Source: Marsupella aquatica (taxonomy: Eukaryota; Plantae; Marchantiophyta). Taken from it: a stretch of 64,000 nucleotides of DNA. How positions within the stretch are numbered: position 1 is the first letter of the stretch; the number at the start of each line of letters is the position of its first letter. Position numbers and translations under genes: made by a program. Under the pieces are notes generated by a model. It was not told the origin of the DNA, searched no databases, and was given only the letters and a program-made list of their open reading frames with translations. Positions 1 through 64,000 of this stretch are shown here, one piece after another. The stretch lies in the NCBI GenBank assembly GCA_973895155.1, contig OZ316893.1, positions 17,242,770 through 17,306,769 on the forward strand. Reading direction: 5' to 3'.

Positions 1-255
1 TGGAATGGTTTTTTTTATAAATTTTAATACCGTGAAAGACCCCACGGATAGGGGGAACAACAGCCCTTAATACAGGGACAGCAACAGCACACTAGCGAGC
101 CACAAAGAGAGCCCAAAAGCACAAAAGAGAGCATCAAAGCCCCAGGGAGAGCCCCCCCTCAAAGAAGGGAAATAACACCGATCAAGAGAGCACCCATGCC
201 CTTCCCACAGCAGCCCCCCAAAAAGCAGACCCCTCAATCAGCAACGCCGCCGCTA
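1..255 (-). mobile_element. 3' end of a short, 5'-truncated L1-type LINE inserted in the copia gag (may extend left of the window)
   Basis: Bases 1-70 (aatggtttttttttataaattttaataccgtgaaagaccccacggataggggg) closely match 27871-27920, the TSD-defined 3' end of the full LINE. Copia gag sequence (EGRTDYLLWEKQ) starts at about 255. Confidence 0.65.
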
Positions 256-272
256 GAGGGCGCACAGATTAT

Positions 273-3200
273 TTGCTATGGGAGAAGCAGGTTAAGGGAA
301 TTCTTCGTGCTATGGGTCTAGATCATCTACTATCGACTCGGGAGGAGTCTAGCAGTGAGGAGGAGATCCCGTTGAGGAAATGGAGGCAAGAGCAAGTGAT
401 TGCTGTGAATGCGGTTATGCTGTATCTGAAGCCGCATATCATTAAGAAGCTGGACGACTACGAGGATTGCGTATCCTTATTCAAGGCCCTCAGAGAGAAG
501 TACTACCGAGAGGATGCCTCAGATCGGTTGTACAAGAAGTCTCTCTTGATGAGCTTGAGACTAAAAGAAGGAGGCAAACTTCGAGATCACTTGGATGAAT
601 TCGACAGCCTAGCTGTAGATTTGTCAAATCTTGGCAAGGGAGTGGAAGATGAAGATAAGGCATTGCTTCTTCTCAGTTCCTTACCCCCATCGTATCAAGG
701 TTTGAAGCAGGTTCTCTTGTATAGAGATCTCAAAACCATTTCATATGATGAGGTGGTAAGCTCTTTGTTGTCAGATGATGCACAGAAGAAACTGGGTCAT
801 GTCCAGACACCATCTTCATCTGGCAGTGCATTGAATGTGAACCGCGGGAAGACTCAACAGCGGATGACTGGTGAAAATAGATCCTTTTCACAAACGTACC
901 CCTCACGGAATAGAGGCAAGGAGAAGGCTCGGTCTAAGTCTAGATCCAGGTCTAGAGAGAAATCTCTAGAAAGGAAACCAATTATATGCTGGAAATGTAA
1001 CAAGCCTGGCCACATGAAATGAGACTGTCGAGTCAAACAGACTCATCAACCATCAGCGAACGCAGCCACTGATGTTGATATGATTGACTTGCTTGATGAT
1101 GAAATCTTGTGAAGTCCAGATGTTGCCCTTTGCATTTCATCCAGTAACAACGGTGATGAATGGATTTTAGACTGTGCCTGTACCTATCATATTTGTTGTA
1201 TGAAAGAGTTTTTTAGTTCTTACTCAGTATCAACCGGTTCCGTGTTGATGGGGAATGATCATCCTTGTCAAATTATTGGAATTGGATCCGTGAAAATTCG
1301 GATGTTTGATGGAGCTGTGCGAACAGTGAGTAATGTCAGACACATACCTGACATGAAAAAGAACTTGATTTCTCTTGGAATGCTGGAAGCAAATGGATGT
1401 CGGTGGAGTTCTGCTGATGGTATTCTTCAAGTGTCAACCGGAGGCAAGGTTGTCATGAAGGGTAAGCGGTACAGGAATCTATACCTGTTGGAGGGCAACG
1501 TGATTTGTGAAGAAGCCAATGTAACTAGATCTCAATGCGAGATGACTCAGTTGTGGCACTGCAGATTGGGACACATGAGTGAAAAGGGTTTGGCGGTACT
1601 TCGCAGGAAAGGACTTCTTTCTAACTTGGAATCTACTAAGCTAGATTTTTGTGAATACTGTGTGCTTGGGAAGCAACATAGGAGAACCTTTGGTGTTGGA
1701 ACTCACAATACCAAAGCTATACTTGAGTATGTACATAGTGATGTGTGGGGTCCAGCCCCAACTCCCTCACTTTCTGGAAAATTGTACTATGTCACATTCA
1801 TTGATGATTACTCACAGTATGTGTGGATCATATTTCTACATGCCAAGTCTGAAGTTTTTGGCACTTTTAAGAAGTGGAAAGCCCAAATTGAGAATCAGAC
1901 TAGATCCAAGGTGAGATATCTGCGATCAGATAACGGCGGGGAATACAGTTCAAGTGAATTTGAACTATATTGTGCAGAGCAAGGGATTACTCGTCATCTC
2001 ACGACAGTTTATACTCCTCAACAGAATGGTGTTTGTGAGCGGCTAAACCGAACACTATTGGAGCGATCGAGGAGTATGTTGAGCCAATCAGGTTTACCAC
2101 ATGAATTTTGGGCTGAAGCTATAAATACGGCATCTTATTTGGTAAATCTTTCTCCTTCAAGTGCAATCAATTTCAAGATGCCGTTTGAAATGAGGTATGG
2201 ACGGCACGCAGACTATCAAGTTTTGAGAGTCTTTGGAAGTGATGCATATGCTCTCACATCTAAGCAAAATCGATCTAAACTAGATTCTACTTCCAAGAAG
2301 TGTCTTTTTCTTGGTTATCAACCAGGTGTGAAAGGTTACAGGCTATGGGATCCAGAAGCTTGTACGTTGCTTGTCAGTAGAGATGTATCCTTTAATGAAT
2401 CCAGATCATCAAAGGAGGGGGATGATGCTCAGGCTTCCCGTACTAACAAAGGTAAATCTCCTATCCTGGACCATGTTGTGGGGGAGATTGGTCATGAGAG
2501 TTTTCATGACATAAATAAAGGAGGTGCTTCGAGAATGGAGCTGGTTCCGGTATTGGAACAAGAGGAGCAAGTTGTTGTTGGAATACCTCAAATTCAACCA
2601 ACAGAACAAGATCAACCAGAATCATCAGCTAGAAAATCAAGACGTACTACTCGAGCTCCTACAAGGTATGGACAATGGACAGATTCATCAAGGTTAGATG
2701 ATGTTGACATTGCACCTGAAGATGATGATAGAGCACTGATCTTGGAAGAAGGAGAACCTTCTTCTTATCATGAGGCGTGCATTTCAGACGAGAAAGATGA
2801 ATGGAATGCAGCGATGCAGAGGGAGTTGCAATCTTTAAGTGACAACAGAACATGGGAGCTGGTGCAACTACCAAGTGATCAACAAGTGGTGGATAGCAAG
2901 TGGATTTACAAGCTGAAGGACAACTCTTCAGATGGAGGAGACAAGATATACAAGGCAAGGCTTGTTGCCAAGGGATTCACTCAAGAGAAGGGAGTGGATT
3001 ACAATGAGGTCTTCTCTCCAGTTGCCAAGTATTCCACGATATGAATTTTGTGTCAACTTGTTGTGTTTTTTGATCTGGTGTTAGATCAAATGGATGTTGT
3101 TACTGCTTTTCTCTATGGCACCTTGGAGGAACAAATTTTCATGAGGCAACCACTGGGCTTTGTGAAGAAGGGCCAAGAGAGTTTAGTTTGCAGGTTACTT

Positions 3201-4340
3201 AAGTCCTTGTATGGATTGAAGCAAGCTCCTCGGCAGTGGAACAAGCGGTTTGATGATTTCATGCTTGCACAAGGATTCACTAGGATGGTGTATGACCCTT
3301 GTGTGTATACAAAATCAGTCAAGAATGGTGTGTTTGGTTTGTTCATTCTGGTGCTCTATGTGGATGACATGTTGATTGTGGCTAAGGATCAAACTGAGGT
3401 TGACAAACTCAAAGCAAAATTGAGTTCTGAATTCCGAATGAAAGATCTTGGGAAAGCCAAGAGGATCTTAGGTATGGAGATTACGAGGAACTTTGAAACT
3501 GGACAATTGTGGCTGAATCAAGGCAAGTATGCTAAAAAGGTACTTGCAAGATTCAACATGGAAAATTGTAAGCCAGTAAGTATTCCTTTGGCTCCACATT
3601 TTAAGTTATCATCGGCTTTCTGCCCCACGGATCCAGTGGAGAGAGGCTTGATGACTAAGGTTCCATATGAGAAGGCAGTGGGCAGTCTAATGTATTTGAT
3701 GACATGTACCAGGCCTGATCTAGCCCTAGCAATGGGCAAAGTGAGTAGATTCATGTCAAATCCAGGGAAGGTACATTGGGAGGCTGTGAAATGGATTCTC
3801 AGGTATCTTAAGGGCACAATAGACTATGGTCTGTTGTTTGATAGTAGATCAAACAAAACCAAATCTTTGGTTGGCTATGTAGATTCTGACTACGGAGGCT
3901 GTCTGGAAACAAGGAGGTCAACGACTGGGTATGTGTTTACTCTTGGAAGAGGATGCATAAGTTGGAGATCTACCTTGCAGAAGTGTGTATCTCAGTCTAC
4001 TACAGAAGCAGAATATGTTGCAGCAGCAGAAGCAGCAAAGGAAGCAATTTGGTTGGATAAGTTGGTCACTGAGATGGGATTGGAGCATGGAAAAATGACT
4101 CTTCATTGTGACAGCCAAAGTGCGCTTCACCTAGCTATTAACCAGGTTATGGATAGTAGGGTGAAACACATTGACATCAGGTACCATTTTATTAGGCAAG
4201 CAGTGTCTGATAAAATGTTTGAGCTAGTCAAGATTGATGGAAAGCTCAACCCGGCTGATGCTTTTACCAAAGTGATTCCTTTGGAGAGTTACTCAAGACA
4301 CCGTGCTACTTTGCAAGTTTTGCATTTGCAGCACAAGTAG
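273..4340 (+). pseudogene. gag-pol: Copia gag-pol polyprotein in one frame, with in-frame TGA at 1020, 1110 and 3042
   Basis: UBN2-type gag, CWKCNKPGH zinc knuckle, PR WILDCACTYH, GAG-pre-integrase LWHCRLGH, INT HSDVWGP/LRSDNGGEY/PQQNGVCER, RT YKARLVAKGF/SLYGLKQAPRQW/LYVDDM, RNase H YVDSDY/TEAEY/KHIDIRYHF. ORFs 273, 1200 and 3048 share one frame. Confidence 0.93.
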
Positions 4341-4533
4341 AGTAACTTAAGAATATGTAATTTTTGTATATGGGTTACTCAATCCTGTTATGGCTACGGC
4401 TTAATTCTAGTTAACCCTTAGTTAACCTTAAATGGTTTTTAGGGGGACACCTATGGTTTTAGGTGATTGTCTAGAATTTCCCGCTGAGTATCTCATATGG
4501 ATAGCAGAAATTGCAGTCCCCAAAACTAGAGTC

Positions 4534-4542
4534 AAGGGGGAG
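4534..4542 (+). other. Polypurine tract of copia-1
   Basis: aagggggag two bases before the TGTTAAG LTR start. Confidence 0.8.
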
Positions 4543-4544
4543 TT

Positions 4545-4876
4545 TGTTAAGGATTGCTCTTAGTCTTGTGACTCATAGGTTACGGCACTTAGGCTAACCA
4601 CAGTTAGGATCTTAGCTGAGGTTAGATTAGTCGTGTGTGACCTTGTATATACCAGGGCTAGTGTAAGCCGCTGGTGTGTGGTGCTTACTCATTGTAATAG
4701 AGCAACTTGAGGAAGAGGGAGAGGATGGGTGTTCGTCTACTCTTGAAGTAAAGCTTGAGTGTTCGTGTGGACGTAGCCTTGGAGAAGAGGTGAACCACGT
4801 AGAGATTGTGTCGACTACGTGTGCATGGAATGAGTCATGGTTGTATGGTCGTTGCGAATGACGTCTTAGTTCAACA
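4545..4876 (+). repeat. 3' LTR of copia-1 (~332 bp)
   Basis: Starts TGTTAAG after the PPT, ends TTCAACA; TATATA at about 4646; unrelated gag follows. Confidence 0.8.
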
Positions 4877-4879
4877 CAT

Positions 4880-5512
4880 ACGTTGATAGTTAACTATAAC
4901 AGCGAGTTATTCCGCATGACATCCCAGTCAGTGATGAAGAACAAATAGAGAAGGCACTATTAATCAACCTTCCACTTGGGCAACATAATACTCTGAGCAC
5001 AGTACAGAAACATGAAGTTCATGAAATACTCTGAACTTATAGCTCACATGTTGCTAGCCGAGAGGCATCAGGAGTTACTCTTGAAGAACTCAAAGATGCA
5101 ACCCTCGGGAACCCTGCCATCACCCCCAACCACCAAGACAAACTTTGGACAGCCTTCCAGCAGCAGAGGAGGCCAACGGGGCGGCTCCAGCCACAACGAT
5201 AGAGGAGGAAGACAATTTGGAGGCGGAAGATCCAACTACCTCAGGGGGAGAGGCAGAGGCCGCGGAGCTGGAGGAGGCCGCGGACGAGGAAGATCAAGCT
5301 TCACCTACACCCGTGGAGGATCGGGAAGACCAGGACGACCAGCCCAACGGGGCAGTTCATCCCAACAATACTCAGGAAGACCCGCCGTGGAGTGCTTTTG
5401 ATGCGGCGCCAAGGGCCACCCACAAAAACTGTGCCGCATACCGGCACACCTAGCAGAATTATACCAACATAGTAGAAATAATAGAACTCATGAGGCACAT
5501 CATGGTACTTTT
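4880..5512 (+). pseudogene. gag: Bianca-like gag, partial; continues at 21371-~21500
   Basis: MKFMKYSELIAHMLLAERHQELLLKN, RGRGRG tract, and CF*CGAKGHPQKLC zinc knuckle with a stop. Confidence 0.75.
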
Positions 5513-8500
5513 TGTGGTGCGTCCCATGGCTCCCTAAACCCAAGAAACCCCCCAGCTCAAGCCGATTCCCGCAGGTTTCGTGCTTGGCGAGGCCGTTTCC
5601 GCGGCTTAGCGGCATGGGACGCTGCTAACCTTCTACTACTACTATTAACATTTTACACACATATACTGGACAGATCCTTCATCGGGTCATGAGATACGTA
5701 GCCGGCCTAATATAGGCCTTCCCCTGTCTTCCCCTGTCTTCCTGTTAGGTATGTTTGGATTCCGCCGCCGGAATGATCCCCAATAGGCTTGGTTAAGCCG
5801 CTAAGACCTCTCTCAGCTCGACACATCCAACTCTCACTCCCCTGCTTACTTTCCTTCCTTCTGTTGATGTGGGCACTCTTCACACAAGTTAATGCGACAC
5901 ACAAATAGCAAAATGACTCATTCTGACTGAGTCATACCATGCACTTGCCATACAAACAGTACATCTCATACACAAGTTCTGCGAACTAAGCCGTGAGGCC
6001 AACTCTATTCAGCTCTTAGGCATGAGGAAACATGAATATACACAAGGGTCACTGTATGACTAACCGAGAGCTTCTCGTACTACTTGATCCCAGCCCGGCT
6101 GGTGCAAACTAAAAACTTGCTAAAGAAGAGGCCCTGAGCTCCCCGCTGCCCAGGTACTTATCCTGGTAGTGGATCCGCCATTCTTTGCATCGTAAGCCTA
6201 ATCTACCTGACAGTAATCTACTTGCCCGAATCTACCTATGTACAGCAAGGCAGGAGCACAAGTGTTGCTCCTACCAGTGGGACCGCAATCCCACTAAGCT
6301 AAGTGTCAGGGCCGCTCTTGGTTCTGATCCTAATCCTAAACGTGGAGATCCGCGCCCGCCCTGCCCACTCACGCCTCCTCCCTCCACGTCCGCCCTCCCT
6401 AAAAGGAACGGCGCCCTTGCACCGTCACGACACCGGTGGTGGATCCTCAATGGACGCCCCCAACACTTCCTCCTCAGCCACTGCCGTTGGCCCGCCTACT
6501 GACAGATTACCTGCCCTTGACCGAGTCAACTCTCCATCGGCCTGACTGGGTCCACCTTCGGCTTCAACCTCGACACCGGCCTCGGCAATACCCACGGCTT
6601 CGGCTTCAGCCACTCCCTCGGCTTCGGCCACTCCCACGGCTTCGGCCTCCCCTTCCCCTAGGGTAGTTGGATCCTTAGCCGTGACCCTGTCTGGGGTCGG
6701 TGCTGGGTCTACCTCCTTGATCACCACGGCCTGTGAAGTCGTATTACTCCTTGACCCTGGAGGTTTCCGCTTCTTCTTCGTTGGTGGCTCGGCAGCTGGT
6801 CCCTTCCCCTTCCCACTTACTTCCGGCACTGGTGCAGTTGACGCGGCTTGTCCTTCGGCAATTACCACCCCTGGTAACTGGTTTGTCCCAACGGGAGATG
6901 GACCTGCTGCAGCTAAGCATTTAAATACTGCGGCTTGTTTCTTCAGCCACTCTGTTTGGTTGTCGGCCCGCCGCTGTAGGTTCTCCATCTTCCTCGTGAT
7001 TTCCTCCAACTCCTCTTGGGTTTCATCCAGGTCCTTACGTGCCCCCTCCAGCTCGTTTTTGGCCTCCTCCTGCTCCCTGTGGGCTTCCTCCAATTCCTTC
7101 TTCAAGGTAGCCCTCTCCTCCTGGGTTGCTCTTAGCTCCTTGTCGAGCTCTGCAATGATGACAGACTCCATCTGGTTCATCTTGGCGTAAGTCTGTTCGA
7201 GCATCTCGTCCTTCTCCCTTAGGTCGGCCTTGAAGCTGGCCGTCAGGGACGCAAGCTCCTGCTGCAGCGCCATAATCCCTTGATAGGATTTCCCTAACTC
7301 GACCTCCTTCTGCTCAAGGGCTCCGCGGATTTTCTCGAGCTCCCCTTTCAACGCCCATTCCTTTCTTTGGGTCTCCGCCATGGCCCGGCTGTTGGCTGTT
7401 ATGTGGGCCTCCTCTGTATTCTTCAGTTCTTGCTTCCACTTCTCCCTCTCTTTGATCGTGTCGGCCAACTCTTCCTGCGTCTGAGTCAGTTTATCCTTGA
7501 TATTCTGATTATCAGCCTGCGCGGTGTCCAACTGCCCCTGCATGATGTTCAGCTCATGTCATTTAATCCGCAGTTCATCTTGGGCTTTCTTGGCCGCCCT
7601 TAGATCTTCAATCTCGGCTCCCATCCTCCTAAGCCGCCGAATGACCTCGTCCTTCTTGCTTCTCTCTAAAGCCACCGCTTCTTCTAATTGGTGCTTCTCC
7701 AACTGCTCCCTATGGAAAAAGGGTCCTATCTCCAACTCCTCTCCAAAGATGCCGAGCGCAAGTTCCCCACACATCTCACCATACTCCATGGCTCTATTCT
7801 TAGCGTAGGTGGAGTAAGTAGAAGTGATCGGCATCGCCCATCGTGGCCTCTGCTCCCAAGCCGTCCTGCGGATCTCTTCAATTGTGGCTAGAGGTTTGCT
7901 TCCTTTTTCGGCTAGCCGCCTGATGTCCTCCGGCCAATCTCCTCCTGGTAAATCCTTTTCCTTAGCCAGGGCGGCCTCTTCCTCCTGCTTGATTCGCTCC
8001 TGAAATTCCTGCACCGTCTGTTTTATGCCGTCGAAGCTCGGGGGAGCAACATCTGGTGGGGGAGACTCAGGGCTACTCTGCTGGTTGGGGTCCCCTCGCA
8101 CTACCCTTGGAAGTGTGGGGACAAACCGGCCACAGGTCCTTACTCCTGGAACGTGATGGTCCGACCCATAGCCGGAATTATCATGGCTGCAGTCCTCCAC
8201 TGCCTCCTCTACCTCTTGGACGTCCGGCTTCTCCCTCTCCTCTTCGTCGGTAGGAGCTTCAGGCAATTCTGCCTCAGATTCGGAGCTTGAGGTTCCCACG
8301 TACATTCGAACACCTGGCTTGGATTCCGGCCTGATTCTCTCCTTGTTTCCAGCAAAGGGGTTTTCTCTTGTGAGCCGGTGTAGGCCTACCTCTGTAGTAG
8401 TGTCCTGCATTGTTGCCGTTGCCGTTGTTGTTGCCGATGCCGATTTCTTTTCTTTCTCCAGTAGTTTCAGCAGACTCTGCATGCCTGGTTGCTGCATCGG

Positions 8501-10157
8501 CAAGTCTTCCTTCCTGGGCCTAAACACCTGCTCGATCGTAGGACTAACAGGTGGTTGAGGCTTCTCAGCCAACGGCCTCGGCGTTGGAGCTTCCTCGGGT
8601 GCCCTTACCTGCAGGGGAAGTACCGGGGCAAAAGTCTGACTTCTGGCATACCGGCACAACAGCGGCATGTGATAGCCAAGCCGCGACACGCTCCCCATGC
8701 CGATTACCTGCTGCTCCTCCTTTAAGATCTTCTTCAATTGGTTGAGGAGGTACCCGTTGTAGTCCCGGCTTGGGTCTGGCCTTTCTGCCAGATAGACCTG
8801 TGCCTTGCCGATCTCTGCCCTTGATAAGTTACAATGCATGGTCACCCGCAAGAAGTCGATCATCTCTCCTATGTGCGGGTTGGTGCAGGTGTTCCGGAAG
8901 AAGCCATTCTTCGTTGATGGCCCGGGGAACGACCGGAACTCCTTGTCAGGCAAGGTCTTCCTGGTATCAACTTTGGTCTTATTGCCTATCGGCAGGCCAA
9001 ACACTTCGGCAATTACCTTGGGAGTAAGATAGAAATCCTTCCCATATATCCTCGTGCAATTGGTCTCGGGTTCCCATGACCCCACGAATTCTAATAGGTC
9101 TGACTCCGGTACCTCCGGCTTCAGCCATGGTAATCTTACAAAGGCCTCCAAGCCGGATCCGGCCATGAAGCCTTGGTACTTCTTGGTCTGCATGGCCGTA
9201 AAGCATGCATCCTCCTCCCGTGCAAAATGTAGTTGCACCTCCACCGGTAGGGTTGCCGCCCAGCCCTTCCAGGTGTCATCCCTGGTTGGAATGGCCTTGA
9301 TGGGATCGACCTCCTCCTCTTCGGCTTCTCCCTGCCTCCTGCTCTGCTGCTCGGCTGGCTTCTTTGGTGCCGCCGACCTCGTTCTTTTTGCCGGGGTGGC
9401 TTCATCGTTGACGGCTCCCTTCCTCTTCATCTCTGCTGCCGTGGAGGTTTCTCCTAGCACCGTTGCCTGGGTCCACCTTTCCGTGCTACCCTTTAATTCC
9501 CAGTGTATGTCGTTGCAGTTCTTGATGGCCTCTCGGATGCCGACGACGCTGTCTTTGCAAAATAGAAGATCGTCGAGTTGATTGGAAGTAGGCGTCCACA
9601 GGAACTCGTCCTTGATGAGTTCGCCTCCTAAGAAAGCCGTCTTCTGCAGCTCCCACAATCGAGCGAGCTCCTGCCGTTCTCGAGCTGCCCTTTCTGACTC
9701 CTTGTCCTTGTAAGTCTTGATGTACTCAGTTGCCCGTTCGAACAGGCATCCCCAGAAATGTGCCGCTTGATTGACGTTGCTCATACCCTCCTTAGGTTGA
9801 TCGTCGGTATCTACTCTCTCCCCGAGTGCTTGCCTAAGCAGCTGACAGTAGTTGGCCTCCCGTAGTCGTCTGCCTAGTTCGTGCTCGCAAATGAGCCACC
9901 ATCTCCTGCAAGCGCTCCTTACCCCTCTCCTCTGCCGGTCCTTCTTCCCGTTGATCCTTCCTAGCCGCCGACGCTTAACGCGCCCTAACCCTAATCGGGT
10001 TTTCACCCTTAGCCTTACCTCCGGCCTCTGCCCGGGTTCCATGGTTGCCCCTAATTGTTTATATTTTCCTTGTTTTGTCACTATACTAAGGTGTTCCTAG
10101 GGTGCCTTCCTGCTTTACCCACTTAACCGGCCGAGTGATTCCTATCTAGGCATCACA
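5513..10157 (-). repeat. 3' LTR of the gypsy (4645 bp)
   Basis: Direct repeat of 16697-21365; tgtggtgc...ggcatcaca on + strand; PPT adjacent. Confidence 0.95.
6425..10081 (-). pseudogene. LTR-encoded accessory protein, ~1218 codons, one TGA at 7559-7561; plant-mobile-domain-like region, acidic/Pro linker and long coiled coil
   Basis: The 840-aa and 372-aa ORFs are in frame. The stop is CGA in the other LTR. E/K/Q heptad-rich C-terminal region. Confidence 0.85.
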
Positions 10158-13100
10158 TAGCTCCCCACTTAATTGTGAAGCGTCCTCGCGAACAACTTCA
10201 TCTTCGTCCATATAGTATTTCTTGAGGCGGTCATAATGGATGCGAACTGGATATACCTCTCCCGTAATGTTGGCCAATTGTACGGAGCCATTGGGGAACA
10301 TCATGGTTACTCTAAAGGGTCCTAACCAGCGAGTGTAAAGCTTTCCTGGAAACCTACTATACCTACTGTCATAAAGTAGCACAAGATCACCGGTATGAAT
10401 ACTAACTACTTTTAACCTTTTATCATACTGCTGCTTCATGATATTCTGTCTATATTCTACTCTCTCGGCTGAAATCATTCTCGCTTCCTCTAAAGCTTCT
10501 AACCTATATTCTCGCTCCTTTAGGCTCTCCTCCGCTGAGGCTCTTTCCTCAATTGTAACTTGAAATGTCGGTATCTCAAGTTGCATGGGTACCAGGGCTT
10601 CTTGTCCAAAGGTTAAGAAGAAGGGTGTATGACCGGTAGTGGATTTATAGGCAAGATTGTAAGCAAAAACAACAGCAAACAATTTATCATCCCAATCGAG
10701 TTTGTTCTGAGCTACTGTCTTGTTCAATATCTTTCCTATGATCCCGTTTGCTCGTTCTGTCAACCCGTTTGCCTTTGGATGGTAGGGAGTAGTAGGCCTA
10801 TGTTTAACTAAATACTGCTCAATTAAATGACTAATTATATCATTCAAAAAATGGGTTCCTCTATCACTAACTAATTCTAGGGGTGCTCCATACCTGGTGA
10901 AGATCTGCTCATACATGAATCTAGCCGTAGTAATTGCATCATCCTTCGTTGTTGGTCTGGCCTCTACCCATTTAGTTGCATAATCCGTAGCCAGGATTAT
11001 GTACTTGTTCCGTCGAGGGTGGGTCAGTGGTTTCAGAGGTCCAATGTAATCAATACCCCACTTCTCGAATGGTGCCAGAGGTAGAATAGGGTGCAGTGGA
11101 TGCCTGGTGGACGCCCTTGGTCCTCCCGCTCGTTGACAAGGATCGCATTGTTTGATAAACTGATAGACATCTTTGTGCAAGGTGGGCCACCAGTAACCGG
11201 CATTTAATATCTTCTTAGACGTGGTTACTGGGGCAAAATGTCCTCCGGCCTCCTCTCCATGCATGGCCCGTAGGACTCGTTTTACCTCTCTCTTTTCCAA
11301 ACACCTTTGAATCGTGCCGTTGATTCCATGCTTGTGCAGTATGCCTTTAATGCACTGATACTGTCTGACCTTCCGCACAAAGACTGCGGCTTGCTCTCGG
11401 CTTAATCCTGGCTGTAATCTGGAAGTGCTGAGAAATTGTAAAATCTCAGGGTACCATGTACCAGCTATTTCCACAACGAATAGCTCCTCGTCGGGGAATC
11501 GATCATCGATGCAATCCGTGGCAGGTTTACCTGTGATCCTTGAAAAGAAGTCGGCATTGGCATGTAACTTTCCCGGCTTGATCCTCAGCTCATAGTCAAA
11601 CTCCTGTAATAGCAAAATCCATCTTGCTACTCTGCCTGTAAGGTCCGGCTTATTGACTAGGTACTTCAAACTTTCATGATCAGTATGAAAGATTACCTTG
11701 TACCCTAGTAAATAATGCCTAAACTTTTTACAAGAATAAATGACTCCTAATGCTTCTCTTTCCGTGGTAGAGTAGTTCCGTTCGGCATCGGCAAGCTGAC
11801 GGCTTGCGAAGTATATGGGATGGTCCCTTCCTTTCTCATCCAACTGACTTAGTACTAAGCCAATACAGAAGCCCGAGACATCTACAAAAACATGAAAATC
11901 TTTGTTCCAGTCCGGTGCTATCATGACTGGGGCCTCTACTAACATCTGCTTCAATTCTACCACCGCTGTGACTCGTTTGGGTGTGGGTTCGAAGTCTGCT
12001 CCTGCCTTGAGCATATTGGTTAATGGTAAAGCCAGCTTGGCAAAATCCTTGATGAACCGGCGATAGTAACCAATGCATCCCAAGAAGGATCTTACATCCT
12101 TTATGTTCTTAGGTTGCATGATATCTAGCCATACTGCTAGCTTACCTTTGTCAATCTCAATGCCCTTCCTTGATACCTTGTGACCTAGTAGCACCCCCTC
12201 GGTTACTGCAAAAAAACATTTATCTGGGTGTAACTTGAGACCCACCTCTCTACATCTCATGAAGGTTTTCCTGAGGTATTTAGCATGTTTCGATGCCTTC
12301 CCGAATACTGCAAAGTCATCAATGAAGATTTCCATGAACTTTCTCAAGTAATCATGAAAAATGTTCACCATTAATCGTTGGAACATAGCTGGTGCGTTGC
12401 AGAGTCCAAACGGCATACGATTGAAGACATAGATCCCCCATTCCGTGATGAAGGTCGTCTTGATTTGGTCTTCCTGCCGAATCCTGATTTGGTTATAACC
12501 AGAGTATCCATCCATGAATGAATATAGTTCATGACTGGCTACCATGTCTAGTACCATATCAGTAAACGGTAAAGGAAAATGGTCTTTTAATGTTGCTTCA
12601 TTCAGCTTCCTGTAATCCTGACAAACCCGGATCTTGGGTTTACCATCGGGTCCAGCTTTCTTGGGAACTATCACAATTGGAGACACCCAGTCTGAATGCA
12701 GGACTGGAGTGATGAATCCAGCTTCCACTAGTTTGTCGATTTCTGTTTTGACCAGCAGGGAATACTTCGGGTTCATCCTTCGAATTGGTTGTCGAAATGA
12801 TTTGGCTCCTAACATGAGATCAATTCGATGTTCCCCTAGTGTTGGATCTACTCCCTTTAGATCTTGGTGACTCCATGCAAACACATCCTGAAATTCAATC
12901 AATAAGTCACTGATCTCTTTCTCGAGCTCAGGTGCTAGGTTTCTCCCTAAGTTCAGTTCTCTTCCCTCTCCTAAGTCGAGCTTCCGATATTGCCGTGCTT
13001 GGATCATATTAATCTGCTTCTTCAAATTCGGGTCCAGTTCGGCTTCCAGTCTCTCTAATCTCATACCTCCATAAACTGGGATCTCGGCTGGACTAGCCGA

Positions 13101-13412
13101 GTCGGTCCCTTCCTTGGTGTCCATAGATTGTCCCCTTACCGGTCTATTCGGTTTTGAATTAGTGGTTGGCTCCCCTTCCTGCCTTGGCTCTAGATCGTGT
13201 CTGTCCATCTCATCCACCTCTTGCTCCTGAGAGTTAGGCCGCTGTGCTCTCTCGGCTTCTAATAGGGCCTCAATTTGTTCTGCCCTCGTAATCGGCTTGT
13301 ATGCCGATCCCTTGGTATTTAATTCCTTGCCGATGATCGATGGCGTTGTGGACCCCGTCGGCTCTGCCACAACGCCTGCAGAAAATCCACTGTCCCTGCT
13401 ACTGCTCCCCAC
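10146..13412 (-). CDS. pol: Gypsy pol: RT, RNase H, integrase
   Basis: RVCQDYRKLN, FMDGYSGYNQI, MPFGLCNAPA, FIDDF, RNYSTTEREALG, HHCC (H..GGH..CDPC), WGIDYIGP, ANGLTER, WLGPF. Open for 1088 aa; ends 12 bp inside the LTR. Confidence 0.95.
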   Translation of the reverse strand: MGSSSRDSGFSAGVVAEPTGSTTPSIIGKELNTKGSAYKPITRAEQIEALLEAERAQRPNSQEQEVDEMDRHDLEPRQEGEPTTNSKPNRPVRGQSMDTKEGTDSASPAEIPVYGGMRLERLEAELDPNLKKQINMIQARQYRKLDLGEGRELNLGRNLAPELEKEISDLLIEFQDVFAWSHQDLKGVDPTLGEHRIDLMLGAKSFRQPIRRMNPKYSLLVKTEIDKLVEAGFITPVLHSDWVSPIVIVPKKAGPDGKPKIRVCQDYRKLNEATLKDHFPLPFTDMVLDMVASHELYSFMDGYSGYNQIRIRQEDQIKTTFITEWGIYVFNRMPFGLCNAPAMFQRLMVNIFHDYLRKFMEIFIDDFAVFGKASKHAKYLRKTFMRCREVGLKLHPDKCFFAVTEGVLLGHKVSRKGIEIDKGKLAVWLDIMQPKNIKDVRSFLGCIGYYRRFIKDFAKLALPLTNMLKAGADFEPTPKRVTAVVELKQMLVEAPVMIAPDWNKDFHVFVDVSGFCIGLVLSQLDEKGRDHPIYFASRQLADAERNYSTTEREALGVIYSCKKFRHYLLGYKVIFHTDHESLKYLVNKPDLTGRVARWILLLQEFDYELRIKPGKLHANADFFSRITGKPATDCIDDRFPDEELFVVEIAGTWYPEILQFLSTSRLQPGLSREQAAVFVRKVRQYQCIKGILHKHGINGTIQRCLEKREVKRVLRAMHGEEAGGHFAPVTTSKKILNAGYWWPTLHKDVYQFIKQCDPCQRAGGPRASTRHPLHPILPLAPFEKWGIDYIGPLKPLTHPRRNKYIILATDYATKWVEARPTTKDDAITTARFMYEQIFTRYGAPLELVSDRGTHFLNDIISHLIEQYLVKHRPTTPYHPKANGLTERANGIIGKILNKTVAQNKLDWDDKLFAVVFAYNLAYKSTTGHTPFFLTFGQEALVPMQLEIPTFQVTIEERASAEESLKEREYRLEALEEARMISAERVEYRQNIMKQQYDKRLKVVSIHTGDLVLLYDSRYSRFPGKLYTRWLGPFRVTMMFPNGSVQLANITGEVYPVRIHYDRLKKYYMDEDEVVREDASQLSGELCDA
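10161..10170 (-). other. Gypsy polypurine tract
   Basis: AAGTGGGGAG on - strand, 3 nt before the 3' LTR TG. Confidence 0.75.
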
Positions 13413-14389
13413 TTAGCCGTTTCATCCAATTGGTCTACATCCTTTACTTCCTCCGGAATTGCAGCTAAAAAGGTGGATTCTATTGTAAAGCAGTCCTCGA
13501 CCTCTTCGTCTTCTTCTTCCAAGTCACCTTCCATTGGTTCTTGCCATAATCCGCTGGGGGGTACCTCTGGTCCAAAGACACCTTCTTCGGTTAGGTTAGT
13601 GAGGCATTCTAACCAACGTACTTCATCGGCTGACTCCAGTCCACTATCGTACCCATCTACTTCCCTTATGCTTTTCCTACGGTCATCCTTAGTGTCCCAG
13701 GATACCGTGATAGAGGGGGTCCCGAAAGTGAACTGCTTTTTACCCCAATCTTCTATTACCTCGGCTAGGTACAGCCATGGCCTACCAATCAATAGCCGGA
13801 ATGACGTAGGATTTACCGGCTTCATTACTACATAGTTAATGCTAAAGAAGATACCTCTTATCTCTGTCTTGATGCCGGTTAACACTCCCGTCGGAATGAC
13901 CTGATATCCATTGGCCATGTTCAACACTCTTCCAGTCATCTCCGGTGTTAGACCCCACCCTTTTGCTGTTGAATCAATCATAATACATACCCCTGATCCT
14001 CCATCGATGGGTACCCGTAGTAATAATTCTCCTTGAATCATTAATGGTAATGCTGGGGCTCCTTGATCTTCTTCTATCATTAGTACGTCGGATCTGGTTG
14101 CTACCTTGGGTAATCTCGGCTTGCCGAGAATAGCCTTCCTTAATTGCTTCCGGAAGTACGGACTATTTTTCAATAGTTGACCTACTGTTGCCGAGACTCT
14201 AGATTCTAGTACATCTTTAGCCAGGTCATAGGGAACAATCGGCTTCTCTTCTGGTGGTGTTTCCGTCTTGGATTCGGCCAGTTTTGCCACGCTAGTCTCC
14301 ACAGCTGTTGGGTCTTCCGAAGCAAACAATGCTTTTGCTCGTTTTACATCCTTGGCAATGGCTTCGGTATTCTCCAGGGCCCGGGGTCC
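13319..14389 (-). CDS. Gypsy aspartic protease region plus acidic linker
   Basis: IDGGSGVCIM catalytic-type motif and LLIGRPWL; different frame from RT, overlapping it by ~90 nt. Confidence 0.85.
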   Translation of the reverse strand, partial: GPRALENTEAIAKDVKRAKALFASEDPTAVETSVAKLAESKTETPPEEKPIVPYDLAKDVLESRVSATVGQLLKNSPYFRKQLRKAILGKPRLPKVATRSDVLMIEEDQGAPALPLMIQGELLLRVPIDGGSGVCIMIDSTAKGWGLTPEMTGRVLNMANGYQVIPTGVLTGIKTEIRGIFFSINYVVMKPVNPTSFRLLIGRPWLYLAEVIEDWGKKQFTFGTPSITVSWDTKDDRRKSIREVDGYDSGLESADEVRWLECLTNLTEEGVFGPEVPPSGLWQEPMEGDLEEEDEEVEDCFTIESTFLAAIPEEVKDVDQLDETAKWGAVAGTVDFLQALWQSRRGPQRHRSSARN

Positions 14390-14412
14390 TCACTTCTTTT
14401 CTTCCTACCCAT

Positions 14413-14653
14413 CACGCGCGAATAAGTATAGGGTTTTTTTATTGGGTTTAGTGAAATACTTTTAAATTTTTGTTGAAGAACATTAGGGTTATTTTAATCC
14501 AATTTTGAGAATTATAATAATCATAGGGTTTTTTAAAATCAAATATGGGAATATTATTGGAATATTCCATTAAGTTAGGGGTAAAAAAATTCCTAAAAAA
14601 AACTTTATTGACTTAACTTTTAGGGTGTTTATTCTCCCAAAACTTCGAGCGTG
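14413..14653. mobile_element. 241-bp AT-rich MITE-like insertion near the end of gag
   Basis: Termini cacgcgcgaa...ttcgagcgtg (inverted, 1 mismatch), AT on both sides, abrupt composition change. Confidence 0.75.
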
Positions 14654-14655
14654 AT

Positions 14656-16627
14656 ATGGGACACCCCTTGGATTGGGGCCCCCGAGCTCCAGGGTTTCTA
14701 ATTCTCTTAGTTGTTCCTTAACACTAGCCGTAACAGAGGGGTAGAACAACTTAGGATGATCTCGATTGAAGTCGCTATCTTGTGAAGGATTGGTTTCACT
14801 GGTGGGCTCATGGCTTACCTGTATTGCCGGAGCCCTCCCTTCTCCTTCTGTTGATGTTGACGAAGAGTCGATCCTTTCCTCCGTAACCTTCCCTTTATTT
14901 TTGGCCAGCCCATCCCACCTTTCCTTCCTTCTGGTAGATCGAGTAGAGACCCGGTAGCAATCATGATCTAAATCCTCCTCTGAGAAGGTTGATAGGCCTT
15001 CGGCCTCATCATCAGATGGTACGAACTCTGCCTCGGCATCCTCTTGCCATCCTAGTTCGATGTGGTTGATTTGAACTCCTCCGGGGGTAGTACCTGGCGG
15101 TAAGATCTTGATCGGCAAAAGCTTATGATTTGCGGCCAGGCCTGCCAACCAAGTAGGACATTGCCCTAGCATATGACCTTCCTGTCGGCATCCCATACAT
15201 AGCTGAGCTGGTTGTCCATCACCCTGTTTGCGTGCATTCGGGCATTCTCTAGCAAAATGGCCAGGTTGACCACAATTATAGCACGCCGCAAATCTTTGCA
15301 CATTCGGCCTAGGAGGTACTGACGGGTTCTGAATAATCCGAGGATACATCTCTCCTGGATTGTTCCTTAACCCTGACCACAGAGATGCAGGTCTGTTGGA
15401 TAGGTCTCGTGCTCCAGTCTCACTGATGCCGAAAACACTATCAGCGGCATCTCCCAAAAAGTACTCTACTTCTCCCTGACATGGTCTGATCTCGGCCACA
15501 TGCCGAACATGATTAGTATTAAGCTTAGGACACGCATCTTTATGGTGTCCGGTTTTATAACATAAGGCACACCATACAGAGCTATCCTCCTGTACTACCT
15601 TCTTCTTTGGTTTTACCTCTGCAATGATAGCCTTAAGTTGCTCGGTAAGGGCTACGATGTTATCTGGTGGCTTAGCCTCCATCTTGACTTTCGTCTTCCC
15701 TCTCCTTCTGCCCTTCCTTTTCCTAGTTTTTTCTTCTTCAGAACTAGAAGATGACTCACTCTTGCTACTCCCACTATCCGAGCTTGACTTATCACTTCTA
15801 GACTTCTTGGAATGTTTCTTCTTCTTATCTTTTTTCTTATGGGGTGATCCCTCCTCTGATGAGGAACTCTCAGACTTAAGCTGTTTCTTCCGGCTTGTGA
15901 TATCTGCATTAATGTATAATTGAATATCCTTAATTGCTTCGGCTAAAGTCTCCGGGTTCTCCTTCCTAATTGCAAAACTCATCTTCTGTGGCAAAGCATT
16001 CACCAACCATTGAAGTTGCATACCTTCAGATGCATTGGTCTTTGTACGTCTTACCAGTTTCTGAAAGCGTTGCAAGAACTTCCTGAAGGATTTGTTCTCC
16101 TTGAACCGAAGTTGTCCCAACTTCAGCACTGCTAGTTCTGAAGTTCCAATGGGTCGAAACTCCTTAACAAAGAGTGTTTTGAAGATATCCCAGATGGCTT
16201 GATCTTCCACATCTAATGCTCTGTACCAAGGCCTAGCCTCACCCTTGAACAGGCCGGGAAGAATCTGCATCTTGATGGCCGATTCTCCATTTGCTGTAGC
16301 GGTTCCCTCGAAATCATCCAACCATTTGTCCGGATCCTCATCTCCTCTCCCATGAAATGCCTTGTAATGTATGCGCGACCGCTGGCTCAATCTGGTCCCT
16401 GGCCTCTCGTCTGGCCGTGCCTCTGGTTCCCCCATGTCGGTTGGAGACTCACTTCTCCTTACCGACTCTTCTTCTGGTATGTCTTCTTCGACGCCACTTC
16501 CAGTTTCGGAGCTACCAGCTCTTTCTGCCCCTCTCAGTCGCTCTGTATCATGCCACCCGGCGAGCTGCTGCAGTCGAGCTCTCTCCCGTTGAATCACTCT
16601 TTCTTCCCTCGGCGTAAGGTCAGTCAT
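14656..16627 (-). CDS. gag: Gypsy gag with three CCHC zinc knuckles, interrupted near its end by the MITE
   Basis: FHGRGDEDPDKWLDDF, FKGEARPWY, CALCYKTGHHKDAC, CYNCGQPGHFAREC, CMGCRQEGHMLGQC. Confidence 0.92.
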
Positions 16628-16674
16628 TACCTACGCTTCCGTTCTAACTTCATATCTCACGGCTTAAGAAATGC

Positions 16675-16692
16675 CCCCTCCATCTAGCGCCA
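16675..16692 (-). other. Primer-binding site
   Basis: TGGCGCTAGATGGAGGGG, 4 nt after the 5' LTR end; starts TGG (complement of tRNA CCA); tRNA not identified. Confidence 0.85.
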
Positions 16693-16696
16693 AAAA

Positions 16697-19600
16697 TGTG
16701 GTGCGTCCCATGGCTCCCTAAACCCAAGAAACCCCCCAGCTCAAGCCGATTCCTGCAGGTTTCGTGCTTGGCGAGGCCGTTTCCGCGGCTTAGCGGCATG
16801 GGACGCTGCTAACCTTCTACTACTACTATTAACATTTTACACACATATACTGGACAGATCCTTCATCGGGTCATGAGATACGTAGCCGGCCTAATATAGG
16901 CCTTCCCTTGTCTTCCCCTGTCTTCCTGTTAGGTATGTTTGGATTCCGCCGTCGGAATGATCCCCAATAGGCTTGGTTAAGCCGCTAAGACCTCTCTCAG
17001 CTCGACACATCCAACTCTCACTCCCCTGCTTACTTTCCTTCCTTCTGTTGATGTGGGCACTCTTCACACAAGTTAATGCGACACACAAATAGCAAAATAA
17101 CTCATTCTGACTGAGTCATACCATGCACTTGCCATACAAACAGTACATCTCATACACAAGTTCTGCGAACTAAGCCGTGAGGCCAACTCTATTCAGCTCT
17201 TAGGCATGAGGAAACATGAATATACACAAGGGTCACTGTATGACTAACCGAGAGCTTCTCGTACTACTTGATCCCAGCCCGGCTGGTGCAAACTAAAAAC
17301 TTGCTAAAGAAGAGGCCCTGAGCTCCCCGCTGCCCAGGTACTTATCCTGGTAATGGATCCGCCATTCTTTGCATCGTAAGCCTAATCTACCTGACAGTAA
17401 TCTACTTGCCCGAATCTACCTATGTACAGCAAGGCAGGAGCACAAGTGTTGCTCCTACCAGTGGGACCGCAATCCCACTAAGCTAAGTGTCAGGGCCGCT
17501 CCTGGTTCTGATCCTAATCCTAAACGTGGAGATCCGCGCCCGCCCTGCCCACTCACGCCTCCTCCCTCCATGTCCGCCCTCCCTAAAAGGAACGGCGCCC
17601 TTGCACCGTCACGACACCGGTGGTGGATCCTCAATGGACGCCCCCAACACTTCCTCCTCAGCCACTGCCGTTGGCCCGCCTACTGACAGATTACCTGCCC
17701 TTGACCGAGTCAACTCTCCATCGGCCTGACTGGGTCCACCTTCGGCTTCAACCTCGACACCGGCCTCGGCAATACCCACGGCTTTGGCCTCAGCCACTCC
17801 CACGGCTTCGGCTTCAGCCACTCCCTCGGCTTCGGCCACTCCCACGGCTTCGGCCTCCCCTTCCCCTAGGGTAGTTGGATCCTTAGCTGTGACCCTGTCT
17901 GGGGTCGGTGCTGGGTCTACCTCCTTGATCACCACGGCCTATGAAGTCGTATTACTCCTTGACCCTGGAGGTTTCCGCTTCTTCTTCGTTGGTGGCTCGG
18001 CAGCTGGTCCCTTCCCCTTCCCACTTACTTCCGGCACTGGTGCAGTTGACGCGGCTTGTCCTTCGGCAATTACCACCCCTGGTAACTGGTTTGTCCCAAC
18101 GGGAGATGGACCTGCTGCAGCTAAGCATTTAAATACTGCGGCTTGTTTCTTCAGCCGCTCTGTTTGGTTGTCGGCCCGCCGCTGTAGGTTCTCCATCTTC
18201 CTCGTGATTTCCTCCAACTCCTCTTGGGTTTCATCCAGGTCCTTACGTGCCCCCTCCAGCTCGTTTTTGGCCTCCTCCTGCTCCCTGTGGGCTTCCTCCA
18301 ATTCCTTCTTCAAGGTAGCCCTCTCCTCCTGGGTTGCTCTTAGCTCCTTGTCGAGCTCTGCAATGATGACAGACTCCATCTGGTTCATCTTGGCGTAAGT
18401 CTGTTCGAGCATCTCGTCCTTCTCCCTTAGGTCGGCCTTGAAGCTGGCCGTCAGGGACGCAAGCTCCTGCTGCAGCGCCATAATCCCTTGATAGGATTTC
18501 CCTAACTCGACCTCCTTCTGCTCAAGGGCTCCGCGGATTTTCTCGAGCTCCCCTTTCAACGCCCATTCCTTTCTTTGGGTCTCCGCCATGGCCCGGCTGT
18601 TGGCTGTTATGTGGGCCTCCTCTATATTCTTCAGTTCTTGCTTCCACTTCTCCCTCTCTTTGATCGTGTCGGCCAACTCTTCCTGCGTCTGAGTCAGTTT
18701 ATCCTTGATATTCTGATTATCAGCCTGCGCGGTGTCCAACTGCCCCTGCATGATGTTCAGCTCATGTCGTTTAATCCGCAGTTCATCTTGGGCTTTCTTG
18801 GCCGCCCTTAGATCTTCAATCTCGGCTCCCATCCTCCTAAGCCGCCGAATGACCTCGTCCTTCTTGCTTCTCTCTAAAGCCACCGCTTCTTCTAATTGGT
18901 GCTTCTCCAACTGCTCCCTATGGAAAAAGGGTCCTATCTCCAACTCCTCTCCAAAGATGCTGAGCGCAAGTTCCCCACACATCTCACCATACTCCATGGC
19001 TCTATTCTTAGCGTAGGTGGAGTAAGTAGAAGTGATCGGCATCGCCCATCGTGGCCTCTGCTCCCAAGCCGTCCTGCGGATCTCTTCAATTGTGGCTAGA
19101 GGTTTGCTTCCTTTTTCGGCTAGCCGCCTGATGTCCTCCGGCCAATCTCCTCCTGGTAAATCCTTTTCCTTAGCCAGGGCGGCCTCTTCCTCCTGCTTGA
19201 TTCGCTCCTGAAATTCCTGCACCGTCTGTTTTATGCCGTCGAAGCTCGGGGGAGCAACATCTGGTGGGGGAGACTCAGGGCTACTCTGCTGGTTGGGGTC
19301 CCCTCGCACTACCCTTGGAAGTGTGGGGACAAACCGGCCACAGGTCCTTACTCCTGGAACGTGATGGTCCGACCCATAGCCGGAATTATCATGGCTGCAG
19401 TCCTCCACTGCCTCCTCTACCTCTTGGACGTCCGGCTTCTCCCTCTCCTCTTCGTCGGTAGGAGCTTCAGGCAATTCTGCCTCAGATTCGGAGCTTGAGG
19501 TTCCCACGTACATTCGAACACCTGGCTTGGATTCCGGCCTGATTCTCTCCTTGTTTCCAGCAAAGGGGTTTTCTCTTGTGAGCCGGTGTAGGCCTACCTC

Positions 19601-21365
19601 TGTAGTAGTGTCCTGCATTGTTGCCGTTGCCGTTGTTGTTGCCGATGCCGATTTCTTTTCTTTCTCCAGTAGTTTCAGCAGACTCTGCATGCCTGGTTGC
19701 TGCATCGGCAAGTCTTCCTTCCTGGGCCTAAACACCTGCTCGATCGTAGGACTAACAGGTGGTTGAGGCTTCTCAGCCAACGGCCTCGGCGTTGGAGCTT
19801 CCTCGGGTGCCCTTACCTGCAGGGGAAGTACCGGGGCAAAAGTCTGACTTCTGGCATACCGGCACAACAGCGGCATGTGATAGCCAAGCCGCGACACGCT
19901 CCCCATGCCGATTACCTGCTGCTCCTCCTTTAAGATCTTCTTCAATTGGTTGAGGAGGTACCCGTTGTAGTCCCGGCTTGGGTCTGGCCTTTCTGCCAGA
20001 TAGACCTGTGCCTTGCCGATCTCTGCCCTTGATAAGTTACAATGCATGGTCACCCGCAAGAAGTCGATCATCTCTCCTATGTGCGGGTTGGTGCAGGTGT
20101 TCCGGAAGAAGCCATTCTTCGTTGATGGCCCGGGGAACGACCGGAACTCCTTGTCAGGCAAGGTCTTCCTGGTATCAACTTTGGTCTTATTGCCTATCGG
20201 CAGGCCAAACACTTCGGCAATTACCTTGGGAGTAAGATAGAAATCCTTCCCATATATCCTCGTGCAATTGGTCTCGGGTTCCCATGACCCCACGAATTCT
20301 AATAGGTCTGACTCCGGTACCTCCGGCTTCAGCCATGGTAATCTTACAAAGGCCTCCAAGCCGGATCCGGCCATGAAGCCTTGGTACTTCTTGGTCTGCA
20401 TGGCCGTAAAGCATGCATCCTCCTCCCGTGCAAAATGTAGTTGCACCTCCACCGGTAGGGTTGCCGCCCAGCCCTTCCAGGTGTCATCCCTGGTTGGAAT
20501 GGCCTTGATGGGATCGACCTCCTCCTCTTTGGCTTCTCCCTGCCTCCTGCTCTGCTGCTCGGCTGGCTTCTTTGGTGCCGCCGACCTCGTTCTTTTTGCC
20601 AGGGTGGCTTCATCGTTGACGGCTCCCTTCCTCTTCATCTCTGCTGCCGTGGAGGTTTCTCCTAGCACCGTTGCCTGGGTCCACCTTTCCGTGCTACCCT
20701 TTAATTCCCAGTGTATGTCGTTGCAGTTCTTGATGGCCTCTCGGATGCCGACGACGCTGTCTTTGCAAAACAGAAGATCGTCGAGTTGATTGGAAGTAGG
20801 CGTCCACAGGAACTCGTCCTTGATGAGTTCGCCTCCTAAGAAAGCCATCTTCTGCAGCTCCCACAATCGAGCGAGCTCCTGCCGTTCTTGAGCTGCCCTT
20901 TCTGACTCCTCGTCCTCGTAAGTCTTGATGTACTCAGTTGCCCATTCGAACAGGCATCCCCAGAAATGTGCCGCTTGATTGACGTTGCTCATACCCTCCT
21001 TAGGTTGATCGTCGGTATCTACTCTCTCCCCGAGTGCTTGCCTAAGCAGCTGACAGTAGTTGGCCTCCCGTAGTCGTCTGCCTAGTTCGTGCTCGCAAAT
21101 GAGCCACCATCTCCTGCAAGCGCTCCTTACCCCTCTCCTCTGCCGGTCCTTCTTCCCGTTGATCCTTCCTAGCCGCCGACGCTTAACGCGCCCTAACCCT
21201 AATCGGGTTTTCACCCTTAGCCTTACCTCCGGCCTCTGCCCGGGTTCCATGGTTGCCCCTAATTGTTTATATTTTCCTTGTTTTGTCACTATACTAAGGT
21301 GTTCCTAGGGTGCCTTCCTGCTTTACCCACTTAACCGGCCGAGTGATTCCTATCTAGGCATCACA
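16697..21365 (-). repeat. 5' LTR of the gypsy (4669 bp)
   Basis: Matches the 3' LTR apart from about 20 transitions seen by eye and one 24-bp repeat-unit indel near 17785. Confidence 0.95.
17609..21289 (-). pseudogene. LTR-encoded accessory protein, second copy, ~1226 codons, one TAG at 17939-17941
   Basis: 1116-aa ORF plus in-frame 108-aa tail; the stop is CAG in the other LTR. Confidence 0.85.
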
Positions 21366-21849
21366 CTTTTCTAGAGCAGGACGAACACCTAGAAAACTAC
21401 ACCCATGAGGACACCACCCTTGAGACACATATGATTACACATCAGCAGGATTCCTTACCTTTAGACAACACTAGCCCTGACTACCCGTTCTTTGAACATA
21501 AATAGGAGAGAGGACAATAAAAGAATTATCAAAATATATTCTCTATTCATATTCTTTGAAGGTTAATGAAATGATAAAAAAAATTATCATTTTAATAGTC
21601 ATATATAATATACCATTCTCTTTTATGTGTACATGAGTCCTTTTTGTATGCATATCTATCTTCTATACACATATGTTGTGGTGGGGCCATAGTGCCTATA
21701 GAAATTATCACCAAAAACTGACATGTACATACATCTTAGTCATGTTATGAGTTTCTCCCATGCACATGATGAGTTACGGTCTAGAGTCTTCACTCTAGAC
21801 CTAGGTTCTTAAAAGTAGACTTGAGTTGGCGCTTTTATAGTAAGATTAG

Positions 21850-23912
21850 AACCTGCATTGTAGAGAGCGGCACGCCCCACACTATATTAAAGTGCAGGGA
21901 CTATTTCACTCACATTACTCCCTCCCACAGAAACATGACTACTATCATGGGGAGAAACCAGATAGAAGAAGGTACGGACCCGCCACAATCACGTTACCTC
22001 AGGGCACTACTATCTATATTAAATCCGATATATACGCACCTAATGCCATGAGAAACTTGATTAGTTTCAAGGACATTAGAGATAACGGATTCCATATCCA
22101 CACTAGCACAAATAAAAACCAGGAAATAATTCATATTTTAAAGAATACTTCCAATGGAATGCAAATAAAAGAAACACTTTTCGCGTATCCGTTGGGTTTC
22201 TATGTCACACAGCTGAATGCTTTTCATTCCACTACGCATGAGATGTCACTATATAACCTATGGCATACTAGGCTTGGACACCCTGGCATGACCATGTTTC
22301 AAAAGATGAAAAGAGTAACCCACAGAATACCACAAAACACACGTCGAACAAACCATAATCAGTCTTGCATGGCATGTTCTCAAGGAAAGTTAATCCTTAG
22401 ACCTTCTATCTCCAAGACAATCCATGAAATGCCCAGATTCTTGGAACAAGTGCATGCAGACGTATGTGGCCCCATAGAACCACCAAGCGGACCATTTTGA
22501 TTTTTCCTAGTCATTATTGACGCATCCTTGAAATGGTCGCAAGTTTCGTTGCTTTCCACACGAAACATGGTTTTTCCATGACATTTAGCACACATCCTCA
22601 AGCTAAAATCCCAATTCCCCCAAAACCCTATCAAGACAATTAGGGTTGACAATGTAGGCAAATTTACTTCAAAAACATTCAAAGATTTTTGCATGGCTAC
22701 AGGGATAGACACTCAATACCATGTACCCCACGTACGTTTCTAAAATGACATTGTTGAATCTGTCATTAAGAGAATACAGATGACAGCAAGACCCATGCTT
22801 ATGCAGACGCAGTTACCCACAACTGCCTGGGGTCAGGCTGTACTACATGCAACAACTTTACTTAAATGTCGCCCATCAGCATACAACGACCAAACTCCAC
22901 ACCACCTAGCTTTTGGAGTAGACCCTGACTTATCACATGTCAGAACCTTTGGTTGCCAAGTACTAGTCCCCATAATGGGACCCAAATATACTAAGATGGG
23001 ACCTCAAAGACAAAAAGGCATATATGTTGGTCTTGAGTCACCATCCATAATCAGGTACTTAGAACCATCAAGTGCCGATGTCTTTCAAGCGAGGTTACCT
23101 AACTACCATTTTTACGAGAATGTTTTCCCCAAACTATTTGAAGGGAAACCGCAGTTTGAATGACCTCATAACCTAGAATTACGATGGCCGACTCAGTCCA
23201 CTATTTGGAAAGATCCACGGACATGACAATGCAAAGAAGTTTGTAGGATATTACAACTAACAAAGACTATGGAGCAAATGCCAAACGCATTTACAGACAT
23301 TGCGCAGGTGACAAGATCACATATCCCTATCACAAATACTCCCGCACGTCTACAAGAATCCACACAACTGGCAACGGACCAACCACCAAGAGCAAAATGT
23401 GGACGTCCTTTGGGATCTAAAGATACCCAACCAAGGCAAAGAAAAACAACAACAACAATATCACCTACAATACCAGAAGTCATACCCACACCAAATCCTG
23501 TGGAAATCCCAGAAAATGAAGAAATCTCAATTCACTACATGAACATTGGGACCATCTGGAATAGAAATAATATTCCCATGGACGACAACTTTGCCTACCA
23601 CATTTCCCAAAATATCATGGATACACAACTTGACCCTAAAACAATCAATGACACAGAAAAGCCCAGATTGGTCAGAATGGGAAAAGACAATTACTTCAGA
23701 ATTGGATTCACTGATTAAATGCCAAGTGTTTGGACCTATTGTCCCAACACCACAAGATACCCACTTAACGGATTATAAGTGGACATTTGTGAAAAAGAGA
23801 AACACACAATGCCAAGTTGCAAGATATAAAGCACACCTCGTCGCGAAAGGATACACACAAATACCTGGGCACCAGTGATAAATGAAATAACCTATCGATA
23901 CCTAGTTGGATG
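21850..23912 (+). pseudogene. pol: Bianca-like pol, part 1 (PR, INT, start of RT), with many stops and frameshifts
   Basis: CIVESGTPHTIL, LWHTRLGHPG, VHADVCGPI, TKMGPQRQKGIYVG, KWTFVKKRN, RYKAHLVAKGY. Confidence 0.88.
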
Positions 23913-24303
23913 TGTAAGTAGTGAGTAAATTACAAAAGTCAAAATAAGTGAAAAATTTGAAAAAATTTCAAAGTGTTAATAGTATACTAGTTTACTAGTT
24001 ACTAGTTAGGAGTATCCAAGAGTTAATAGCATTACAGGTTACAACTTTACCAGTTTACGAGTATACGACTACGAGTTTACGACTTCAACACTTGAACGAT
24101 AACATGCGAACGGACAATGCGATAGCGATGGGTTGCGGAGCTTCTAACGATTAACTCCCAATGGAGTGATGCATCCTGGAGTAAAGGATGAGGCGCAAGT
24201 GAACCCTGACCTCTACACGCATTTCCTCTACAATTTATCTTACACTTACAATTGAGCATAATTTCAACACTGAATCCCTAGGCGCAGACTACAAACTGAA
24301 GCT

Positions 24304-26690
24304 ATGGAAGGACTTGGAGTTGATGAACAATATTGTGTGGACTCTCTGACTGACACTCCCATGACTAGTGTTAACTCGTATTCCACATAATGAAGATAGC
24401 TATGCTAGCTTACAATCATCTCTACAGCATATGGGACTGTTATGACTACTGTATGTTCCCTGGAATATTGAGCTTGATTCTTACTTACAAGATTTTGTCA
24501 AAGGATCAACTATTTTCAGTGAGTTCCACCATTCCATTCAAGCTCGCCCAAGTCTCTGGACAATTGAGCAAGTTGCGTCTGCATTTCAGTGCTCGACAGA
24601 TGGCGAAGCTCTTTACTCCAAGAAGAAAGATTTATCTTCACCTTACTTCTCTGGAACTAGGAATCTTACAAACGGATGGAATTTATCTCAGTGTAGTTAT
24701 CCAGAGTTGAGAATTCTTTTAGAATTCTTAAACCCCATTTTCTATCCTAAGAAACCAACTCTCTGGTCTATAGCATTCACCAATACTGTGATAGCTTTGC
24801 ATAGTGGAGAAACAAAAGTCAACTGGGCCTTGCTGATAATCAATGTCATAAAAGGACAATTGAAAAGTCTGAAGGTAGGAAGACCCACTTGTTTGCAGAA
24901 TTATTTATCTCAGCTCTACTATGCCCATGACTGCTTACACCTTGAAGAGAGAACGGAGAGAGGGTTGCTCCTAATCGAACTAGGCATTGAAGAAGAGATT
25001 TTAATAGAAGAACCAAGATAGGTCATTCCACTGGATTCCAATGACCAAAATGTTGATGTGGACATTGATGTTAATATGGAGGATGTCTCATTAGGTGGTT
25101 CTGGACCTTCACTTGTACACAACTTGGAGGTCATCTGTCATCCAATGTATGACTTGCACTCTCCAAGGGAAACCAGTGGTGCAGATCAACTGGAAGCTGA
25201 AGGAGACAAGTTTTTCCCTGAGCAATAAGAAGTTGCTGAACCGACTATTGCTGCCATTCATGGGACCACCACGCCCACTTTTTTGAAAGTTGAGTCTAAT
25301 CAACAACTCATTGATAAATTAACCTCTCTTTTTGGTTGTAGTGATGCTGAACTCTATAATGTGGTTAGTGACTTGAGAATGGAGTCAGTTAGTCTGCAAT
25401 CACCTTTTCCAGATCAGTTGACTCCTATCAAAACAACTTCACTCATAGGAGGTTTGGAACCAGAAGAATTTATTGTTCTTACTCCTATCACACAACAGAA
25501 TCCCCCTATAGAACAGTGTGAACATGTCTCAGGGATAGGAAACATAAGTTGTGTTATAGTTGTAAACGACCTATTGGAAATGCTTCAATGTGAACCCAAG
25601 GAGATAGTCTATATTGTCAGTGACTTAATTCAGAAGTACCCAGTATCCAAGGGCCCTTACAATCAGGGTGCTTGCACTTATAGTCCAGATTCCAGTTATG
25701 AGCCAACAGATAGACCTATTTATACTCAACCACAGTATGAACATCTTTATGTTAGACAGGATCTCCCTAAAGACTCCGATCCACCCTTAGACGGTGAAAC
25801 TTATAGATCTTATGATAATTCTCTTGAGTCGTCACCAAGGCAAGGATTTGAAGATGTTGACGTTGCATTATGGTCGAATCCAAATCTAGTGGCAGTGGTT
25901 ACTTCTTCTACTCAAACTCCTAGAAATGCCACTATTGAGAGCAGGTACCCCAGACATCCTGAGTCACAAGGATGTCACCACTTGCAAAATAATGCAGGCC
26001 AACAGACCACCGGTTGGAGAATTCTGGAATTCTTTGACCTCAGGTGTCATAGTACTTCTAGAGTGGAGATGGCATAATTTGATGAATTTTGGACTGACTC
26101 TATCTACTTCCGGCCCATTCTTGCTGTGATGCTGCTACAAGGTGATGTGGAGGTGGAGGATCCTGATTTGGTCCTGGCATATTTTATAAACTTTGCAGCT
26201 CATGTTCTGGATTTTGTAATCTCTTTTCTTATGCAGAGTAAGAAATCCACTTCTCTTCAGAATGATTACATTCCTCAAAAGTCCAAGGTTGTACTCATTT
26301 TGACTAGTACCTTAGCTGACAAACAAAGGATATGGAATAATGTTACCTCTCAAACTCTTGTTGAATTCAACCAATACTTCAGGGATGTCATTTTGAGACT
26401 TCATCCTTTCTATTCTAGGATGATGAGAATTGAAGATTTCCTATTCCATTACCCTCAAGTATATGCTGCTACCTGCAATCACTATGATGTGATTGGGATC
26501 TACAGAGAAGCACTTCGTATAGACTTGTGTTAAGGAGAAGAATGTCTTTGATGTATCTGATAGGCAATTAAGATGCCTACCCTATTCTCGAGGATCATCA
26601 CAACAAAGTGAGCTTATGGAAATTACTCAATCTCGGACTATTACTCTCGTGGAGCTTCTCGAACCAGATGATATCCAACGACAAGCTTGA
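24304..26690 (+). pseudogene. Decayed accessory ORF inside solo LTR 1
   Basis: Fragments MEGLGVDEQYC, ILLEFLNPIFYPKKP..KVNWALL and KQRIWNNVTSQ are colinear with the ORF in unit 3 (MAGVDESSC, ILEFLVPIFHPTRP..EVNWGLL, KQRIWNNITSQ). Confidence 0.75.
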
Positions 26691-27942
26691 GGCAGAATCT
26701 GAGTGTTTTAGTTAGTTTTAAGAGTTGTGCATCTTTTCTGATTTTTTCTAAATGTGTTCTAGAGCTTTAAAAGCTATGAAACTTCTTCGGGAGGTAGTCT
26801 GTACCTAGGAAAACCTGCTGGCAAAATTTCAGAGTTTTCTATGCCAGGAGTAGAAAGTTAAAAATAGTTAAATTTGCTAAGTTCTTAAGTATATAGCAAT
26901 TATATGAGTTTACGAGTTACGAGTTAGTGACTTAGGACTATAAGACTTTACGGTTTTACGGGTTTACAAGTTCATACTTAGCCACTTTTCTGGATTTTCA
27001 CTTGCAGAATGGCCATTTTAACTTTTTGAGGGGTATGAAGCGGCATGTCTCTTCGACCCTGTGACCTCTCATTCTGTAGATTTTCACTATAAGACACCTC
27101 TACCACTAGTGTAGAGGAATGGTAAAGTTATGCATTTTTGCCTCTTCCTTGTGTTAAACCAATTGATCATGAATCTATGAGTTTGAGGTCAGGTTTAACA
27201 AATATGAGATACTTTTCTCCTTCTTGTGTTTGTACCTATGTTTATAAACACAGGAAGTAAAATTCATTTGTGCAAAATCTTTGGAGTTGTGATGATAGAT
27301 TCTTTTTAGGTGATTCATTGCAATCTCTTGAGTTCTTAGAATTAACTCATTGAGTTTAAGTCTTATTGAAATTGATGGATTTTCTTTCATGTTGCTTAGT
27401 AGCATCTAAATGTTGAAGTAGCTACCTTTTAGATCTTGTCTGAGTATCACTTAGAAAGAAAAGACAAGATGTGTTGACGGCACTTTAAAAGAGTACTCTA
27501 GTAAGCATTTTAGACCTGAAAAGCAATGTGAATTTGAATCTCATAAGTCTTTTCATTTTGACTAATGTTTAAGGAGTAACCTTGGTACATACCAGACTTC
27601 CTTAGCATAGTTTAAGACATTTTTCCATGTGTTTTGTTAATTATTTCCTTTTATTAATTTATGTTTACACAATGTTGAGTTATCATTGAAAACTACTCAC
27701 CGCTGTGGAGCGATCTTCAAAATACCTTAGTAAAGTAATCAAATTTGATTACTATGTGTGGGAAACATCTTAATTTCTTTATTATTGTTTAAAATTATCA
27801 AACCAACCCCATCTTGTTCTTTACGGGAACGAATACCGAGTTTGAAGACCTTTAAGTGTGTTTTTCCTTGAATGGATTTTTTATAAATTTCAATACTGTG
27901 AGAGCCCCACGGATAGGGAGGCCAAAGAAGCCATTAACAATC

Positions 27943-29712
27943 TGTAATACAGTACATTAGTTAGAAATGATAGAAAAATTATAAATTTTGAACTTTTTCT
28001 AAGTCAAAGGTGGAGTATAGCTACCTTTTGTAACCATTTAGATCGACTGGACACTTTACCTAATACCATGCTACACCGAAGACTACTTCCTGTTCTGGAT
28101 CTTGAACGACAGCGGAAGTCTTTACCTTTCTATCGGCATCACACTCAAGACATGGATAAAATTCAAGAAGCTATGCAAGAGAATACCTACACAAGAGTTC
28201 AGCAACCAGACTAGACAGCACTACTCCAACAAGATTAGTTCTCCTACGACAATAGTTAAGATCAGTCGATCTCTGCAATTTTAGTTAAATAGTTATCATA
28301 GTTAGAAAAGTCTCATACTTTTTCAGGAGATAGCCCTTACATAGTAGACCATACCCTAAAAATATAAGCCAAAACCGACATGTCGTTTAGGAGATATGGC
28401 ATTTTTAGTTTTACATAAGCGTGAGTGCGCAAAGGCGCTACTATGCCAAAGCGCAAAGGCGCAACAGTGCTTCTGACACTTGGAAAAGTTTCCGAAAAAA
28501 TGTATTTTTTTTATCCGACAACACTTTTCACCTATTTTATTAAGGCACTTAGACACCTCAGAAAAGTCTAAAATTTTGCCAACATGTAGCATGTATATAA
28601 ATCTTCCACCTAGGAAAGTTTTACCCTATTCTGACCTTTATGTTAGAAATTAAAATTAAGACAAAGTTGATATTTGTTAGTTTTACCACAAAAGTGCAAA
28701 AAACATTTTTACTCCAGTTTACACTAGGGATAACTTTTGGTTAGTTTTTCATTCCAACAACATTCTACTCAACCATGAGTACTCTTATAGCATATTTTCA
28801 TACTTTTTACTTTAGTCTATGACCCTTAAGATATGAAAGGGCATGTCCTTTCATTATCTCTTTTTCCTTTAGTTCCTGCCACCCTATATGTAGTAGAATT
28901 TATGCCACTTTATGTGTGAAGAAATTTCATGAGCGCTCAGTTGCAAGATTGCAACTTTGTTACCTCCATTTGTAACAAGCACTCCATTGCATATGAGTAC
29001 TTAATACAAAGGAATTCTTCCCCCTTCAAGTCTAAATGAATGAGAAGTTTGGACCCTTGAAGTAAAATTATTGTGATTGTTGAATTTTTTGAGTATGTGG
29101 AAATAGATTCCTTGTTGGTGATGTTTCACATATTCCTTAGTTCTTGATGCATAGTTTTTGGCGTGACATTGCTTGTGCACGGGATGCAAAGATTGTTACT
29201 TACCAATTACTTATGGCTTCAAATTTGATCATGATGGTGTCTCTTATTTGTGACACAAAGTATCGATTGGATACAGAAGTGATTGATTACTAGTCTCCAC
29301 TCAGTACCTTGGAAGGAAAAGTTGAGACATATTGACGGCATTTTAGTAATCATCCTAGTACCGTAATCCTTTCCATAAATGTTCTTGCGGATATACCACC
29401 TAAATCATATCAAATGAAGTTATGTTGAGGAGTCACCTTGGTTGTTTCCTAACTCCCTCACCATACCTCAAGGTTTTCATTGTGTTTTATTAATTGTTTC
29501 CATTTGTTAATTTTATTTTCAATGTCAAGCAGACATTTAAAACTATGCCTTGCTGAGCAACCATAGTAAAAGGCTCAACTTTGTGTTTTTGTTACCTTAT
29601 TCATTCATAAGTGCTAAATCATAGAAAATCATTCCTTACATGTTCTTCCATGGGAACGAATACCGAGTTTTGGATCTTAAATGTTTATTTATGTCCCTAG
29701 TGTGATACTACA
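27943..29712 (+). mobile_element. Solo-LTR-like unit 2 (1770 bp), internally deleted relative of unit 3
   Basis: TGTAATAC...GATACTACA, TSD CAATC (27938-27942 and 29713-29717); keeps only the last ~55 codons of the ORF (MLHRRLLPVLDLERQRKSLPFY). Confidence 0.85.
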
Positions 29713-29835
29713 CAATCAGTGAAAACACAAACAGAAACCCTACCAAAAGGGAAACAACAACAAAGAACATAACACAGACCCTAGCCGAGCCGGGGCCCAG
29801 CACCAATCCCCCCACAGCAAAGGCCAACAGGGGCC

Positions 29836-31290
29836 TCACTCAGCCCAAGAGATGAAACACCTTTGACCAGAACAAAGCCACTGTCTATGGTGCTCATCAA
29901 GCCACCCTTTGGCCTGTAAGATCCTAGCATGTTTCCTACCCTGCAGAAAATGCCGGCTCACCACAAACATATGATCAGCAGCCTCTGAGAGAACCAATCC
30001 AAAGTCAAATGTGCGTCTGCCCCCCGGCTGAAACATGTGCACATTGCGTGCCCTCCAAACCATCCACAGCATCTGGTACAACATAAAGATCTTCACTGTG
30101 TGAACAACATCCTTTCCCAATGAGTCATCCAACAGAGTCATCAGATCCTCACCTAGAGGCAAACAAAGACCCCCCAGCACCACCCGATAAAGCTGCCATC
30201 ATCTAATAGCAAACCCACATCTAATGAACAAGTGCGACAATGACTCCAGCAGCCCACTGCAACACTTACAATCCCCAGTGCTTGCTTTGATCCTGAGCGC
30301 CCGGCCGCTCACCAGTAAACAGACCACCAACAATCACCCTCCATATGAACGTCTTAGCGCAAACTGAAAGATCCGATCCCCACAGCCTGTGCCATCTCTG
30401 ACTCCATTCCAATGCAGACCACGCCCGAGACCAGCTGAAGTTCAATCTCTCAAAGACAAGCACCTTTGGTTGCAGGAAATTGTACACCCTACAATTAGCG
30501 ATGCTGAAATCCTTCAGGGGATCAGCCTTATCTGCCCATCTCCACCTCTTGGCCTCTGGTTCAAAGTCGAGTGAGCAAGATCCAATGCCCCAGATTTTCT
30601 CCAGAAAAGCCTTTGTCAATCCTCTAAGCACCTCAGAGAACCCCCGTAAGTTATTCCAACATAAAGGGAGGTCTTTCCAACAGTCTCCTTCCGAGCACCA
30701 ACCGTCCCTGATACTCCTGATGCCTAATCTGCCACAGATTGCCGTAATTCCTAATATCTCTGAATTCGGCAACGAATTATATCCTGCAATACACCGGAGG
30801 GTGTCTTGGATGCTCCAACAACCAAGAATTCCCCCTGCCCTGGTTCAAAGGAGAGGTGAGCCCTCACCATCTCCCAAGCCTTCCAAAGGCCAACAGTGTA
30901 CGAAAGCCCGCCCCCAGTGCGTGGGGAACACAACAGTAGCTTGTCCTTGAATGAGAATTGGTTTTTGCGCAGTACTTTGTAATTCATCCAACCCATTAAG
31001 GAGAGATTCGCTTCAAGCATTCTAGCCCACTCCTGATTTGGGGCATTCAGAGCCTTCGTGAACCACTATGAAAGCAAGGCATCTGAGTGGCTCTTGAAAT
31101 CTTTGAATCTCAGACCACCTTCCACCTTAGGCAGAGACATCTTGGCCCATGCAACGAGGGGGATTTTCTTCCCTCCCGAAGGATTATATCCCCACAGAAA
31201 GTCCCGGCTGAGGGCAACCAACTTCTTAGCCAAAGCAGCCAAAGCTTTGAAGTGCATAACATCATAAATGGGGATTGTCTGCAGCACATG
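29836..31290 (-). pseudogene. LINE ORF2 C-terminal part (post-RT region, zf-RVT)
   Basis: RDFLWG..VAWAKMSLPKVEGGL, WHRLWGSDLSVCAKTFIWRV, LWMVWRARN; several frameshifts. Confidence 0.85.
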
Positions 31291-32762
31291 TGTAGTATCA
31301 CACTAGGGACATAAATAAACATTTAAGATCCAAAACTCGGTATTCATTCCCATGGAAGAACATATAAGGAATGATTTTCTATGATTTAGCACTTTTGAAT
31401 GACTTAAGTAACAAAACACAAAGGTGAGCCTTTTACTATGGTTGCTCAGCAAGGCATAGTTTTGAATGTTTGCTTAACATTGTAAATAAAATAACACAAT
31501 GGAAACAATTAACAAAACACAATAAAATCTTGAGGTATGGTGAGGAAGTATGGAAAATACCAAGGTAACTTCTCAACATAACTTAATTTGAGATGATTTA
31601 AGGTATTGAACTTGTAAGAACATTTTTGGAATGGAATACTTTATTGGGATGGTTGTTAGGGTGCTGTCTACACATCTCAACCTTTCCTTCCAAGGTACTA
31701 AGTTAAGATTAACAACCAATCACTTCAGCATCCAATCGGTACTTTGTGTCACAAATATCAAGCACCATCATCAACAACTTAAAGTCACAGGTAATTGGGT
31801 GATAACATTCTTTGCACCTTGTGCACAAGCAATGTTATGCCAAAAATATATGCATCAAGAACTCAAGAATGTATAGCCTTCACCAATTAAGGAATCTATC
31901 TCCACACATTCAAAAGATTCATCAATCACAAAGTTTTACTTCTCTGGTCTGAAATCTCAATCATTCAAACACAAGGAAGGGGAAGAAATTATTTGTATTA
32001 AGTACTCATCAACAACATAGAGTGCTTGCTACAAATGGAGGTAACAAAGTTGTAGACTTGCAACTGAGCGCTCATGAAATTTCTTCACACAAGAAATGAC
32101 ATGAGAACTACTACTTATATGCTAGGAGGAACTAAAAGGAAAAGAGATAATGAAAGGACATGCCCTTTCTTATCTCAAGGGTCATGGATAAAAGTAAAGT
32201 AATAAAATTGTACTACATAAGTACCTAAGTTTCAGTGGAATCTTCCTGGAATGAAAAGCTAACTAAAAGATATTTCAGGTGTTAACTATTGTAAAAGTAG
32301 AATTATGGTAAAACTAATGAACATGGGTTTTGTCCAAATTTTAGTTTCTAAACTAAAAATCATAAAAAGGTGAGACTTTGCTGAAGTGTTCTCTGATGTA
32401 TATTCTTTATGCTGGCAAAATATGAGACTTTTTTGAGGTGCCTAAGTGCCTCAATAAAATAGGTAAAAGTGTTAAAAAGATTACAGAAAACAAAAACCGA
32501 AAAATTTTCTAAGTGCTGGGCGCATGCGCGTATAGGCTCATAGGCGCATAAGCCCATTAGCGCTTTCGCGTCTAAGCAAAAAACAACAAAACTAAAATAT
32601 TTTTTAACTTTCAAACCACAAGTCGGTTTGAGTTGAGATTTTCAGGGTAGGTTCTACTACGTAAGGGCTATCTCCTGGAAAAGTATGGGACTTTTTTGAC
32701 TACTTTAAGTATGTAACTAAAATTGCGTAGATCTATATAACTTAACTATGGTCGCAAGAGAG

Positions 32763-34208
32763 CTAATCTTGTTGGAGTAGTGCCGTCGGATCTGGTTGTT
32801 GAGCTCTGGTGTAGGTGTTGGTCTGCATAGCTTCTTGAATAGCATCCATATCTTGAGTGTGATGCCAATAGAAAGGTAGAGACTTCCGCTGTCGTTCAAG
32901 ATCAAGTACAGGAAGTAGCCTCCGATGTAGCATGGTATTTACCTTGCTAGCTTGCATGTAAATACCAATGAAGTCGTAAGTGCAGCAGGTAGCATGGTAG
33001 TTTTGAGGAAACTTGGCCATGAATATCTCAGAGTCTTTGGCAAGTGGTAGAAATGAAGTAACTCTAGGTAGGAGTTCACGCCACTTCAGAGTATACTCTG
33101 TTAATCGTTGAGAAGTAATGTTATTCCAGATCCTCTGCTTCTCAGTGACTGGAGTAACAAATTGTTGGAGGACAACGGGTTGGACTGGAGAAGCTTCATG
33201 ATTCATCTGAAATCTCCTCTTGGTTTGTCTTAAGAAGACAATGATGAACTCCATGACATAAGCAGGTAGATTCCCGAAATAAGCTAGAGCTAGATCTCCA
33301 TTCTCCAATACAAGGTGTCCAACGAGGATCATGACAGCAAGTACAGGGCAAAAAGACTCAGCTTCTGTCCAGATCTCATCCATTTGTGCTATCTCCAAGC
33401 GAGTGACCTCTAGCAGATGAAGTTTCAAGATATAAAGGCATTCAACTCTCTTCTTATGGTAATATTTCCAAAACTCCAAAATAGGAGGGGATCTAAGGTC
33501 TGAGACTCTAACAAACTCAGCAAACTGTTTAATACTTTCCTGAGGGGTTTTTGGATCAATATGCAGAGTAGGGATAAAATTGACTTGGCATGATTTGTCT
33601 TGATTGGGTGGAAGAGTGTCAGGGAAAGAAATGGCAAGATGTGCACCTGCAGGAGTGATCTCAAGTTCTGGAAAACTAGGGAAAAGTTGGTTTGGTTGGT
33701 TTGAAGGACTATAAGGAGAAGTAGGTGAATGGCTAGAAGGAGAACTAGAATAAGAAATGGGAGAGACTGATGCTGAGATATGATAGCGAACTGCAGAATA
33801 AACTTGCTTGGTGTTGCAGCCGAACATCTGAGTGAATCTGTGGACGAGATCTTCACAGTATTCCAAGTGCTGATCGTGGCTTGAAATACATGATAATCTA
33901 TACATAACCTCATCTAATACTTCGATCAAATGACCAGGATCACACTCCAACATCTTGCAAATCTCACCTACAAGATTAAAGTAGTACTCAGCTGAATGTC
34001 GGGGTGAAGTATTCACAATTTGTTGAAGATCTGTTCTCTGTGGTGGTAATCTCTCATCCATTGGGGATCCCATGATAGGTCGGGATTCTCAATGTCTGTC
34101 AGAGAAAGGTGATGTGTAGTCCTAGGGGCTTCTGATTGTCCTTCGGTGAATGGATGTTTTGATTGGATAGGACTCTGGGTGGGTGAATAAATGGAAGTGG
34201 GATTGTAT
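32763..34208 (-). pseudogene. Accessory ORF of solo LTR 3, C-terminal part (436 aa open)
   Basis: Homologous to fragments in units 1 and 2; its N-terminal part lies at 52441-53474 across the CACTA. Confidence 0.75.
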
Positions 34209-34229
34209 GGACACTAGAAGAATCCGAGG

Positions 34230-34570
34230 TGAACTGAGACCGCAATATGTGACTCATTTTGGCTCATGTGACTTCATTGTGACTCAACGTGACTTGACCC
34301 ACGCTGTGACCCTTGGAGTTGCAAAAGTTGAGACCAAAAAAGGGAAGTCACTATTGATACTGGGCTTTGCAACTTGCCTGATACCCATTTGTGACTGATC
34401 TGTGACTTTATTGTGGAGTCTAGCCTTGTTTCTACGTGACTGCAATATGACTTCAGCGAGTCACATCGAAAGTCACATACATGACTTACTCGCATTCAAC
34501 AACGACTACCTTGTGACCATTTAGTGTCACAGGAGAGACCAATGGAGACCCTGGCCCGCGTCACACAACA
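34230..34570. repeat. CACTA left subterminal repeats (GTGAC/GTCAC motifs, presumed TnpA sites)
   Basis: Many copies of gtgac/gtcac in both orientations next to the TIR. Confidence 0.7.
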
Positions 34571-35066
34571 GAACCATTTGGGACTCTATATACTCATGTT
34601 TATAACTAATAAGGTTCACATGCAAGTTATAACCATGACTAATGAACACAGAGGGACAGTTCATAAGGAGAGAGAGCACTCCACATTACAATACATAGAA
34701 ACCTGATGTTCTAACTTTAGAAATATAACACATTGAATACAAGAAATGAACATAGCATGAATGACATCCACATGAAATAAAATATCATATAAGCAGATCC
34801 TACATAAAACATTCATAAGAATTAAACACAATCACAATCTTGCTAAAAAATGAAGATCATTTGAATTCCAATGGAATAGTTTACAATGTGATCAATGTAA
34901 TTCAGACAAAACAGGAACTCATAATTGATGACTGCAGGATGAGATAACTGAAAGCACATGCATGATACTATGAATCTCCAAGAGGACATGATTCTTGTAC
35001 TGCTTTTTGACATCTAAAATCTACATAACATGACTCACACTACAAACAAATAATGACATGACATTG

Positions 35067-38000
35067 TTATGGATCCTCTATGAACTTGCTTGGCCATAAT
35101 ACCAAAGAACCTGCAGCATCTCCAAGTGTCTTTTGAGGAGGATCATCATTTGTGTTTGGAATGGGAAGGACAGCTTTAGTTTCACTAGTAATGTGACTTA
35201 CACTACTGAATAACCTGGGGGAATCCTCTTGCCATGGAACGTTGTGGAACCAACCTGCACTCTGCCAAATCCTACTCGTGTTCCACTCTCATCAACAGCT
35301 AACAAGCCACTTTGTCCCTCAGCATTAGGTGCTTTCCCCACTTCCACCTTAGATCTTTCTGCCAGCACCGTTCTTGGAGGTTTGTATGAAACCTTTGACG
35401 TGGCTTTGCTCCCACCAACAGACTTGCTTCGTGTGCGCATGCTTCCTCTCTTCACAGTAGTGAAGCTAGGCTCAGTAGGTTCCTCTGTTAGGACTGTCAC
35501 AGTAGCAGGTTCATCACCTGGGAGTGTCATACCAACTAACTCTTTGGTTGGATTTATCTCAACAAGAGGCACACCTGTCATTGAGAATGATACATTCTGC
35601 AAATCATTTATCTCTGCAATGGAGTCAAGATCTACATAGCATGAATCTGGCTCAATGGTATCATTGTCATGCTTGCTGATATCCTCATTTGCCCCAACAT
35701 TGATATCATCCACTCCCTTGCCAATGTCATCCTCATCCAAACATGGTTGACTGCCCTCTGTCAAACAAGTTGCTTGTACAGACTGCAACTTTGTTGCCTC
35801 TAAATTACAGCGAGTATTTGCCAGGTTCTCATACTTCTTCTCTGTAACACCTGTCTTATTCTCTATGGACACAACAACCACAATATATGTTACTGAAAAT
35901 AACACATTCAACAAACAATGTCAATTCAAACTATACATTTAATAATCATATCCCACACAGTTGTAAAGGCCTTACCTTCAAGCCTACATGTCGTTGGCAT
36001 GCCAGAAGAGTGCATCGACTTTGCCACCTCAAGTGGTGATGGTGGAACTCCTGCAAAATTGGAATCAATTTTATCTCTCACCGACACAACAGCTTCCATT
36101 AATGTCTTGAAGTTCACATGGAACAAGTCAGTCAATGAATTCAAACGTTCATTGATCTCTGGAAGACATGTTTCGACAGCCTTCAAACGACCACTTATCT
36201 CTGTAAGTGAAGATCCACCTCCCTACATGACACAGGGGTATAGGTTCAATCACTCCATATGAAATGTTGGGCAATATACACACAATCAATGTTATATACA
36301 GTGTACACCTGAAATTCAACGCAGGTCATTCAATTACCAATCAGAACTCATATAACTTACATGCTTGGAGGATTCAGATGCACCCTCTTGAGCTTGGGTG
36401 TTCACAATTTCAGCCCTCAACTCTTCTTTTGAAGGGCTTTGCCCCAATTGGGCTTTCTGCACATGCATGGCAAACACAAGTTATCGATCAATATTCAGGG
36501 AACATACACTAAAAAACAAAGTTTACATGTATGGGTTTACACTAAAAAACAGTACATAGTGTAGCATAAATTACATAGCTAGGCCATTCATTCTTACCAA
36601 ACGTTTAGCTGTCGGTGCAGTGCCGGTCCTTCTTGTCAGATTAGGGTTCTGAACACTCAACCTGGCCTCGGTCATCTGTGAACTCTTCTTTTTTGAAGCA
36701 TCTGTTACAAAATAAGCTACCAACCTTGCCCACACTTTATCATCACAACTGGCTGGTGGAAGCATATCTGGCTTCTCCCCACCTTCCTTCCAAGCCTTAT
36801 GCATTCTCCACCTCTCTTGCTTGATGATTTTACCTGCTGTACTCTCTAGGCAACCTATGTCCATGCCATCATCACTGCCCACATAATTCCATTTGGCAGC
36901 AACATTTTCACATACAGTCTTCCAATCTTTTGGATGCTGTTTTTTAAAATTAATAACACTCACATCTAACCAATGCAATACTTCAGCTTTCAAATCAGCA
37001 TGCCATCGGTTCTTGCGAGGATACTCAGCATCCACCCATTGTCTCTCATTCAACTTTACGTTCCCTTTCTTTGTCACCTCCCCTCGTGCACTACTCTCGG
37101 TAGTACTGGGCGTTGTATTGGCCACCCCTTCATTCACCCTACCTGGGGTTCTGAAGCCACCTGGGAAAATACAATGCCATTCATGCTTGAGAACTACATA
37201 CAGCAGAATGGATGACGGCAACATTCAATGCTTCACTTCAAGAAAAATTCTTCAAACATACATACCTGTAGCTTTGCTTGTAGATGCCTGTGCAGGGACT
37301 ACACTCTGAAATTGTTGCGACCCTGGACCACCTGTCCAGCCTAGTACAGGGGCCGGATGATGTCACTTTCTAGGTATGTGTGTGCAAACATATGTACTGA
37401 AAACTAAGTACAAACTGTAGGAAAACAACTGAACATTCACCGACATACCTGTCCCCCTTCCGTGCTGCATCTGCATAGGGGCATTAGTGAATACTTGAGT
37501 CGATGGTTCGACTGTCCAACCTGCACACATACATTTTCTATCATTATACATGTGCAGAATCCCCCCCACGTGAATGGACTCCAGATATAATGAGTTCTTC
37601 CATTGCTGACAAGATCAGACATTACCTGCCCCTCTTCCAGCGTTTGTAGGTACTATATTTTGATATCCTTGCCAATTACCTTCACCACCTTCCCAACCTT
37701 GTTCATTCCACGACCCACCACCATCCTCCCAACCTGGTTCAACCCATGTCTGTCCTTGTGGACATTGGAACTGATCATTACTAGCATTTGCCCAATCAGG
37801 TTGGGCAGAATCTGCATGCAATGGTAGGTGGACAGAATTTCATGTTGTCTGAATCCAATACATCCCAAACAATGTCAAAAATTGATATGCAGTCTGAAAT
37901 TCAGGAGTGCCATGCCTTCACAAAGAACTGGCATATAGATATATACTCACATCCCCATGGTTGAGGTGGACGTCCAAACCCACGAGACTGTGGGTTTGGA

Positions 38001-38850
38001 CCTGCTCTGCCTCTACCACGGGCATAACCTAGAGCTTGCCCCCTGCCATAGTATTGGGCACCAGCCTGGGATCTACCACTACTACCACCTCGCCAACCTT
38101 GATTAGAGGTCAGCCCCCCCTGCTGGTATGGTGCATGCACAGGCTTTGAAGGCAAAACAGAATTGGCAGGACGCTGCATCACATCACCAACTACAATGTC
38201 AGGAACTAAGCAAGGTACATATGTGTAGTACTGAACATATGAAACCTCCAAATAAGAGTTTTTAACTCAATACCTTGTTGGGAAAACTACTTACCTGTTT
38301 CTTTTGGGGCTGCTCTGCAATGTATTCATCTTCATAACCCCCATCCTCATCCATTTCCTCTGGAAAATACTCATCATCTGCATCTTCTTGTCTAGTGTCT
38401 GCACCCACCTGTGCAGCATCCATGTCATCTCTACATTCTGCCATTGTAGGTACCACCTTCTTGCTCAACCTGTCACTCCGACGCACAGGCCCAGAGATAG
38501 TGTTGGTCACCCTTCTTGTGTACTCCTTTTGTTTCTTTGAAAATGCTGTGGCTCTGCGACATTCCAATATGAGAATACAGTCACAATTTCAGTGCGACAT
38601 TGAACTATTCATGTCACACAAACTCAACGGAGGGGTGTAGTTGAGAATTGTTCCCTTACAATTCAGCCACATCCTTTTCCAGATCCAGTTCTGCGATTTT
38701 GGCTTTCACGTATGCTCGTTGTTCCATAGCTTTCCTTTCATACTCACACATCTCTGTGTCACTCTGTTCCATCCTATTGGACCACAAAAACATGTCATCT
38801 ATGGTCACCCCATATAACACAATGCAACCACAATGACCAGGCATCCATCC
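35067..38850 (-). pseudogene. TnpA-like multi-exon gene (PTTA/Transposase_24-like region and C-terminal Tnp1/En/Spm-like domain); exon borders approximate
   Basis: VWARLVAYFVTDASKKKSSQMTEARL (36571-37224); FHGKRIPPGYSVV, then after a frameshift LPIPNTNDDPPQKTLGDAAGSLVLWP; short GT-AG introns. Confidence 0.72.
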
Positions 38851-38928
38851 ATACATCTGTGTTGCTTCAGAATTACTTTATTACACATCCTTCCCCTCAC
38901 TAATGTCCATGCAAACAATTCACATTAC

Positions 38929-41900
38929 TCATGGCATAGGCACACTGTTGGCATCTGCATCTCTGAATTTGCCTCCTTCAGCAAATGCATCTACCCTTGT
39001 CACAGGAATGAAGTCCCCGCTATCATGAACTACAGGCACTTGGTCTGAACGCCGACGATCAAAGGCACTATGAGAGTGTAAATGAAACTCAAGGTTTGAT
39101 CCTTCCATCCGACGTTGCTTGGCCTGTTTATGACACACTACACGCCAACCTGGGGAGTCTTCCACATCCAGGAAGAAAGCTTGCTCCACCTGACTGGGAA
39201 ACACAAATGGCTCAGCCCATTCGGGCAATTTCCCTTTGAAATTGGCCAGCAAGAAACCATCATTGTCTCTCTTCATGGTAGCCCTGTTACCAAGCCAATC
39301 CTGCCGTACCCATGAACCTTTCATAAGAATCACAGGACTGGACACCGCCCCATTGTCCAGAGCCCATATGTCAACTAATTCTCCCACATATCCCATCTCC
39401 ATCCAGGCCCTGTCGTGATTGTGGCTCTGTTGCTCAAATACAATGATGAGCCCATAGTCATTCGTCACCCTATAGGCACTGTCACCATCCTTCACTCGAA
39501 AGTGATTCCCATATGCTCTCATCCGTTTGTAAGTCTTCACTTTCAGGCTAGGGGCATTAGACAGTAGGTAAACGTCTGCATCCATGTCTGGGTGGGTCTC
39601 GTGATGCTCTCTAATTGCCATTCTGATCCACTCCATGAAACCTGGAAAAGTTGTTCCTGTAGTGGAATGGGCCGCCTTCAATGACTCATACTCCCTGAAC
39701 AAACAACCACACAGCATTAACTTGGGTAAACATGAACAGGCTGAAGGAGAAAACCACACGCACACAACATTTAAGCTCATGAACTGGATTATAGCACATG
39801 TATGCACTCACTGTATCCAGGGTTCCATCACTACAGTGTTGTGCAATACAAAGTCATGTGCCAAGTCTCTCATAGATATGGTCAGGTTCTTTGTCGTTGC
39901 AGCCCCTTCCAGTACTTCACCTATCACCCCTTCCTCCTCATCAGAATTCCACACCCTGGTCTTCACATGCTCATATTGTGCTATGTATTCGGTCAGAAAT
40001 CCCAGAGTCTCATCCTTGATGTAACCTTTAGCCATGCTTGCTTCAGGTTTGTAATATGTTCTCACGTGACCTTTGAGTAGCTTCATGTACCGTTCCAAAG
40101 GGTACAACCAACGAGCACTCATAGGCCCAAATTGGTGTAGCTCTTCCACAACATGGACAAGTAGGTGGGTCATGACATCAAAAAATGCGGGAGGAAAATA
40201 AATCTCCAGGTCACACAGCACCTGAGCGACATCTTTTGTCAGTTGTGGGAAGTGTGTTTCATCCCAAACCTTCACACAAATACGACAAAACACATCACTG
40301 AGTCGCATGATCACATTACGAACAGGCTTCTGCAACAGGCCCCTCAGGCATAAAGGCAACACCTGTTGCATCAACATATGGTAGTCATGGCTTTTCATAC
40401 TACCAAGCTTTCTAGTCATGATATGCATCTTGAAAGCACTGCCATAGTTTGAAGGAACCTTCAAAGAACTCAACCTCTGCACAAATAGTTCCCACTCTGT
40501 GTCTGTCAGAACATAGGGCGCTTGGTATTTCAAGAGCACATCAGCTCTGTGGGCATGTGGCCTCAACCAAAGATGGGGTTTCATTCCCCTCTGTTCAAGA
40601 TCCAATCTCACTGAACCAGTGTCTTTCTCTCCACACAAGAATCTGAGTAGACTCTCACAAATATTCTTTTCAATGTGCATAACATCAATGTTATGTTTGC
40701 TTGGCTCAAACTCCTGCACCGTTGCAATGCAAAAGCGTTAGCAAATGCCTCAAGTTTAGTCTCTCTCTTCGAAATGAATGCACATGCTCTGAACCAAAAC
40801 ATGTATCCCAATTAGCATCAACTCCAAGAGGCTTACCCTCCAGTACTTGAGCTACAAGTCCAATATGCTCAGTCTTTTTACACCATATCGCTTTATTGGA
40901 TCACTCACTCCATCTTCCCTGCCCCCTCGTTTGATATAGTCATCCCTCAGTGCTCCCCACTGCCTGATCTCCTCTTTGGTCACTTGTGCCGGGGGTCCAC
41001 GTTGCTCAATGTCATTGCCAAAGTGTGCAATCAGTGCCTGTCTTTCTCTGTAAGGGTGATCTGCCTTCAGAAAATGACAATGGCCCATGTATATCACTTT
41101 CTGCAGGGCTCTGGAGTACTCACTGGTGACATTGCGCCCACAGATAGTACAAGCACAATATCCTTTTGTTGTTTGGCCTGATATCATCCCATGGGCTGGG
41201 TAGTCAGCTATAGTCAGAATGACGATGGCTCTAAGGATGAATGGGTTTAACCTCCCAAGCCTCTGTAGGACATCATATGTGAGAACTCCTTCCTCCCAAA
41301 GCTTTCTCAATTCCTCCACTAGGGGAGCCAGAAACACATCTATGTTGGCAGATACAACACTGTCTGGCCCTGGTATCAGTAGGACCATCAGAACAAAAAA
41401 TCGCTTTGTAGTCATCCAAGGAGGAAGGTTATAATTCAAAATAGTTACAGGCCAGCACAAAAATTTGTTGTTCTTGTCTCCAAATGGGTTTACCCCATCC
41501 AATGACAGCCCAAGTCTGACATTCCTCGGCTCAGCAGCAAATTCGGGATACATCTCATCTATGAGTTTCCACTGCCTTGAATCTGCAGCATGTCGTTGTA
41601 GCCCATCATCACTTTTCTTGTTAGTTGCCCAAGTCATCATCTCCGAGATGGCACGGCTTCTGAACATCCGCTGAAGTCTGGGAATGAGTGGAAAATGACG
41701 AAGTACCTTGGCGGGAACCATAGACTTTCCTGAGTTCCAATACCTGTGCTTCCCACACTTAGGGCATGTCAACGATTCTTTATACTCCTTTCTGAAAAGA
41801 ACATGCCCATCAGGACAGGCATGGATGGAATCATAGTTCAATCCAAGATTAGATATGCATCTTTTTGCCTCGTACATGTTCTTGGGCAAAATATTACCAT

Positions 41901-42501
41901 CTGGTAGCACAGTTGTTCGCAAGAATGCCAACAACTCAGAAACTAAAACGTTGGGGACATTGTGGTTGCCGCAAATGTTCAGGAACATGATGACAAATCC
42001 CAGTTTAGAACATTTGCTACCGGGGTACAAAGACTTCCTGCCTTCCTGTATTTGCAGGGGAGAGCCAAACATCCCATCATGCCCAAGGGTTTCCTGCCCT
42101 ATCTCAAACTCATCAAGAGGCTCTTCGACAGGGGGCACACTTGCATGTGCAGCCGTATCCTCTTCGTTGTCCAGCCCATCGTGAAATGCATCCAAGTCTT
42201 GGAAGATGTCTCTCACCATCTCTTCCACATGAATTCCTTCGTCACGTGGTGCTGCCTGAGCACCATCCCGTTGGAGAGCTGACAACCCATTGTCAAATGC
42301 ACCAGGCAGAACCTCGCTTGCCCGTCTTGCAGCATTGGTAGCATCAAATTCTAACCTCCACTCCTCATCGGAAGAATCTTCCTCTGCAGGATCATTCCAA
42401 ACTCGATGTCGTGGATCTCTTCCATGAACCGCGATATGCCGCCAAACCTCATTCAGACCCCTGGTACGGGATCCTTGGCAGATTGCACAAGGACATCTCA
42501 T
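38929..42501 (-). CDS. TnpD-type CACTA transposase (Transposase_21, DUF4218, DUF4216); at least 3 exons; in-frame TAG at 40852-40854
   Basis: MRCPCAIC, IHACPDGHVLF, VLRHFPLIPRLQRMF, EPRNVRLGLSLDGVNPF, IDVMHIEKNICES, MKSHDYH, WLYPLERYM, EPFVFPSQVEQAFF; introns at ~40836-40714 and ~39811-39696. Confidence 0.93.
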
Positions 42502-43173
42502 CCTACTGGCTCCTGAAAGTCTGGTTCGTAACCTTTCACGCTGCCAAGCTTATTATCATGGCGTGATATCCTTGTGGGATGATGCAAAGGCAGTGCCTAT
42601 GCCCTGGGCTGGGTTTGGGGAGGGTGGTGACTAGGGTGCATTGTAACAGGCTGGAAGCTCTGCAGTCATGGACAGCAGTGAACAGGGATGCCTAATGGTG
42701 GTATTTGTGTTCCATATATCCCTGACTGTATGTGCCAAAAGAGTTAACATAACGTGTAATAAATTCTCACAAACCCTAAACCACCCCAAAAGAAAAAAAC
42801 AGGTTTGCGAGTAGTGTACCTATTGTCAAGTGAATGACACAAAATTCCTCAATGTTTGAGGGTGTCACCACCTCCACAGCTATCCTCAAATGTACCGCCT
42901 CTGCATGTACACCCATGACCATATCAGAGTCCAATCATGTATAGTCATAGGCACAGGTGTGAGAGCGGTATCAGATATCTCACCGCCAAGATTTGAGCCC
43001 ACCCAGTACATTTACAGTGACACCCCCAGGCAGCAGGAAACAACAATCCGCCAACAGCAGAATAAGCCCAACTGCCACCAACCATAACAAGGTACATTAG
43101 TTCAAAGATCACATTTATTTCAATGATCTGATTTATACAAAAAAACTTGTGTCCAAACTGATGCTACTACTCC

Positions 43174-44052
43174 TCACTCTGATTCAGAATCACTAATGAC
43201 CCATTCCTCACTTGTTGTCTCATAGTCCTCTCTATAAGGATCCTGACCCTTCCGTGGCCAGGCCTCAAAAAGATCATAGTCCATTGGGTTTTGACGCTTC
43301 CCAGCTGCTACTGATTCCACAAGCCAAGCATATGAAACCACAAACACATTATGGGACATGACATAAAAGCGAATGTGTCCCTTCCCAAACTTGCGGCAGG
43401 CTTTGGGATATGACTTAGTAATGACATGAGTGGTGTCCTCTATTATATTCTCCTCCACTGTCCCACCTAGGTCAAGCACCGTGGACTTGTACACTTTGCA
43501 CTTAACCTCTCCAATTCCCGCCTCCACAAATACCATGCTCAGCCCTTTCAGAATGGGGGTTGGTTGCTTCTTCTCCTCAGCCAACATACTCTTCAGCCTT
43601 CTAGAGCTCTATCCTTTGTTGAGTTCAGGTCCATATTGGACATCAGCAAGCAGTGCCTTTGCTTCCCAGACTTCTTGTTCAGCCCAAGCTGATGCAGTAG
43701 CTTCTTCATCCTCCCACAACTCATATTGCTCAGTATCATGTACAATCTGATGTGCTATGGAATCTGTGATCCAAGAGGCCTCAACTACTTTTAGGCCTTG
43801 CTTAGTAATTGCAGAATTCATGTAGGACCATGACCACTTCTTTATCACTGATAGCCATGTCCCTGCAACAACATGTGTAGTCTCTGGAGTGATGTCCTGC
43901 ACTATAGTGCCATGGAGCTCAGATAATCGTTTCTGTACAGTTGGCCAATGCACTTTGGTCAACCCATGTTGGCCATGGACCAAAATGGCTCTGACCCCTG
44001 TAAACACTGCTGGGTGGTCACACTTTCTACGTTTCCCAGGCTCCATGTACAC
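43174..44052 (-). pseudogene. Tandem-BRCT protein (~290 codons) with a single in-frame TAG at 43609-43611
   Basis: Two repeats of G..v...i...TTHVV..(K/F)VV..(S/A)W..(D/E)S. The 147-aa and 137-aa ORFs are in frame, 7 sense codons apart. Confidence 0.8.
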
Positions 44053-44638
44053 ACACCCTACGTGATGACAATGAATTTTGGAAGAATGGGTTCACCTGAC
44101 AATACAAGGACAACAAAATTCCTGTGTTTTGAGTTGATCTGGCCCATTGGTGCTCAGGTCCGATTTTGATAGGTACAAGGGATATGTGAACAATACGTAC
44201 TAGGCACCTGCACGGATGCAGGACATTGTTTGAATATATACTACAAAATCCATATCGAAGGTGAAATGAAGTGCAACCAACTTGTCATGGCACATACATA
44301 TTTTGTTGTAAAGGAGGATACGTTCAATGACAAACTTATAGGGCAATTTGATTAATTGCATGCCTGATAATTTATACGCTTACAACTTAGAAGTCCTGTT
44401 TTAATTTAGCAGTCTGATGAAAGTGTTTATGAAAATGACCACTCAGCCTAAATACTTCCAAGAAGGCTTGTAAGGATAAGTTTTTATAGGCATGTACCCA
44501 GCCACTGACGCCAGAGCACAAGATAAGTGCTGCCTATATAAACTCGCCTACCCAACTCCTTTTCAAAATTGGAATCTCTGCAATCTCAAAAAATAGTATA
44601 TCCACATCAGGTGCACTGTGCATGTACAATGTTCAGCT

Positions 44639-45319
44639 TCACAACCAAGATATGTGATCTCTCATAGGAGTGCGCGAGGTAGGATCAATGGCATGGCGAT
44701 GACAATAAAATATCCATTGATCAACACCATGTGCAGAGTGATCATAGATTTCTCTATCACAAGCATAACCCTCTGCTTGACGATCTTTCAGGCAATGATA
44801 GTGCCACATGGTGGGACACCTAGCATAGTGGACTATGTCAGTCCAGTACTCATGATCATGCTCACCACATGCCTTGCACCTATGAAGTGGGCAAGCTGTG
44901 GCATGAGCAGGCAAACACTCAAAACAGAAAAATCTCACACAAAAACGGTCTGGACATTTCCTAACATTTGCTGCAGCATCAACACAGCCCTCATAGGACC
45001 CCAACTTCCCACACTGTGCACACTTAGCCTGCTTCTCCAAACAATCAGTGCACATCCAGTCTCCTTGGTGTGTTGACGGGAGGCCCACCCCTGGACAGTT
45101 GTTTTCTGCAGCAAGGTCAGACTCCGGGTTGAGGTGGAAATGCCTCATGCAAGGGCCCTCACAAATGACCAGGCCCCCACCATCGTCACAAATGGCACAA
45201 CAATGAGCTGCCTTCTGGAAAATCTGACTTGCAGAGAAGTTAGTAGCATCTGCCCCAAGTACACCTGTGTTTCTCACCTCTGTCACAGGCTTTTTGGCTT
45301 GAATTTTAGGTCGTGCCAT
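44639..45319 (-). CDS. Stand-alone EDM2-like PHD-finger protein (226 aa, no intron in the ORF)
   Basis: CAICDDGGGLVICEGPCMRHFH..C..C..CGKLGS..CPLHRCKACG..RCPTMWHYHCL..IFYCHRHAID..TPMRDHI follows the EDM2 PHD block as I recall it (CAICDNGG..CEGSCLRSFH..CPLHKC..YCQEHEID..TPVRDHV). Confidence 0.85.
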   Translation of the reverse strand: MARPKIQAKKPVTEVRNTGVLGADATNFSASQIFQKAAHCCAICDDGGGLVICEGPCMRHFHLNPESDLAAENNCPGVGLPSTHQGDWMCTDCLEKQAKCAQCGKLGSYEGCVDAAANVRKCPDRFCVRFFCFECLPAHATACPLHRCKACGEHDHEYWTDIVHYARCPTMWHYHCLKDRQAEGYACDREIYDHSAHGVDQWIFYCHRHAIDPTSRTPMRDHISWL

Positions 45320-45330
45320 GCCTGCGCATG

Positions 45331-45474
45331 AGATAGACTCTACAATTTAGCAGAATGCACAGAAAGTAATATATATTTAGCATTTAAGGTACAAAGGCAT
45401 TTAGATAGACTCTACAATTTAGTAGACTGCACAGAAAGTAAAATATATTTAGCATTTAAGGTACAAAGGCATTT
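45331..45474. repeat. 72-bp tandem duplication just upstream of the PHD ORF
   Basis: agatagactctacaatttag...gtacaaaggcattt, twice. Confidence 0.9.
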
Positions 45475-46089
45475 GCTACTGCAATGAATTGGAATGGCCA
45501 CACAAGGATGCAGAGCAGACATACTTTTGGTATGTTGAGCCCACACACAAACCTGATCCCCTAATACAATTGCTCCACCAACACCTTAATTTTAATTGTG
45601 GCTATGATTCACCAAAGGAGATCTGCAACAACATTTCATGCATTTGAATCACATACAATAGTCGTGACATGTAAAATAGGCATTCTTCGAAGAGGATTGG
45701 TATGAAGCAGTGTCATAAGGGTTGAAATTTATACATCCTAAATAGGCTATGATAGTGGCTGAGACAAATAAGTGATGCATAAATCACATTTTACAGGTTA
45801 TCACATGGCCCATTAATTCATTGAACGTTGCAATGTTCACCAGGTTAAAGCAGTCATGAAAGCAGTCTTTCAATAGAGACTTTTATGCGAGTTTGCTAGC
45901 CTCTTAAATTAGGATATTTTGCTTAGTGCAGGCATAATAGGATAAGTTATGTATTGTTGACCCTAAACCCTGGACCCAAAATTGCTCATACATCAAAATT
46001 TTAAGTAAATATCCTCTGTGTTGAAGTCAGAGTGTTAAGCTATAGGTCAATGGTATCTGGTCTGTGCATGCGGTGTGACAAGTGGTCCT

Positions 46090-46554
46090 CTAGAGCATGT
46101 GATCCAAACATGTGTAGACACCAAAGTCACCGGTGGTGGGGTCTGGGAGGGCAGGACAAGTGACATCACCAGGCACACTGCAGGATGGCGAGTGGTTCCA
46201 GATGATACATTGTGCTCTGTGCAAAAATCGGCATCCAAGAGAATGGTCATCCAATTCTGGGCCAGAAGCCCTACAGGCAGGACAGTCATATTGGCAACTG
46301 TGTACACACCCTCGACACCTAATTTGTGGCGGGTCATGTACAAGAGACACAAATATCAAGGATGTCGGGAAGGGTACTGAAGCAGGTACAGGCCGACTGT
46401 AGTTGTTCCTGGAAACAACAGGGTACTCAAAGTATCATGCAGATTGGGCTGGAAGGATCCCAAGTCTGACATACTCAAGGTGCAACATCTCTGCCTTGCG
46501 TGCAAGTCGCACATGTTCAGCGTTGCGGGTCCTCACCATAAGTGTTGCTTTCAT
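46090..46554 (-). pseudogene. Possible small Cys/His-rich ORF with one internal TGA
   Basis: MKATLMVR..QSA*YFEYP..CRGCVHSCQYDCPACR..HSLGC in one frame; family not recognised. Confidence 0.35.
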
Positions 46555-47549
46555 TGTGATGTCCTCTGTTCACGTCCTTTGATGAGCAAGGTGAGCAGGA
46601 GGTCGACTTGCCTCGCCAACAGCAACCAACCTAAACTAATCAGTTCCCACTCATTGTCTTGGTTCCAACTACAGGTCATAGTATACACATAGCATGAAAC
46701 GTGCATAGTACATATTTGATTCTGAGTTTATGAGTTTCCTAAGACAAAGAGCTTGGTGATAAACCCATGTTCTCGACGGACATGTATATCAATCATATTA
46801 AAATCCTGTTTTTTCATCCAGAAAGACCGAAAGTCTCACCTTACAGGTTGCAGCAGAGAGAAAATTCACTGGTTGTCGTGTTGTGCAAGTGAACCTCCAC
46901 TGATGCCCCCGGTGTAGCCCCTCAGATGCAGGTGACACTTACCAACTCCCAAGTTGCCTGGTCTAACAGAAAATGCTTATATCTTCAGAACTTTATAGAG
47001 CAAGTACATGATCACATACTTCTGGATCTATTCATATTTGGAACTCTTGCCAACTACAACTCCCATTATGCACAAGCTCACATCAACAGAGAAAGATACA
47101 GAATGCATACTTACTATGGCTCTAAGCACCTTCACTACCTTGTTGAACCCAGTCCTGAAGTCTTTTCAGCATGTTTGTTGTGCTGTCTCCTTTGGCACCC
47201 AACACCTTAGTCCTTGATGTAACAGAATGCAATTTTACAAGTTAGATGCTTTGGAACCTTCTATGGTCTTAGCTGAATTGATGTCATCGTAAGTGGTGAA
47301 AGACAAGGAAGACGAAAGTTGGTTGAAGAGCTGTGGACAACACACTAGCATGAAGTGCTTCAACCAATCCACTGCCAAACGGAACTCTTACACAGTCACA
47401 TTCTTTCAGTAAACAGAAACTCAGTCAAACTTCATAATCAAAGTACAGACTCTGAAGGACCAAAAGAGGATGTTGTGAGTTTCTCTGTTGTTTAATGTGT
47501 TACCCTTCTAGTTTCGAAGTTAGCAAATGCTGAATAATGTGTCTACCAG

Positions 47550-47891
47550 ATCTTCGAAAAGAAGCCCACCACAATTAAGAACTTCGGTATCTGGGTGAGG
47601 TATCAGAGTCGTACAGGTTATCCCAACATGTACAAGAAATATCGTGATACCACATTGAACATCGCTGTAGAGCAGATGTATGATGAGATGGCTTCTTGTT
47701 ATAGAGTTCGGTTCCCTTGCATCCAGATCATCAAGACTATGACAGTCCCTGTCTCTCTGTGCAAGCGAAAAAGTACCAAGCAGTTCCATGATTCAAATAT
47801 CAAGTTCCCCTTGACGTACCGCAAGATTCAACCTCCATCGCGAAAGCTAAAGACAACTTACAAGGCCACCAAGCCCAACACATTTGTTTGA
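47550..47891 (+). pseudogene. RPL18A: Captured terminal exon of 60S ribosomal protein L18a (eL20)
   Basis: [53 protein letters not shown], directly after an intron acceptor (ctaccag); no upstream exons seen. Confidence 0.9.
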
Positions 47892-49716
47892 GTAGTGCGG
47901 GTGCAGGTTCCCAATTTTGAAACAATTTGGCTCATTTTATGTCCCGAGGGACTCCAGGAGTTTATGTATTGAGTTTCTAGTTCAAGATGCTTAATATAAG
48001 GAAATTCAATTATCACTTCGTTCCCAACTTCTATTAATTGAATATACACAAGCTGGAAGCAAGAAGACAAGCCACAATCTAGCATCTTAGCCAAACACAA
48101 TCGTCCTGACAAAGCAAAACTCAGCTGGACAGAAGTCACTCGGATCCACAAAAAATTGAAGATTCACCTCCAAGCCGGAGGCCGATCACTTCAGTACAGC
48201 AGCTTCTGGACGGAACAAACTCTGCTCAGCCCCACAGAAACACAAATGTTAAGGCTCCAAGTCAGAGCTCACAAACAGAAACTCAGATAAATAACATTCA
48301 AAATCTGTCCAGGTTTGTGCAAAGTGTACATATTCATTCTTTTGGAATGAACACGCAATGCATACATCGCCTAGACACAGTCATTATAAATCATTGGGCA
48401 ATTGGGGACCACTAAGCAGGTGTGTTCCTATTTCGAGGCTACAGGAAAGGATAGAGTGACACCAAACTGAAGAGTACACCAAAAGAAAAACAGCAAGAAC
48501 CAAAGTCAATCATGTGTGGATAAACTGCACATGGGAAGTTCCCCTAAAGAAGCATCAGTTGCTAACATTGTCACCCGAACCACACCCAGTTTATTACCTC
48601 AATGTCTTCAGCCTCAATATCCAATCCTCAGCCCCCTGGTGCTTCCGTGTTTGTTCTGCAAATTTCTGTGATGAAATAATTATTCAATACATTCAATAGC
48701 AAAGAGAACTCAATCACAAAAGAAAAATAGTTAGTGTGAATGCTAATTTCTCAACACTTAACTAAATTCAAACCACCAATTCAAGTAGTAAGTTTCAAAA
48801 ACTTGCCTTTACATGAAGAGAAACCAATTGGCCATGCATGTTACTAAAGCAATAAACAAATAATTAGGCTCAACCCCGGGCTCAACACACAGGCAAACTA
48901 CTCAAAACATGTTGCTGAGAAGTAGCATTTTTTGAATGTCAGACTATGTGTAAGTGCCATGATCGTGCTCCTACGTTTCACAAGGAGGGCTGGCCCGAAA
49001 GGGAGAAGCAACAATGTGGAGTCTATACACGTAGCACAAATCCCAGTTTAGAAGGGTGGATGAAGTTCAAACAAGAGTTCAGAACTTGCCATTTGAGATT
49101 GCCAATCTGAACTTCACATTTAGACAGGACTTCATCCAGTTCAGGAGTTCAGATAGGAGTTCAGACAATCTGAAGAGGACTTTGGACTTGAATGAGGGAC
49201 AGCGTGGCCATATAGTTATCCTTGTGGCCTTCAGCTGCGTGTCTCAGGCTGAATTTCACTTTCCAGTTTCGAGAGTTCTGAAGGTCTAGTTTTAGTAACT
49301 TCCTCCTGACTCGACTTGGGAGCATTCTCCCTATTTGCTAGCTTGTAGTTAGCTTTGACTCCTGTGAGCTTAGTTGACGACCCTCTTGAGATATTAACAA
49401 TTAGAACAAACACAAGTTGTCAAGACAGATTCCACCGGAGCAAAAAGTCCAAAATCAGGTGAAAGAAAACCTAAGGAAAGTCCATAAGAACGAAAGTAGG
49501 AAGGCAGGTGCACGGGCCACCGAGAAAAGTAAAGGATGCATGTGATTAGTGGGGAGGGATCTTAGCAAAAACAGGGGAAAGCAAGGGAACTTGCTGCTAA
49601 AATCAGTTGAACGATTGCACGGTTCCTATAAATTTAGTGGACCTTAAGGCCGTCTGTTCACCCCCCCACCCCATCGCCAGAGCACGGGGCACAAGGCATG
49701 TTCTGATACAGGGAGG

Positions 49717-51490
49717 ATTGAGCAGGCGATTGTAATAGCAGGCACCAGGCGATTGAAGGAAGCAGCATTCGGCAATGGACCTAGGCAGCTCGTGAATTTT
49801 GCTCAGCAGCGATGTCACCTAGACCCTAAACACGCAATGCATACATCACCTAGACAACTTGATCATTTGGATTCAGCTGACAGAGGTGGACATCAGATCA
49901 GGGTCCACGAGATCAGGGTCAGCGCCTCTTTACCCCCTAGCGGGTAGACTCAGAAGACAATCAAGTTTGGAAGGATGATCGACCTGTTACACAAAACCCA
50001 CCAGATTGCAATTCCAACCTAGCTGAGACTCTAGTGCTCGGGACAATGTATAGTTTGGATGGGAATATAACATTTTGCAAAGAGATTGGACAACAACATC
50101 AAAAATCCATAGGGCAATACAATAGTGGATGCTAGAGCTATCTAGGTAGACAAAATCGCGGGGAAGAATGATTTCTCCAAGTGACTTCAACTACCTTCAA
50201 TGCGTGGTGTCAGTTCCCGCCTGTAGACTCCCTCCTCCGAAGTTGCAAGAGCCAGCAATCAAACACACTGAAACAAAGTGGGTGGCAATTTCAGTATGAA
50301 ATCGAGTATTTGTGCTACTGCAATGAACAGAGTAAGGCAATGTAGTGGTCATCGTAGCGCCTCCTGAGAAGAACATTCATACACAGTGTCCATATCAAAC
50401 TCATGAAGTGGCAGAAAGGATAGTGTCGCCACAAGCGCAAACTCCCGACAGGTTTAAGCTGCAAAAAACTAACCCCTCCAAATGTCTCCAGCTTGCGACC
50501 ACCTCCAATCGACTGTAGCTATGACCGCAGGTCCTCCCCAGCCGCAACTCTGGCAAGTCCTTCCCAACTAGAGGTCATTGATCATAGCAGCTACAACACA
50601 CATCCAACAGCCTTCCGTCACCAAGCAATCGTAGCACCACTTGAAAGAAAAACATGTTTGCGCGCAGCAGCCTCAATCCTCCACATCTCTGACCCAACCC
50701 GACAACCCTAAACAACAAGACCGGAAAAGAGTATTCTCGCAAGCAGAGTGTTCGGCACTTGGTTTCTCTGCAACTCTCTAGCTCCCCATCTCAGTCCTCC
50801 GCCACACTTGCGACGAACAACATATTGAGCAGCTCGCGATTGCAGCAATAGTAGTTTGAGCAGCAGTTGATTGAACTCCAGGCGAATGAGCTCAGGGAGA
50901 AATGAGCTCCAGGCGATTAGGTGCGCGATTGAGCAGGCGATTGTAATAGTAGGCAACAGGCGATTGAAGGAAGCAGCATTCGGCAATGAACCTAGGCAGC
51001 TCGCGAATTGAGCTCAACAGCAATGTCACCTAGACCGTAAACTCTTCGCAGCAATGGAGTTCCAGTTCGGCAACAATGCAGCGCAACAATGCTAGCTACA
51101 ATAGGTTGGGCACTTACAAAGAAAGTCGCGATTGGCTCGGGGATCGGCTCCTTTGTCCTGGTCACTCACCTGGCCTAAACACTTAACTCCAGGTGAATGA
51201 GCTCCAAGCAATTGGGTGCGCGATTGATTTGGCAATTGTAATAGCAGGCAACAGGCGATTGAAGGAAGCAACATTTGGCAATGGACCTAGGCAGCAGGCG
51301 ATTGTAACAGTAGGCAACAGGCAATTGAAGTAAGCAGCATTCGGCAATGAACGTAGGCAGCTCGCAAATTGAGCTCAGCAGATTTCGCCCATCACCTTTC
51401 TCTTCATAGCAATGGAGCTCAAGAGTGCAAGCGATGTGACCTACACCCTAAACTCTTCGCAACAAAATGGAGCTCGGCAGCGCAACATTG
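49717..51490. repeat. Dispersed ~70-110-bp imperfect repeat, about 4 copies
   Basis: caggcgattgtaatagcaggcaacaggcgattgaaggaagcagcattcggcaatggacctaggcagctcg at ~49720, ~50935, ~51230 and ~51295. Confidence 0.85.
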
Positions 51491-52219
51491 GCGGGAAGGA
51501 AAATTGAGCAACACACATCGGGGTTGGGCAATGCTCAGCCAGGCTCCCCTCACCCTAAGTCGCGACGAGAAGGGCCGACTGTTGTTGTTGGGGGCCTAAA
51601 CCGGTTCCGCCTTGTATTTTGCCCCCGAGTACTCCCTGTATTTTGCCCCCAACTTCACAAAAGTCTATGATTTGCCTAAGCCCCATTTTCCTTTGTGAGA
51701 ACCAAAGGACTTAGGCTGACGTTATATGTGGGGTGAGTGGTTATGAAAAAACTTTGAACCACCCCCTTTGGTGAAAAACGGGGCCAAATGGTTAGGTATC
51801 AGTAAACATGACCATTATGAAAAGTATAATTTTTTAGGGTAAGGTATTCAAGACCTGATCATATTGTGAATATGTGTCACATTTAGGTTGGACTTATTGA
51901 TTTTGACAAGCATGCATTGCTTGTAAAAAATATAAAGACAAAGCATTGCATGGACGTACTTATTGAATAAAAGTAGGTGTTAAAATAAGGTCTTGACAAA
52001 CTGAAAAACCATGCGTTATCGTGCAAATCTTGTTTATTTTTTGTCGTGGAAAGGTAGTGATAAGATAATAATTAGTGGCTGCAAATCTGAGTTAAGCAAG
52101 TTTAGAGGAGGTAAGAAAATTAGGATTATCCCAAATGGTATGAGTTGGGTGGGGTCAAATGGCGTTAGATTGTGGAGTTAAACCCTAAAGCTGCACTACA
52201 TATATTCCGCTCTATTGTA

Positions 52220-52425
52220 CACGGAGTCACTTATATAAGTTCATTCTTGTTGGCTTAACTTAGTTAAAGTTATAACTTCCCCAATAGTTATAAAAATGAC
52301 TTCCCCAGGAATACTCCTGAACTAAGCCCACAACTTGTAACTAAAGTGACTCCAACAATCTAGGAGTCATAAATTCTAACCGGTCTCATTGGAGTCACTA
52401 GCGGCAGGGTCTCAAAATGGGTCAG
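52220..52425. repeat. CACTA right subterminal repeats
   Basis: Repeated ggagtcac/gtgactcc/tgactt motifs and ggtctca, matching the left end. Confidence 0.6.
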
Positions 52426-52440
52426 TTTCTTCTAGTGGGA

Positions 52441-53474
52441 GTAATACAGTTATAGGCTGGCGAGGGTTGAGTAACAGAAGCAGTCCTTAATCTATCTACA
52501 ATAGGGAGGATTTCTTCTGGATCACAAGTCAGCATTCTGGACAAACTATCTACTATATCCTGATTAAAAACAGCCTTCCCATCATCAATCAATTTCTCTG
52601 GATGATTATGTTCACTGGCAGGGATAATAGGGAGAGGAGTGTGGTCGGTTGGACTACTATTAGTATGGCAAGGTGTAATCTCAACGTTAGGATTAATATC
52701 CTCATCCATAAGTTCCGGAGTGGGTGGCATGATTTCTTGGTGACTGGCTTCTGATGTTTCCTCCATTCTCAGATCATCGAGTCTTGAATCAGCCTCCGAA
52801 TGTTCCACATCTAATTCCTCCAATAGTGCAATCCTTTTGAGCTTCTCCTGTGGGAGTAGACAGTCTCCATACCAGTAAAGCTGACTGAGGTAAGCTGGGA
52901 GGTATGTAGGCTTTTAATTCTGTACAACATTGATTTGACTGAGGATAGTGTGTCTCAGTAACAATCCCCAATTAACTTCAGCAAGTCCTTTCCATGAAGT
53001 AACAAACGTGTTTGCCAAAGATACAGGTACCATATATGGTCGAGTGGGATGAAAAATTGGTACCAGAAACTCAAGGATGATCTGGAAGGTATAATCAATA
53101 CATTGATTAAGCTTCCATCCAGCTTTTGTATTTCTCGTCCCAGCAAACATTGGATCAGATAAAGTACTCTTTCTAGATTGTAAACCACAGCCTTCTGATG
53201 AACAACTAAAAGCGTCGGCCACGAACTCTAAGTCCTACTTCTCAGGATCTGCTCGAACAGTCTCCTAAAATGCTTCTGGAATTTGTGACCCATCAGCGAA
53301 CTCGCGCAAGTAGGTAGGGCACACAGAAGACCACGGAATGGATAGAAGTTTTCCTAGGTGCATGACTTCTAGAGCATTGGTCAATAACATCAAATCCCTC
53401 TCCAGTGCGGGGTACTTCATTGGTACAGCTCTAGGAACAGGGAAGTCGCAACTACTCTCATCCACGCCCGCCAT
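52441..53474 (-). pseudogene. Accessory ORF of solo LTR 3, N-terminal part (plant-mobile-domain-like)
   Basis: MAGVDESSC..LLSIPW..YLREF..VADAF..FAGTRNTKAGW..C..ILEFLVPIFHP; stops and frameshifts. Confidence 0.75.
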
Positions 53475-54001
53475 GGCAAGTTGTAGCTACGGTTCTTGAA
53501 GTTGAGTCACTATTGCTACAGAAATCTAAGTCGCAAAACATTGGGGCGTATTGGCGTGATCGCGCATGAGCGTATAAATGTCACAGCGCTCAAGCGTCTC
53601 TTCGTATGGGCGTGAACGTCGAGGCCTTTGGTAGCAAACAGGGAAGTGAAAATGTTCGTCGCGAGCAGGTGGTCCAGTAAGTCACTCTGTCACTCCCTCC
53701 TCATCGTCAACGGTTACTTTCAGTTACCGGCAGGGTGGGCTGTGTATAAGCGTCTGGGCGCATCAGCGCATAAGCCTCTATGTGTCTGAGCGCATTAGCG
53801 GATTAGCTGCTACTGTGACTCCGATTTGACATGGCTGTAAAATGAACTAGTTTTAGGAGACTACAGGGATGTACTTGAGGATGGCTTAACTACTCTAATG
53901 CTCCTAATTAATATAGATAACCTGAGTTGAATCACTACTTATCTTAAAAAGTTGAAAAGTTTTAAATTTTCACAGAAATTCCGAATAACTGCTATATCTC
54001 A

Positions 54002-56479
54002 ACATGTTTGACTAAGAGGGAACGACCGGTAAATGAAAGCATCTTGTTTGTCCAAGTGGACAGACGAGCACCAACTTTGTCTAAACAGAATTTATGGAGT
54101 TGTTTCGTCCGCAATCCAACACTTAGCGGGGCCCCAAGATACTTCTGCACCTCACCTCCCCTACTCTCCAGACACCCATACTCAATAAGCCACCCAGGGG
54201 GATGGTCCAAGGCCAGCGGGATCACAACAGATTTCTGCAAATTTAGTCGTGCCCCCGAAGCCAGCTCATAACATGACAACGCCGAGGTAGCCTCCTTGAA
54301 GGCAAACTCAAAGGCAGGGATAAACATTCCCACATCATCCGCAAATAACTGGTAACAGATTGTCAGTCCCTCATAAATTCTAATACCGCTCAACCTACCC
54401 CAAGCCATCTCCGCATCCAGAAAGTCCATCAGTAGTTGCGTTGAGATCACAAAGAGCAAGGGCAATAGGGGACATCCTTGGCCGACTCCCCGTTGCAATT
54501 CAATAGGTCCAGAGCAGAAACCGTTCACAAGAATCTGTGAGGAGGCCTGGCTAAGAAGAGCTTGGAATAGCTTAATGACCCTGCCACTAATGCCCAGCAA
54601 GTGCATTGTCTCCCAAATATACTCGTGATTGACTCTATGAAAGGCTTTTTCAAAGTCCAACTTCAGAAAAAGTGCTTCTTTCTTCTGGCTGTGCACCCAG
54701 TCACAAGCCATCCATCCTAGGGAGATGTTCTCTAGTATGTGACGGCCAGGGATAAATCCAGTCTGTTGTGGACTAATCATTTGTTGCAATAGTGGTTTCA
54801 GTCGAAGAGCCAGAATTTTGGCAATGATCTTATACACTGTGTTTAGCATTGTGAGTGGTTGCCAGTCTTTAAGGAACCGTTTGTCTGGTTTCTTGGGAAT
54901 GAATTGATAATCCCCTCCTTGACCCCCCTATCCAGATCACCAGACAACCAGAAAGCTTGAATCATTTCCACTAAGTCCAAACCAATAAAGTCCCAGCAGG
55001 CCCGGTACACCTCCGCTGTCAATCCATCCGGTCCAAGGGATTTGTCCCCCGGTAACAGCCATAAAACTTCTTTTACTTCCTTCAACGAGGGCAGGGTCTC
55101 CATCCGCCTGATCTCCCCTGCCGAAAAAGACCCCCTTGTATGTTGCAGCAGCCTGGACCGTTCCCTAAGTTGCTCCGCCCTTACCTCCTGGGTGACAGCA
55201 GGAGGTGAGTATAAGGCCAAGCACATTAATTGAACCTCCTTCAAGATAAGCCTGGGCTCCGTTACCACAGTTCCATCCTCCCTAATCAACAGCTTCATTG
55301 CTTCCCATGCTCGTTTCGCACCGACCATGGCAAAGAAGAATTTTGTAGATTGGTCCCCTTCTCCGAGCCATTTCACCCGGGCTAATCTGCAACCTCTATT
55401 GGCCTCCTCAAATTCTGAAGCGTGCAGTGCATCCTCCATAAACACATAGTCACAGATATCAGACTCAGTCTGTGTGTCCAAAATAGCCGTTTTAAGCGCC
55501 TGCAGTTTCGCTCTTAGAAATGCCAATTCTTCCTCCGCCTCCTTTGGGCGCTCCTGAAGCTCTTTGTATGTGCTTCTCAATTGCAAACTGGCCTTGGCAA
55601 AACAAAGAATAGGATCCACAAACCCTCGCCTTCCCTCCCGCCAGGCCCTTTCTAGCTGATCCAAGTCCTCCTTTCGCCTAAGAAGAGCCGGATTGGCCTT
55701 AAAAAATCTTGCCTTACCTCTCTCTCCTGCTGAACCGGTCCCCATCAGCCAAATCTTGAGCAAGACCGGGTCATGATCCAAGAGAGCCGATCCTCCATCA
55801 TGCCGCAGCTCCACAAGTTCCCCCAGCCACCAACCATTGCCACTGATGTAATACCGATCAAGACGGGATTGTCTCCATGCCCCATTCCACAATCTTTGCC
55901 AGGTAAATCTCGCCCCCACTGCCCCACCTTTAAGTATAAATGCATTTTCCAAGTCAAATCAAACTTTAGAAATCGCCAAAACTCAGCCTCCCGGCCCCCA
56001 ATGAGAGATGAGCTGCCCATTGCATCCTCCCTAAGTTCAGTCATGTTAAAATCCCCACAAAATATCCAATTCACGGCGGGTAGCCCACACTTGAGGTCGT
56101 ACCACAACACAACTCGCTCTTGAGCTGAATTAGGAGCATAAATTGACACCAAACCCATCATACCTCCCTCTGTCTCCAATATCACCCAAACTGCTCTTCC
56201 CCGTTCCAGTTGCCCCGATTCCACCACCTTCAAATTTGGGTGTACCAGAAGAGCAGTGCCTCCCCTACCTTCGTCAGGTGCCGCAGACAAAAATTGGTAA
56301 GTTGGGAGGATGGCTCTCAAAGCCATGTCAAGCCAAAATTGTTTGGCTTTCACCTCTTGGAGCGCCAAAACACTTAATGGTGCCCGCACTGATTTGACCT
56401 AGTGCTTAACTACATGTTTCCGATTTGTCTCACATAACCCGCACACATTCCACAACGCAATTGAAAGCAGCTCACCCAT
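54002..56479 (-). pseudogene. LINE ORF2 N-terminal part: AP endonuclease and reverse transcriptase
   Basis: WNVCGL, LALQEVK, SIYAPN, GDFN, SRLDRYY, DHDPV, GPDGL, QQTGFIPGR, KLDFEKAF, LFADD; frameshifts. Confidence 0.93.
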
Positions 56480-58660
56480 CCTGCCCCCCAACTCACTCCG
56501 TTGGGCCCACTTCCCTCTCAAGTGCCAATCTTTTAAATACGAGCACATCGCCCTGAGGACATCTCGGTATCCGATAAACCTTTGGGGCTGCTAGATACCA
56601 GAACCACAGGGTTCAGTTGAAGCAAGCCCCCTGGTTAAACGCAAGGATCCCCCGCTTTACTCCCCCCCCCTCTCCCATCTTTCAACTCGCTCCAAGCTCT
56701 TGTGACCCTCGAGACGTCTGTCCCCGCCTCCTGCGTCAGACAAACATCCACGTGAGAAGCTCAGGGAACATTGTTTTTTGGATTTGCCTTTGATTTTGTC
56801 CTTTGTAGCCAAGGGAGGAGTTCAAAGTTCCTGTTTTTATGCTCGCGCCTTAAGTTTGCTATTGGAGATGTAAGTCTCATATTCTGACATCTCGGCGTCA
56901 GAATCCCCATGGTATGAGAATGCTTTGCCCCCTGCCTCCCCGCCAATAGAGTCCAAGACCTGGAGCTGTCAATAGAGTCCAAGACCCGGAGCTGTCCCGC
57001 GTTCCCCAACAACTCTCTCACCGGGGGAGCATAACTCATAGCATGCACATCAAGCCTTGACCCAACTTGGCCTGACTCACTCCGACAAGCAAGCGGATAA
57101 GCCACCACCACTAGATCCGCCACTACAGTCCCAACCACCATCGGAGGAAGCAAGTCCACTTTTGTCATCGTTATCATGCCAGCAATCGCCTTGTTGGTCT
57201 TAGGAATCAATTGTTGAGAGAAAGAGGCCAAAATCCGTTAATTGATCTGATTGTTCTCTGTGATCAGACGCTCAATCTCAAGCTCAATCTGCACCATATC
57301 GGCCTCCACAGCATTTGTAAGAGTATTGTCCTTCAACAAAGCTCTAGCCTCTCTGAACTCTTCTCTGGCCTTGGCATTATCCAGAGCCTGTTGCACCTCC
57401 TCAGCATCCACCTCGGAGTGGCGTTCGTTATCCTTCTTCATCAGGAATCTCATCTTCAAGTACCTCTGGCACCTCCTTTACAACTTCCTCATTGCAGTTC
57501 CGAGCCAGATGACCCTTCTTGTTGCATTTATAGCAATGATAAGGGATATTACAAAAGGTCACAGGTTGCCATATCACAATATCCTCCCGAATTCTCACTC
57601 TCACACTAGCCGGAACCTCCCTATCCGTGTCCCAAAGAATGCAAGCACGATCATGGGGGAAGGAGCTAAATTGATCTCCCTGGATATAATATAGTAGAGT
57701 TCCAAGAGTGCTCACAATCTGTCTCCTGCATCCCTCCAGAGCAAGATCCCGAATGGGAAGCTCAATCCAGACCGGCAGCTTGGTAAATGTCTCATTTTTA
57801 ATATCGAAGGAGGGGTCCCACGGGAAAGTGTACACATATCGCCGGTCCATAAACCAGGGAGCCAAATTAAGCGCCATGTCCCTATGATCAGGATGCTCAA
57901 AGACAATCATATAGAATCCCTTTCCAACAAATTTAACTTGGAGAACCAGCCAGTTCCCTTGGCTCATCATCTCCTCCACCCAATCTCAAAATACCTGCAG
58001 TAGTGGCAGTCTATCTGTGAAGAAGCACAACATTGCACAATTATACAGTTGTTTGACATTCAGCAAAGCTTCCGTCATGTTGCATTCTAATGTTGTGTAC
58101 AGCTTCTTATCAAGGTTCCTCTTGGATCGTAGAGCAATGTTCTTTAGAATTCTCACACAAGCTTCAGATGTCTCCTCCACCGCTAGCTCCGGCCTCTCTT
58201 CCTGCTCCACTCCCCGCAATCCTTCATCTCTCCTTCTAGCACTCAAATTTGCTTTGTTATGCCCCCCTTCCAACTGTGTTCTCCCTTGCTCCAAATTCTC
58301 CACCTCCATCTGATCCCCCCATGCTTGCAGCGCTTGCGAGTCCCCAATAACTTTGCTCCCGTTGTCTACAATGCCTTCACCCCCCCTTAGCGGGATTTCC
58401 CTCCTTTCCTCGTCACCCCAACGAGCATCTTGCGTAGAGTAGCGATTCCCCTGTCTCCCCTGCCCAATGCCCGATTGCTCCCAGGCATGTCTGTCCCCGG
58501 ACACGCGAAGGGTGCCACACTGCAATTCCGCAAGCAGGTCCACAGGATGCTCCCCACGCTCCAGCAATGCTCTACCATGCGTATTAAGGCGACCCCCCCC
58601 CCGAGAACCTCTAACACGAACCAGAGGCTCCACAATGCCATAGTAGTCCATCACTTCCAC
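56480..58660 (-). pseudogene. LINE ORF1 (DUF4283-like domain and zinc knuckle), decayed
   Basis: VGKGFYMIVF..APWFMDRR..LPVWIELP..CYKCNKKGHLARNC; stop at 57986-57988 and later frameshifts. Confidence 0.8.
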
Positions 58661-59093
58661 CTCTCACCCATCAATCCCGATTGAGCAACAACAGAAATGC
58701 AACCAGGTTTACATATGTTCAAACTTGCCAGACTTACCTTTTGCGAGCAGTGGGCGGCCAAACAGTATCCTTCCCCCTGCTGCCTTTCTTCCCGTGTGCC
58801 GCAGTGAATTGCTCAACCACGATAACAGTGTATCCTAGTGTGGCAGCCCACAATATTCCTATTACTCAATCCTCCCTCCTCCTCTCTATCACCCTCATGG
58901 TTAGCAGCCAAGATCCATGCCCATAGCCCAGCACCAAGTAATGGCTTAACCTTCTCCCCCGCGGTACCGCTTCTCCCTGATTCCTCAACCAATCCGTCCC
59001 GCAAAAAATTCCATGGAGCAATGACAATGCTTCATCGCATCATCTTGAACCGACAACAATCTCCCCTCCTTATTAGAACCCCCCTCAAGTCCG

Positions 59094-59176
59094 TGCCCGT
59101 GCTCGTAATGAGTAATCCTAACCACGCACTGCCCGTGCTCGTAATGAGTAATCCTAACCACGCACTGCCCGTGCTC
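59094..59176. repeat. 36-bp tandem repeat (2.3 copies) in the LINE 5' region
   Basis: tgcccgtgctcgtaatgagtaatcctaaccacgcac twice plus a partial copy. Confidence 0.9.
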
Positions 59177-59866
59177 CTTTGAATTCTTGGATTCGCGTAA
59201 ACCACTAGCGACCATCATGTTGTCCGTCATGATCAAGCAGAGTAAGCCTCTTCCATGGATATGACATGCTTTATGACGATTATTGAGGAATACACCAAAG
59301 GGGTAATCCACAGGAGTCCTAGTGCAGCACCCCAGAGCCCCACGCATCAATGACCTCCTCTAGACCGCATCCTTTTGCATAGCAAAGGCGAGGCAGCAAG
59401 CATCCGGCCTTCCTTGCCACATCTTGTCCTATCTTGCTCAAACTATCCTCCGCTCAAACTCTCCTCCGATGTGATTCCAATGCAATGCCACCGCCAATAA
59501 TTGCCACTGAGGGAGAATTGTTTCCGCACCACCCCAATTAACAGAGCCCAGTCCCCCCAAGTCTGATTCCATAGACATCGACGCACGGTCGCCTCCTCAA
59601 TCAACCCTAAATCCTCAGACCCCGCTCAAGAGCGGATCCCCAACATGGCGATGTTGAGAGCACGCCAAAACAACCTCATTCAAGAGCTGGTGTGCCTCAC
59701 ATTCCACTCCACTCCCCTCGAGAATCAATGCCCGCACTCGGTCCAACATGGAAGGGTCCAAACCTCTCAAGAGAGAGCACAAGTCAGTGCCGCCCTAGCG
59801 CCTTCCAAGCTTCTGTCAGTTCCCCTTTAAGTGTGTTTTTGGTTCTTCATGAAAAACTACAGGATG

Positions 59867-61331
59867 TTCCCTAGGTCATCAACTAAAGATGCATCAGATG
59901 GATGTCGTAACAACATACTTATATGGATTACTGGATACTACCATATACATGAAAGCACCCCCAAAATTAATAAAGAGATAGACATACCAAATTCAGGGGG
60001 AGCATAAGACAAAGCAAAACCCATCAACATCCACATCTCTACCTTATACCACAAAAAGACCCTAGGAAGGGAAAACAGGGCATTGTGGACCTATAGTCCA
60101 TCAAACAGCATGGAGTGGACCTATTGTCCTTCCTAAGAGCGGACCTATTGTCCCTCCAATACATAAATCCATGCCTCTGGCCAAGGATGGATATGCTGTC
60201 CAGATCATGAGATCCTTATATGGACTAAAGCAAAGCAAAAGAATATGGTATCAGAGATTTAGAGATGAAATGTTGAATATGGATTTTACTAATGAAGATA
60301 TTGCTCCTTGTTTATTCATTAAAAAACACGATGAGGAATTTTTAATAATCGCCATCTATGTAGATGACATCAACCTATTTGGACACCTAAACTTATTACA
60401 ACACACCATCAAGATACTAAACCGTGTATTTGAGATGAAAGACTTAGGCCAAACCCACTATTGTTTGGGCCTACAGTTCGAACACCTACCTGATGGTATA
60501 CTTTTACACTAGAGCACTTACACTACAAAAATCCTCAAACAATTCAACATGGACAAGGCGCATCCTCTAACTTCTCCTATGGAAGTACGATCTCTAGACA
60601 AAGACAAGGATGCATTCAGGAAGAGAAAAGAAAATGAACCACTACTCGGTCCTGAAAAAGCATACTTATCAGCAATAGGAGCACTCATGTTCCTAGCCAA
60701 CCAGACACGACCAGACATTTCTTTTGCAGTAAACCTACTAGCTAGACACAGTGCACAACCTACCATACGCCACTAGAATGGCATAAAAAGAATAATGTGT
60801 TACCTTCAAGGGACTATTGATATGGGACTATATTTCCCTAATAACACTAATAAGACCTTAATAGGCTACATGGACGCCGGATATTTATCAGACCCAAACG
60901 ACGCTAAATCAGACTGGTTACGTATTTTTATATCATACTACAGCCATTTCCTGGAAAAGCACTAAACAAACACTAACATGCACTTCATCTAACCATGCCA
61001 AGATTATTGCATTATATGAAGCTAGCAGAGAGTGTATTTGGCTAAGAAGAGTAATCGACCATATTAATACAAACTGCGGCCTACCAGCACTAACCAAACC
61101 TACTACACTATTTGAAGACAATCAAGCATGTGTTGAGCAGGTCTCGAAAGGATTCATCAAAGGAGACCGCATCAAGCATATCGCACCAAAATTCTTCTTC
61201 ACCCACGAACAACAAGGAGACACCATTCAAGTGAAGATGATTGCGAGCAGATTTATTCACAAAAGCCTTGACTCCAGCACTTCATACTATTCATTGTCAA
61301 GGCATAGGCTTACGCGGACTATCAAAACTTA
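59867..61331 (+). pseudogene. pol: Bianca-like pol, part 2 (RT and RNase H)
   Basis: MDVVTTYLYG, RSLYGLKQS, IYVDDINL, FEMKDLG, YLSAIGALMFLAN, TSSNHA, KHIAPKFFFTHE. Confidence 0.9.
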
Positions 61332-61541
61332 GAGATTAAAAATAATACTTAACTCTAGATAGCCATAAACTTTTGTACTCTTATTTGTAAAGGTGGTTGT
61401 ACTCTCTCCCTCGTAGGAGTATGAGGCTTTTAATGAGGCAACACCTCCATAAGAACAAAGTACAAAACATAAGACTTTTGTTGGAGGACTTAACTAGTAT
61501 AAAGTTGCTTGCATTACTCCCATAATACAATCAAGGGGGAG

Positions 61542-61740
61542 TGTTATGACACCATAGTTAAATCCCAACCTAACCATGGTTGGAAACCTTGTAACCCTTC
61601 ACACCATATATATATACATTTGAGGGAGAAGTTGGATACAGTTGGAGATTATTACACAACATGTTACAATTAATTAGGAGAGCCCCCAATTCTTTTGTAT
61701 TCTTGTCTTATTATAGCTCACTTTTTTGAATCTCACTACA
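61542..61740 (+). repeat. Probable 3' LTR of the Bianca-like copia; right end uncertain
   Basis: PPT aagggggag (61533-61541), then TGTTATG; TATATATA at ~61606; candidate end CACTACA. Confidence 0.55.
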
Positions 61741-62221
61741 TCAATGGATAGCTTGATGACTTGGGTTAGGGCTTGTCTCTTGATCTCCCCTACTTTGACG
61801 GTTGCTTTTAAGCCTGTTGTCAATTGCTTCCTGAGGGGTTGGGAGTCCTCTCATTGCCTCACAGGTTGCCACCTCCAGTTTCACTCTGTTGCTGGAAAAA
61901 ATCCCGACATACCTCTCAATTGACCAACCTAATCTTCTTTTGGCATGATAGTTGATAGAGATTTACTCAGTGCTTGTAGAAGGTTTATTATCTCAAGGAC
62001 AATCCTCACCTTGGCAGACCTAGCAAACCATGTGAAAGGGATAATAACCATTGAACAAATTCATGGGATGCCTTGATTGACCAGGAACGCAGTTGAGCAT
62101 TTGACACCACTACTCATACTATAACTCACTGATTTATAATCACTTCCAGCCCAGGGGCCCACTGACAGGAAAGTTGCATAAGTCTAATGGGTGAGGATGG
62201 AAATGGCACAAGGTAGAAATG

Positions 62222-62580
62222 GGGTATTTACAAACGACAGGAAATAGGAAACAGTAACAGGAAAGTGGGTGGTAATTTTTTTGGATTTTTTTTTGGATTT
62301 TTTTTGGATTTTTTTTTGGAAAATGTTTTTTTGGGGAAAAAAAGTTTTTTTGTTTTGGTTTGTCATCATCATATTGCTAGCGCCCGGAGCTAACAATAGC
62401 AGCGCTTGGCGCTCGCAAAAAAAACCCATGATTTTAATTATTTTGAAAAATAAGATTTTAAATGGTACATTTTTAGATCGTGTTTTTTACTGGTAATAGT
62501 AAAATTTTCCTGGTAACAGGAAACTTTTTGCTGGTACCAGTAATCATGTTTTCCTGTTTCCTGTCTCGGTGGTGATGCCC
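62222..62580. mobile_element. Mutator-like MITE (359 bp)
   Basis: 9-bp TSD gtagaaatg (62213-62221 and 62581-62589); imperfect TIRs ggg..gacaggaaataggaaa / tttcctgtttcctgtc..ccc. Confidence 0.8.
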
Positions 62581-62739
62581 GTAGAAATGAGGATGGAACC
62601 TTTCAACCAAAATGTGGGCCACAATATTGCACCAGCAACTCCCACTGCAAAACTCAACCATGGGTGGTTCTCTTGTGATTCTCACTTGATCTAAAGGAGC
62701 TGTTGGATTCATGGGAAGGTTGGTCTTCTCCTAGTGTTA

Positions 62740-63300
62740 AACAATAAACTGGATTTTGGAAGGTGATCTATGCTAGGTTGTGCTCCAATTTGCAATTGTG
62801 AGTGGGATGTGAGTGATGGTCTATGCATTGCCTGCCAATGGAACATTGTAACGATCAAACAGATGTTTTATGACTGCCCACAAATTACACCCCACTATCC
62901 TAAACTTGAACACATTGCAGAGGGCAACCTACTCAACAAAGCAATGTTCAGGATACTCAAATCATCACACTTATTCATTACCTGAAAAATTTAGTCACAT
63001 CATTTTTGCTTTGCTTCCGTAATAATTTGAAATTTGTCTTTACAGATTAACACACGATACTTCATAAAGCTCATCCACAATTCTCCTTTTCTCCCTGAAC
63101 TATTCTATCATCCAAGCGTTCAAGAATCTCCACTCAATAGCCTTCGTGTACATCTCACAAGTTTCTCCCAAATTCATCACTTTGTAGCCTCAACTCAATC
63201 TTTTCAGACCTACACATTCTCCTTTCTCAAATTGACACAACTACATTATAAGGTGCATTTACGTAGAAGATGAAGATGCTAAGCCCGACGTCTCCTTGCC
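62740..63300 (+). mobile_element. Possible decayed 3' fragment of another LINE (zf-RVT-like)
   Basis: WKVIYA..WDVSDGLCIAC..TIKQMFYDC resembles the L1 ORF2 C-terminal zinc-binding region; borders unclear. Confidence 0.35.
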
Positions 63301-64000
63301 GCTACAGAAAGTTGTAAACAACAACATGAATGAGGGCATGCTATGTACAAAGTCACAAAGATTACACTTAATGTTGTTCTATCAATTATTACATATGATT
63401 AGAAATACCAACCTATTCACTAAAAGTGTATTTTCTTTTGTTCACAAATCAGTACTGAAATGTACACTTTAAGACGCCCAAATGTATACTTTATAGGCCA
63501 AATCATATCAGTAAATATATTAATCAATAATACATATTATATTATTTATTAGTTCAAAAAGAACAGTAGGATAGAGATCATACTTATAAAAGAAATTCAG
63601 CACAAAGAACCCCAAGGACCATTGATAATGTGTGAACAAAATGACTTAACTCCAAATTAATAGATTATAAACTAGTGTACAATTATCTCCAAACTTACAA
63701 TGAACATAGAGTCATTTCTACTATCTAAGGGGCTGAACATGAGTCAGATCTCTAAACAAAGTGCTCGTTACAATGTGTATTTGAGGACATAACCCTGTCT
63801 CCTTTACTATCTACCCTATTGTCATGGTTGCAACTCCCTTTAATTATTTGTTGGGGAGCTGAAACTTGGTGGTGTTGTTCCTATTGACTATAATCTCCTG
63901 CAAAAAGTGTTTGGGGTTTTCTCTCACGGACTTGAATATTCCCATCCTAAAAATGATTTAGGAAGTGAGGTGACAAGTGCATTGTCAAGTTTCACCTCAA

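Follow-up and report, generated by a model that had tools for sequence, protein, structure and literature searches.

A Ty3/gypsy retrotransposon of the liverwort Marsupella aquatica with a 1,200-codon reading frame inside each long terminal repeat

In a stretch of 64,000 nucleotides from Marsupella aquatica (the window), a 15.85-kb element on the minus strand is a recently inserted non-chromovirus Ty3/gypsy retrotransposon, and each of its long terminal repeats (LTRs) holds one reading frame of about 1,200 codons. The best overall account, with a probability of about 0.68, is of a young Ty3/gypsy element whose LTR frame, under purifying selection, is likely part of U3 and probably codes for a Transposase_32/Athila-ORF1/PMD-type nuclear accessory protein.

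Anatomy and lineage of the element

Self-BLAST returns one direct repeat, 5513-10157 against 16697-21365, with 99.0% identity. Its arms are the two LTRs, both running from TG to CA: a 5' LTR of 4,669 bp (16697..21365, minus strand) and a 3' LTR of 4,645 bp (5513..10157, minus strand). Copies of a 5-bp target site duplication (TSD) stand at 5508..5512 and 21366..21370. A motif resembling a primer binding site (PBS; 16679..16692, minus strand), presumably of tRNA-Arg type, follows the 5' LTR after 4 T. The polypurine tract (PPT) and an adjoining conserved motif (10158..10194, minus strand) overlap the final integrase codons, with the PPT abutting the 3' LTR. These ends are those of a Ty3/gypsy LTR retrotransposon, and they confirm the original prediction of LTRs of about 4.65 kb bounded by TG..CA, TSD, PBS and PPT. 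The LTR pair differs by 21 substitutions, all of them transitions and 19 in a CG/CHG context (K about 0.0045), and by one in-frame indel of 24 bp, the sole indel, as foreseen. The flanks, each translated separately, read as two sides of one Copia gag-pol region, so the element is one clean insertion. It is nested in another retroelement, and the window is TE-dense.

The internal region has the domain order gag-PR-RT-RH-INT of Ty3/gypsy elements. The gag frame (14570..16627, minus strand; Retrotrans_gag and zf-CCHC) has its ATG 70 nt into the internal region; the protease region (13319..14389, minus strand) is recognised by tblastn with P0008, P0014 and P0049 and has no Pfam match; the RT-RNase H-integrase frame (10146..13412, minus strand) runs through the PPT to a stop at nt 10-12 of the 3' LTR. 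In the present copy gag-pol is broken twice, by a frame switch near 13400 and by an AT-rich, MITE-like insertion of 315 bp with 8-bp direct repeats (14372..14694), which interrupts gag-protease and across which a contig of public run X1 joins.

Several features place the element among the gypsy lineages. With a 5-bp TSD and a length of 15.85 kb, it departs from Phygy/Selgy, which are short and have a 4-bp TSD. Pfam finds no chromodomain and pol ends shortly after the integrase C-terminus, which is not the arrangement of a chromovirus. There is no RVT_3 match, and a search with the additional archaeal-type RNase H (aRH) of locus L076 reaches four loci, while in the window nothing scores below E 1.4; because aRH is absent, the element is not an aRH-bearing Tat (Ogre, Retand, TatI-III). 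In a FastTree RT-RH tree of 98 sequences, midpoint-rooted and built without a curated reference or outgroup, the element groups with P0008 and Calypogeia (1.0), apart from L029, L003 and the angiosperm matches (1.0). Athila membership was considered and rejected: the RT-RH region falls outside the Athila clade, and the PBS is unlike that of the Athila-type locus L029, Athila PBSs being mostly of what we take to be tRNA-Asp/Asn type according to the accessible part of PMC6317226.

The available sections of PMC10508981 and PMC13468544 describe Tat Z1/Z2 as aRH-less Tat lineages that occur in Marchantia, and those of PMC10508981 define them by the lack of aRH together with an undegraded native RNase H. 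The present element likewise has no aRH, its native RNase H acidic residues are intact by eye, its neighbours are liverwort sequences and it stands outside Athila. It may be called Tat-Z-like, a tentative assignment made against descriptions of Tat Z1/Z2; the same sections mention no LTR-borne gene. A pol-alignment scan returned 79 mostly distant loci (33-52% identity), and none of them has a BLAST match to the LTR frame. The original Gypsy assignment thus stands as Ty3/gypsy by domain order and ends, but extends neither to aRH-bearing Tat/Ogre nor to Athila.

The reading frame in the LTRs

The frame lies wholly inside both LTRs and in sense orientation, the layout of sag and nef. It occupies 17609..21250 in the 5' LTR and 6425..10042 in the 3' LTR (both minus strand), opening at LTR nt 62, with its first ATG at nt 116 and its terminal stop at nt 3755-3757. 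Counted from the first ATG it has 1,213 and 1,205 codons, respectively, and takes up 78% of each LTR, in agreement with a predicted 1,200 codons and 80%; in 200 shuffled LTRs the longest open frame had 318 codons (mean 178). Each copy has one premature stop, at a different codon (17941-17939 in the 5' copy, 7561-7559 in the 3' copy), and the other LTR has a sense codon at each site, which supports the claim that the frame was open at insertion. The 14 LTR-to-LTR changes within the frame (2 silent, 10 missense, 2 stops) look neutral.

Translation probably starts at Met125 (LTR nt 374; 20992 in the 5' copy and 9784 in the 3' copy), leaving 1,127 and 1,119 codons and a product of about 1,120-1,130 aa; the initial Met of homologue P0127 is in register with this residue. 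Of the proposed start close to the LTR 5' end, the opening of the frame and the first ATG hold, whereas the real start is probably further in.

Purifying selection acts on the LTR frame, beginning near Met125. Between divergent copies, 23 of the 40 differences shown (out of 77, taken from contigs whose depth is about 4-25 and which were scored singly) are silent, where 22-30% would be expected (p 1e-6 to 3e-4). Omega is about 0.2-0.3, so that at the level of contigs the dN/dS comparison suggested for this frame came out on the side of constraint. The silent share is 21/30 after codon 125 and 2/10 before it (Fisher p 0.009). Among closer variants, in the 40 of 1,049 rows shown, 7 of 14 changes are silent (p 0.04-0.10).

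The layout is very probably real and family-wide, judging from contigs of 8 of 16 public runs. Median contig depth over the frame, a measure of contigs and not of copy number, is 3.67, 3.12 and 1.86 times the internal median in runs X1, X2 and X3, and 1.0, 0.77 and 0.78 times that of the LTR tail; X6 was excluded from these ratios, its RT bins being dominated by other elements. The depth step falls in the bin containing 16697, the LTR/internal border, and three contig joints in X2 lie exactly at that position. The stop at 17941 is missing from more than 99% of the summed depth in all four runs. In X7, X12 and X14 the PPT block is matched at very high depth by other families, the matches ending 3-8 nt inside the LTR start. 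An LTR-borne frame, rather than short LTRs with an internal frame, therefore appears to be the family trait, its depth matching the tail and reaching 1.9-3.7 times the internal region.

The predicted protein and its relatives

The LTR-frame protein is predicted to combine a folded domain, basic NLS-like motifs, an acidic linker and a coiled coil. The conserved globular domain (about aa 290-490; 19895..20497, minus strand; 8687-9289 in the 3' copy) has a predicted helix-hairpin-helix core resembling Transposase_32/ATHILA ORF1/PMD. The putative coiled coil (about aa 820-1080; 18125..18907, minus strand; 6917-7699 in the 3' copy) is Pro/Gly-poor, charged and heptad-like, and matches only coiled-coil Pfam families, below threshold. 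The basic motifs and long coiled coil of the original prediction are thereby upheld at the level of sequence prediction. No transmembrane segment was detected (top 19-residue hydropathy 1.09, none above 1.6), so the protein is not env-like.

Twenty matches at E<=0.001, 19 of them plausible, constitute the homologues, two of which are named (Calypogeia fissa; CAM6090539.1 and CAM6122807.1); domain identity to homologues is 22-48%. The domain alignment, A2, omits P0132 as a repeat artefact, and the N-terminal matches P0125, P0127 and P0130 lie outside it. Aligned by hhalign with 10 Transposase_32/ATHILA-ORF1 extra ORFs, the core gives 90.4% (E 1.4e-6, about 65 columns), with a score of 46; 100 shuffles reached no more than 27, and 14 pol windows no more than 16. 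With eight ORFs, the two rows preselected by the LTR-ORF profile being removed, the result is 40-52% (E 1.5-2.9e-4), above all controls; A2 against the whole of P0080 gives 0.3%. The LTR frame scores below the Pfam gathering threshold for Transposase_32 and ATHILA ORF-1, and PMD (PF10536) does not match it even with E allowed up to 10. Pfam scans of 26 further proteins, among them homologues of the frame, gave no PMD match either, and Transposase_32 was likewise missing from the homologues. The guess of a Transposase_32/Athila/PMD domain agrees with the resemblance seen, which shows as profile-profile likeness to Transposase_32/ATHILA ORF-1 over a short core and stays below every Pfam cut-off. 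Homology of the Transposase_32/PMD type is probable, and the protein likely has distant kin among the accessory proteins that lie between the LTRs in other plant retrotransposons.

Structure and wider searches add little to this picture. Fold models reached a pLDDT of 36 from the single sequence and 51 with a 17-row alignment; with the latter, Foldseek retrieved nothing from PDB or BFVD, and the remaining rows were helical hairpins at Z<=5.6. PDB sequence searches were empty. A word-based search with the domain found nothing among proteins of 616-1,962 aa or 30-615 aa, a metagenome pattern scan gave 101 pattern matches with none confirmed, and the one viral contig with RT did not have the domain. 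An Atlas PMD match of 0.86 (PMD on 20% of members) belongs to homologue P0138 rather than to the LTR frame and is a lead only. Through this lead the Arabidopsis PMD proteins MAIN and MAIL1 possibly share a domain superfamily with the LTR frame, to which they presumably also bear a motif likeness; they are host silencing factors, unlike the element-borne gene. PMD-A clades are Gypsy-encoded, according to the accessible part of PMC5418596.

The extra ORFs of plant Athila/Ogre/Retand elements (Transposase_32 PF20167, ATHILA ORF-1 PF03078, PMD PF10536, Transposase_28) share with the LTR gene a sense orientation, a position downstream of pol, a non-chromovirus host element, a probably related core domain and basic motifs. 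The Athila locus L029 has an internal 3' ORF of 925 aa with a similar build. According to the available text of PMC6317226, 57% of Ogre elements have PMD and 16% of Athila elements have ATHILA ORF-1. However, such ORFs are located in the internal region (PMC7264820), one copy per element, whereas here the gene sits within the LTR, past the PPT, with two copies in each element, and it reaches no Pfam cut-off. A coding frame in the 5' portion of the LTR that doubles with each insertion is known from MMTV sag and primate lentivirus nef, but these belong to vertebrate retroviruses, and the MMTV LTR measures about 1,300 nt in all against a 3.6-kb frame here (accessible part of PMC2664473); no sequence relation of the LTR frame to sag or nef was found. 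No description of an LTR-borne ORF in plant retrotransposons was found in the literature searched, beyond which Steinbauerova 2011 or the per-element supplement of PMC6317226 could hold a precedent. One phrase match concerned a host gene inside an element.

Probable placement in U3, possible role and significance

The only canonical TATAAA of the LTR, presumably a TATA-like box, is at nt 95 (21266..21271, minus strand). A repeat that we take to be telo-box-like follows at nt 164, then a leader before Met125, making this a candidate promoter of the LTR gene. The non-coding LTR tail of 912 bp (16697..17608, minus strand) has a GC-rich block, a TGTA-rich zone (LTR nt 4140-4230) and a late TATA-like motif at 16898, and is the candidate promoter/R/U5; a late candidate start still leaves seven upstream ATGs ahead of gag. 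On this anatomy the gene likely lies in U3, a placement held with good confidence. Integrase also ends on the PPT-adjacent motif in several relatives (4/41 by strict pattern), and no vestigial second PPT/LTR start was found in the element after the LTR frame. These observations do not favour a PPT shifted upstream over gene capture into U3.

The best reading is likely an Athila/Ogre-type nuclear accessory gene that moved into U3. In reverse transcription, plus-strand synthesis starts at the PPT and the sequence downstream is duplicated as U3. Here, the PPT fused to the integrase end would start the plus strand, and everything downstream, including the LTR gene, would become U3 and be copied to both ends. 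Transcription of the genomic RNA would begin late in the LTR tail, and this RNA would hold a single copy of the gene, at the 3' end. The gene itself may have a separate promoter at the 5' edge of the LTR, with a start at Met125 and an end in the TGTA-rich tail, and could then also be expressed from 5' LTRs and solo LTRs.

It is quite unlikely that the gene instead belongs to a very long R/U5, with the TATA at nt 95 as LTR promoter, the gene being a 5' extra ORF like Ogre ORF1 taken up into the LTR and gag being expressed by splicing or internal entry. The order of sole TATAAA, telo-box-like repeat, leader and Met125 fits such an arrangement, as do the 5' forward extra ORFs of 21% of Ogre and 23% of TatII elements (accessible part of PMC6317226), but gag would then be preceded by 4,614 nt and 67 ATGs, and the arrangement would require minus-strand strong-stop DNA of about 4.5 kb and probably force read-through of the 5' LTR's own poly(A)-like zone. 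Very improbable is a one-off recombinant, in which two units, each an internal ORF with a short LTR, were joined around a gag-pol and the long LTR would be no family trait. Although no run contig spans a complete second element and many low-depth joints lie within the LTR in X1 and X2, PBS and PPT sit at the edges of the long repeat, the TSD is intact, neither LTR end recurs inside the element, depth stays even from tail to frame, and the substitutions between the repeats are all methylation-type transitions. An equally slight chance attaches to a passenger, that is, a captured gene or GC-rich open frame without a present function: neither copy here is intact and their in-frame changes look neutral, but decay is expected after insertion, silent changes predominate between divergent copies, shuffles never yield such a frame and homologues retain the domain.

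As to what an accessory protein encoded in U3 might do, the suggestion that it acts on chromatin at the family's own LTRs, helping to keep them transcribed, is tentative and somewhat short of even odds. It is doubtful that it is instead a structural or targeting factor, joining particles or pre-integration complexes through its coiled coil, or serving nuclear import or heterochromatin insertion. The long coiled coil and basic motifs, an integrase without chromodomain, the location of this copy inside another retroelement of a TE-dense window and the import or regulatory roles proposed for such ORFs (PMC7264820) speak for targeting; against it, the PMD proteins whose role is known, MAIN/MAIL1, function in silencing and in condensing chromatin (accessible part of PMC5418596), and copying into every LTR and solo LTR would better suit a trans-acting regulator. 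Also unlikely is that, in a Tat-like liverwort lineage, the LTR became a self-contained cassette for a PMD-type chromatin regulator of about 1,130 aa, each insertion or solo LTR seeding a trans-acting counter-silencing gene and so driving a very high-copy burst; this may represent the TE-borne ancestor state of the angiosperm silencing PMD proteins.

Plant LTRs are treated as non-coding, normally with control signals only. Since LTRs are masked and annotation, in the available text of PMC6317226, sorts extra ORFs solely by their side of pol, upstream or downstream, genes of this kind are easily missed. The present case extends the domain type to an LTR-borne form and to non-seed plants. What Athila/Ogre/PMD-type extra ORFs do is still an open question (PMC7264820), which a young, abundant family makes testable. 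A 3.6-kb gene in the LTR has its dose doubled with each insertion and would survive solo-LTR formation, the main route of deletion by the host, which would then leave the accessory gene behind.

A constrained gene inside both LTRs

The minus-strand Ty3/gypsy retrotransposon at 5513-21365 is bounded by the single long direct repeat of the window: self-comparison pairs 5513-10157 (3' LTR) with 16697-21365 (5' LTR) at 99.0% identity. Both copies run TG..CA on the minus strand, a 5-bp target-site duplication brackets the pair, a PBS-like motif lies just after the 5' LTR and a polypurine tract (PPT) adjoins the 3' LTR; every boundary mark of the original prediction, with its LTRs of ~4.65 kb, is present. 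Between the LTRs there are 21 transitions, of which 19 have a CG or CHG context, and one in-frame 24-bp indel, the only one that had been claimed. This divergence (K ~0.0045) indicates a young insertion. Translated individually, each flank reads as one side of a Copia gag-pol region, consistent with one clean insertion; the element is nested in the gag region of this decayed Copia, with a zinc knuckle to the left (~4900-5512) and gag_pre-integrase to the right (21366-24000).

One sense frame takes up 78% of each LTR, close to the ~80% predicted. Counted from its first ATG (LTR nt 116), it is 1,213 codons long in one copy and 1,205 in the other; the longest frame in shuffled LTRs (n=200) has 318 codons. 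A single premature stop interrupts each copy, at 17941-17939 in the 5' LTR and at 7561-7559 in the 3' LTR; the codons differ, and the partner has a sense codon at that place. Because the LTRs were identical at insertion, the frame was then open, as had been argued from these nonsense changes.

A dN/dS comparison of the kind that had been proposed points to purifying selection, with omega ~0.2-0.3 from shallow divergent contigs in which each difference was scored singly. These contigs hold 77 differences over 8700-10500; all of the 40 shown lie inside the ORF, 24 at third codon positions, and 23 are silent, where 22-30% would be the expectation (p 1e-6 to 3e-4). Among closer variants from contigs of the public sequencing runs X1, X2, X3 and X6, 7/14 are silent (p 0.04-0.10). 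The constraint begins near codon 125, with 21/30 differences silent after it and 2/10 before (p 0.009). The Met at the start of the homologue P0127 is in register with Met125, and from these two observations the predicted protein is likely ~1,120-1,130 aa long.

Layout across the family

Each LTR contains the constrained gene, on the downstream side of the PPT, and this is probably so family-wide. LTR sequence is partly present in 14 of the 16 listed runs (10 studies), six of which contain half or more of the LTR words; the run richest in them may come from the same source as the window. Contigs from X1, X2, X3 and X6 were placed on 10158-21420 (22,207, 38,393, 1,182 and 326, respectively); their summed depth rises in the bin holding the LTR edge and remains high across the ORF. 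An ORF that was internal and single-copy would give an ORF/internal depth ratio of ~1. The medians are 3.67 (X1), 3.12 (X2) and 1.86 (X3), and the ratios of ORF to LTR tail 1.0, 0.77 and 0.78; X6, in which other elements dominate the RT bins, was excluded. Contig depth is not copy number, so the ratios do no more than support the gene-in-LTR layout; values above 2 would fit solo LTRs. Three joints in X2 fall exactly at 16697, and the match of one X6 contig ends exactly at 21365. In each of the four runs, >99% of the summed depth lacks the stop at 17941. In runs X7, X12 and X14, the PPT block is matched very deeply by other families, whose matches break off 3-8 nt inside the LTR, an independent marker of the same boundary.

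Interior, lineage and neighbouring elements

The 6.5-kb interior encodes gag (Retrotrans_gag, zf-CCHC), protease, RT, RNase H and integrase; neither a chromodomain nor an additional RNase H (aRH) was found in the element. In the window copy, two defects break gag-pol: a 315-bp insertion, accompanied by an 8-bp duplication, and, near 13400, a switch of frame; the relative P0008 has gag through RNase H in a single frame. The AT-rich insertion (14372-14694) looks like a hAT MITE: its direct repeats are of 8 bp and its ends imperfectly inverted. The pol frame runs through the PPT to a stop at nt 10-12 of the 3' LTR, leaving no 3' internal region. The ~42-nt PPT-adjacent block (10153-10194), which here also encodes integrase, reaches depths of 5,000-48,000 in the other families of X7, X12 and X14, where both of its flanks are AT-rich. 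A related gypsy polyprotein of 2,458 aa (locus L022, 2-7375) extends past integrase; by eye, the extension resembles a second protease.

Among 120 of 5,719 RT-RH matches listed, the best named ones are Calypogeia fissa at 69% and Riccia at 54-60%; those to seed plants reach ~37-51%. A liverwort is the likely host. In a midpoint-rooted FastTree of 98 RT-RH pieces, P0008 and Calypogeia group with the element (1.0), which falls outside the Athila clade. Tat Z1/Z2 lineages lacking aRH are recorded in Marchantia (PMC10508981, PMC13468544), and by description the element fits them as a candidate member.

Two decayed ORFs at 24446-25021 (+) and 52857-53348 (-) share 42% identity. The former, for which no Pfam match was found, aligns at 68.6% (hhalign, E 4.6e-5) with the profile of the LTR-ORF domain, which suggests that other window elements carry distant relatives of that domain. 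Inverted repeat copies, 78% identical, occupy ~24400-29714 and 31289-34100 with TG starts at 29714 (-) and 31289 (+), and no convincing target-site duplication was found for them; unknown ORFs lie antisense to the TG end at 32763-34088 (441 codons), 26018-26530 and 28062-28235. They may represent a second family whose ORFs lie within or close to an LTR. The window also holds a second Copia with gag, protease, integrase, RT and a few stops (96-4340, +), CACTA transposase pieces (Transposase_21, DUF4218, DUF4216) adjoining a PHD-finger-like ORF (38929-42549 and 44639-45346, -), and a decayed LINE with RT and an ORF1 bearing DUF4283 and a zinc knuckle (53992-58663, -).

Predicted protein, origin and possible function

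The predicted protein consists of an N-terminal helical part, a folded domain (~aa 290-490), an acidic/proline-rich linker, a coiled coil (~aa 820-1080) and a low-complexity tail. The coiled coil had been foreseen, as had the basic motifs, which lie at aa 243-260 and 1127-1131; no transmembrane segment was found in the protein. Pfam returned nothing on the ORF but sub-threshold coiled-coil matches. Against 1.84 billion representatives, phmmer gave 20 matches at E<=0.001, 19 of them plausible (best 2e-49, 41%), including two homologues from Calypogeia fissa. Of the profile and fold comparisons suggested originally, the second gave no match in PDB or BFVD for a weak 17-row model (pLDDT 51 overall, highest at 68-75 over a helix-hairpin-helix core). 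The first aligned the core to 10 downstream ORFs of Athila-type loci and proteins, seven labelled Transposase_32/ATHILA by Pfam and three chosen by BLAST likeness to locus L029 (hhalign 90.4%, E 1.4e-6, score 46). The highest control scores were 27 for 100 block shuffles, 16 for 14 pol windows and 13 on reversal; minus L029 and L040, both first spotted with the LTR-ORF profile itself, the match is 40-52% (E 1.5-2.9e-4). This moderate homology signal would make the LTR-encoded gene one of a known accessory type. In the Atlas cluster resource, the named clusters nearest the homologue P0138 are PMD (0.86) and DUF1985 (0.85), a lead only.

Non-chromovirus elements often carry extra ORFs, with PMD in 57% of Ogre (PMC6317226). 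A review assigns these ORFs to the internal region (PMC7264820), with which PMC6431247 and PMC11728184 concur, and the REXdb survey classes them as upstream or downstream of pol only, its text naming no liverwort (PMC6317226). L029 is a complete Athila-type element (L029 4948-19658; 1.6-kb LTRs, 99.4%), whose 925-aa sense ORF of similar build (Transposase_32 E 3e-7, below the curated cut-off) is internal, ahead of the PPT, whereas here the gene is inside the LTRs. MMTV sag and lentiviral nef are LTR-borne (PMC2664473), but the present gene is far larger. The feature is real, and this position for an accessory gene was not found described for plant elements; the literature search found no plant LTR-borne ORF, with a precedent possible in the per-element table of PMC6317226 or in Steinbauerova 2011.

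In reverse transcription, the sequence from PPT to R becomes U3 and is duplicated at both ends. An Athila-like 3' ORF may have been captured into U3 by template switching, or the PPT may have shifted upstream. A shift is mildly disfavoured relative to capture, since a vestigial PPT was sought without success and integrase likewise ends on the PPT motif in several relatives. The gag-pol RNA would start in the 912-bp LTR tail: if it began at the 5' edge of the LTR, 4,614 nt and 67 ATGs would precede gag, and if it began after the late TATA-like motif, 244 nt and still 7 ATGs. The gene itself may be read from its own promoter, a candidate TATA at nt 95 plus the leader ahead of Met125, with a putative 3' end in the TGTA-rich tail; alternatively, the 3' LTR could supply it as a spliced mRNA.

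MAIN/MAIL1, which are PMD proteins, have a role in silencing, and Gypsy elements encode the PMD-A clades (PMC5418596). By analogy, we give a probability of roughly 40% to the product being a nuclear factor acting on chromatin of the family's LTRs; a targeting or particle factor is somewhat less probable. With a promoter and 3' end of its own within the LTR, the gene could be expressed from 5' LTRs and from solo LTRs.

Follow-up and report, generated by a model that had tools for sequence, protein, structure and literature searches.

Three mobile units (U1 to U3) in the window, the 64,000-nt stretch of Marsupella aquatica DNA analyzed here, are probably solo LTRs of LTR retrotransposons, and their proteins are very probably homologous, as judged by profile comparison, to the ORF within the LTRs of a full-length Ty3/gypsy element in the same window. 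On balance, we favor the more specific reading that the units are solo LTRs of two gypsy families with a gene in the LTR and a product predicted, weakly, to be VANC/PMD-like and to counter silencing. Plant LTRs are usually treated as non-coding, and solo-LTR formation is commonly viewed as element removal. If our reading is right, the formation of solo LTRs would leave an accessory gene and its target motifs in place.

Boundaries and nesting of the three units

All three units start with TG, end with CA and are flanked by perfect 5-bp target site duplications (TSDs), in agreement with the original prediction, except that U1 is not contiguous (Table 1). A LINE with a 15-bp TSD (27851-27865/59826-59840) separates the last 21 nt of U1 from its main part; this explains why the TSD scan found no contiguous U1 3' end near 27880, and in public contigs the tail directly follows position 27865 (4 of 4 runs). 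The target of U1 is a Copia RT frame, which picks up again past the 59861 side, while U2 and U3 are both nested inside the LINE. U3 occupies 31291-54001 on the minus strand (TSD ACATG/ACATG), and removal of its CACTA insertion (34213-52438 plus one GGA copy) leaves 22711-18229 = 4482 nt. This length, together with those of U1 (3953+21 = 3974 nt) and U2 (1770 nt), reproduces the predicted 4.48, 3.97 and 1.77 kb. The expected lack of gag/pol and of terminal direct repeats was borne out as well: no gag/pol was matched by Pfam in the seven unit peptides scanned, and no terminal direct repeats were found in the units. Past 29712, the flanks in 44 contigs (4 runs) are unrelated, with an agreement of 0.41-0.52, indicating a sharp common 3' boundary. 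Rfam gave 0 matches. Window positions 3-53, considered as a U1 LTR end ahead of the Copia sequence, were rejected because they match the LINE tail.

Table 1. Positions of the units, their ORFs and motif clusters, and the surrounding elements in the window
Feature	Position	Strand	Remarks
U1, main part	23913-27865	+	TG start; left TSD GGATG 23908-23912
U1, last 21 nt	59841-59861	+	CA end, then TSD GGATG; LINE-displaced
U1 accessory ORF	24304-26690	+	~795 codons; broken
U1 conserved domains	N-domain ~24368-24973, C-domain ~26078-26530	+	
U1 TTTACG/TACGAG cluster	24054-24085	+	In CpG-rich leader
U1 second cluster, TTTACG/TTACGA	26905-26960	+	3' of ORF; precedes TATA-like CTATAAG ~27087
U2	27943-29712	+	1770 nt; TG..CA; TSD CAATC/CAATC
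U2 TGCGC cluster	28426-28459	+	TATA ~28594
U3, 5' part	52442-54001	-	TG start at 54001; CpG-rich leader, TGCGC cluster
U3, 3' part	31291-34212	-	ORF remainder, TGCGC cluster, CA end at 31291
U3 ORF	53474-32763, without CACTA	-	~827 codons; N-domain 53432-52788
U3 TGCGC cluster, 3' part	32520-32544	-	
CACTA transposon within U3 ORF	34213-52438	-	CACTAG..CTAGTG; TSD GGA
LINE, 21 nt short of U1 end	27866-59825	-	RVT_1, Exo_endo_phos, DUF4283
Full-length Ty3/gypsy	5513-21365	-	TSD CTTTT; PBS starting TGGCG
Gypsy LTRs	16697-21365 and 5513-10157	-	99.0% identity
Gypsy gag-pol	16630-10146	-	
ORF within gypsy 5' LTR	17939-21304	-	1121 codons stop to stop; copy in other LTR

The unit protein family

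The ORFs of U1 and U3 are of about the predicted 800 codons and colinear with the intact 808-aa relative P0001, but both are broken, the former by four stops within 24377-26530 plus two frameshifts and the latter by three stops in its 5' part, a net frameshift and the CACTA insertion. The three units had been taken for members of one second family; we found two instead: the proteins of U1 and U3 share 41% identity, and silent substitutions between them are saturated. U2 goes with U3 as an internally deleted relative (78.6% identity over 1675 nt), retaining about 120 nt of the 5' end and the final 63 codons. Judging from sequence comparison, the unit protein family is under purifying selection: identities of U1 and U3 by codon position are 0.51/0.60/0.29 and 0.52/0.69/0.30, and dN/dS is 0.14 for U2/U3 (63 codons), 0.22 for the loci L002 and L004, and 0.17 for L002 and L003.

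A homolog search with the unit N-domain returned 221 relatives. Of the 19 cluster members read, 1 is named, as 'hypothetical protein', and a profile search with alignment A3 brought back five proteins, none of them named; 36 pattern matches in viral contigs yielded 0 confirmed cases. Context was read at 11 loci, of which L009 and L011 show no boundary, L001 is the L002 element (98%) and L006-L008 are one insertion. L002 carries a gypsy pol (RT-RH-INT) that shares 54% identity with that of the window gypsy across 805 aa. It is followed by the same motif, purine tract and TG that precede the 3' LTR of the window gypsy, and then by an ORF scoring 274 bits; the relative lies inside a gypsy 3' LTR, directly after pol and the PPT, with a single LTR visible. 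L004 shares this TG start, its flank lacking a PPT. The context of these two loci supports the gene-in-LTR arrangement beyond this genome.

Predicted fold, family-specific motifs and candidate function

In the fold model of the N-domain (pLDDT 93.9), VANC21 (9lnk_A; Z 4.0, rmsd 5.1, 176 residues aligned, 10% identity) was the only one of the 50 matches listed to align most of the domain, the next longest alignment being 94. The match is weak: by the tool's own note, Z 4.0 falls in the chance range for helical matches, and an EF-hand entry at 4.5 is tied with it. Foldseek against PDB and BFVD gave nothing at E <= 0.001, a second look returning EF-hand rows only, and VANC21 was absent among the 60 matches listed by a sequence-profile search of PDB, which gave coiled-coil noise. 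No Pfam match to PMD (PF10536), DUF1985 (PF09331), ATHILA (PF03078) or Transposase_32 (PF20167) was obtained with the window peptides at gathering score; for the 92 members, the families listed (25 of 39) included neither PMD, DUF1985 nor ATHILA, and Transposase_32 was matched by two of the members, with E 0.005 at best. Taken together, the structural model tips slightly toward a VANC/PMD-like fold of the unit protein.

The elements also carry family-specific CG-containing 5-6-mers, which are present at silent positions across pol. Compared with synonymous-codon shuffles, they are in excess in the pol of the window gypsy and in both pol and the ORF of L002, while no CG motif excess was found in four control element sets, relative to which the motif-enriched elements are possibly younger. 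The accumulation is clear in gypsy, L002, L003 and U3 non-coding DNA and borderline in U1, whose motif merely ties the shuffle maximum (z 6.0); the U1 and U3 ORFs show no motif enrichment. CpG in these two units is kept mainly within two motif islands, and ORF-less U1-type copies in contigs fuse both clusters (joints 24007>26910, 24006>26906 and 24068>26902).

We propose that LTR-LTR recombination in two Ty3/gypsy families would have left the units as solo LTRs. The accessory ORF would sit in the U3 region of the LTR between two CpG-rich parts, of which the leader would act as the ORF's own promoter and the second motif cluster, with the TATA box, as the LTR promoter. Reverse transcription would copy the ORF into both LTRs, and recombination would keep the accessory gene in each solo LTR. 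The protein, predicted to be nuclear, would bind the short family motif and shield element promoters from silencing, and ORF-less derivatives (unit 2 and the contig joints), which retain the motif clusters, may use the protein in trans. Basic clusters occur in 7 of the 11 proteins listed, with none in P0001 or the C-part of unit 3. An anti-silencing role is proposed tentatively. A wider scenario, in which old VANC/PMD-fold anti-silencing genes in the gypsy U3 region of seed-free plants moved into CACTA elements, the family motifs co-evolve, and solo LTRs are self-promoted trans-activators keeping full-length and ORF-less copies unmethylated, is speculative and rather unlikely as a whole; if true, it would be the first case of sequence-specific anti-silencing by a plant retrotransposon.

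Alternatively, the units may be solo LTRs whose protein serves replication, particle assembly, integration targeting or an env-like function, with host transcription-factor sites as the motifs. The weakness of the VANC21 match would agree with this, as would the coiled coils in many relatives, which recall the Athila-domain proteins predicted to be pentameric (PMC13547354, as excerpted), and the env-like and chaperone roles proposed for plant extra ORFs (PMC7264820, as excerpted). We consider such a function unlikely, because none of the 40 relatives of at least 400 aa reaches the Kyte-Doolittle value of 1.9 for a membrane-spanning segment (one decayed U3 window reaches 1.99), the same domain occurs in CACTA elements, whose life cycle lacks a particle stage, and the motifs vary by family and pervade pol at silent positions.

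CACTA-borne relatives and the nature of the units

The closest relatives of the units with known context are CACTA-borne. L005, L006-L008 and L010 start at a CACTA end in three different flanks, with one end visible, and a DUF4216-like remnant converges on the gene in them; L003, counted with neither context, likewise opens with a CACTA-like end. In a quick tree (105 rows of at least 150 aa, the gypsy ORF omitted as too distant), U1 and U3 cluster with the CACTA-borne copies (support 99), apart from the LTR-borne L002 and L004. Of the lineage-wide gene-in-LTR trait that had been predicted, the extension beyond this genome is supported by L002 and L004, whereas the nearest kin of the units with known context sit in CACTA elements.

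These flanks, and the PBS consensus that was not found past 29712, would also suit mobile units made of a single gene and mobilized in trans, or fragments of a DNA transposon family, with a promiscuous accessory gene. We regard this as improbable, because the units have TG..CA ends, a 5-bp TSD and no TIR (just 8-9 of 20 terminal bases are complementary), whereas CACTA elements have CACTA..TAGTG TIRs and a 3-bp TSD, as seen in the window's own copy; no transposase was among the Pfam matches of the unit peptides, and in L002 the gene family does sit in a gypsy LTR. A PBS or PPT consensus at the unit edges was likewise absent among the contig loose ends listed, and no paired unit copies were seen in public contigs. 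The missing PBS is weak evidence, since collapsed contigs would give the PBS as one or a few records. An 11-mer that L002 has in common with the 3' end of U1 was given no weight.

Probable distant homology with the ORF of the gypsy LTR

The full-length gypsy copy in the window has a PR-RT-RH-INT pol with no chromodomain and no match to an extra RNase H, and a putatively tRNA-Asn-like PBS. As had been stated earlier, its LTR and the units share no DNA similarity (no blastn match to any unit; word 7, E <= 0.01), and pairwise BLASTP of the unit peptides against the gypsy ORF was not significant (E 0.4-0.55). The N-terminal likeness nevertheless passed the profile test, weakly and above controls: hhalign of the unit N-domain profile against the gypsy LTR ORF, a comparison of a profile with one sequence, gave P 87% and E 4.1e-6 over 106 columns, and the matching region, 20362-20054, is the stretch picked by eye earlier. 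None of 2000 shuffles reached the match with either of two non-overlapping profiles (12 and 94 rows). When the 168 window peptides were ranked by profile, the three unit peptides were followed by the two gypsy ORFs (E 7e-5), and the next peptide came at E 0.12. No relatives of the gypsy domain were found among the 587 and 412 candidates of two homolog searches, the PDB sequence search with it returned nothing, and its single-sequence model was unusable (pLDDT 31.8). A chance likeness, with the gene-in-LTR arrangement arising twice and the units possibly being Copia LTRs, would fit the BLASTP result, the six-frame scan (9.1 bits, with ~100 of 220 profile positions aligned) and the lack of the units' C-terminal domain in the gypsy ORF, but is most improbable given the ranking, the shuffles and L002, which ties the unit family to a gypsy pol.

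Comparison with known systems

The published systems are compared here as they appear in excerpts of the sources. The function of extra ORFs in retrotransposons is an open question (PMC7264820, PMC6317226). In plant non-chromovirus Ty3/gypsy elements, they include the Ogre/Tat PMD-coiled coil (PF10536), Retand Transposase_28 (PF04195) and Athila ORF-1 (PF03078), and plant gypsy LTRs are known up to about 5 kb (PMC6317226, PMC4408406, PMC7264820). The family described here resembles them in that non-chromodomain gypsy elements carry it as an accessory ORF, in sense orientation and 3' of pol, with a globular N-domain followed by an acidic spacer and often a coiled coil. It differs in having no curated Pfam match and in its location, because the published ORFs are internal (5' of gag or in the gap between pol and the 3' LTR), whereas those of the window gypsy and L002 are in the LTR. 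The excerpt on Tat-like elements of mosses reports no eORF (PMC4408406), and a literature search of titles and abstract openings returned no report of a gene inside plant LTRs.

PMD-C resembles DUF1985 of VANC (10.1101/2024.09.27.615353, PMC13547354), and VANC binds short motifs accumulated in its own VANDAL element (PMC5735166). Like VANC (VANDAL, MuDR; DUF1985, PDB 9LNK), the unit protein is a TE-encoded accessory protein with a conserved core and a fast-evolving remainder, its fold match covers the whole domain, though weakly, and its presumed cognate elements are enriched in a short family motif. Unlike VANC, its host is likely an LTR retrotransposon or CACTA element and not MuDR, and the motifs are CG-containing 5-6-mers that also occupy coding DNA and are candidate binding sites.

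A protein gene within the LTR is also found in MMTV-type betaretroviruses, where sag lies in U3; it stays in solo LTRs, as other retroviral genes are missing from 490 of 527 contigs with sag, and keeps LTRs alignable over long times (PMC4667437). Sag is an animal retrovirus superantigen of unrelated sequence, whereas the plant ORF is ~2.4-3.6 kb long. In our elements, the conserved protein likewise renders the LTRs alignable between distant families, and one domain is common to retrotransposons and CACTA elements. Rice Retrosat2, RIRE3 and RIRE8, compared by description, share LTRs of >3 kb, many solo LTRs and an extra ORF0 of unknown function, but their ORF0 lies upstream of gag-pol, distinct from the LTR (PMC3485330).

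Nested elements and dispersed units

The window consists of transposons nested within one another (table below). The two LTRs of its gypsy element (4645 nt, 5513-10157, and 4669 nt, 16697-21365) are 99.0% identical, and in each lies a roughly 1200-codon ORF interrupted by a single stop. All 21 substitutions between these LTRs are transitions, and the ORF copies show 10 nonsynonymous differences, one synonymous difference and a separate stop in each copy, as expected for post-insertion decay. Unit 1 is interrupted by a LINE with a 15-bp TSD, which in turn received units 2 and 3. A further copy of the LINE 3' tail occupies 3-53, immediately ahead of the first Copia gag (88% identity to 27870-27918).

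Features of the nested elements
Feature	Position	Strand	TSD	Remarks
Gypsy element, full	5513-21365	-	CTTTT	TG..CA LTR ends, PBS, purine tract
Copia RT	broken off at 23912, continues after 59866			host of unit 1
Unit 1	23913 (TG) to 27865; CA end at 59861		GGATG	3974 nt
Unit 1 ORF	24304-26690			colinear with P0001
Unit 2	27943-29712		CAATC	1770 nt; inside LINE
Unit 3	31291-54001	-	ACATG	4482 nt minus CACTA; inside LINE
Unit 3 ORF	53474-32763			colinear with P0001
CACTA	34213-52438		GGA	inside unit 3

In public contigs from four runs out of two studies, the same tail of unit 1 is seen, 44 contigs run out of the unit 2 end into unrelated flanks, and LINE copies without unit 2 are present; the units are multi-copy, dispersed and sharply bounded insertions. 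No PBS was seen in the loose ends of contigs beyond the units. The original prediction described three TG..CA units of 3.97, 1.77 and 4.48 kb; these sizes were correct, and the observation as a whole is borne out.

Unit families and their broken gene

The units form two families: the DNA of units 1 and 3 is about 60% identical, confined to two patches; unit 2, in which most of the ORF is missing, matches the final 1650 nt of unit 3 at 78.6% identity. The two long units were predicted to encode colinear proteins of about 800 codons. Colinearity holds with the intact relative P0001 (808 aa; its cluster contains three members of this length), but both ORFs are broken. Unit 1 has four stops plus two frameshifts; unit 3 is disrupted by the CACTA insertion, by a net frameshift and, in its 5' part, by three stops. 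The ancestral gene evolved under selection: the two proteins are 41% identical in both conserved domains, with third codon positions at 0.29-0.30, and unit 2 against unit 3 gives a dN/dS of 0.14 (63 codons). An unnamed second, C-terminal domain (unit 1 26078-26530; P0001 561-790) is common to units 1 and 3, P0001 and the distant relative P0114 (E 3e-8); it was not found in the other collected relatives beyond the P0001 cluster and is absent from the gypsy LTR ORF.

Probable remote kinship with the gypsy LTR ORF

Pairwise BLASTP of the unit peptides against the gypsy LTR ORF gave no informative match. The unit 1 N-domain has 221 relatives (E<=0.001, 50% library) and no Pfam name in a Pfam scan. 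A profile built from 106 of the 150 relatives listed hit four sites in the six-frame window: unit 1 (201 bits), unit 3 (199 bits) and both copies of the gypsy LTR ORF (each 9.1 bits), the latter on the very stretch where the parallel had been noticed by eye. The gypsy domain alone scored 18.4 bits, reached by none of 2000 shuffles (maximum 16.3), and two non-overlapping profiles, one with 12 rows and one with 94, each placed it above all shuffles. A profile-profile alignment with hhalign gave a weak match (probability 87%, E 4.1e-6, 106 columns). Because homolog searches with the gypsy domain returned no relative, the link rests on one gypsy sequence; it is remote but probably real, and spans about half of the domain.

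The gene in LTRs and in CACTA elements

A metagenome scan for relatives of the unit domain yielded 11 loci. In L002, whose RT-RH-INT is 54% identical to the window gypsy pol over 805 aa, the pol stop is followed by the same short motif and purine tract as stand ahead of the window gypsy 3' LTR, then by TG at 2526 and, 570 nt further, by an ORF to which the unit profile gives 274 bits. In L004 an identical TG start precedes the ORF, in a flank without the purine tract. Thus, a protein that clearly belongs to the unit family is encoded within the LTR of a related-lineage gypsy element in another genome.

In other loci (L005, L006-L008 and L010, the last from 9110 onward), the domain lies near one end of a CACTA family, about 820 nt inside, and converges on a DUF4216-like transposase remnant; that end was seen in three different flanks. 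TCGCAA subterminal repeats occur in this family (13 versus 0.6). A quick tree groups units 1 and 3 with these copies (support 99), separate from L002/L004; both the CACTA context and the tree argue against a purely LTR history. The unit termini fit solo LTRs, not CACTA, and the unit gene has moved between element classes; such movement is also reported for PMD (PMC5418596). The earlier interpretation is partly supported: the remote gypsy homology and the L002/L004 context speak for genes carried in LTRs, and the CACTA-borne copies speak against an exclusively LTR descent. L003 (7-600) starts with a CACTA-like end, followed by an ATCCGG cluster and a TATA box before the ORF, both again after it; it could be an LTR lying within the end of a CACTA, or else a copy borne by the CACTA itself. 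L011 carries an 807-codon ORF without Pfam match (5222-7642, minus strand) upstream of a fragment of the domain.

Extra ORFs of plant gypsy elements are reported in the internal region (PMC6317226, PMC4408406, PMC7264820), whereas in the window gypsy and L002 the gene lies inside the LTR. This resembles MMTV-type sag, a gene within the LTR described as persisting in solo LTRs (PMC4667437). A literature search of titles and abstract starts found no report of genes inside plant LTRs. The window adds the L002/L004 context, CACTA-borne sister copies, derivatives that lack the ORF, and the pattern of motifs and CpG.

Motifs and a putative function

Every gene-carrying element examined has its own CG-containing motif. 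TCGGC/AGCCG occurs 6-17 times per 2 kb along the window gypsy and mostly 0-2 times outside it (two other bins, 7 and 4); CCGGA marks L002 and L003, ATGCGC the non-coding DNA of unit 3 (7 versus 0.3), and TTTACG unit 1 (6 versus 0.6, no higher than the shuffle maximum). Judged against synonymous-codon shuffling, the excess persists in gypsy pol (21 versus 8.1), L002 pol (39 versus 14.8) and the L002 ORF, is borderline in the gypsy LTR and L003 ORFs, and is absent from two Copia sets, the CACTA transposase, the LINE and the ORFs of units 1 and 3. Units 1 and 3 retain CpG mainly in the leader and directly after the ORF, at the motif clusters, and L003 has a TATA box at both corresponding places; these features suggest two promoters in the LTR U3 region, one of which would drive the gene and the other the genomic RNA. 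Unit 2 and contigs joining the two unit 1 clusters are ORF-less forms that retain the motif.

The unit 1 domain was modeled confidently from the alignment (pLDDT 93.9), and Foldseek searches with this model gave no match at E<=0.001. In a wide structural search, DNA-bound VANC21 was the only chain among the best 50 listed to cover most of the domain (Z 4.0, rmsd 5.1, 176 residues), a Z of this size being common by chance. VANC proteins are reported to bind short motifs that accumulate in their own element (PMC5735166), and their DUF1985 to resemble PMD (10.1101/2024.09.27.615353, PMC13547354), described as the usual extra-ORF domain in Ogre/Tat elements (PMC6317226, PMC4408406). None of 40 long relatives has a membrane segment. 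The fold match, motifs, CpG pattern and lack of a membrane segment fit a putative nuclear, motif-binding anti-silencing factor; the motif pattern could alternatively stem from element age or from binding sites of host transcription factors.

Cargo of the CACTA element

Upstream of its transposase, the window CACTA encodes BRCT domains in two ORFs and an NSD-like PHD finger in another (43174-45346, minus strand), predicted to be chromatin-reader cargo. It also contains part of a gene for ribosomal protein L18a, without introns (47538-47891, plus strand), likely a processed pseudogene, and degenerate 66-116 nt repeats (49716-51465) rich in TCGGC, the motif of the window gypsy.

Follow-up and report, generated by a model that had tools for sequence, protein, structure and literature searches.

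The question raised by this locus is why a CACTA transposon should have kept, as a gene of its own, the reader block of EDM2, a host factor that enables gene transcription through heterochromatic transposons. Within the window, by which the whole 64-kb stretch analysed is meant, a 226-aa open reading frame (ORF), here called mini-EDM2, was found to be a gene of EDM2-family origin that occupies a place in a same-strand cassette and is constrained in both its frame and its zinc ligands. The preferred reading, to which a probability of roughly 45% is assigned, is that mini-EDM2 serves a multicopy CACTA family as a conserved accessory gene standing on its own, and that its product likely binds H3 tails and counters silencing.

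The ORF lies within an 18.2-kb element of CACTA type (34212-52437), both ends of which read CACTAGAAGAA inward (11/11 match, patchy beyond) and which is flanked on each side by the 3-bp target-site duplication GGA. The features of the element, from left to right, are the following.

34209..34211, no strand: left target-site duplication GGA
34212..34222, plus strand: left terminal inverted repeat, CACTA type, 11/11 match to the other end
35200..38700, minus strand: TnpA-like gene, multi-exon, limits approximate; Transposase_24 match, other exons presumed
38929..42549, minus strand: TnpD transposase gene with introns, recognised by Pfam-type domain matches; likely premature TAG at 40854
43174..44046, minus strand: tandem-BRCT gene, about 290 aa, BRCT match (E 2e-13) in two stretches, in-frame TAG between its two domains
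44639..45319, minus strand: mini-EDM2 gene, with basic H3-like N-terminus, flexible linker and triple PHD-type zinc block up to the stop
45290..45319, minus strand: M-A-R-x-K start of mini-EDM2, fitting the published H3 N-terminal mimic motif (putative function)
45331..45474, no strand: tandem duplication, 72 bp, directly upstream of the mini-EDM2 ATG
46090..46539, minus strand: Cys/His-rich gene, about 150 aa, one in-frame TGA, single relative
47538..47891, plus strand: eL20/L18a fragment, C-terminal two thirds, antisense to the element genes, frame still open
49716..51465, no strand: dispersed internal repeats, 60-116 bp, in the 5' non-coding part
52427..52437, minus strand: right terminal inverted repeat, on the side where the element genes have their 5' end
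52438..52440, no strand: right target-site duplication GGA

On the minus strand the genes follow one another in the order Cys/His-rich gene, mini-EDM2, tandem BRCT, TnpD and TnpA-like, which places mini-EDM2 upstream of the transposase; with BRCT and Cys/His-rich genes flanking it on the same strand, mini-EDM2 is therefore one gene of a three-gene cassette. The TnpD gene, downstream on the same strand, carries Transposase_21 (E 2e-67), DUF4218 (E 5e-27), DUF4216 and Transpos_assoc domains, and the Transposase_24 match of the TnpA-like gene (36574-37224) is weak, at E 6e-4 and below the curated cut-off. The tandem-BRCT gene gave weak matches to the BRCT of BRCA1. For the Cys/His-rich gene no Pfam family was found at 46090-46539; the one relative it has, at 54% identity, reads Trp where this copy has TGA, and its fold, predicted from two sequences only, reached a pLDDT of 34, too low to be used. 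The 5' part of the element, about 6 kb on the minus strand, is mostly non-coding, and no F-box-like gene was found in the element stretches scanned. The captured piece comes from the host ribosomal protein eL20 (L18a), corresponds to its residues 63-177 and is very close to plant proteins; by its sequence it is a raw capture of the Pack-CACTA description, unlike mini-EDM2.

Mini-EDM2 itself is open without interruption from ATG to TGA (45319..44639, minus strand), and shuffling the surrounding 8.3 kb 300 times never produced an ORF of at least 226 aa (longest 223, mean 98). The translation and this control bear out the ATG-to-stop frame that an earlier, sequence-only reading of the locus had put forward. 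Its placement of the ORF inside an element bounded by inverted repeats and target-site duplications, on the transposase strand, also agreed with the limits given above and with the strand of Transposase_21. Its statement that the gene has no intron held for the coding part of mini-EDM2, but a possible splice acceptor may lie 2 nt before the ATG. The neighbouring BRCT and Cys/His-rich genes and the H3-like N-terminus had escaped that reading. Elsewhere in the window the ORF gave no further match.

That a reader is encoded separately, just upstream of the transposase and beside a tandem-BRCT neighbour, would suit the main rival explanation equally well, in which mini-EDM2 is a targeting cofactor. 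The reader would then bind both chromatin and TnpD/TnpA and steer or license excision or insertion, much as the PHD of RAG2 does for RAG1, while the BRCT protein would read DNA-damage phosphorylation where the DNA is broken; RAG2 and RAG2L PHDs specify chromatin binding, according to the accessible text of PMC10629977. The surroundings of this copy can be read in the same sense, as the CACTA element was inserted into an older repeat (the stretch 24377-26524 matches both flanks in order) and the rest of the 64-kb window is full of retroelements, with Copia, Gypsy and LINE coding sequence. The element genes are depleted in CpG (observed/expected 0.19-0.37) and not in CHG, and the insertion site is presumably heterochromatic. 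However, one insertion site is uninformative on preference, because gene-poor sites are also what selection leaves, and a role in targeting is regarded as unlikely, if still to be taken seriously.

The assignment to EDM2 made by the sequence-only reading was upheld by alignment. Residues 41-225 of mini-EDM2 align to residues 225-432 of Arabidopsis EDM2 with 28% identity (E 1e-23), the two-and-a-half atypical PHD repeat and its ligand pattern are present, and the EDM2-type protein Mp2g00350 of Marchantia is 32% identical. Over the 11 host-type blocks compared, which were taken from land plants, identity was 31-37%. A profile built from six short relatives matched 542 proteins, 228 of them at E < 1e-10; among the best 150 of the 542, the short relatives stood on top and were followed by long EDM2-type proteins. 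Twenty matches were looked up, and the named ones were EDM2 or PHD proteins from Arabidopsis, Neltuma, rice, Selaginella, Diphasiastrum, Ceratopteris, Marchantia, Riccia, Calypogeia and algae. In a Closterium gene model among the matches (P0143) a protein kinase is fused with an EDM2-type PHD block, which may be a model artefact. That the ORF consists of just the PHD block was likewise correct, every other EDM2 domain being absent from its 226 aa; RFD-like, acidic and methyltransferase-like ELP regions were found neither in the ORF nor in the flanks scanned, and a search by shared words for longer fusions of the ORF found none, which is weak evidence. The block was rightly described as compacted, because it spans 183 aa in mini-EDM2 as against 195-217 in the 11 host-type proteins.

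The zinc ligands were assessed over the 26 alignment columns in which 85% or more of the 14 hosts have Cys/His. The module had been called intact with most ligands kept, and 24 of these 26 columns are indeed retained, but position 165 is Tyr in this copy and Cys in 7/7 other short relatives and 14/14 hosts; in one sequencing run (X2), Cys accounted for about 99% of the depth at this position. With stops in the neighbouring cassette and transposase genes and one zinc ligand lost, this copy of the element is therefore likely inactive.

AlphaFold2, supplied with 29 sequences, gave a mean pLDDT of 85, with 81-96 in the core and a flexible stretch at residues 1-25. Structural matches of the predicted fold were PZP and NSD PHD-C5HCH readers, the top one being NSD3 PHD5-C5HCH with an H3K9me3 peptide (Z 5.7, rmsd 2.7, 84 residues); no EDM2 chain was among the PDB search matches. 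Mini-EDM2 is thus predicted to form a compact multi-zinc fold most like the NSD-type PHD-C5HCH readers. With Z scores under 8 the resemblance is modest, and a common fold shows no function. The PHDs of EDM2 bind H3K9me2 and other marks, according to the accessible parts of PMC7472560 and PMC7529245.

It is conceivable, although rather improbable, that mini-EDM2 is a selected module with a non-histone ligand, either another protein or a nucleic acid, as for some PHD-type zinc blocks; a DNA-binding PHD is in print (PMC5636791, in the text accessible). Several changes point in that direction. Across the short family the His at column 98 is lost and the His at column 132 is replaced by Cys. A new conserved His precedes the first Cys by two residues, and the block has undergone deletion of about 20 residues. 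Acidic residues before the first PHD finger often bind H3K4, and the 15 residues preceding the first finger contain no D/E in mini-EDM2, compared with 8-10 in five orthologues; six paralogues have 2-5 such residues there, and nine short members 0-3. As the acidic stretch has gone, the specificity of EDM2 cannot be assumed and may therefore have been lost. Against a non-histone ligand, the first finger keeps the D-x-G-G and C-[DE]-G-x-C motifs, as in the H3-binding AIRE PHD1, and the top fold matches are H3 readers.

Five relatives of near-equal length (217-245 aa) are 81, 75, 52, 36 and 36% identical to mini-EDM2 and have the C-terminal end in common. In total 20 short members were aligned, about half of them truncated or frameshifted, while those of full length kept their ligands at pairwise identities of 33-80%. 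In a quick tree of 60 rows, 13/13 short rows fell on one side of a branch with an SH-aLRT of 95, and in a tree of 35 rows, which omits 25 long, partial or redundant ones, 9/9 short rows grouped together with a support of 100. Alignment and phylogeny show that mini-EDM2 originated from the EDM2 family, as the PHD block of such a host protein, and that it belongs to an old conserved family. In both trees the short clade lay nearest to liverwort EDM2 paralogues whose C-terminus is the PHD block (support values of 93 and 81, neither of them starred). Going by these relatives the host is probably a liverwort, and the donor may have been such a paralogue; grouping of the short clade with true EDM2 orthologues was not rejected (p-AU 0.38). 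The distant short relatives presumably reside in transposons. A metagenome scan yielded 11 loci with matches of 26-46%, of which those tested gave much higher scores with host EDM2-like proteins, and no matches to the transposase or BRCT regions were found at these loci.

Parts of the cassette were found in 9 of the 11 sequencing runs listed, and at 80% likeness 1,933, 4,339, 221 and 67 contigs from four runs lay on its 4.1 kb, although read or contig depth is no copy number and depth differences between genes were not used for ranking. All 30 cassette bins were covered in three runs, and in the two richest (1,933 and 4,339 contigs) the share continuing into unlike sequence was 0. So many variants of the cassette mean that the family is multicopy and its gene neighbourhood stable; in the runs searched, no contig crossed the whole 4.1-kb stretch or joined mini-EDM2 to the transposase. 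A single copy nearly identical to a host EDM2 exon was thus not what was observed. The view of the sequence-only reading that mini-EDM2 is not a raw captured fragment was similarly supported by its own start and stop, its identity of only 31-37% to hosts, and its 13 short relatives in one clade.

Might the gene nevertheless be neutral or nearly neutral cargo that was captured and spread with a successful element? The element does carry a raw capture, the eL20 fragment, and the cassette of this copy is decaying. The indels, however, avoid the ORFs: none of 11 events (among 12 listed of 34 rows) fell in the three ORFs, which make up 49% of the stretch (p ~6e-4), and no indel at a share of at least 15% lay inside the mini-EDM2 ORF. 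Substitutions are less decisive. Forty of 59 rows were listed, 39 of them in the mini-EDM2 ORF, and the 14 synonymous ones among these 39 do not amount to a significant excess (p 0.06-0.13). Among the listed variants of intermediate share, 12/28 were synonymous against an expected 24-27% (p 0.02-0.045; hand-computed ratio near 0.4-0.5) and none lay at a host-conserved ligand; the nine near-fixed differences, 2/9 of them synonymous, are likely this copy's own mutations. The share cut-offs for these subsets were chosen after the table was seen, and two rows from one low-depth run only, both non-synonymous, belong to neither. The synonymous excess being weak overall and post hoc in the subset, selection among close copies is therefore modest, so that evolution among the copies is not plainly neutral with respect to indels and the 12/28 subset but leaves only a modest synonymous signal. 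The conservation of frame, ends and ligands among members at 33-45% identity is, as sequence evidence, the stronger sign of selection. In addition, the Marchantia and Riccia EDM2 orthologues are 70-71% identical over the same block, whereas mini-EDM2 reaches 31-37% with all hosts compared. Neutral cargo is accordingly held to be quite improbable. That the short proteins are ordinary host genes, with only this subfamily borne by a transposon, is very improbable indeed, for although short host EDM2-like proteins exist (e.g., a named 344-aa rice protein), those of the rice type group with flowering-plant EDM2 and not with the short clade, the six short-clade clusters looked up were single-member Logan records, and many short-clade members are broken.

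Alongside the zinc block, the N-terminus bears on how the product might act. Mini-EDM2 shares five of its first nine mature residues with H3 (A1, R2, K4, A7, K9). The published H3 mimic motif consists of the initiator M, a small residue, R, any residue and K, and is found in 48 of about 21,000 human proteins (PMC8166343, accessible text). The mini-EDM2 ORF fits this motif. Of the 20 short members, 9 in all do so from their called start and a further one from a second Met, and the motif occurred in 3/134 other profile matches, all three of them short EDM2-like proteins. A start of M-A-R-P is also found in the three most distant of the five near-length relatives, in one of them from a later Met. 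Because the rows had been picked by the motif, a shuffle control of the likeness to H3 is circular and was left uncounted. A plain nuclear-localisation or AT-hook-like origin of the N-terminus is just as possible, since motifs like G-R-P-K precede the PHD block in liverwort paralogues. In a predicted complex of the N-terminal 30 residues with the PHD core the score was 0.02, and a PDB search with the N-terminus of one relative gave no match. Three short EDM2-like proteins outside the transposon clade (P0036, P0040 and P0063) also begin M-A-R-x-K, possibly by convergence; P0036 groups with flowering plants.

Under the preferred reading of mini-EDM2 as an anti-silencing accessory gene, its product, predicted to bind histone H3 tails, would occupy marked nucleosomes or compete for host readers or writers, because it is without a catalytic, RNA-binding or sequence-specific DNA-binding domain. 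The H3-like N-terminus might aid such competition, and silencing of the CACTA element would thereby be relieved, allowing it to stay active in silenced chromatin. Mini-EDM2 would not be expected to rebuild the EDM2-ASI1-AIPP1 complex by itself, and the aid to full-length transcription of the element put forward by the sequence-only reading is conjectural, as is H3K9me2 specificity. A bolder and doubtful extension is that bryophyte DNA transposons trade a portable reader-plus-histone-mimic gene, whose product would grip marked nucleosomes while its N-terminus, as a mimic of the H3 tail, diverts host methyltransferases and readers, and which would form, with the tandem BRCT, an all-reader chromatin toolkit. 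If true, this would be histone mimicry by a plant transposon.

Mini-EDM2 resembles Arabidopsis EDM2, which acts in the AAE complex with ASI1/IBM2 and AIPP1/EDM3, in its two-and-a-half atypical PHD block, ligand pattern and closing motif, but EDM2 has 1297 aa as against 226, and only mini-EDM2 is transposon-borne with an H3-like start. The RFD, acidic, PGR, methyltransferase-like and proline-rich parts of EDM2, described in the accessible text of PMC7529245 and in Pfam, are all missing from mini-EDM2; the histone binding of EDM2 and its role in AAE are treated in PMC7472560, PMC7529245, PMC5364540 and PMC3632883, as far as these texts are accessible. The liverwort paralogues of Marchantia (Mp1g03210), Riccia (R1sor_003797) and Calypogeia (CAM6087769) likewise have the PHD block at the very C-terminus, a non-acidic lead-in and a similar helix before the first finger, but they are proteins of 620-770 aa with 33-37% identity to mini-EDM2 over the block. 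The element shares with CACTA/En-Spm and Pack-CACTA transposons its CACTA ends, 3-bp duplication, TnpD gene and one raw host fragment, and may share a TnpA-like gene as well. It differs in that the transposase is preceded by three additional conserved genes, of which one encodes a chromatin-reader module.

Among known accessory genes, RAG2L has a PHD of a lineage unrelated to that of mini-EDM2, with an H3K4me-type finger and a Kelch core that binds the transposase. RAG-like transposons are nonetheless similar in placing a separate PHD-bearing gene beside a DDE transposase (PMC10629977, accessible text). The VANC gene of VANDAL elements is also a plant DNA transposon accessory gene, with a proposed origin from a host chromatin regulator, and is named together with the NDX-like domain of TnpA in the accessible text of PMC13547354. 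VANC is, however, Mutator-borne and, with KIU/VANC covered in the accessible text of PMC13317346, recognises DNA motifs of its own family, whereas mini-EDM2 is a predicted histone reader; no VANC/MAIN-like domain was found in it, only PHD-type families matching. The red-algal Plavaka (EnSpm) elements are CACTA-superfamily transposons of 17-19 kb with a three-gene cassette (PAG1-3) that moves between transposon families, but that cassette encodes writers and erasers (SET, adenine methylase, 2OG oxygenase), and the term 'PHD' does not occur in the accessible text (bioRxiv 10.1101/2025.02.11.637652), as opposed to the predicted readers here. Full-text searches of the accessible, largely open-access literature brought up no transposon with an EDM2-type reader, and a transposon-borne EDM2 miniature is apparently undescribed. 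Transposon anti-silencing is understood for few plant systems, chiefly VANC, and with mini-EDM2 experiments could tell if a captured reader acts against silencing or directs insertion, and if transposons engage in histone mimicry. Its size of 226 aa suits expression, peptide arrays and crystallisation, through which the structure of the EDM2 block could be seen for the first time.

Elsewhere in the window, a CACTA...TAGTG pair at 28219/32782 was considered as element ends and rejected, being part of a separate foldback of 4.9 kb (28062-32939) with inverted arms of about 1.7 kb at about 80% identity; its middle holds, by eye, a reverse-transcriptase-associated zinc-finger-like ORF. An unannotated long ORF associated with Copia is present in two copies, at 24377-26533 (plus strand) and at 32763-34088 / 52422-53417 (minus strand), the latter split by the CACTA element. 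Direct repeats of 4.6 kb, 99% identical, lie around a Gypsy gag-pol region (5513-10157 and 16697-21365), each with long ORFs of 845-1121 aa of no clear Pfam family, and a decayed L1-type LINE with DUF4283, endonuclease and reverse transcriptase adjoins the element at 53992-59359 on the minus strand.
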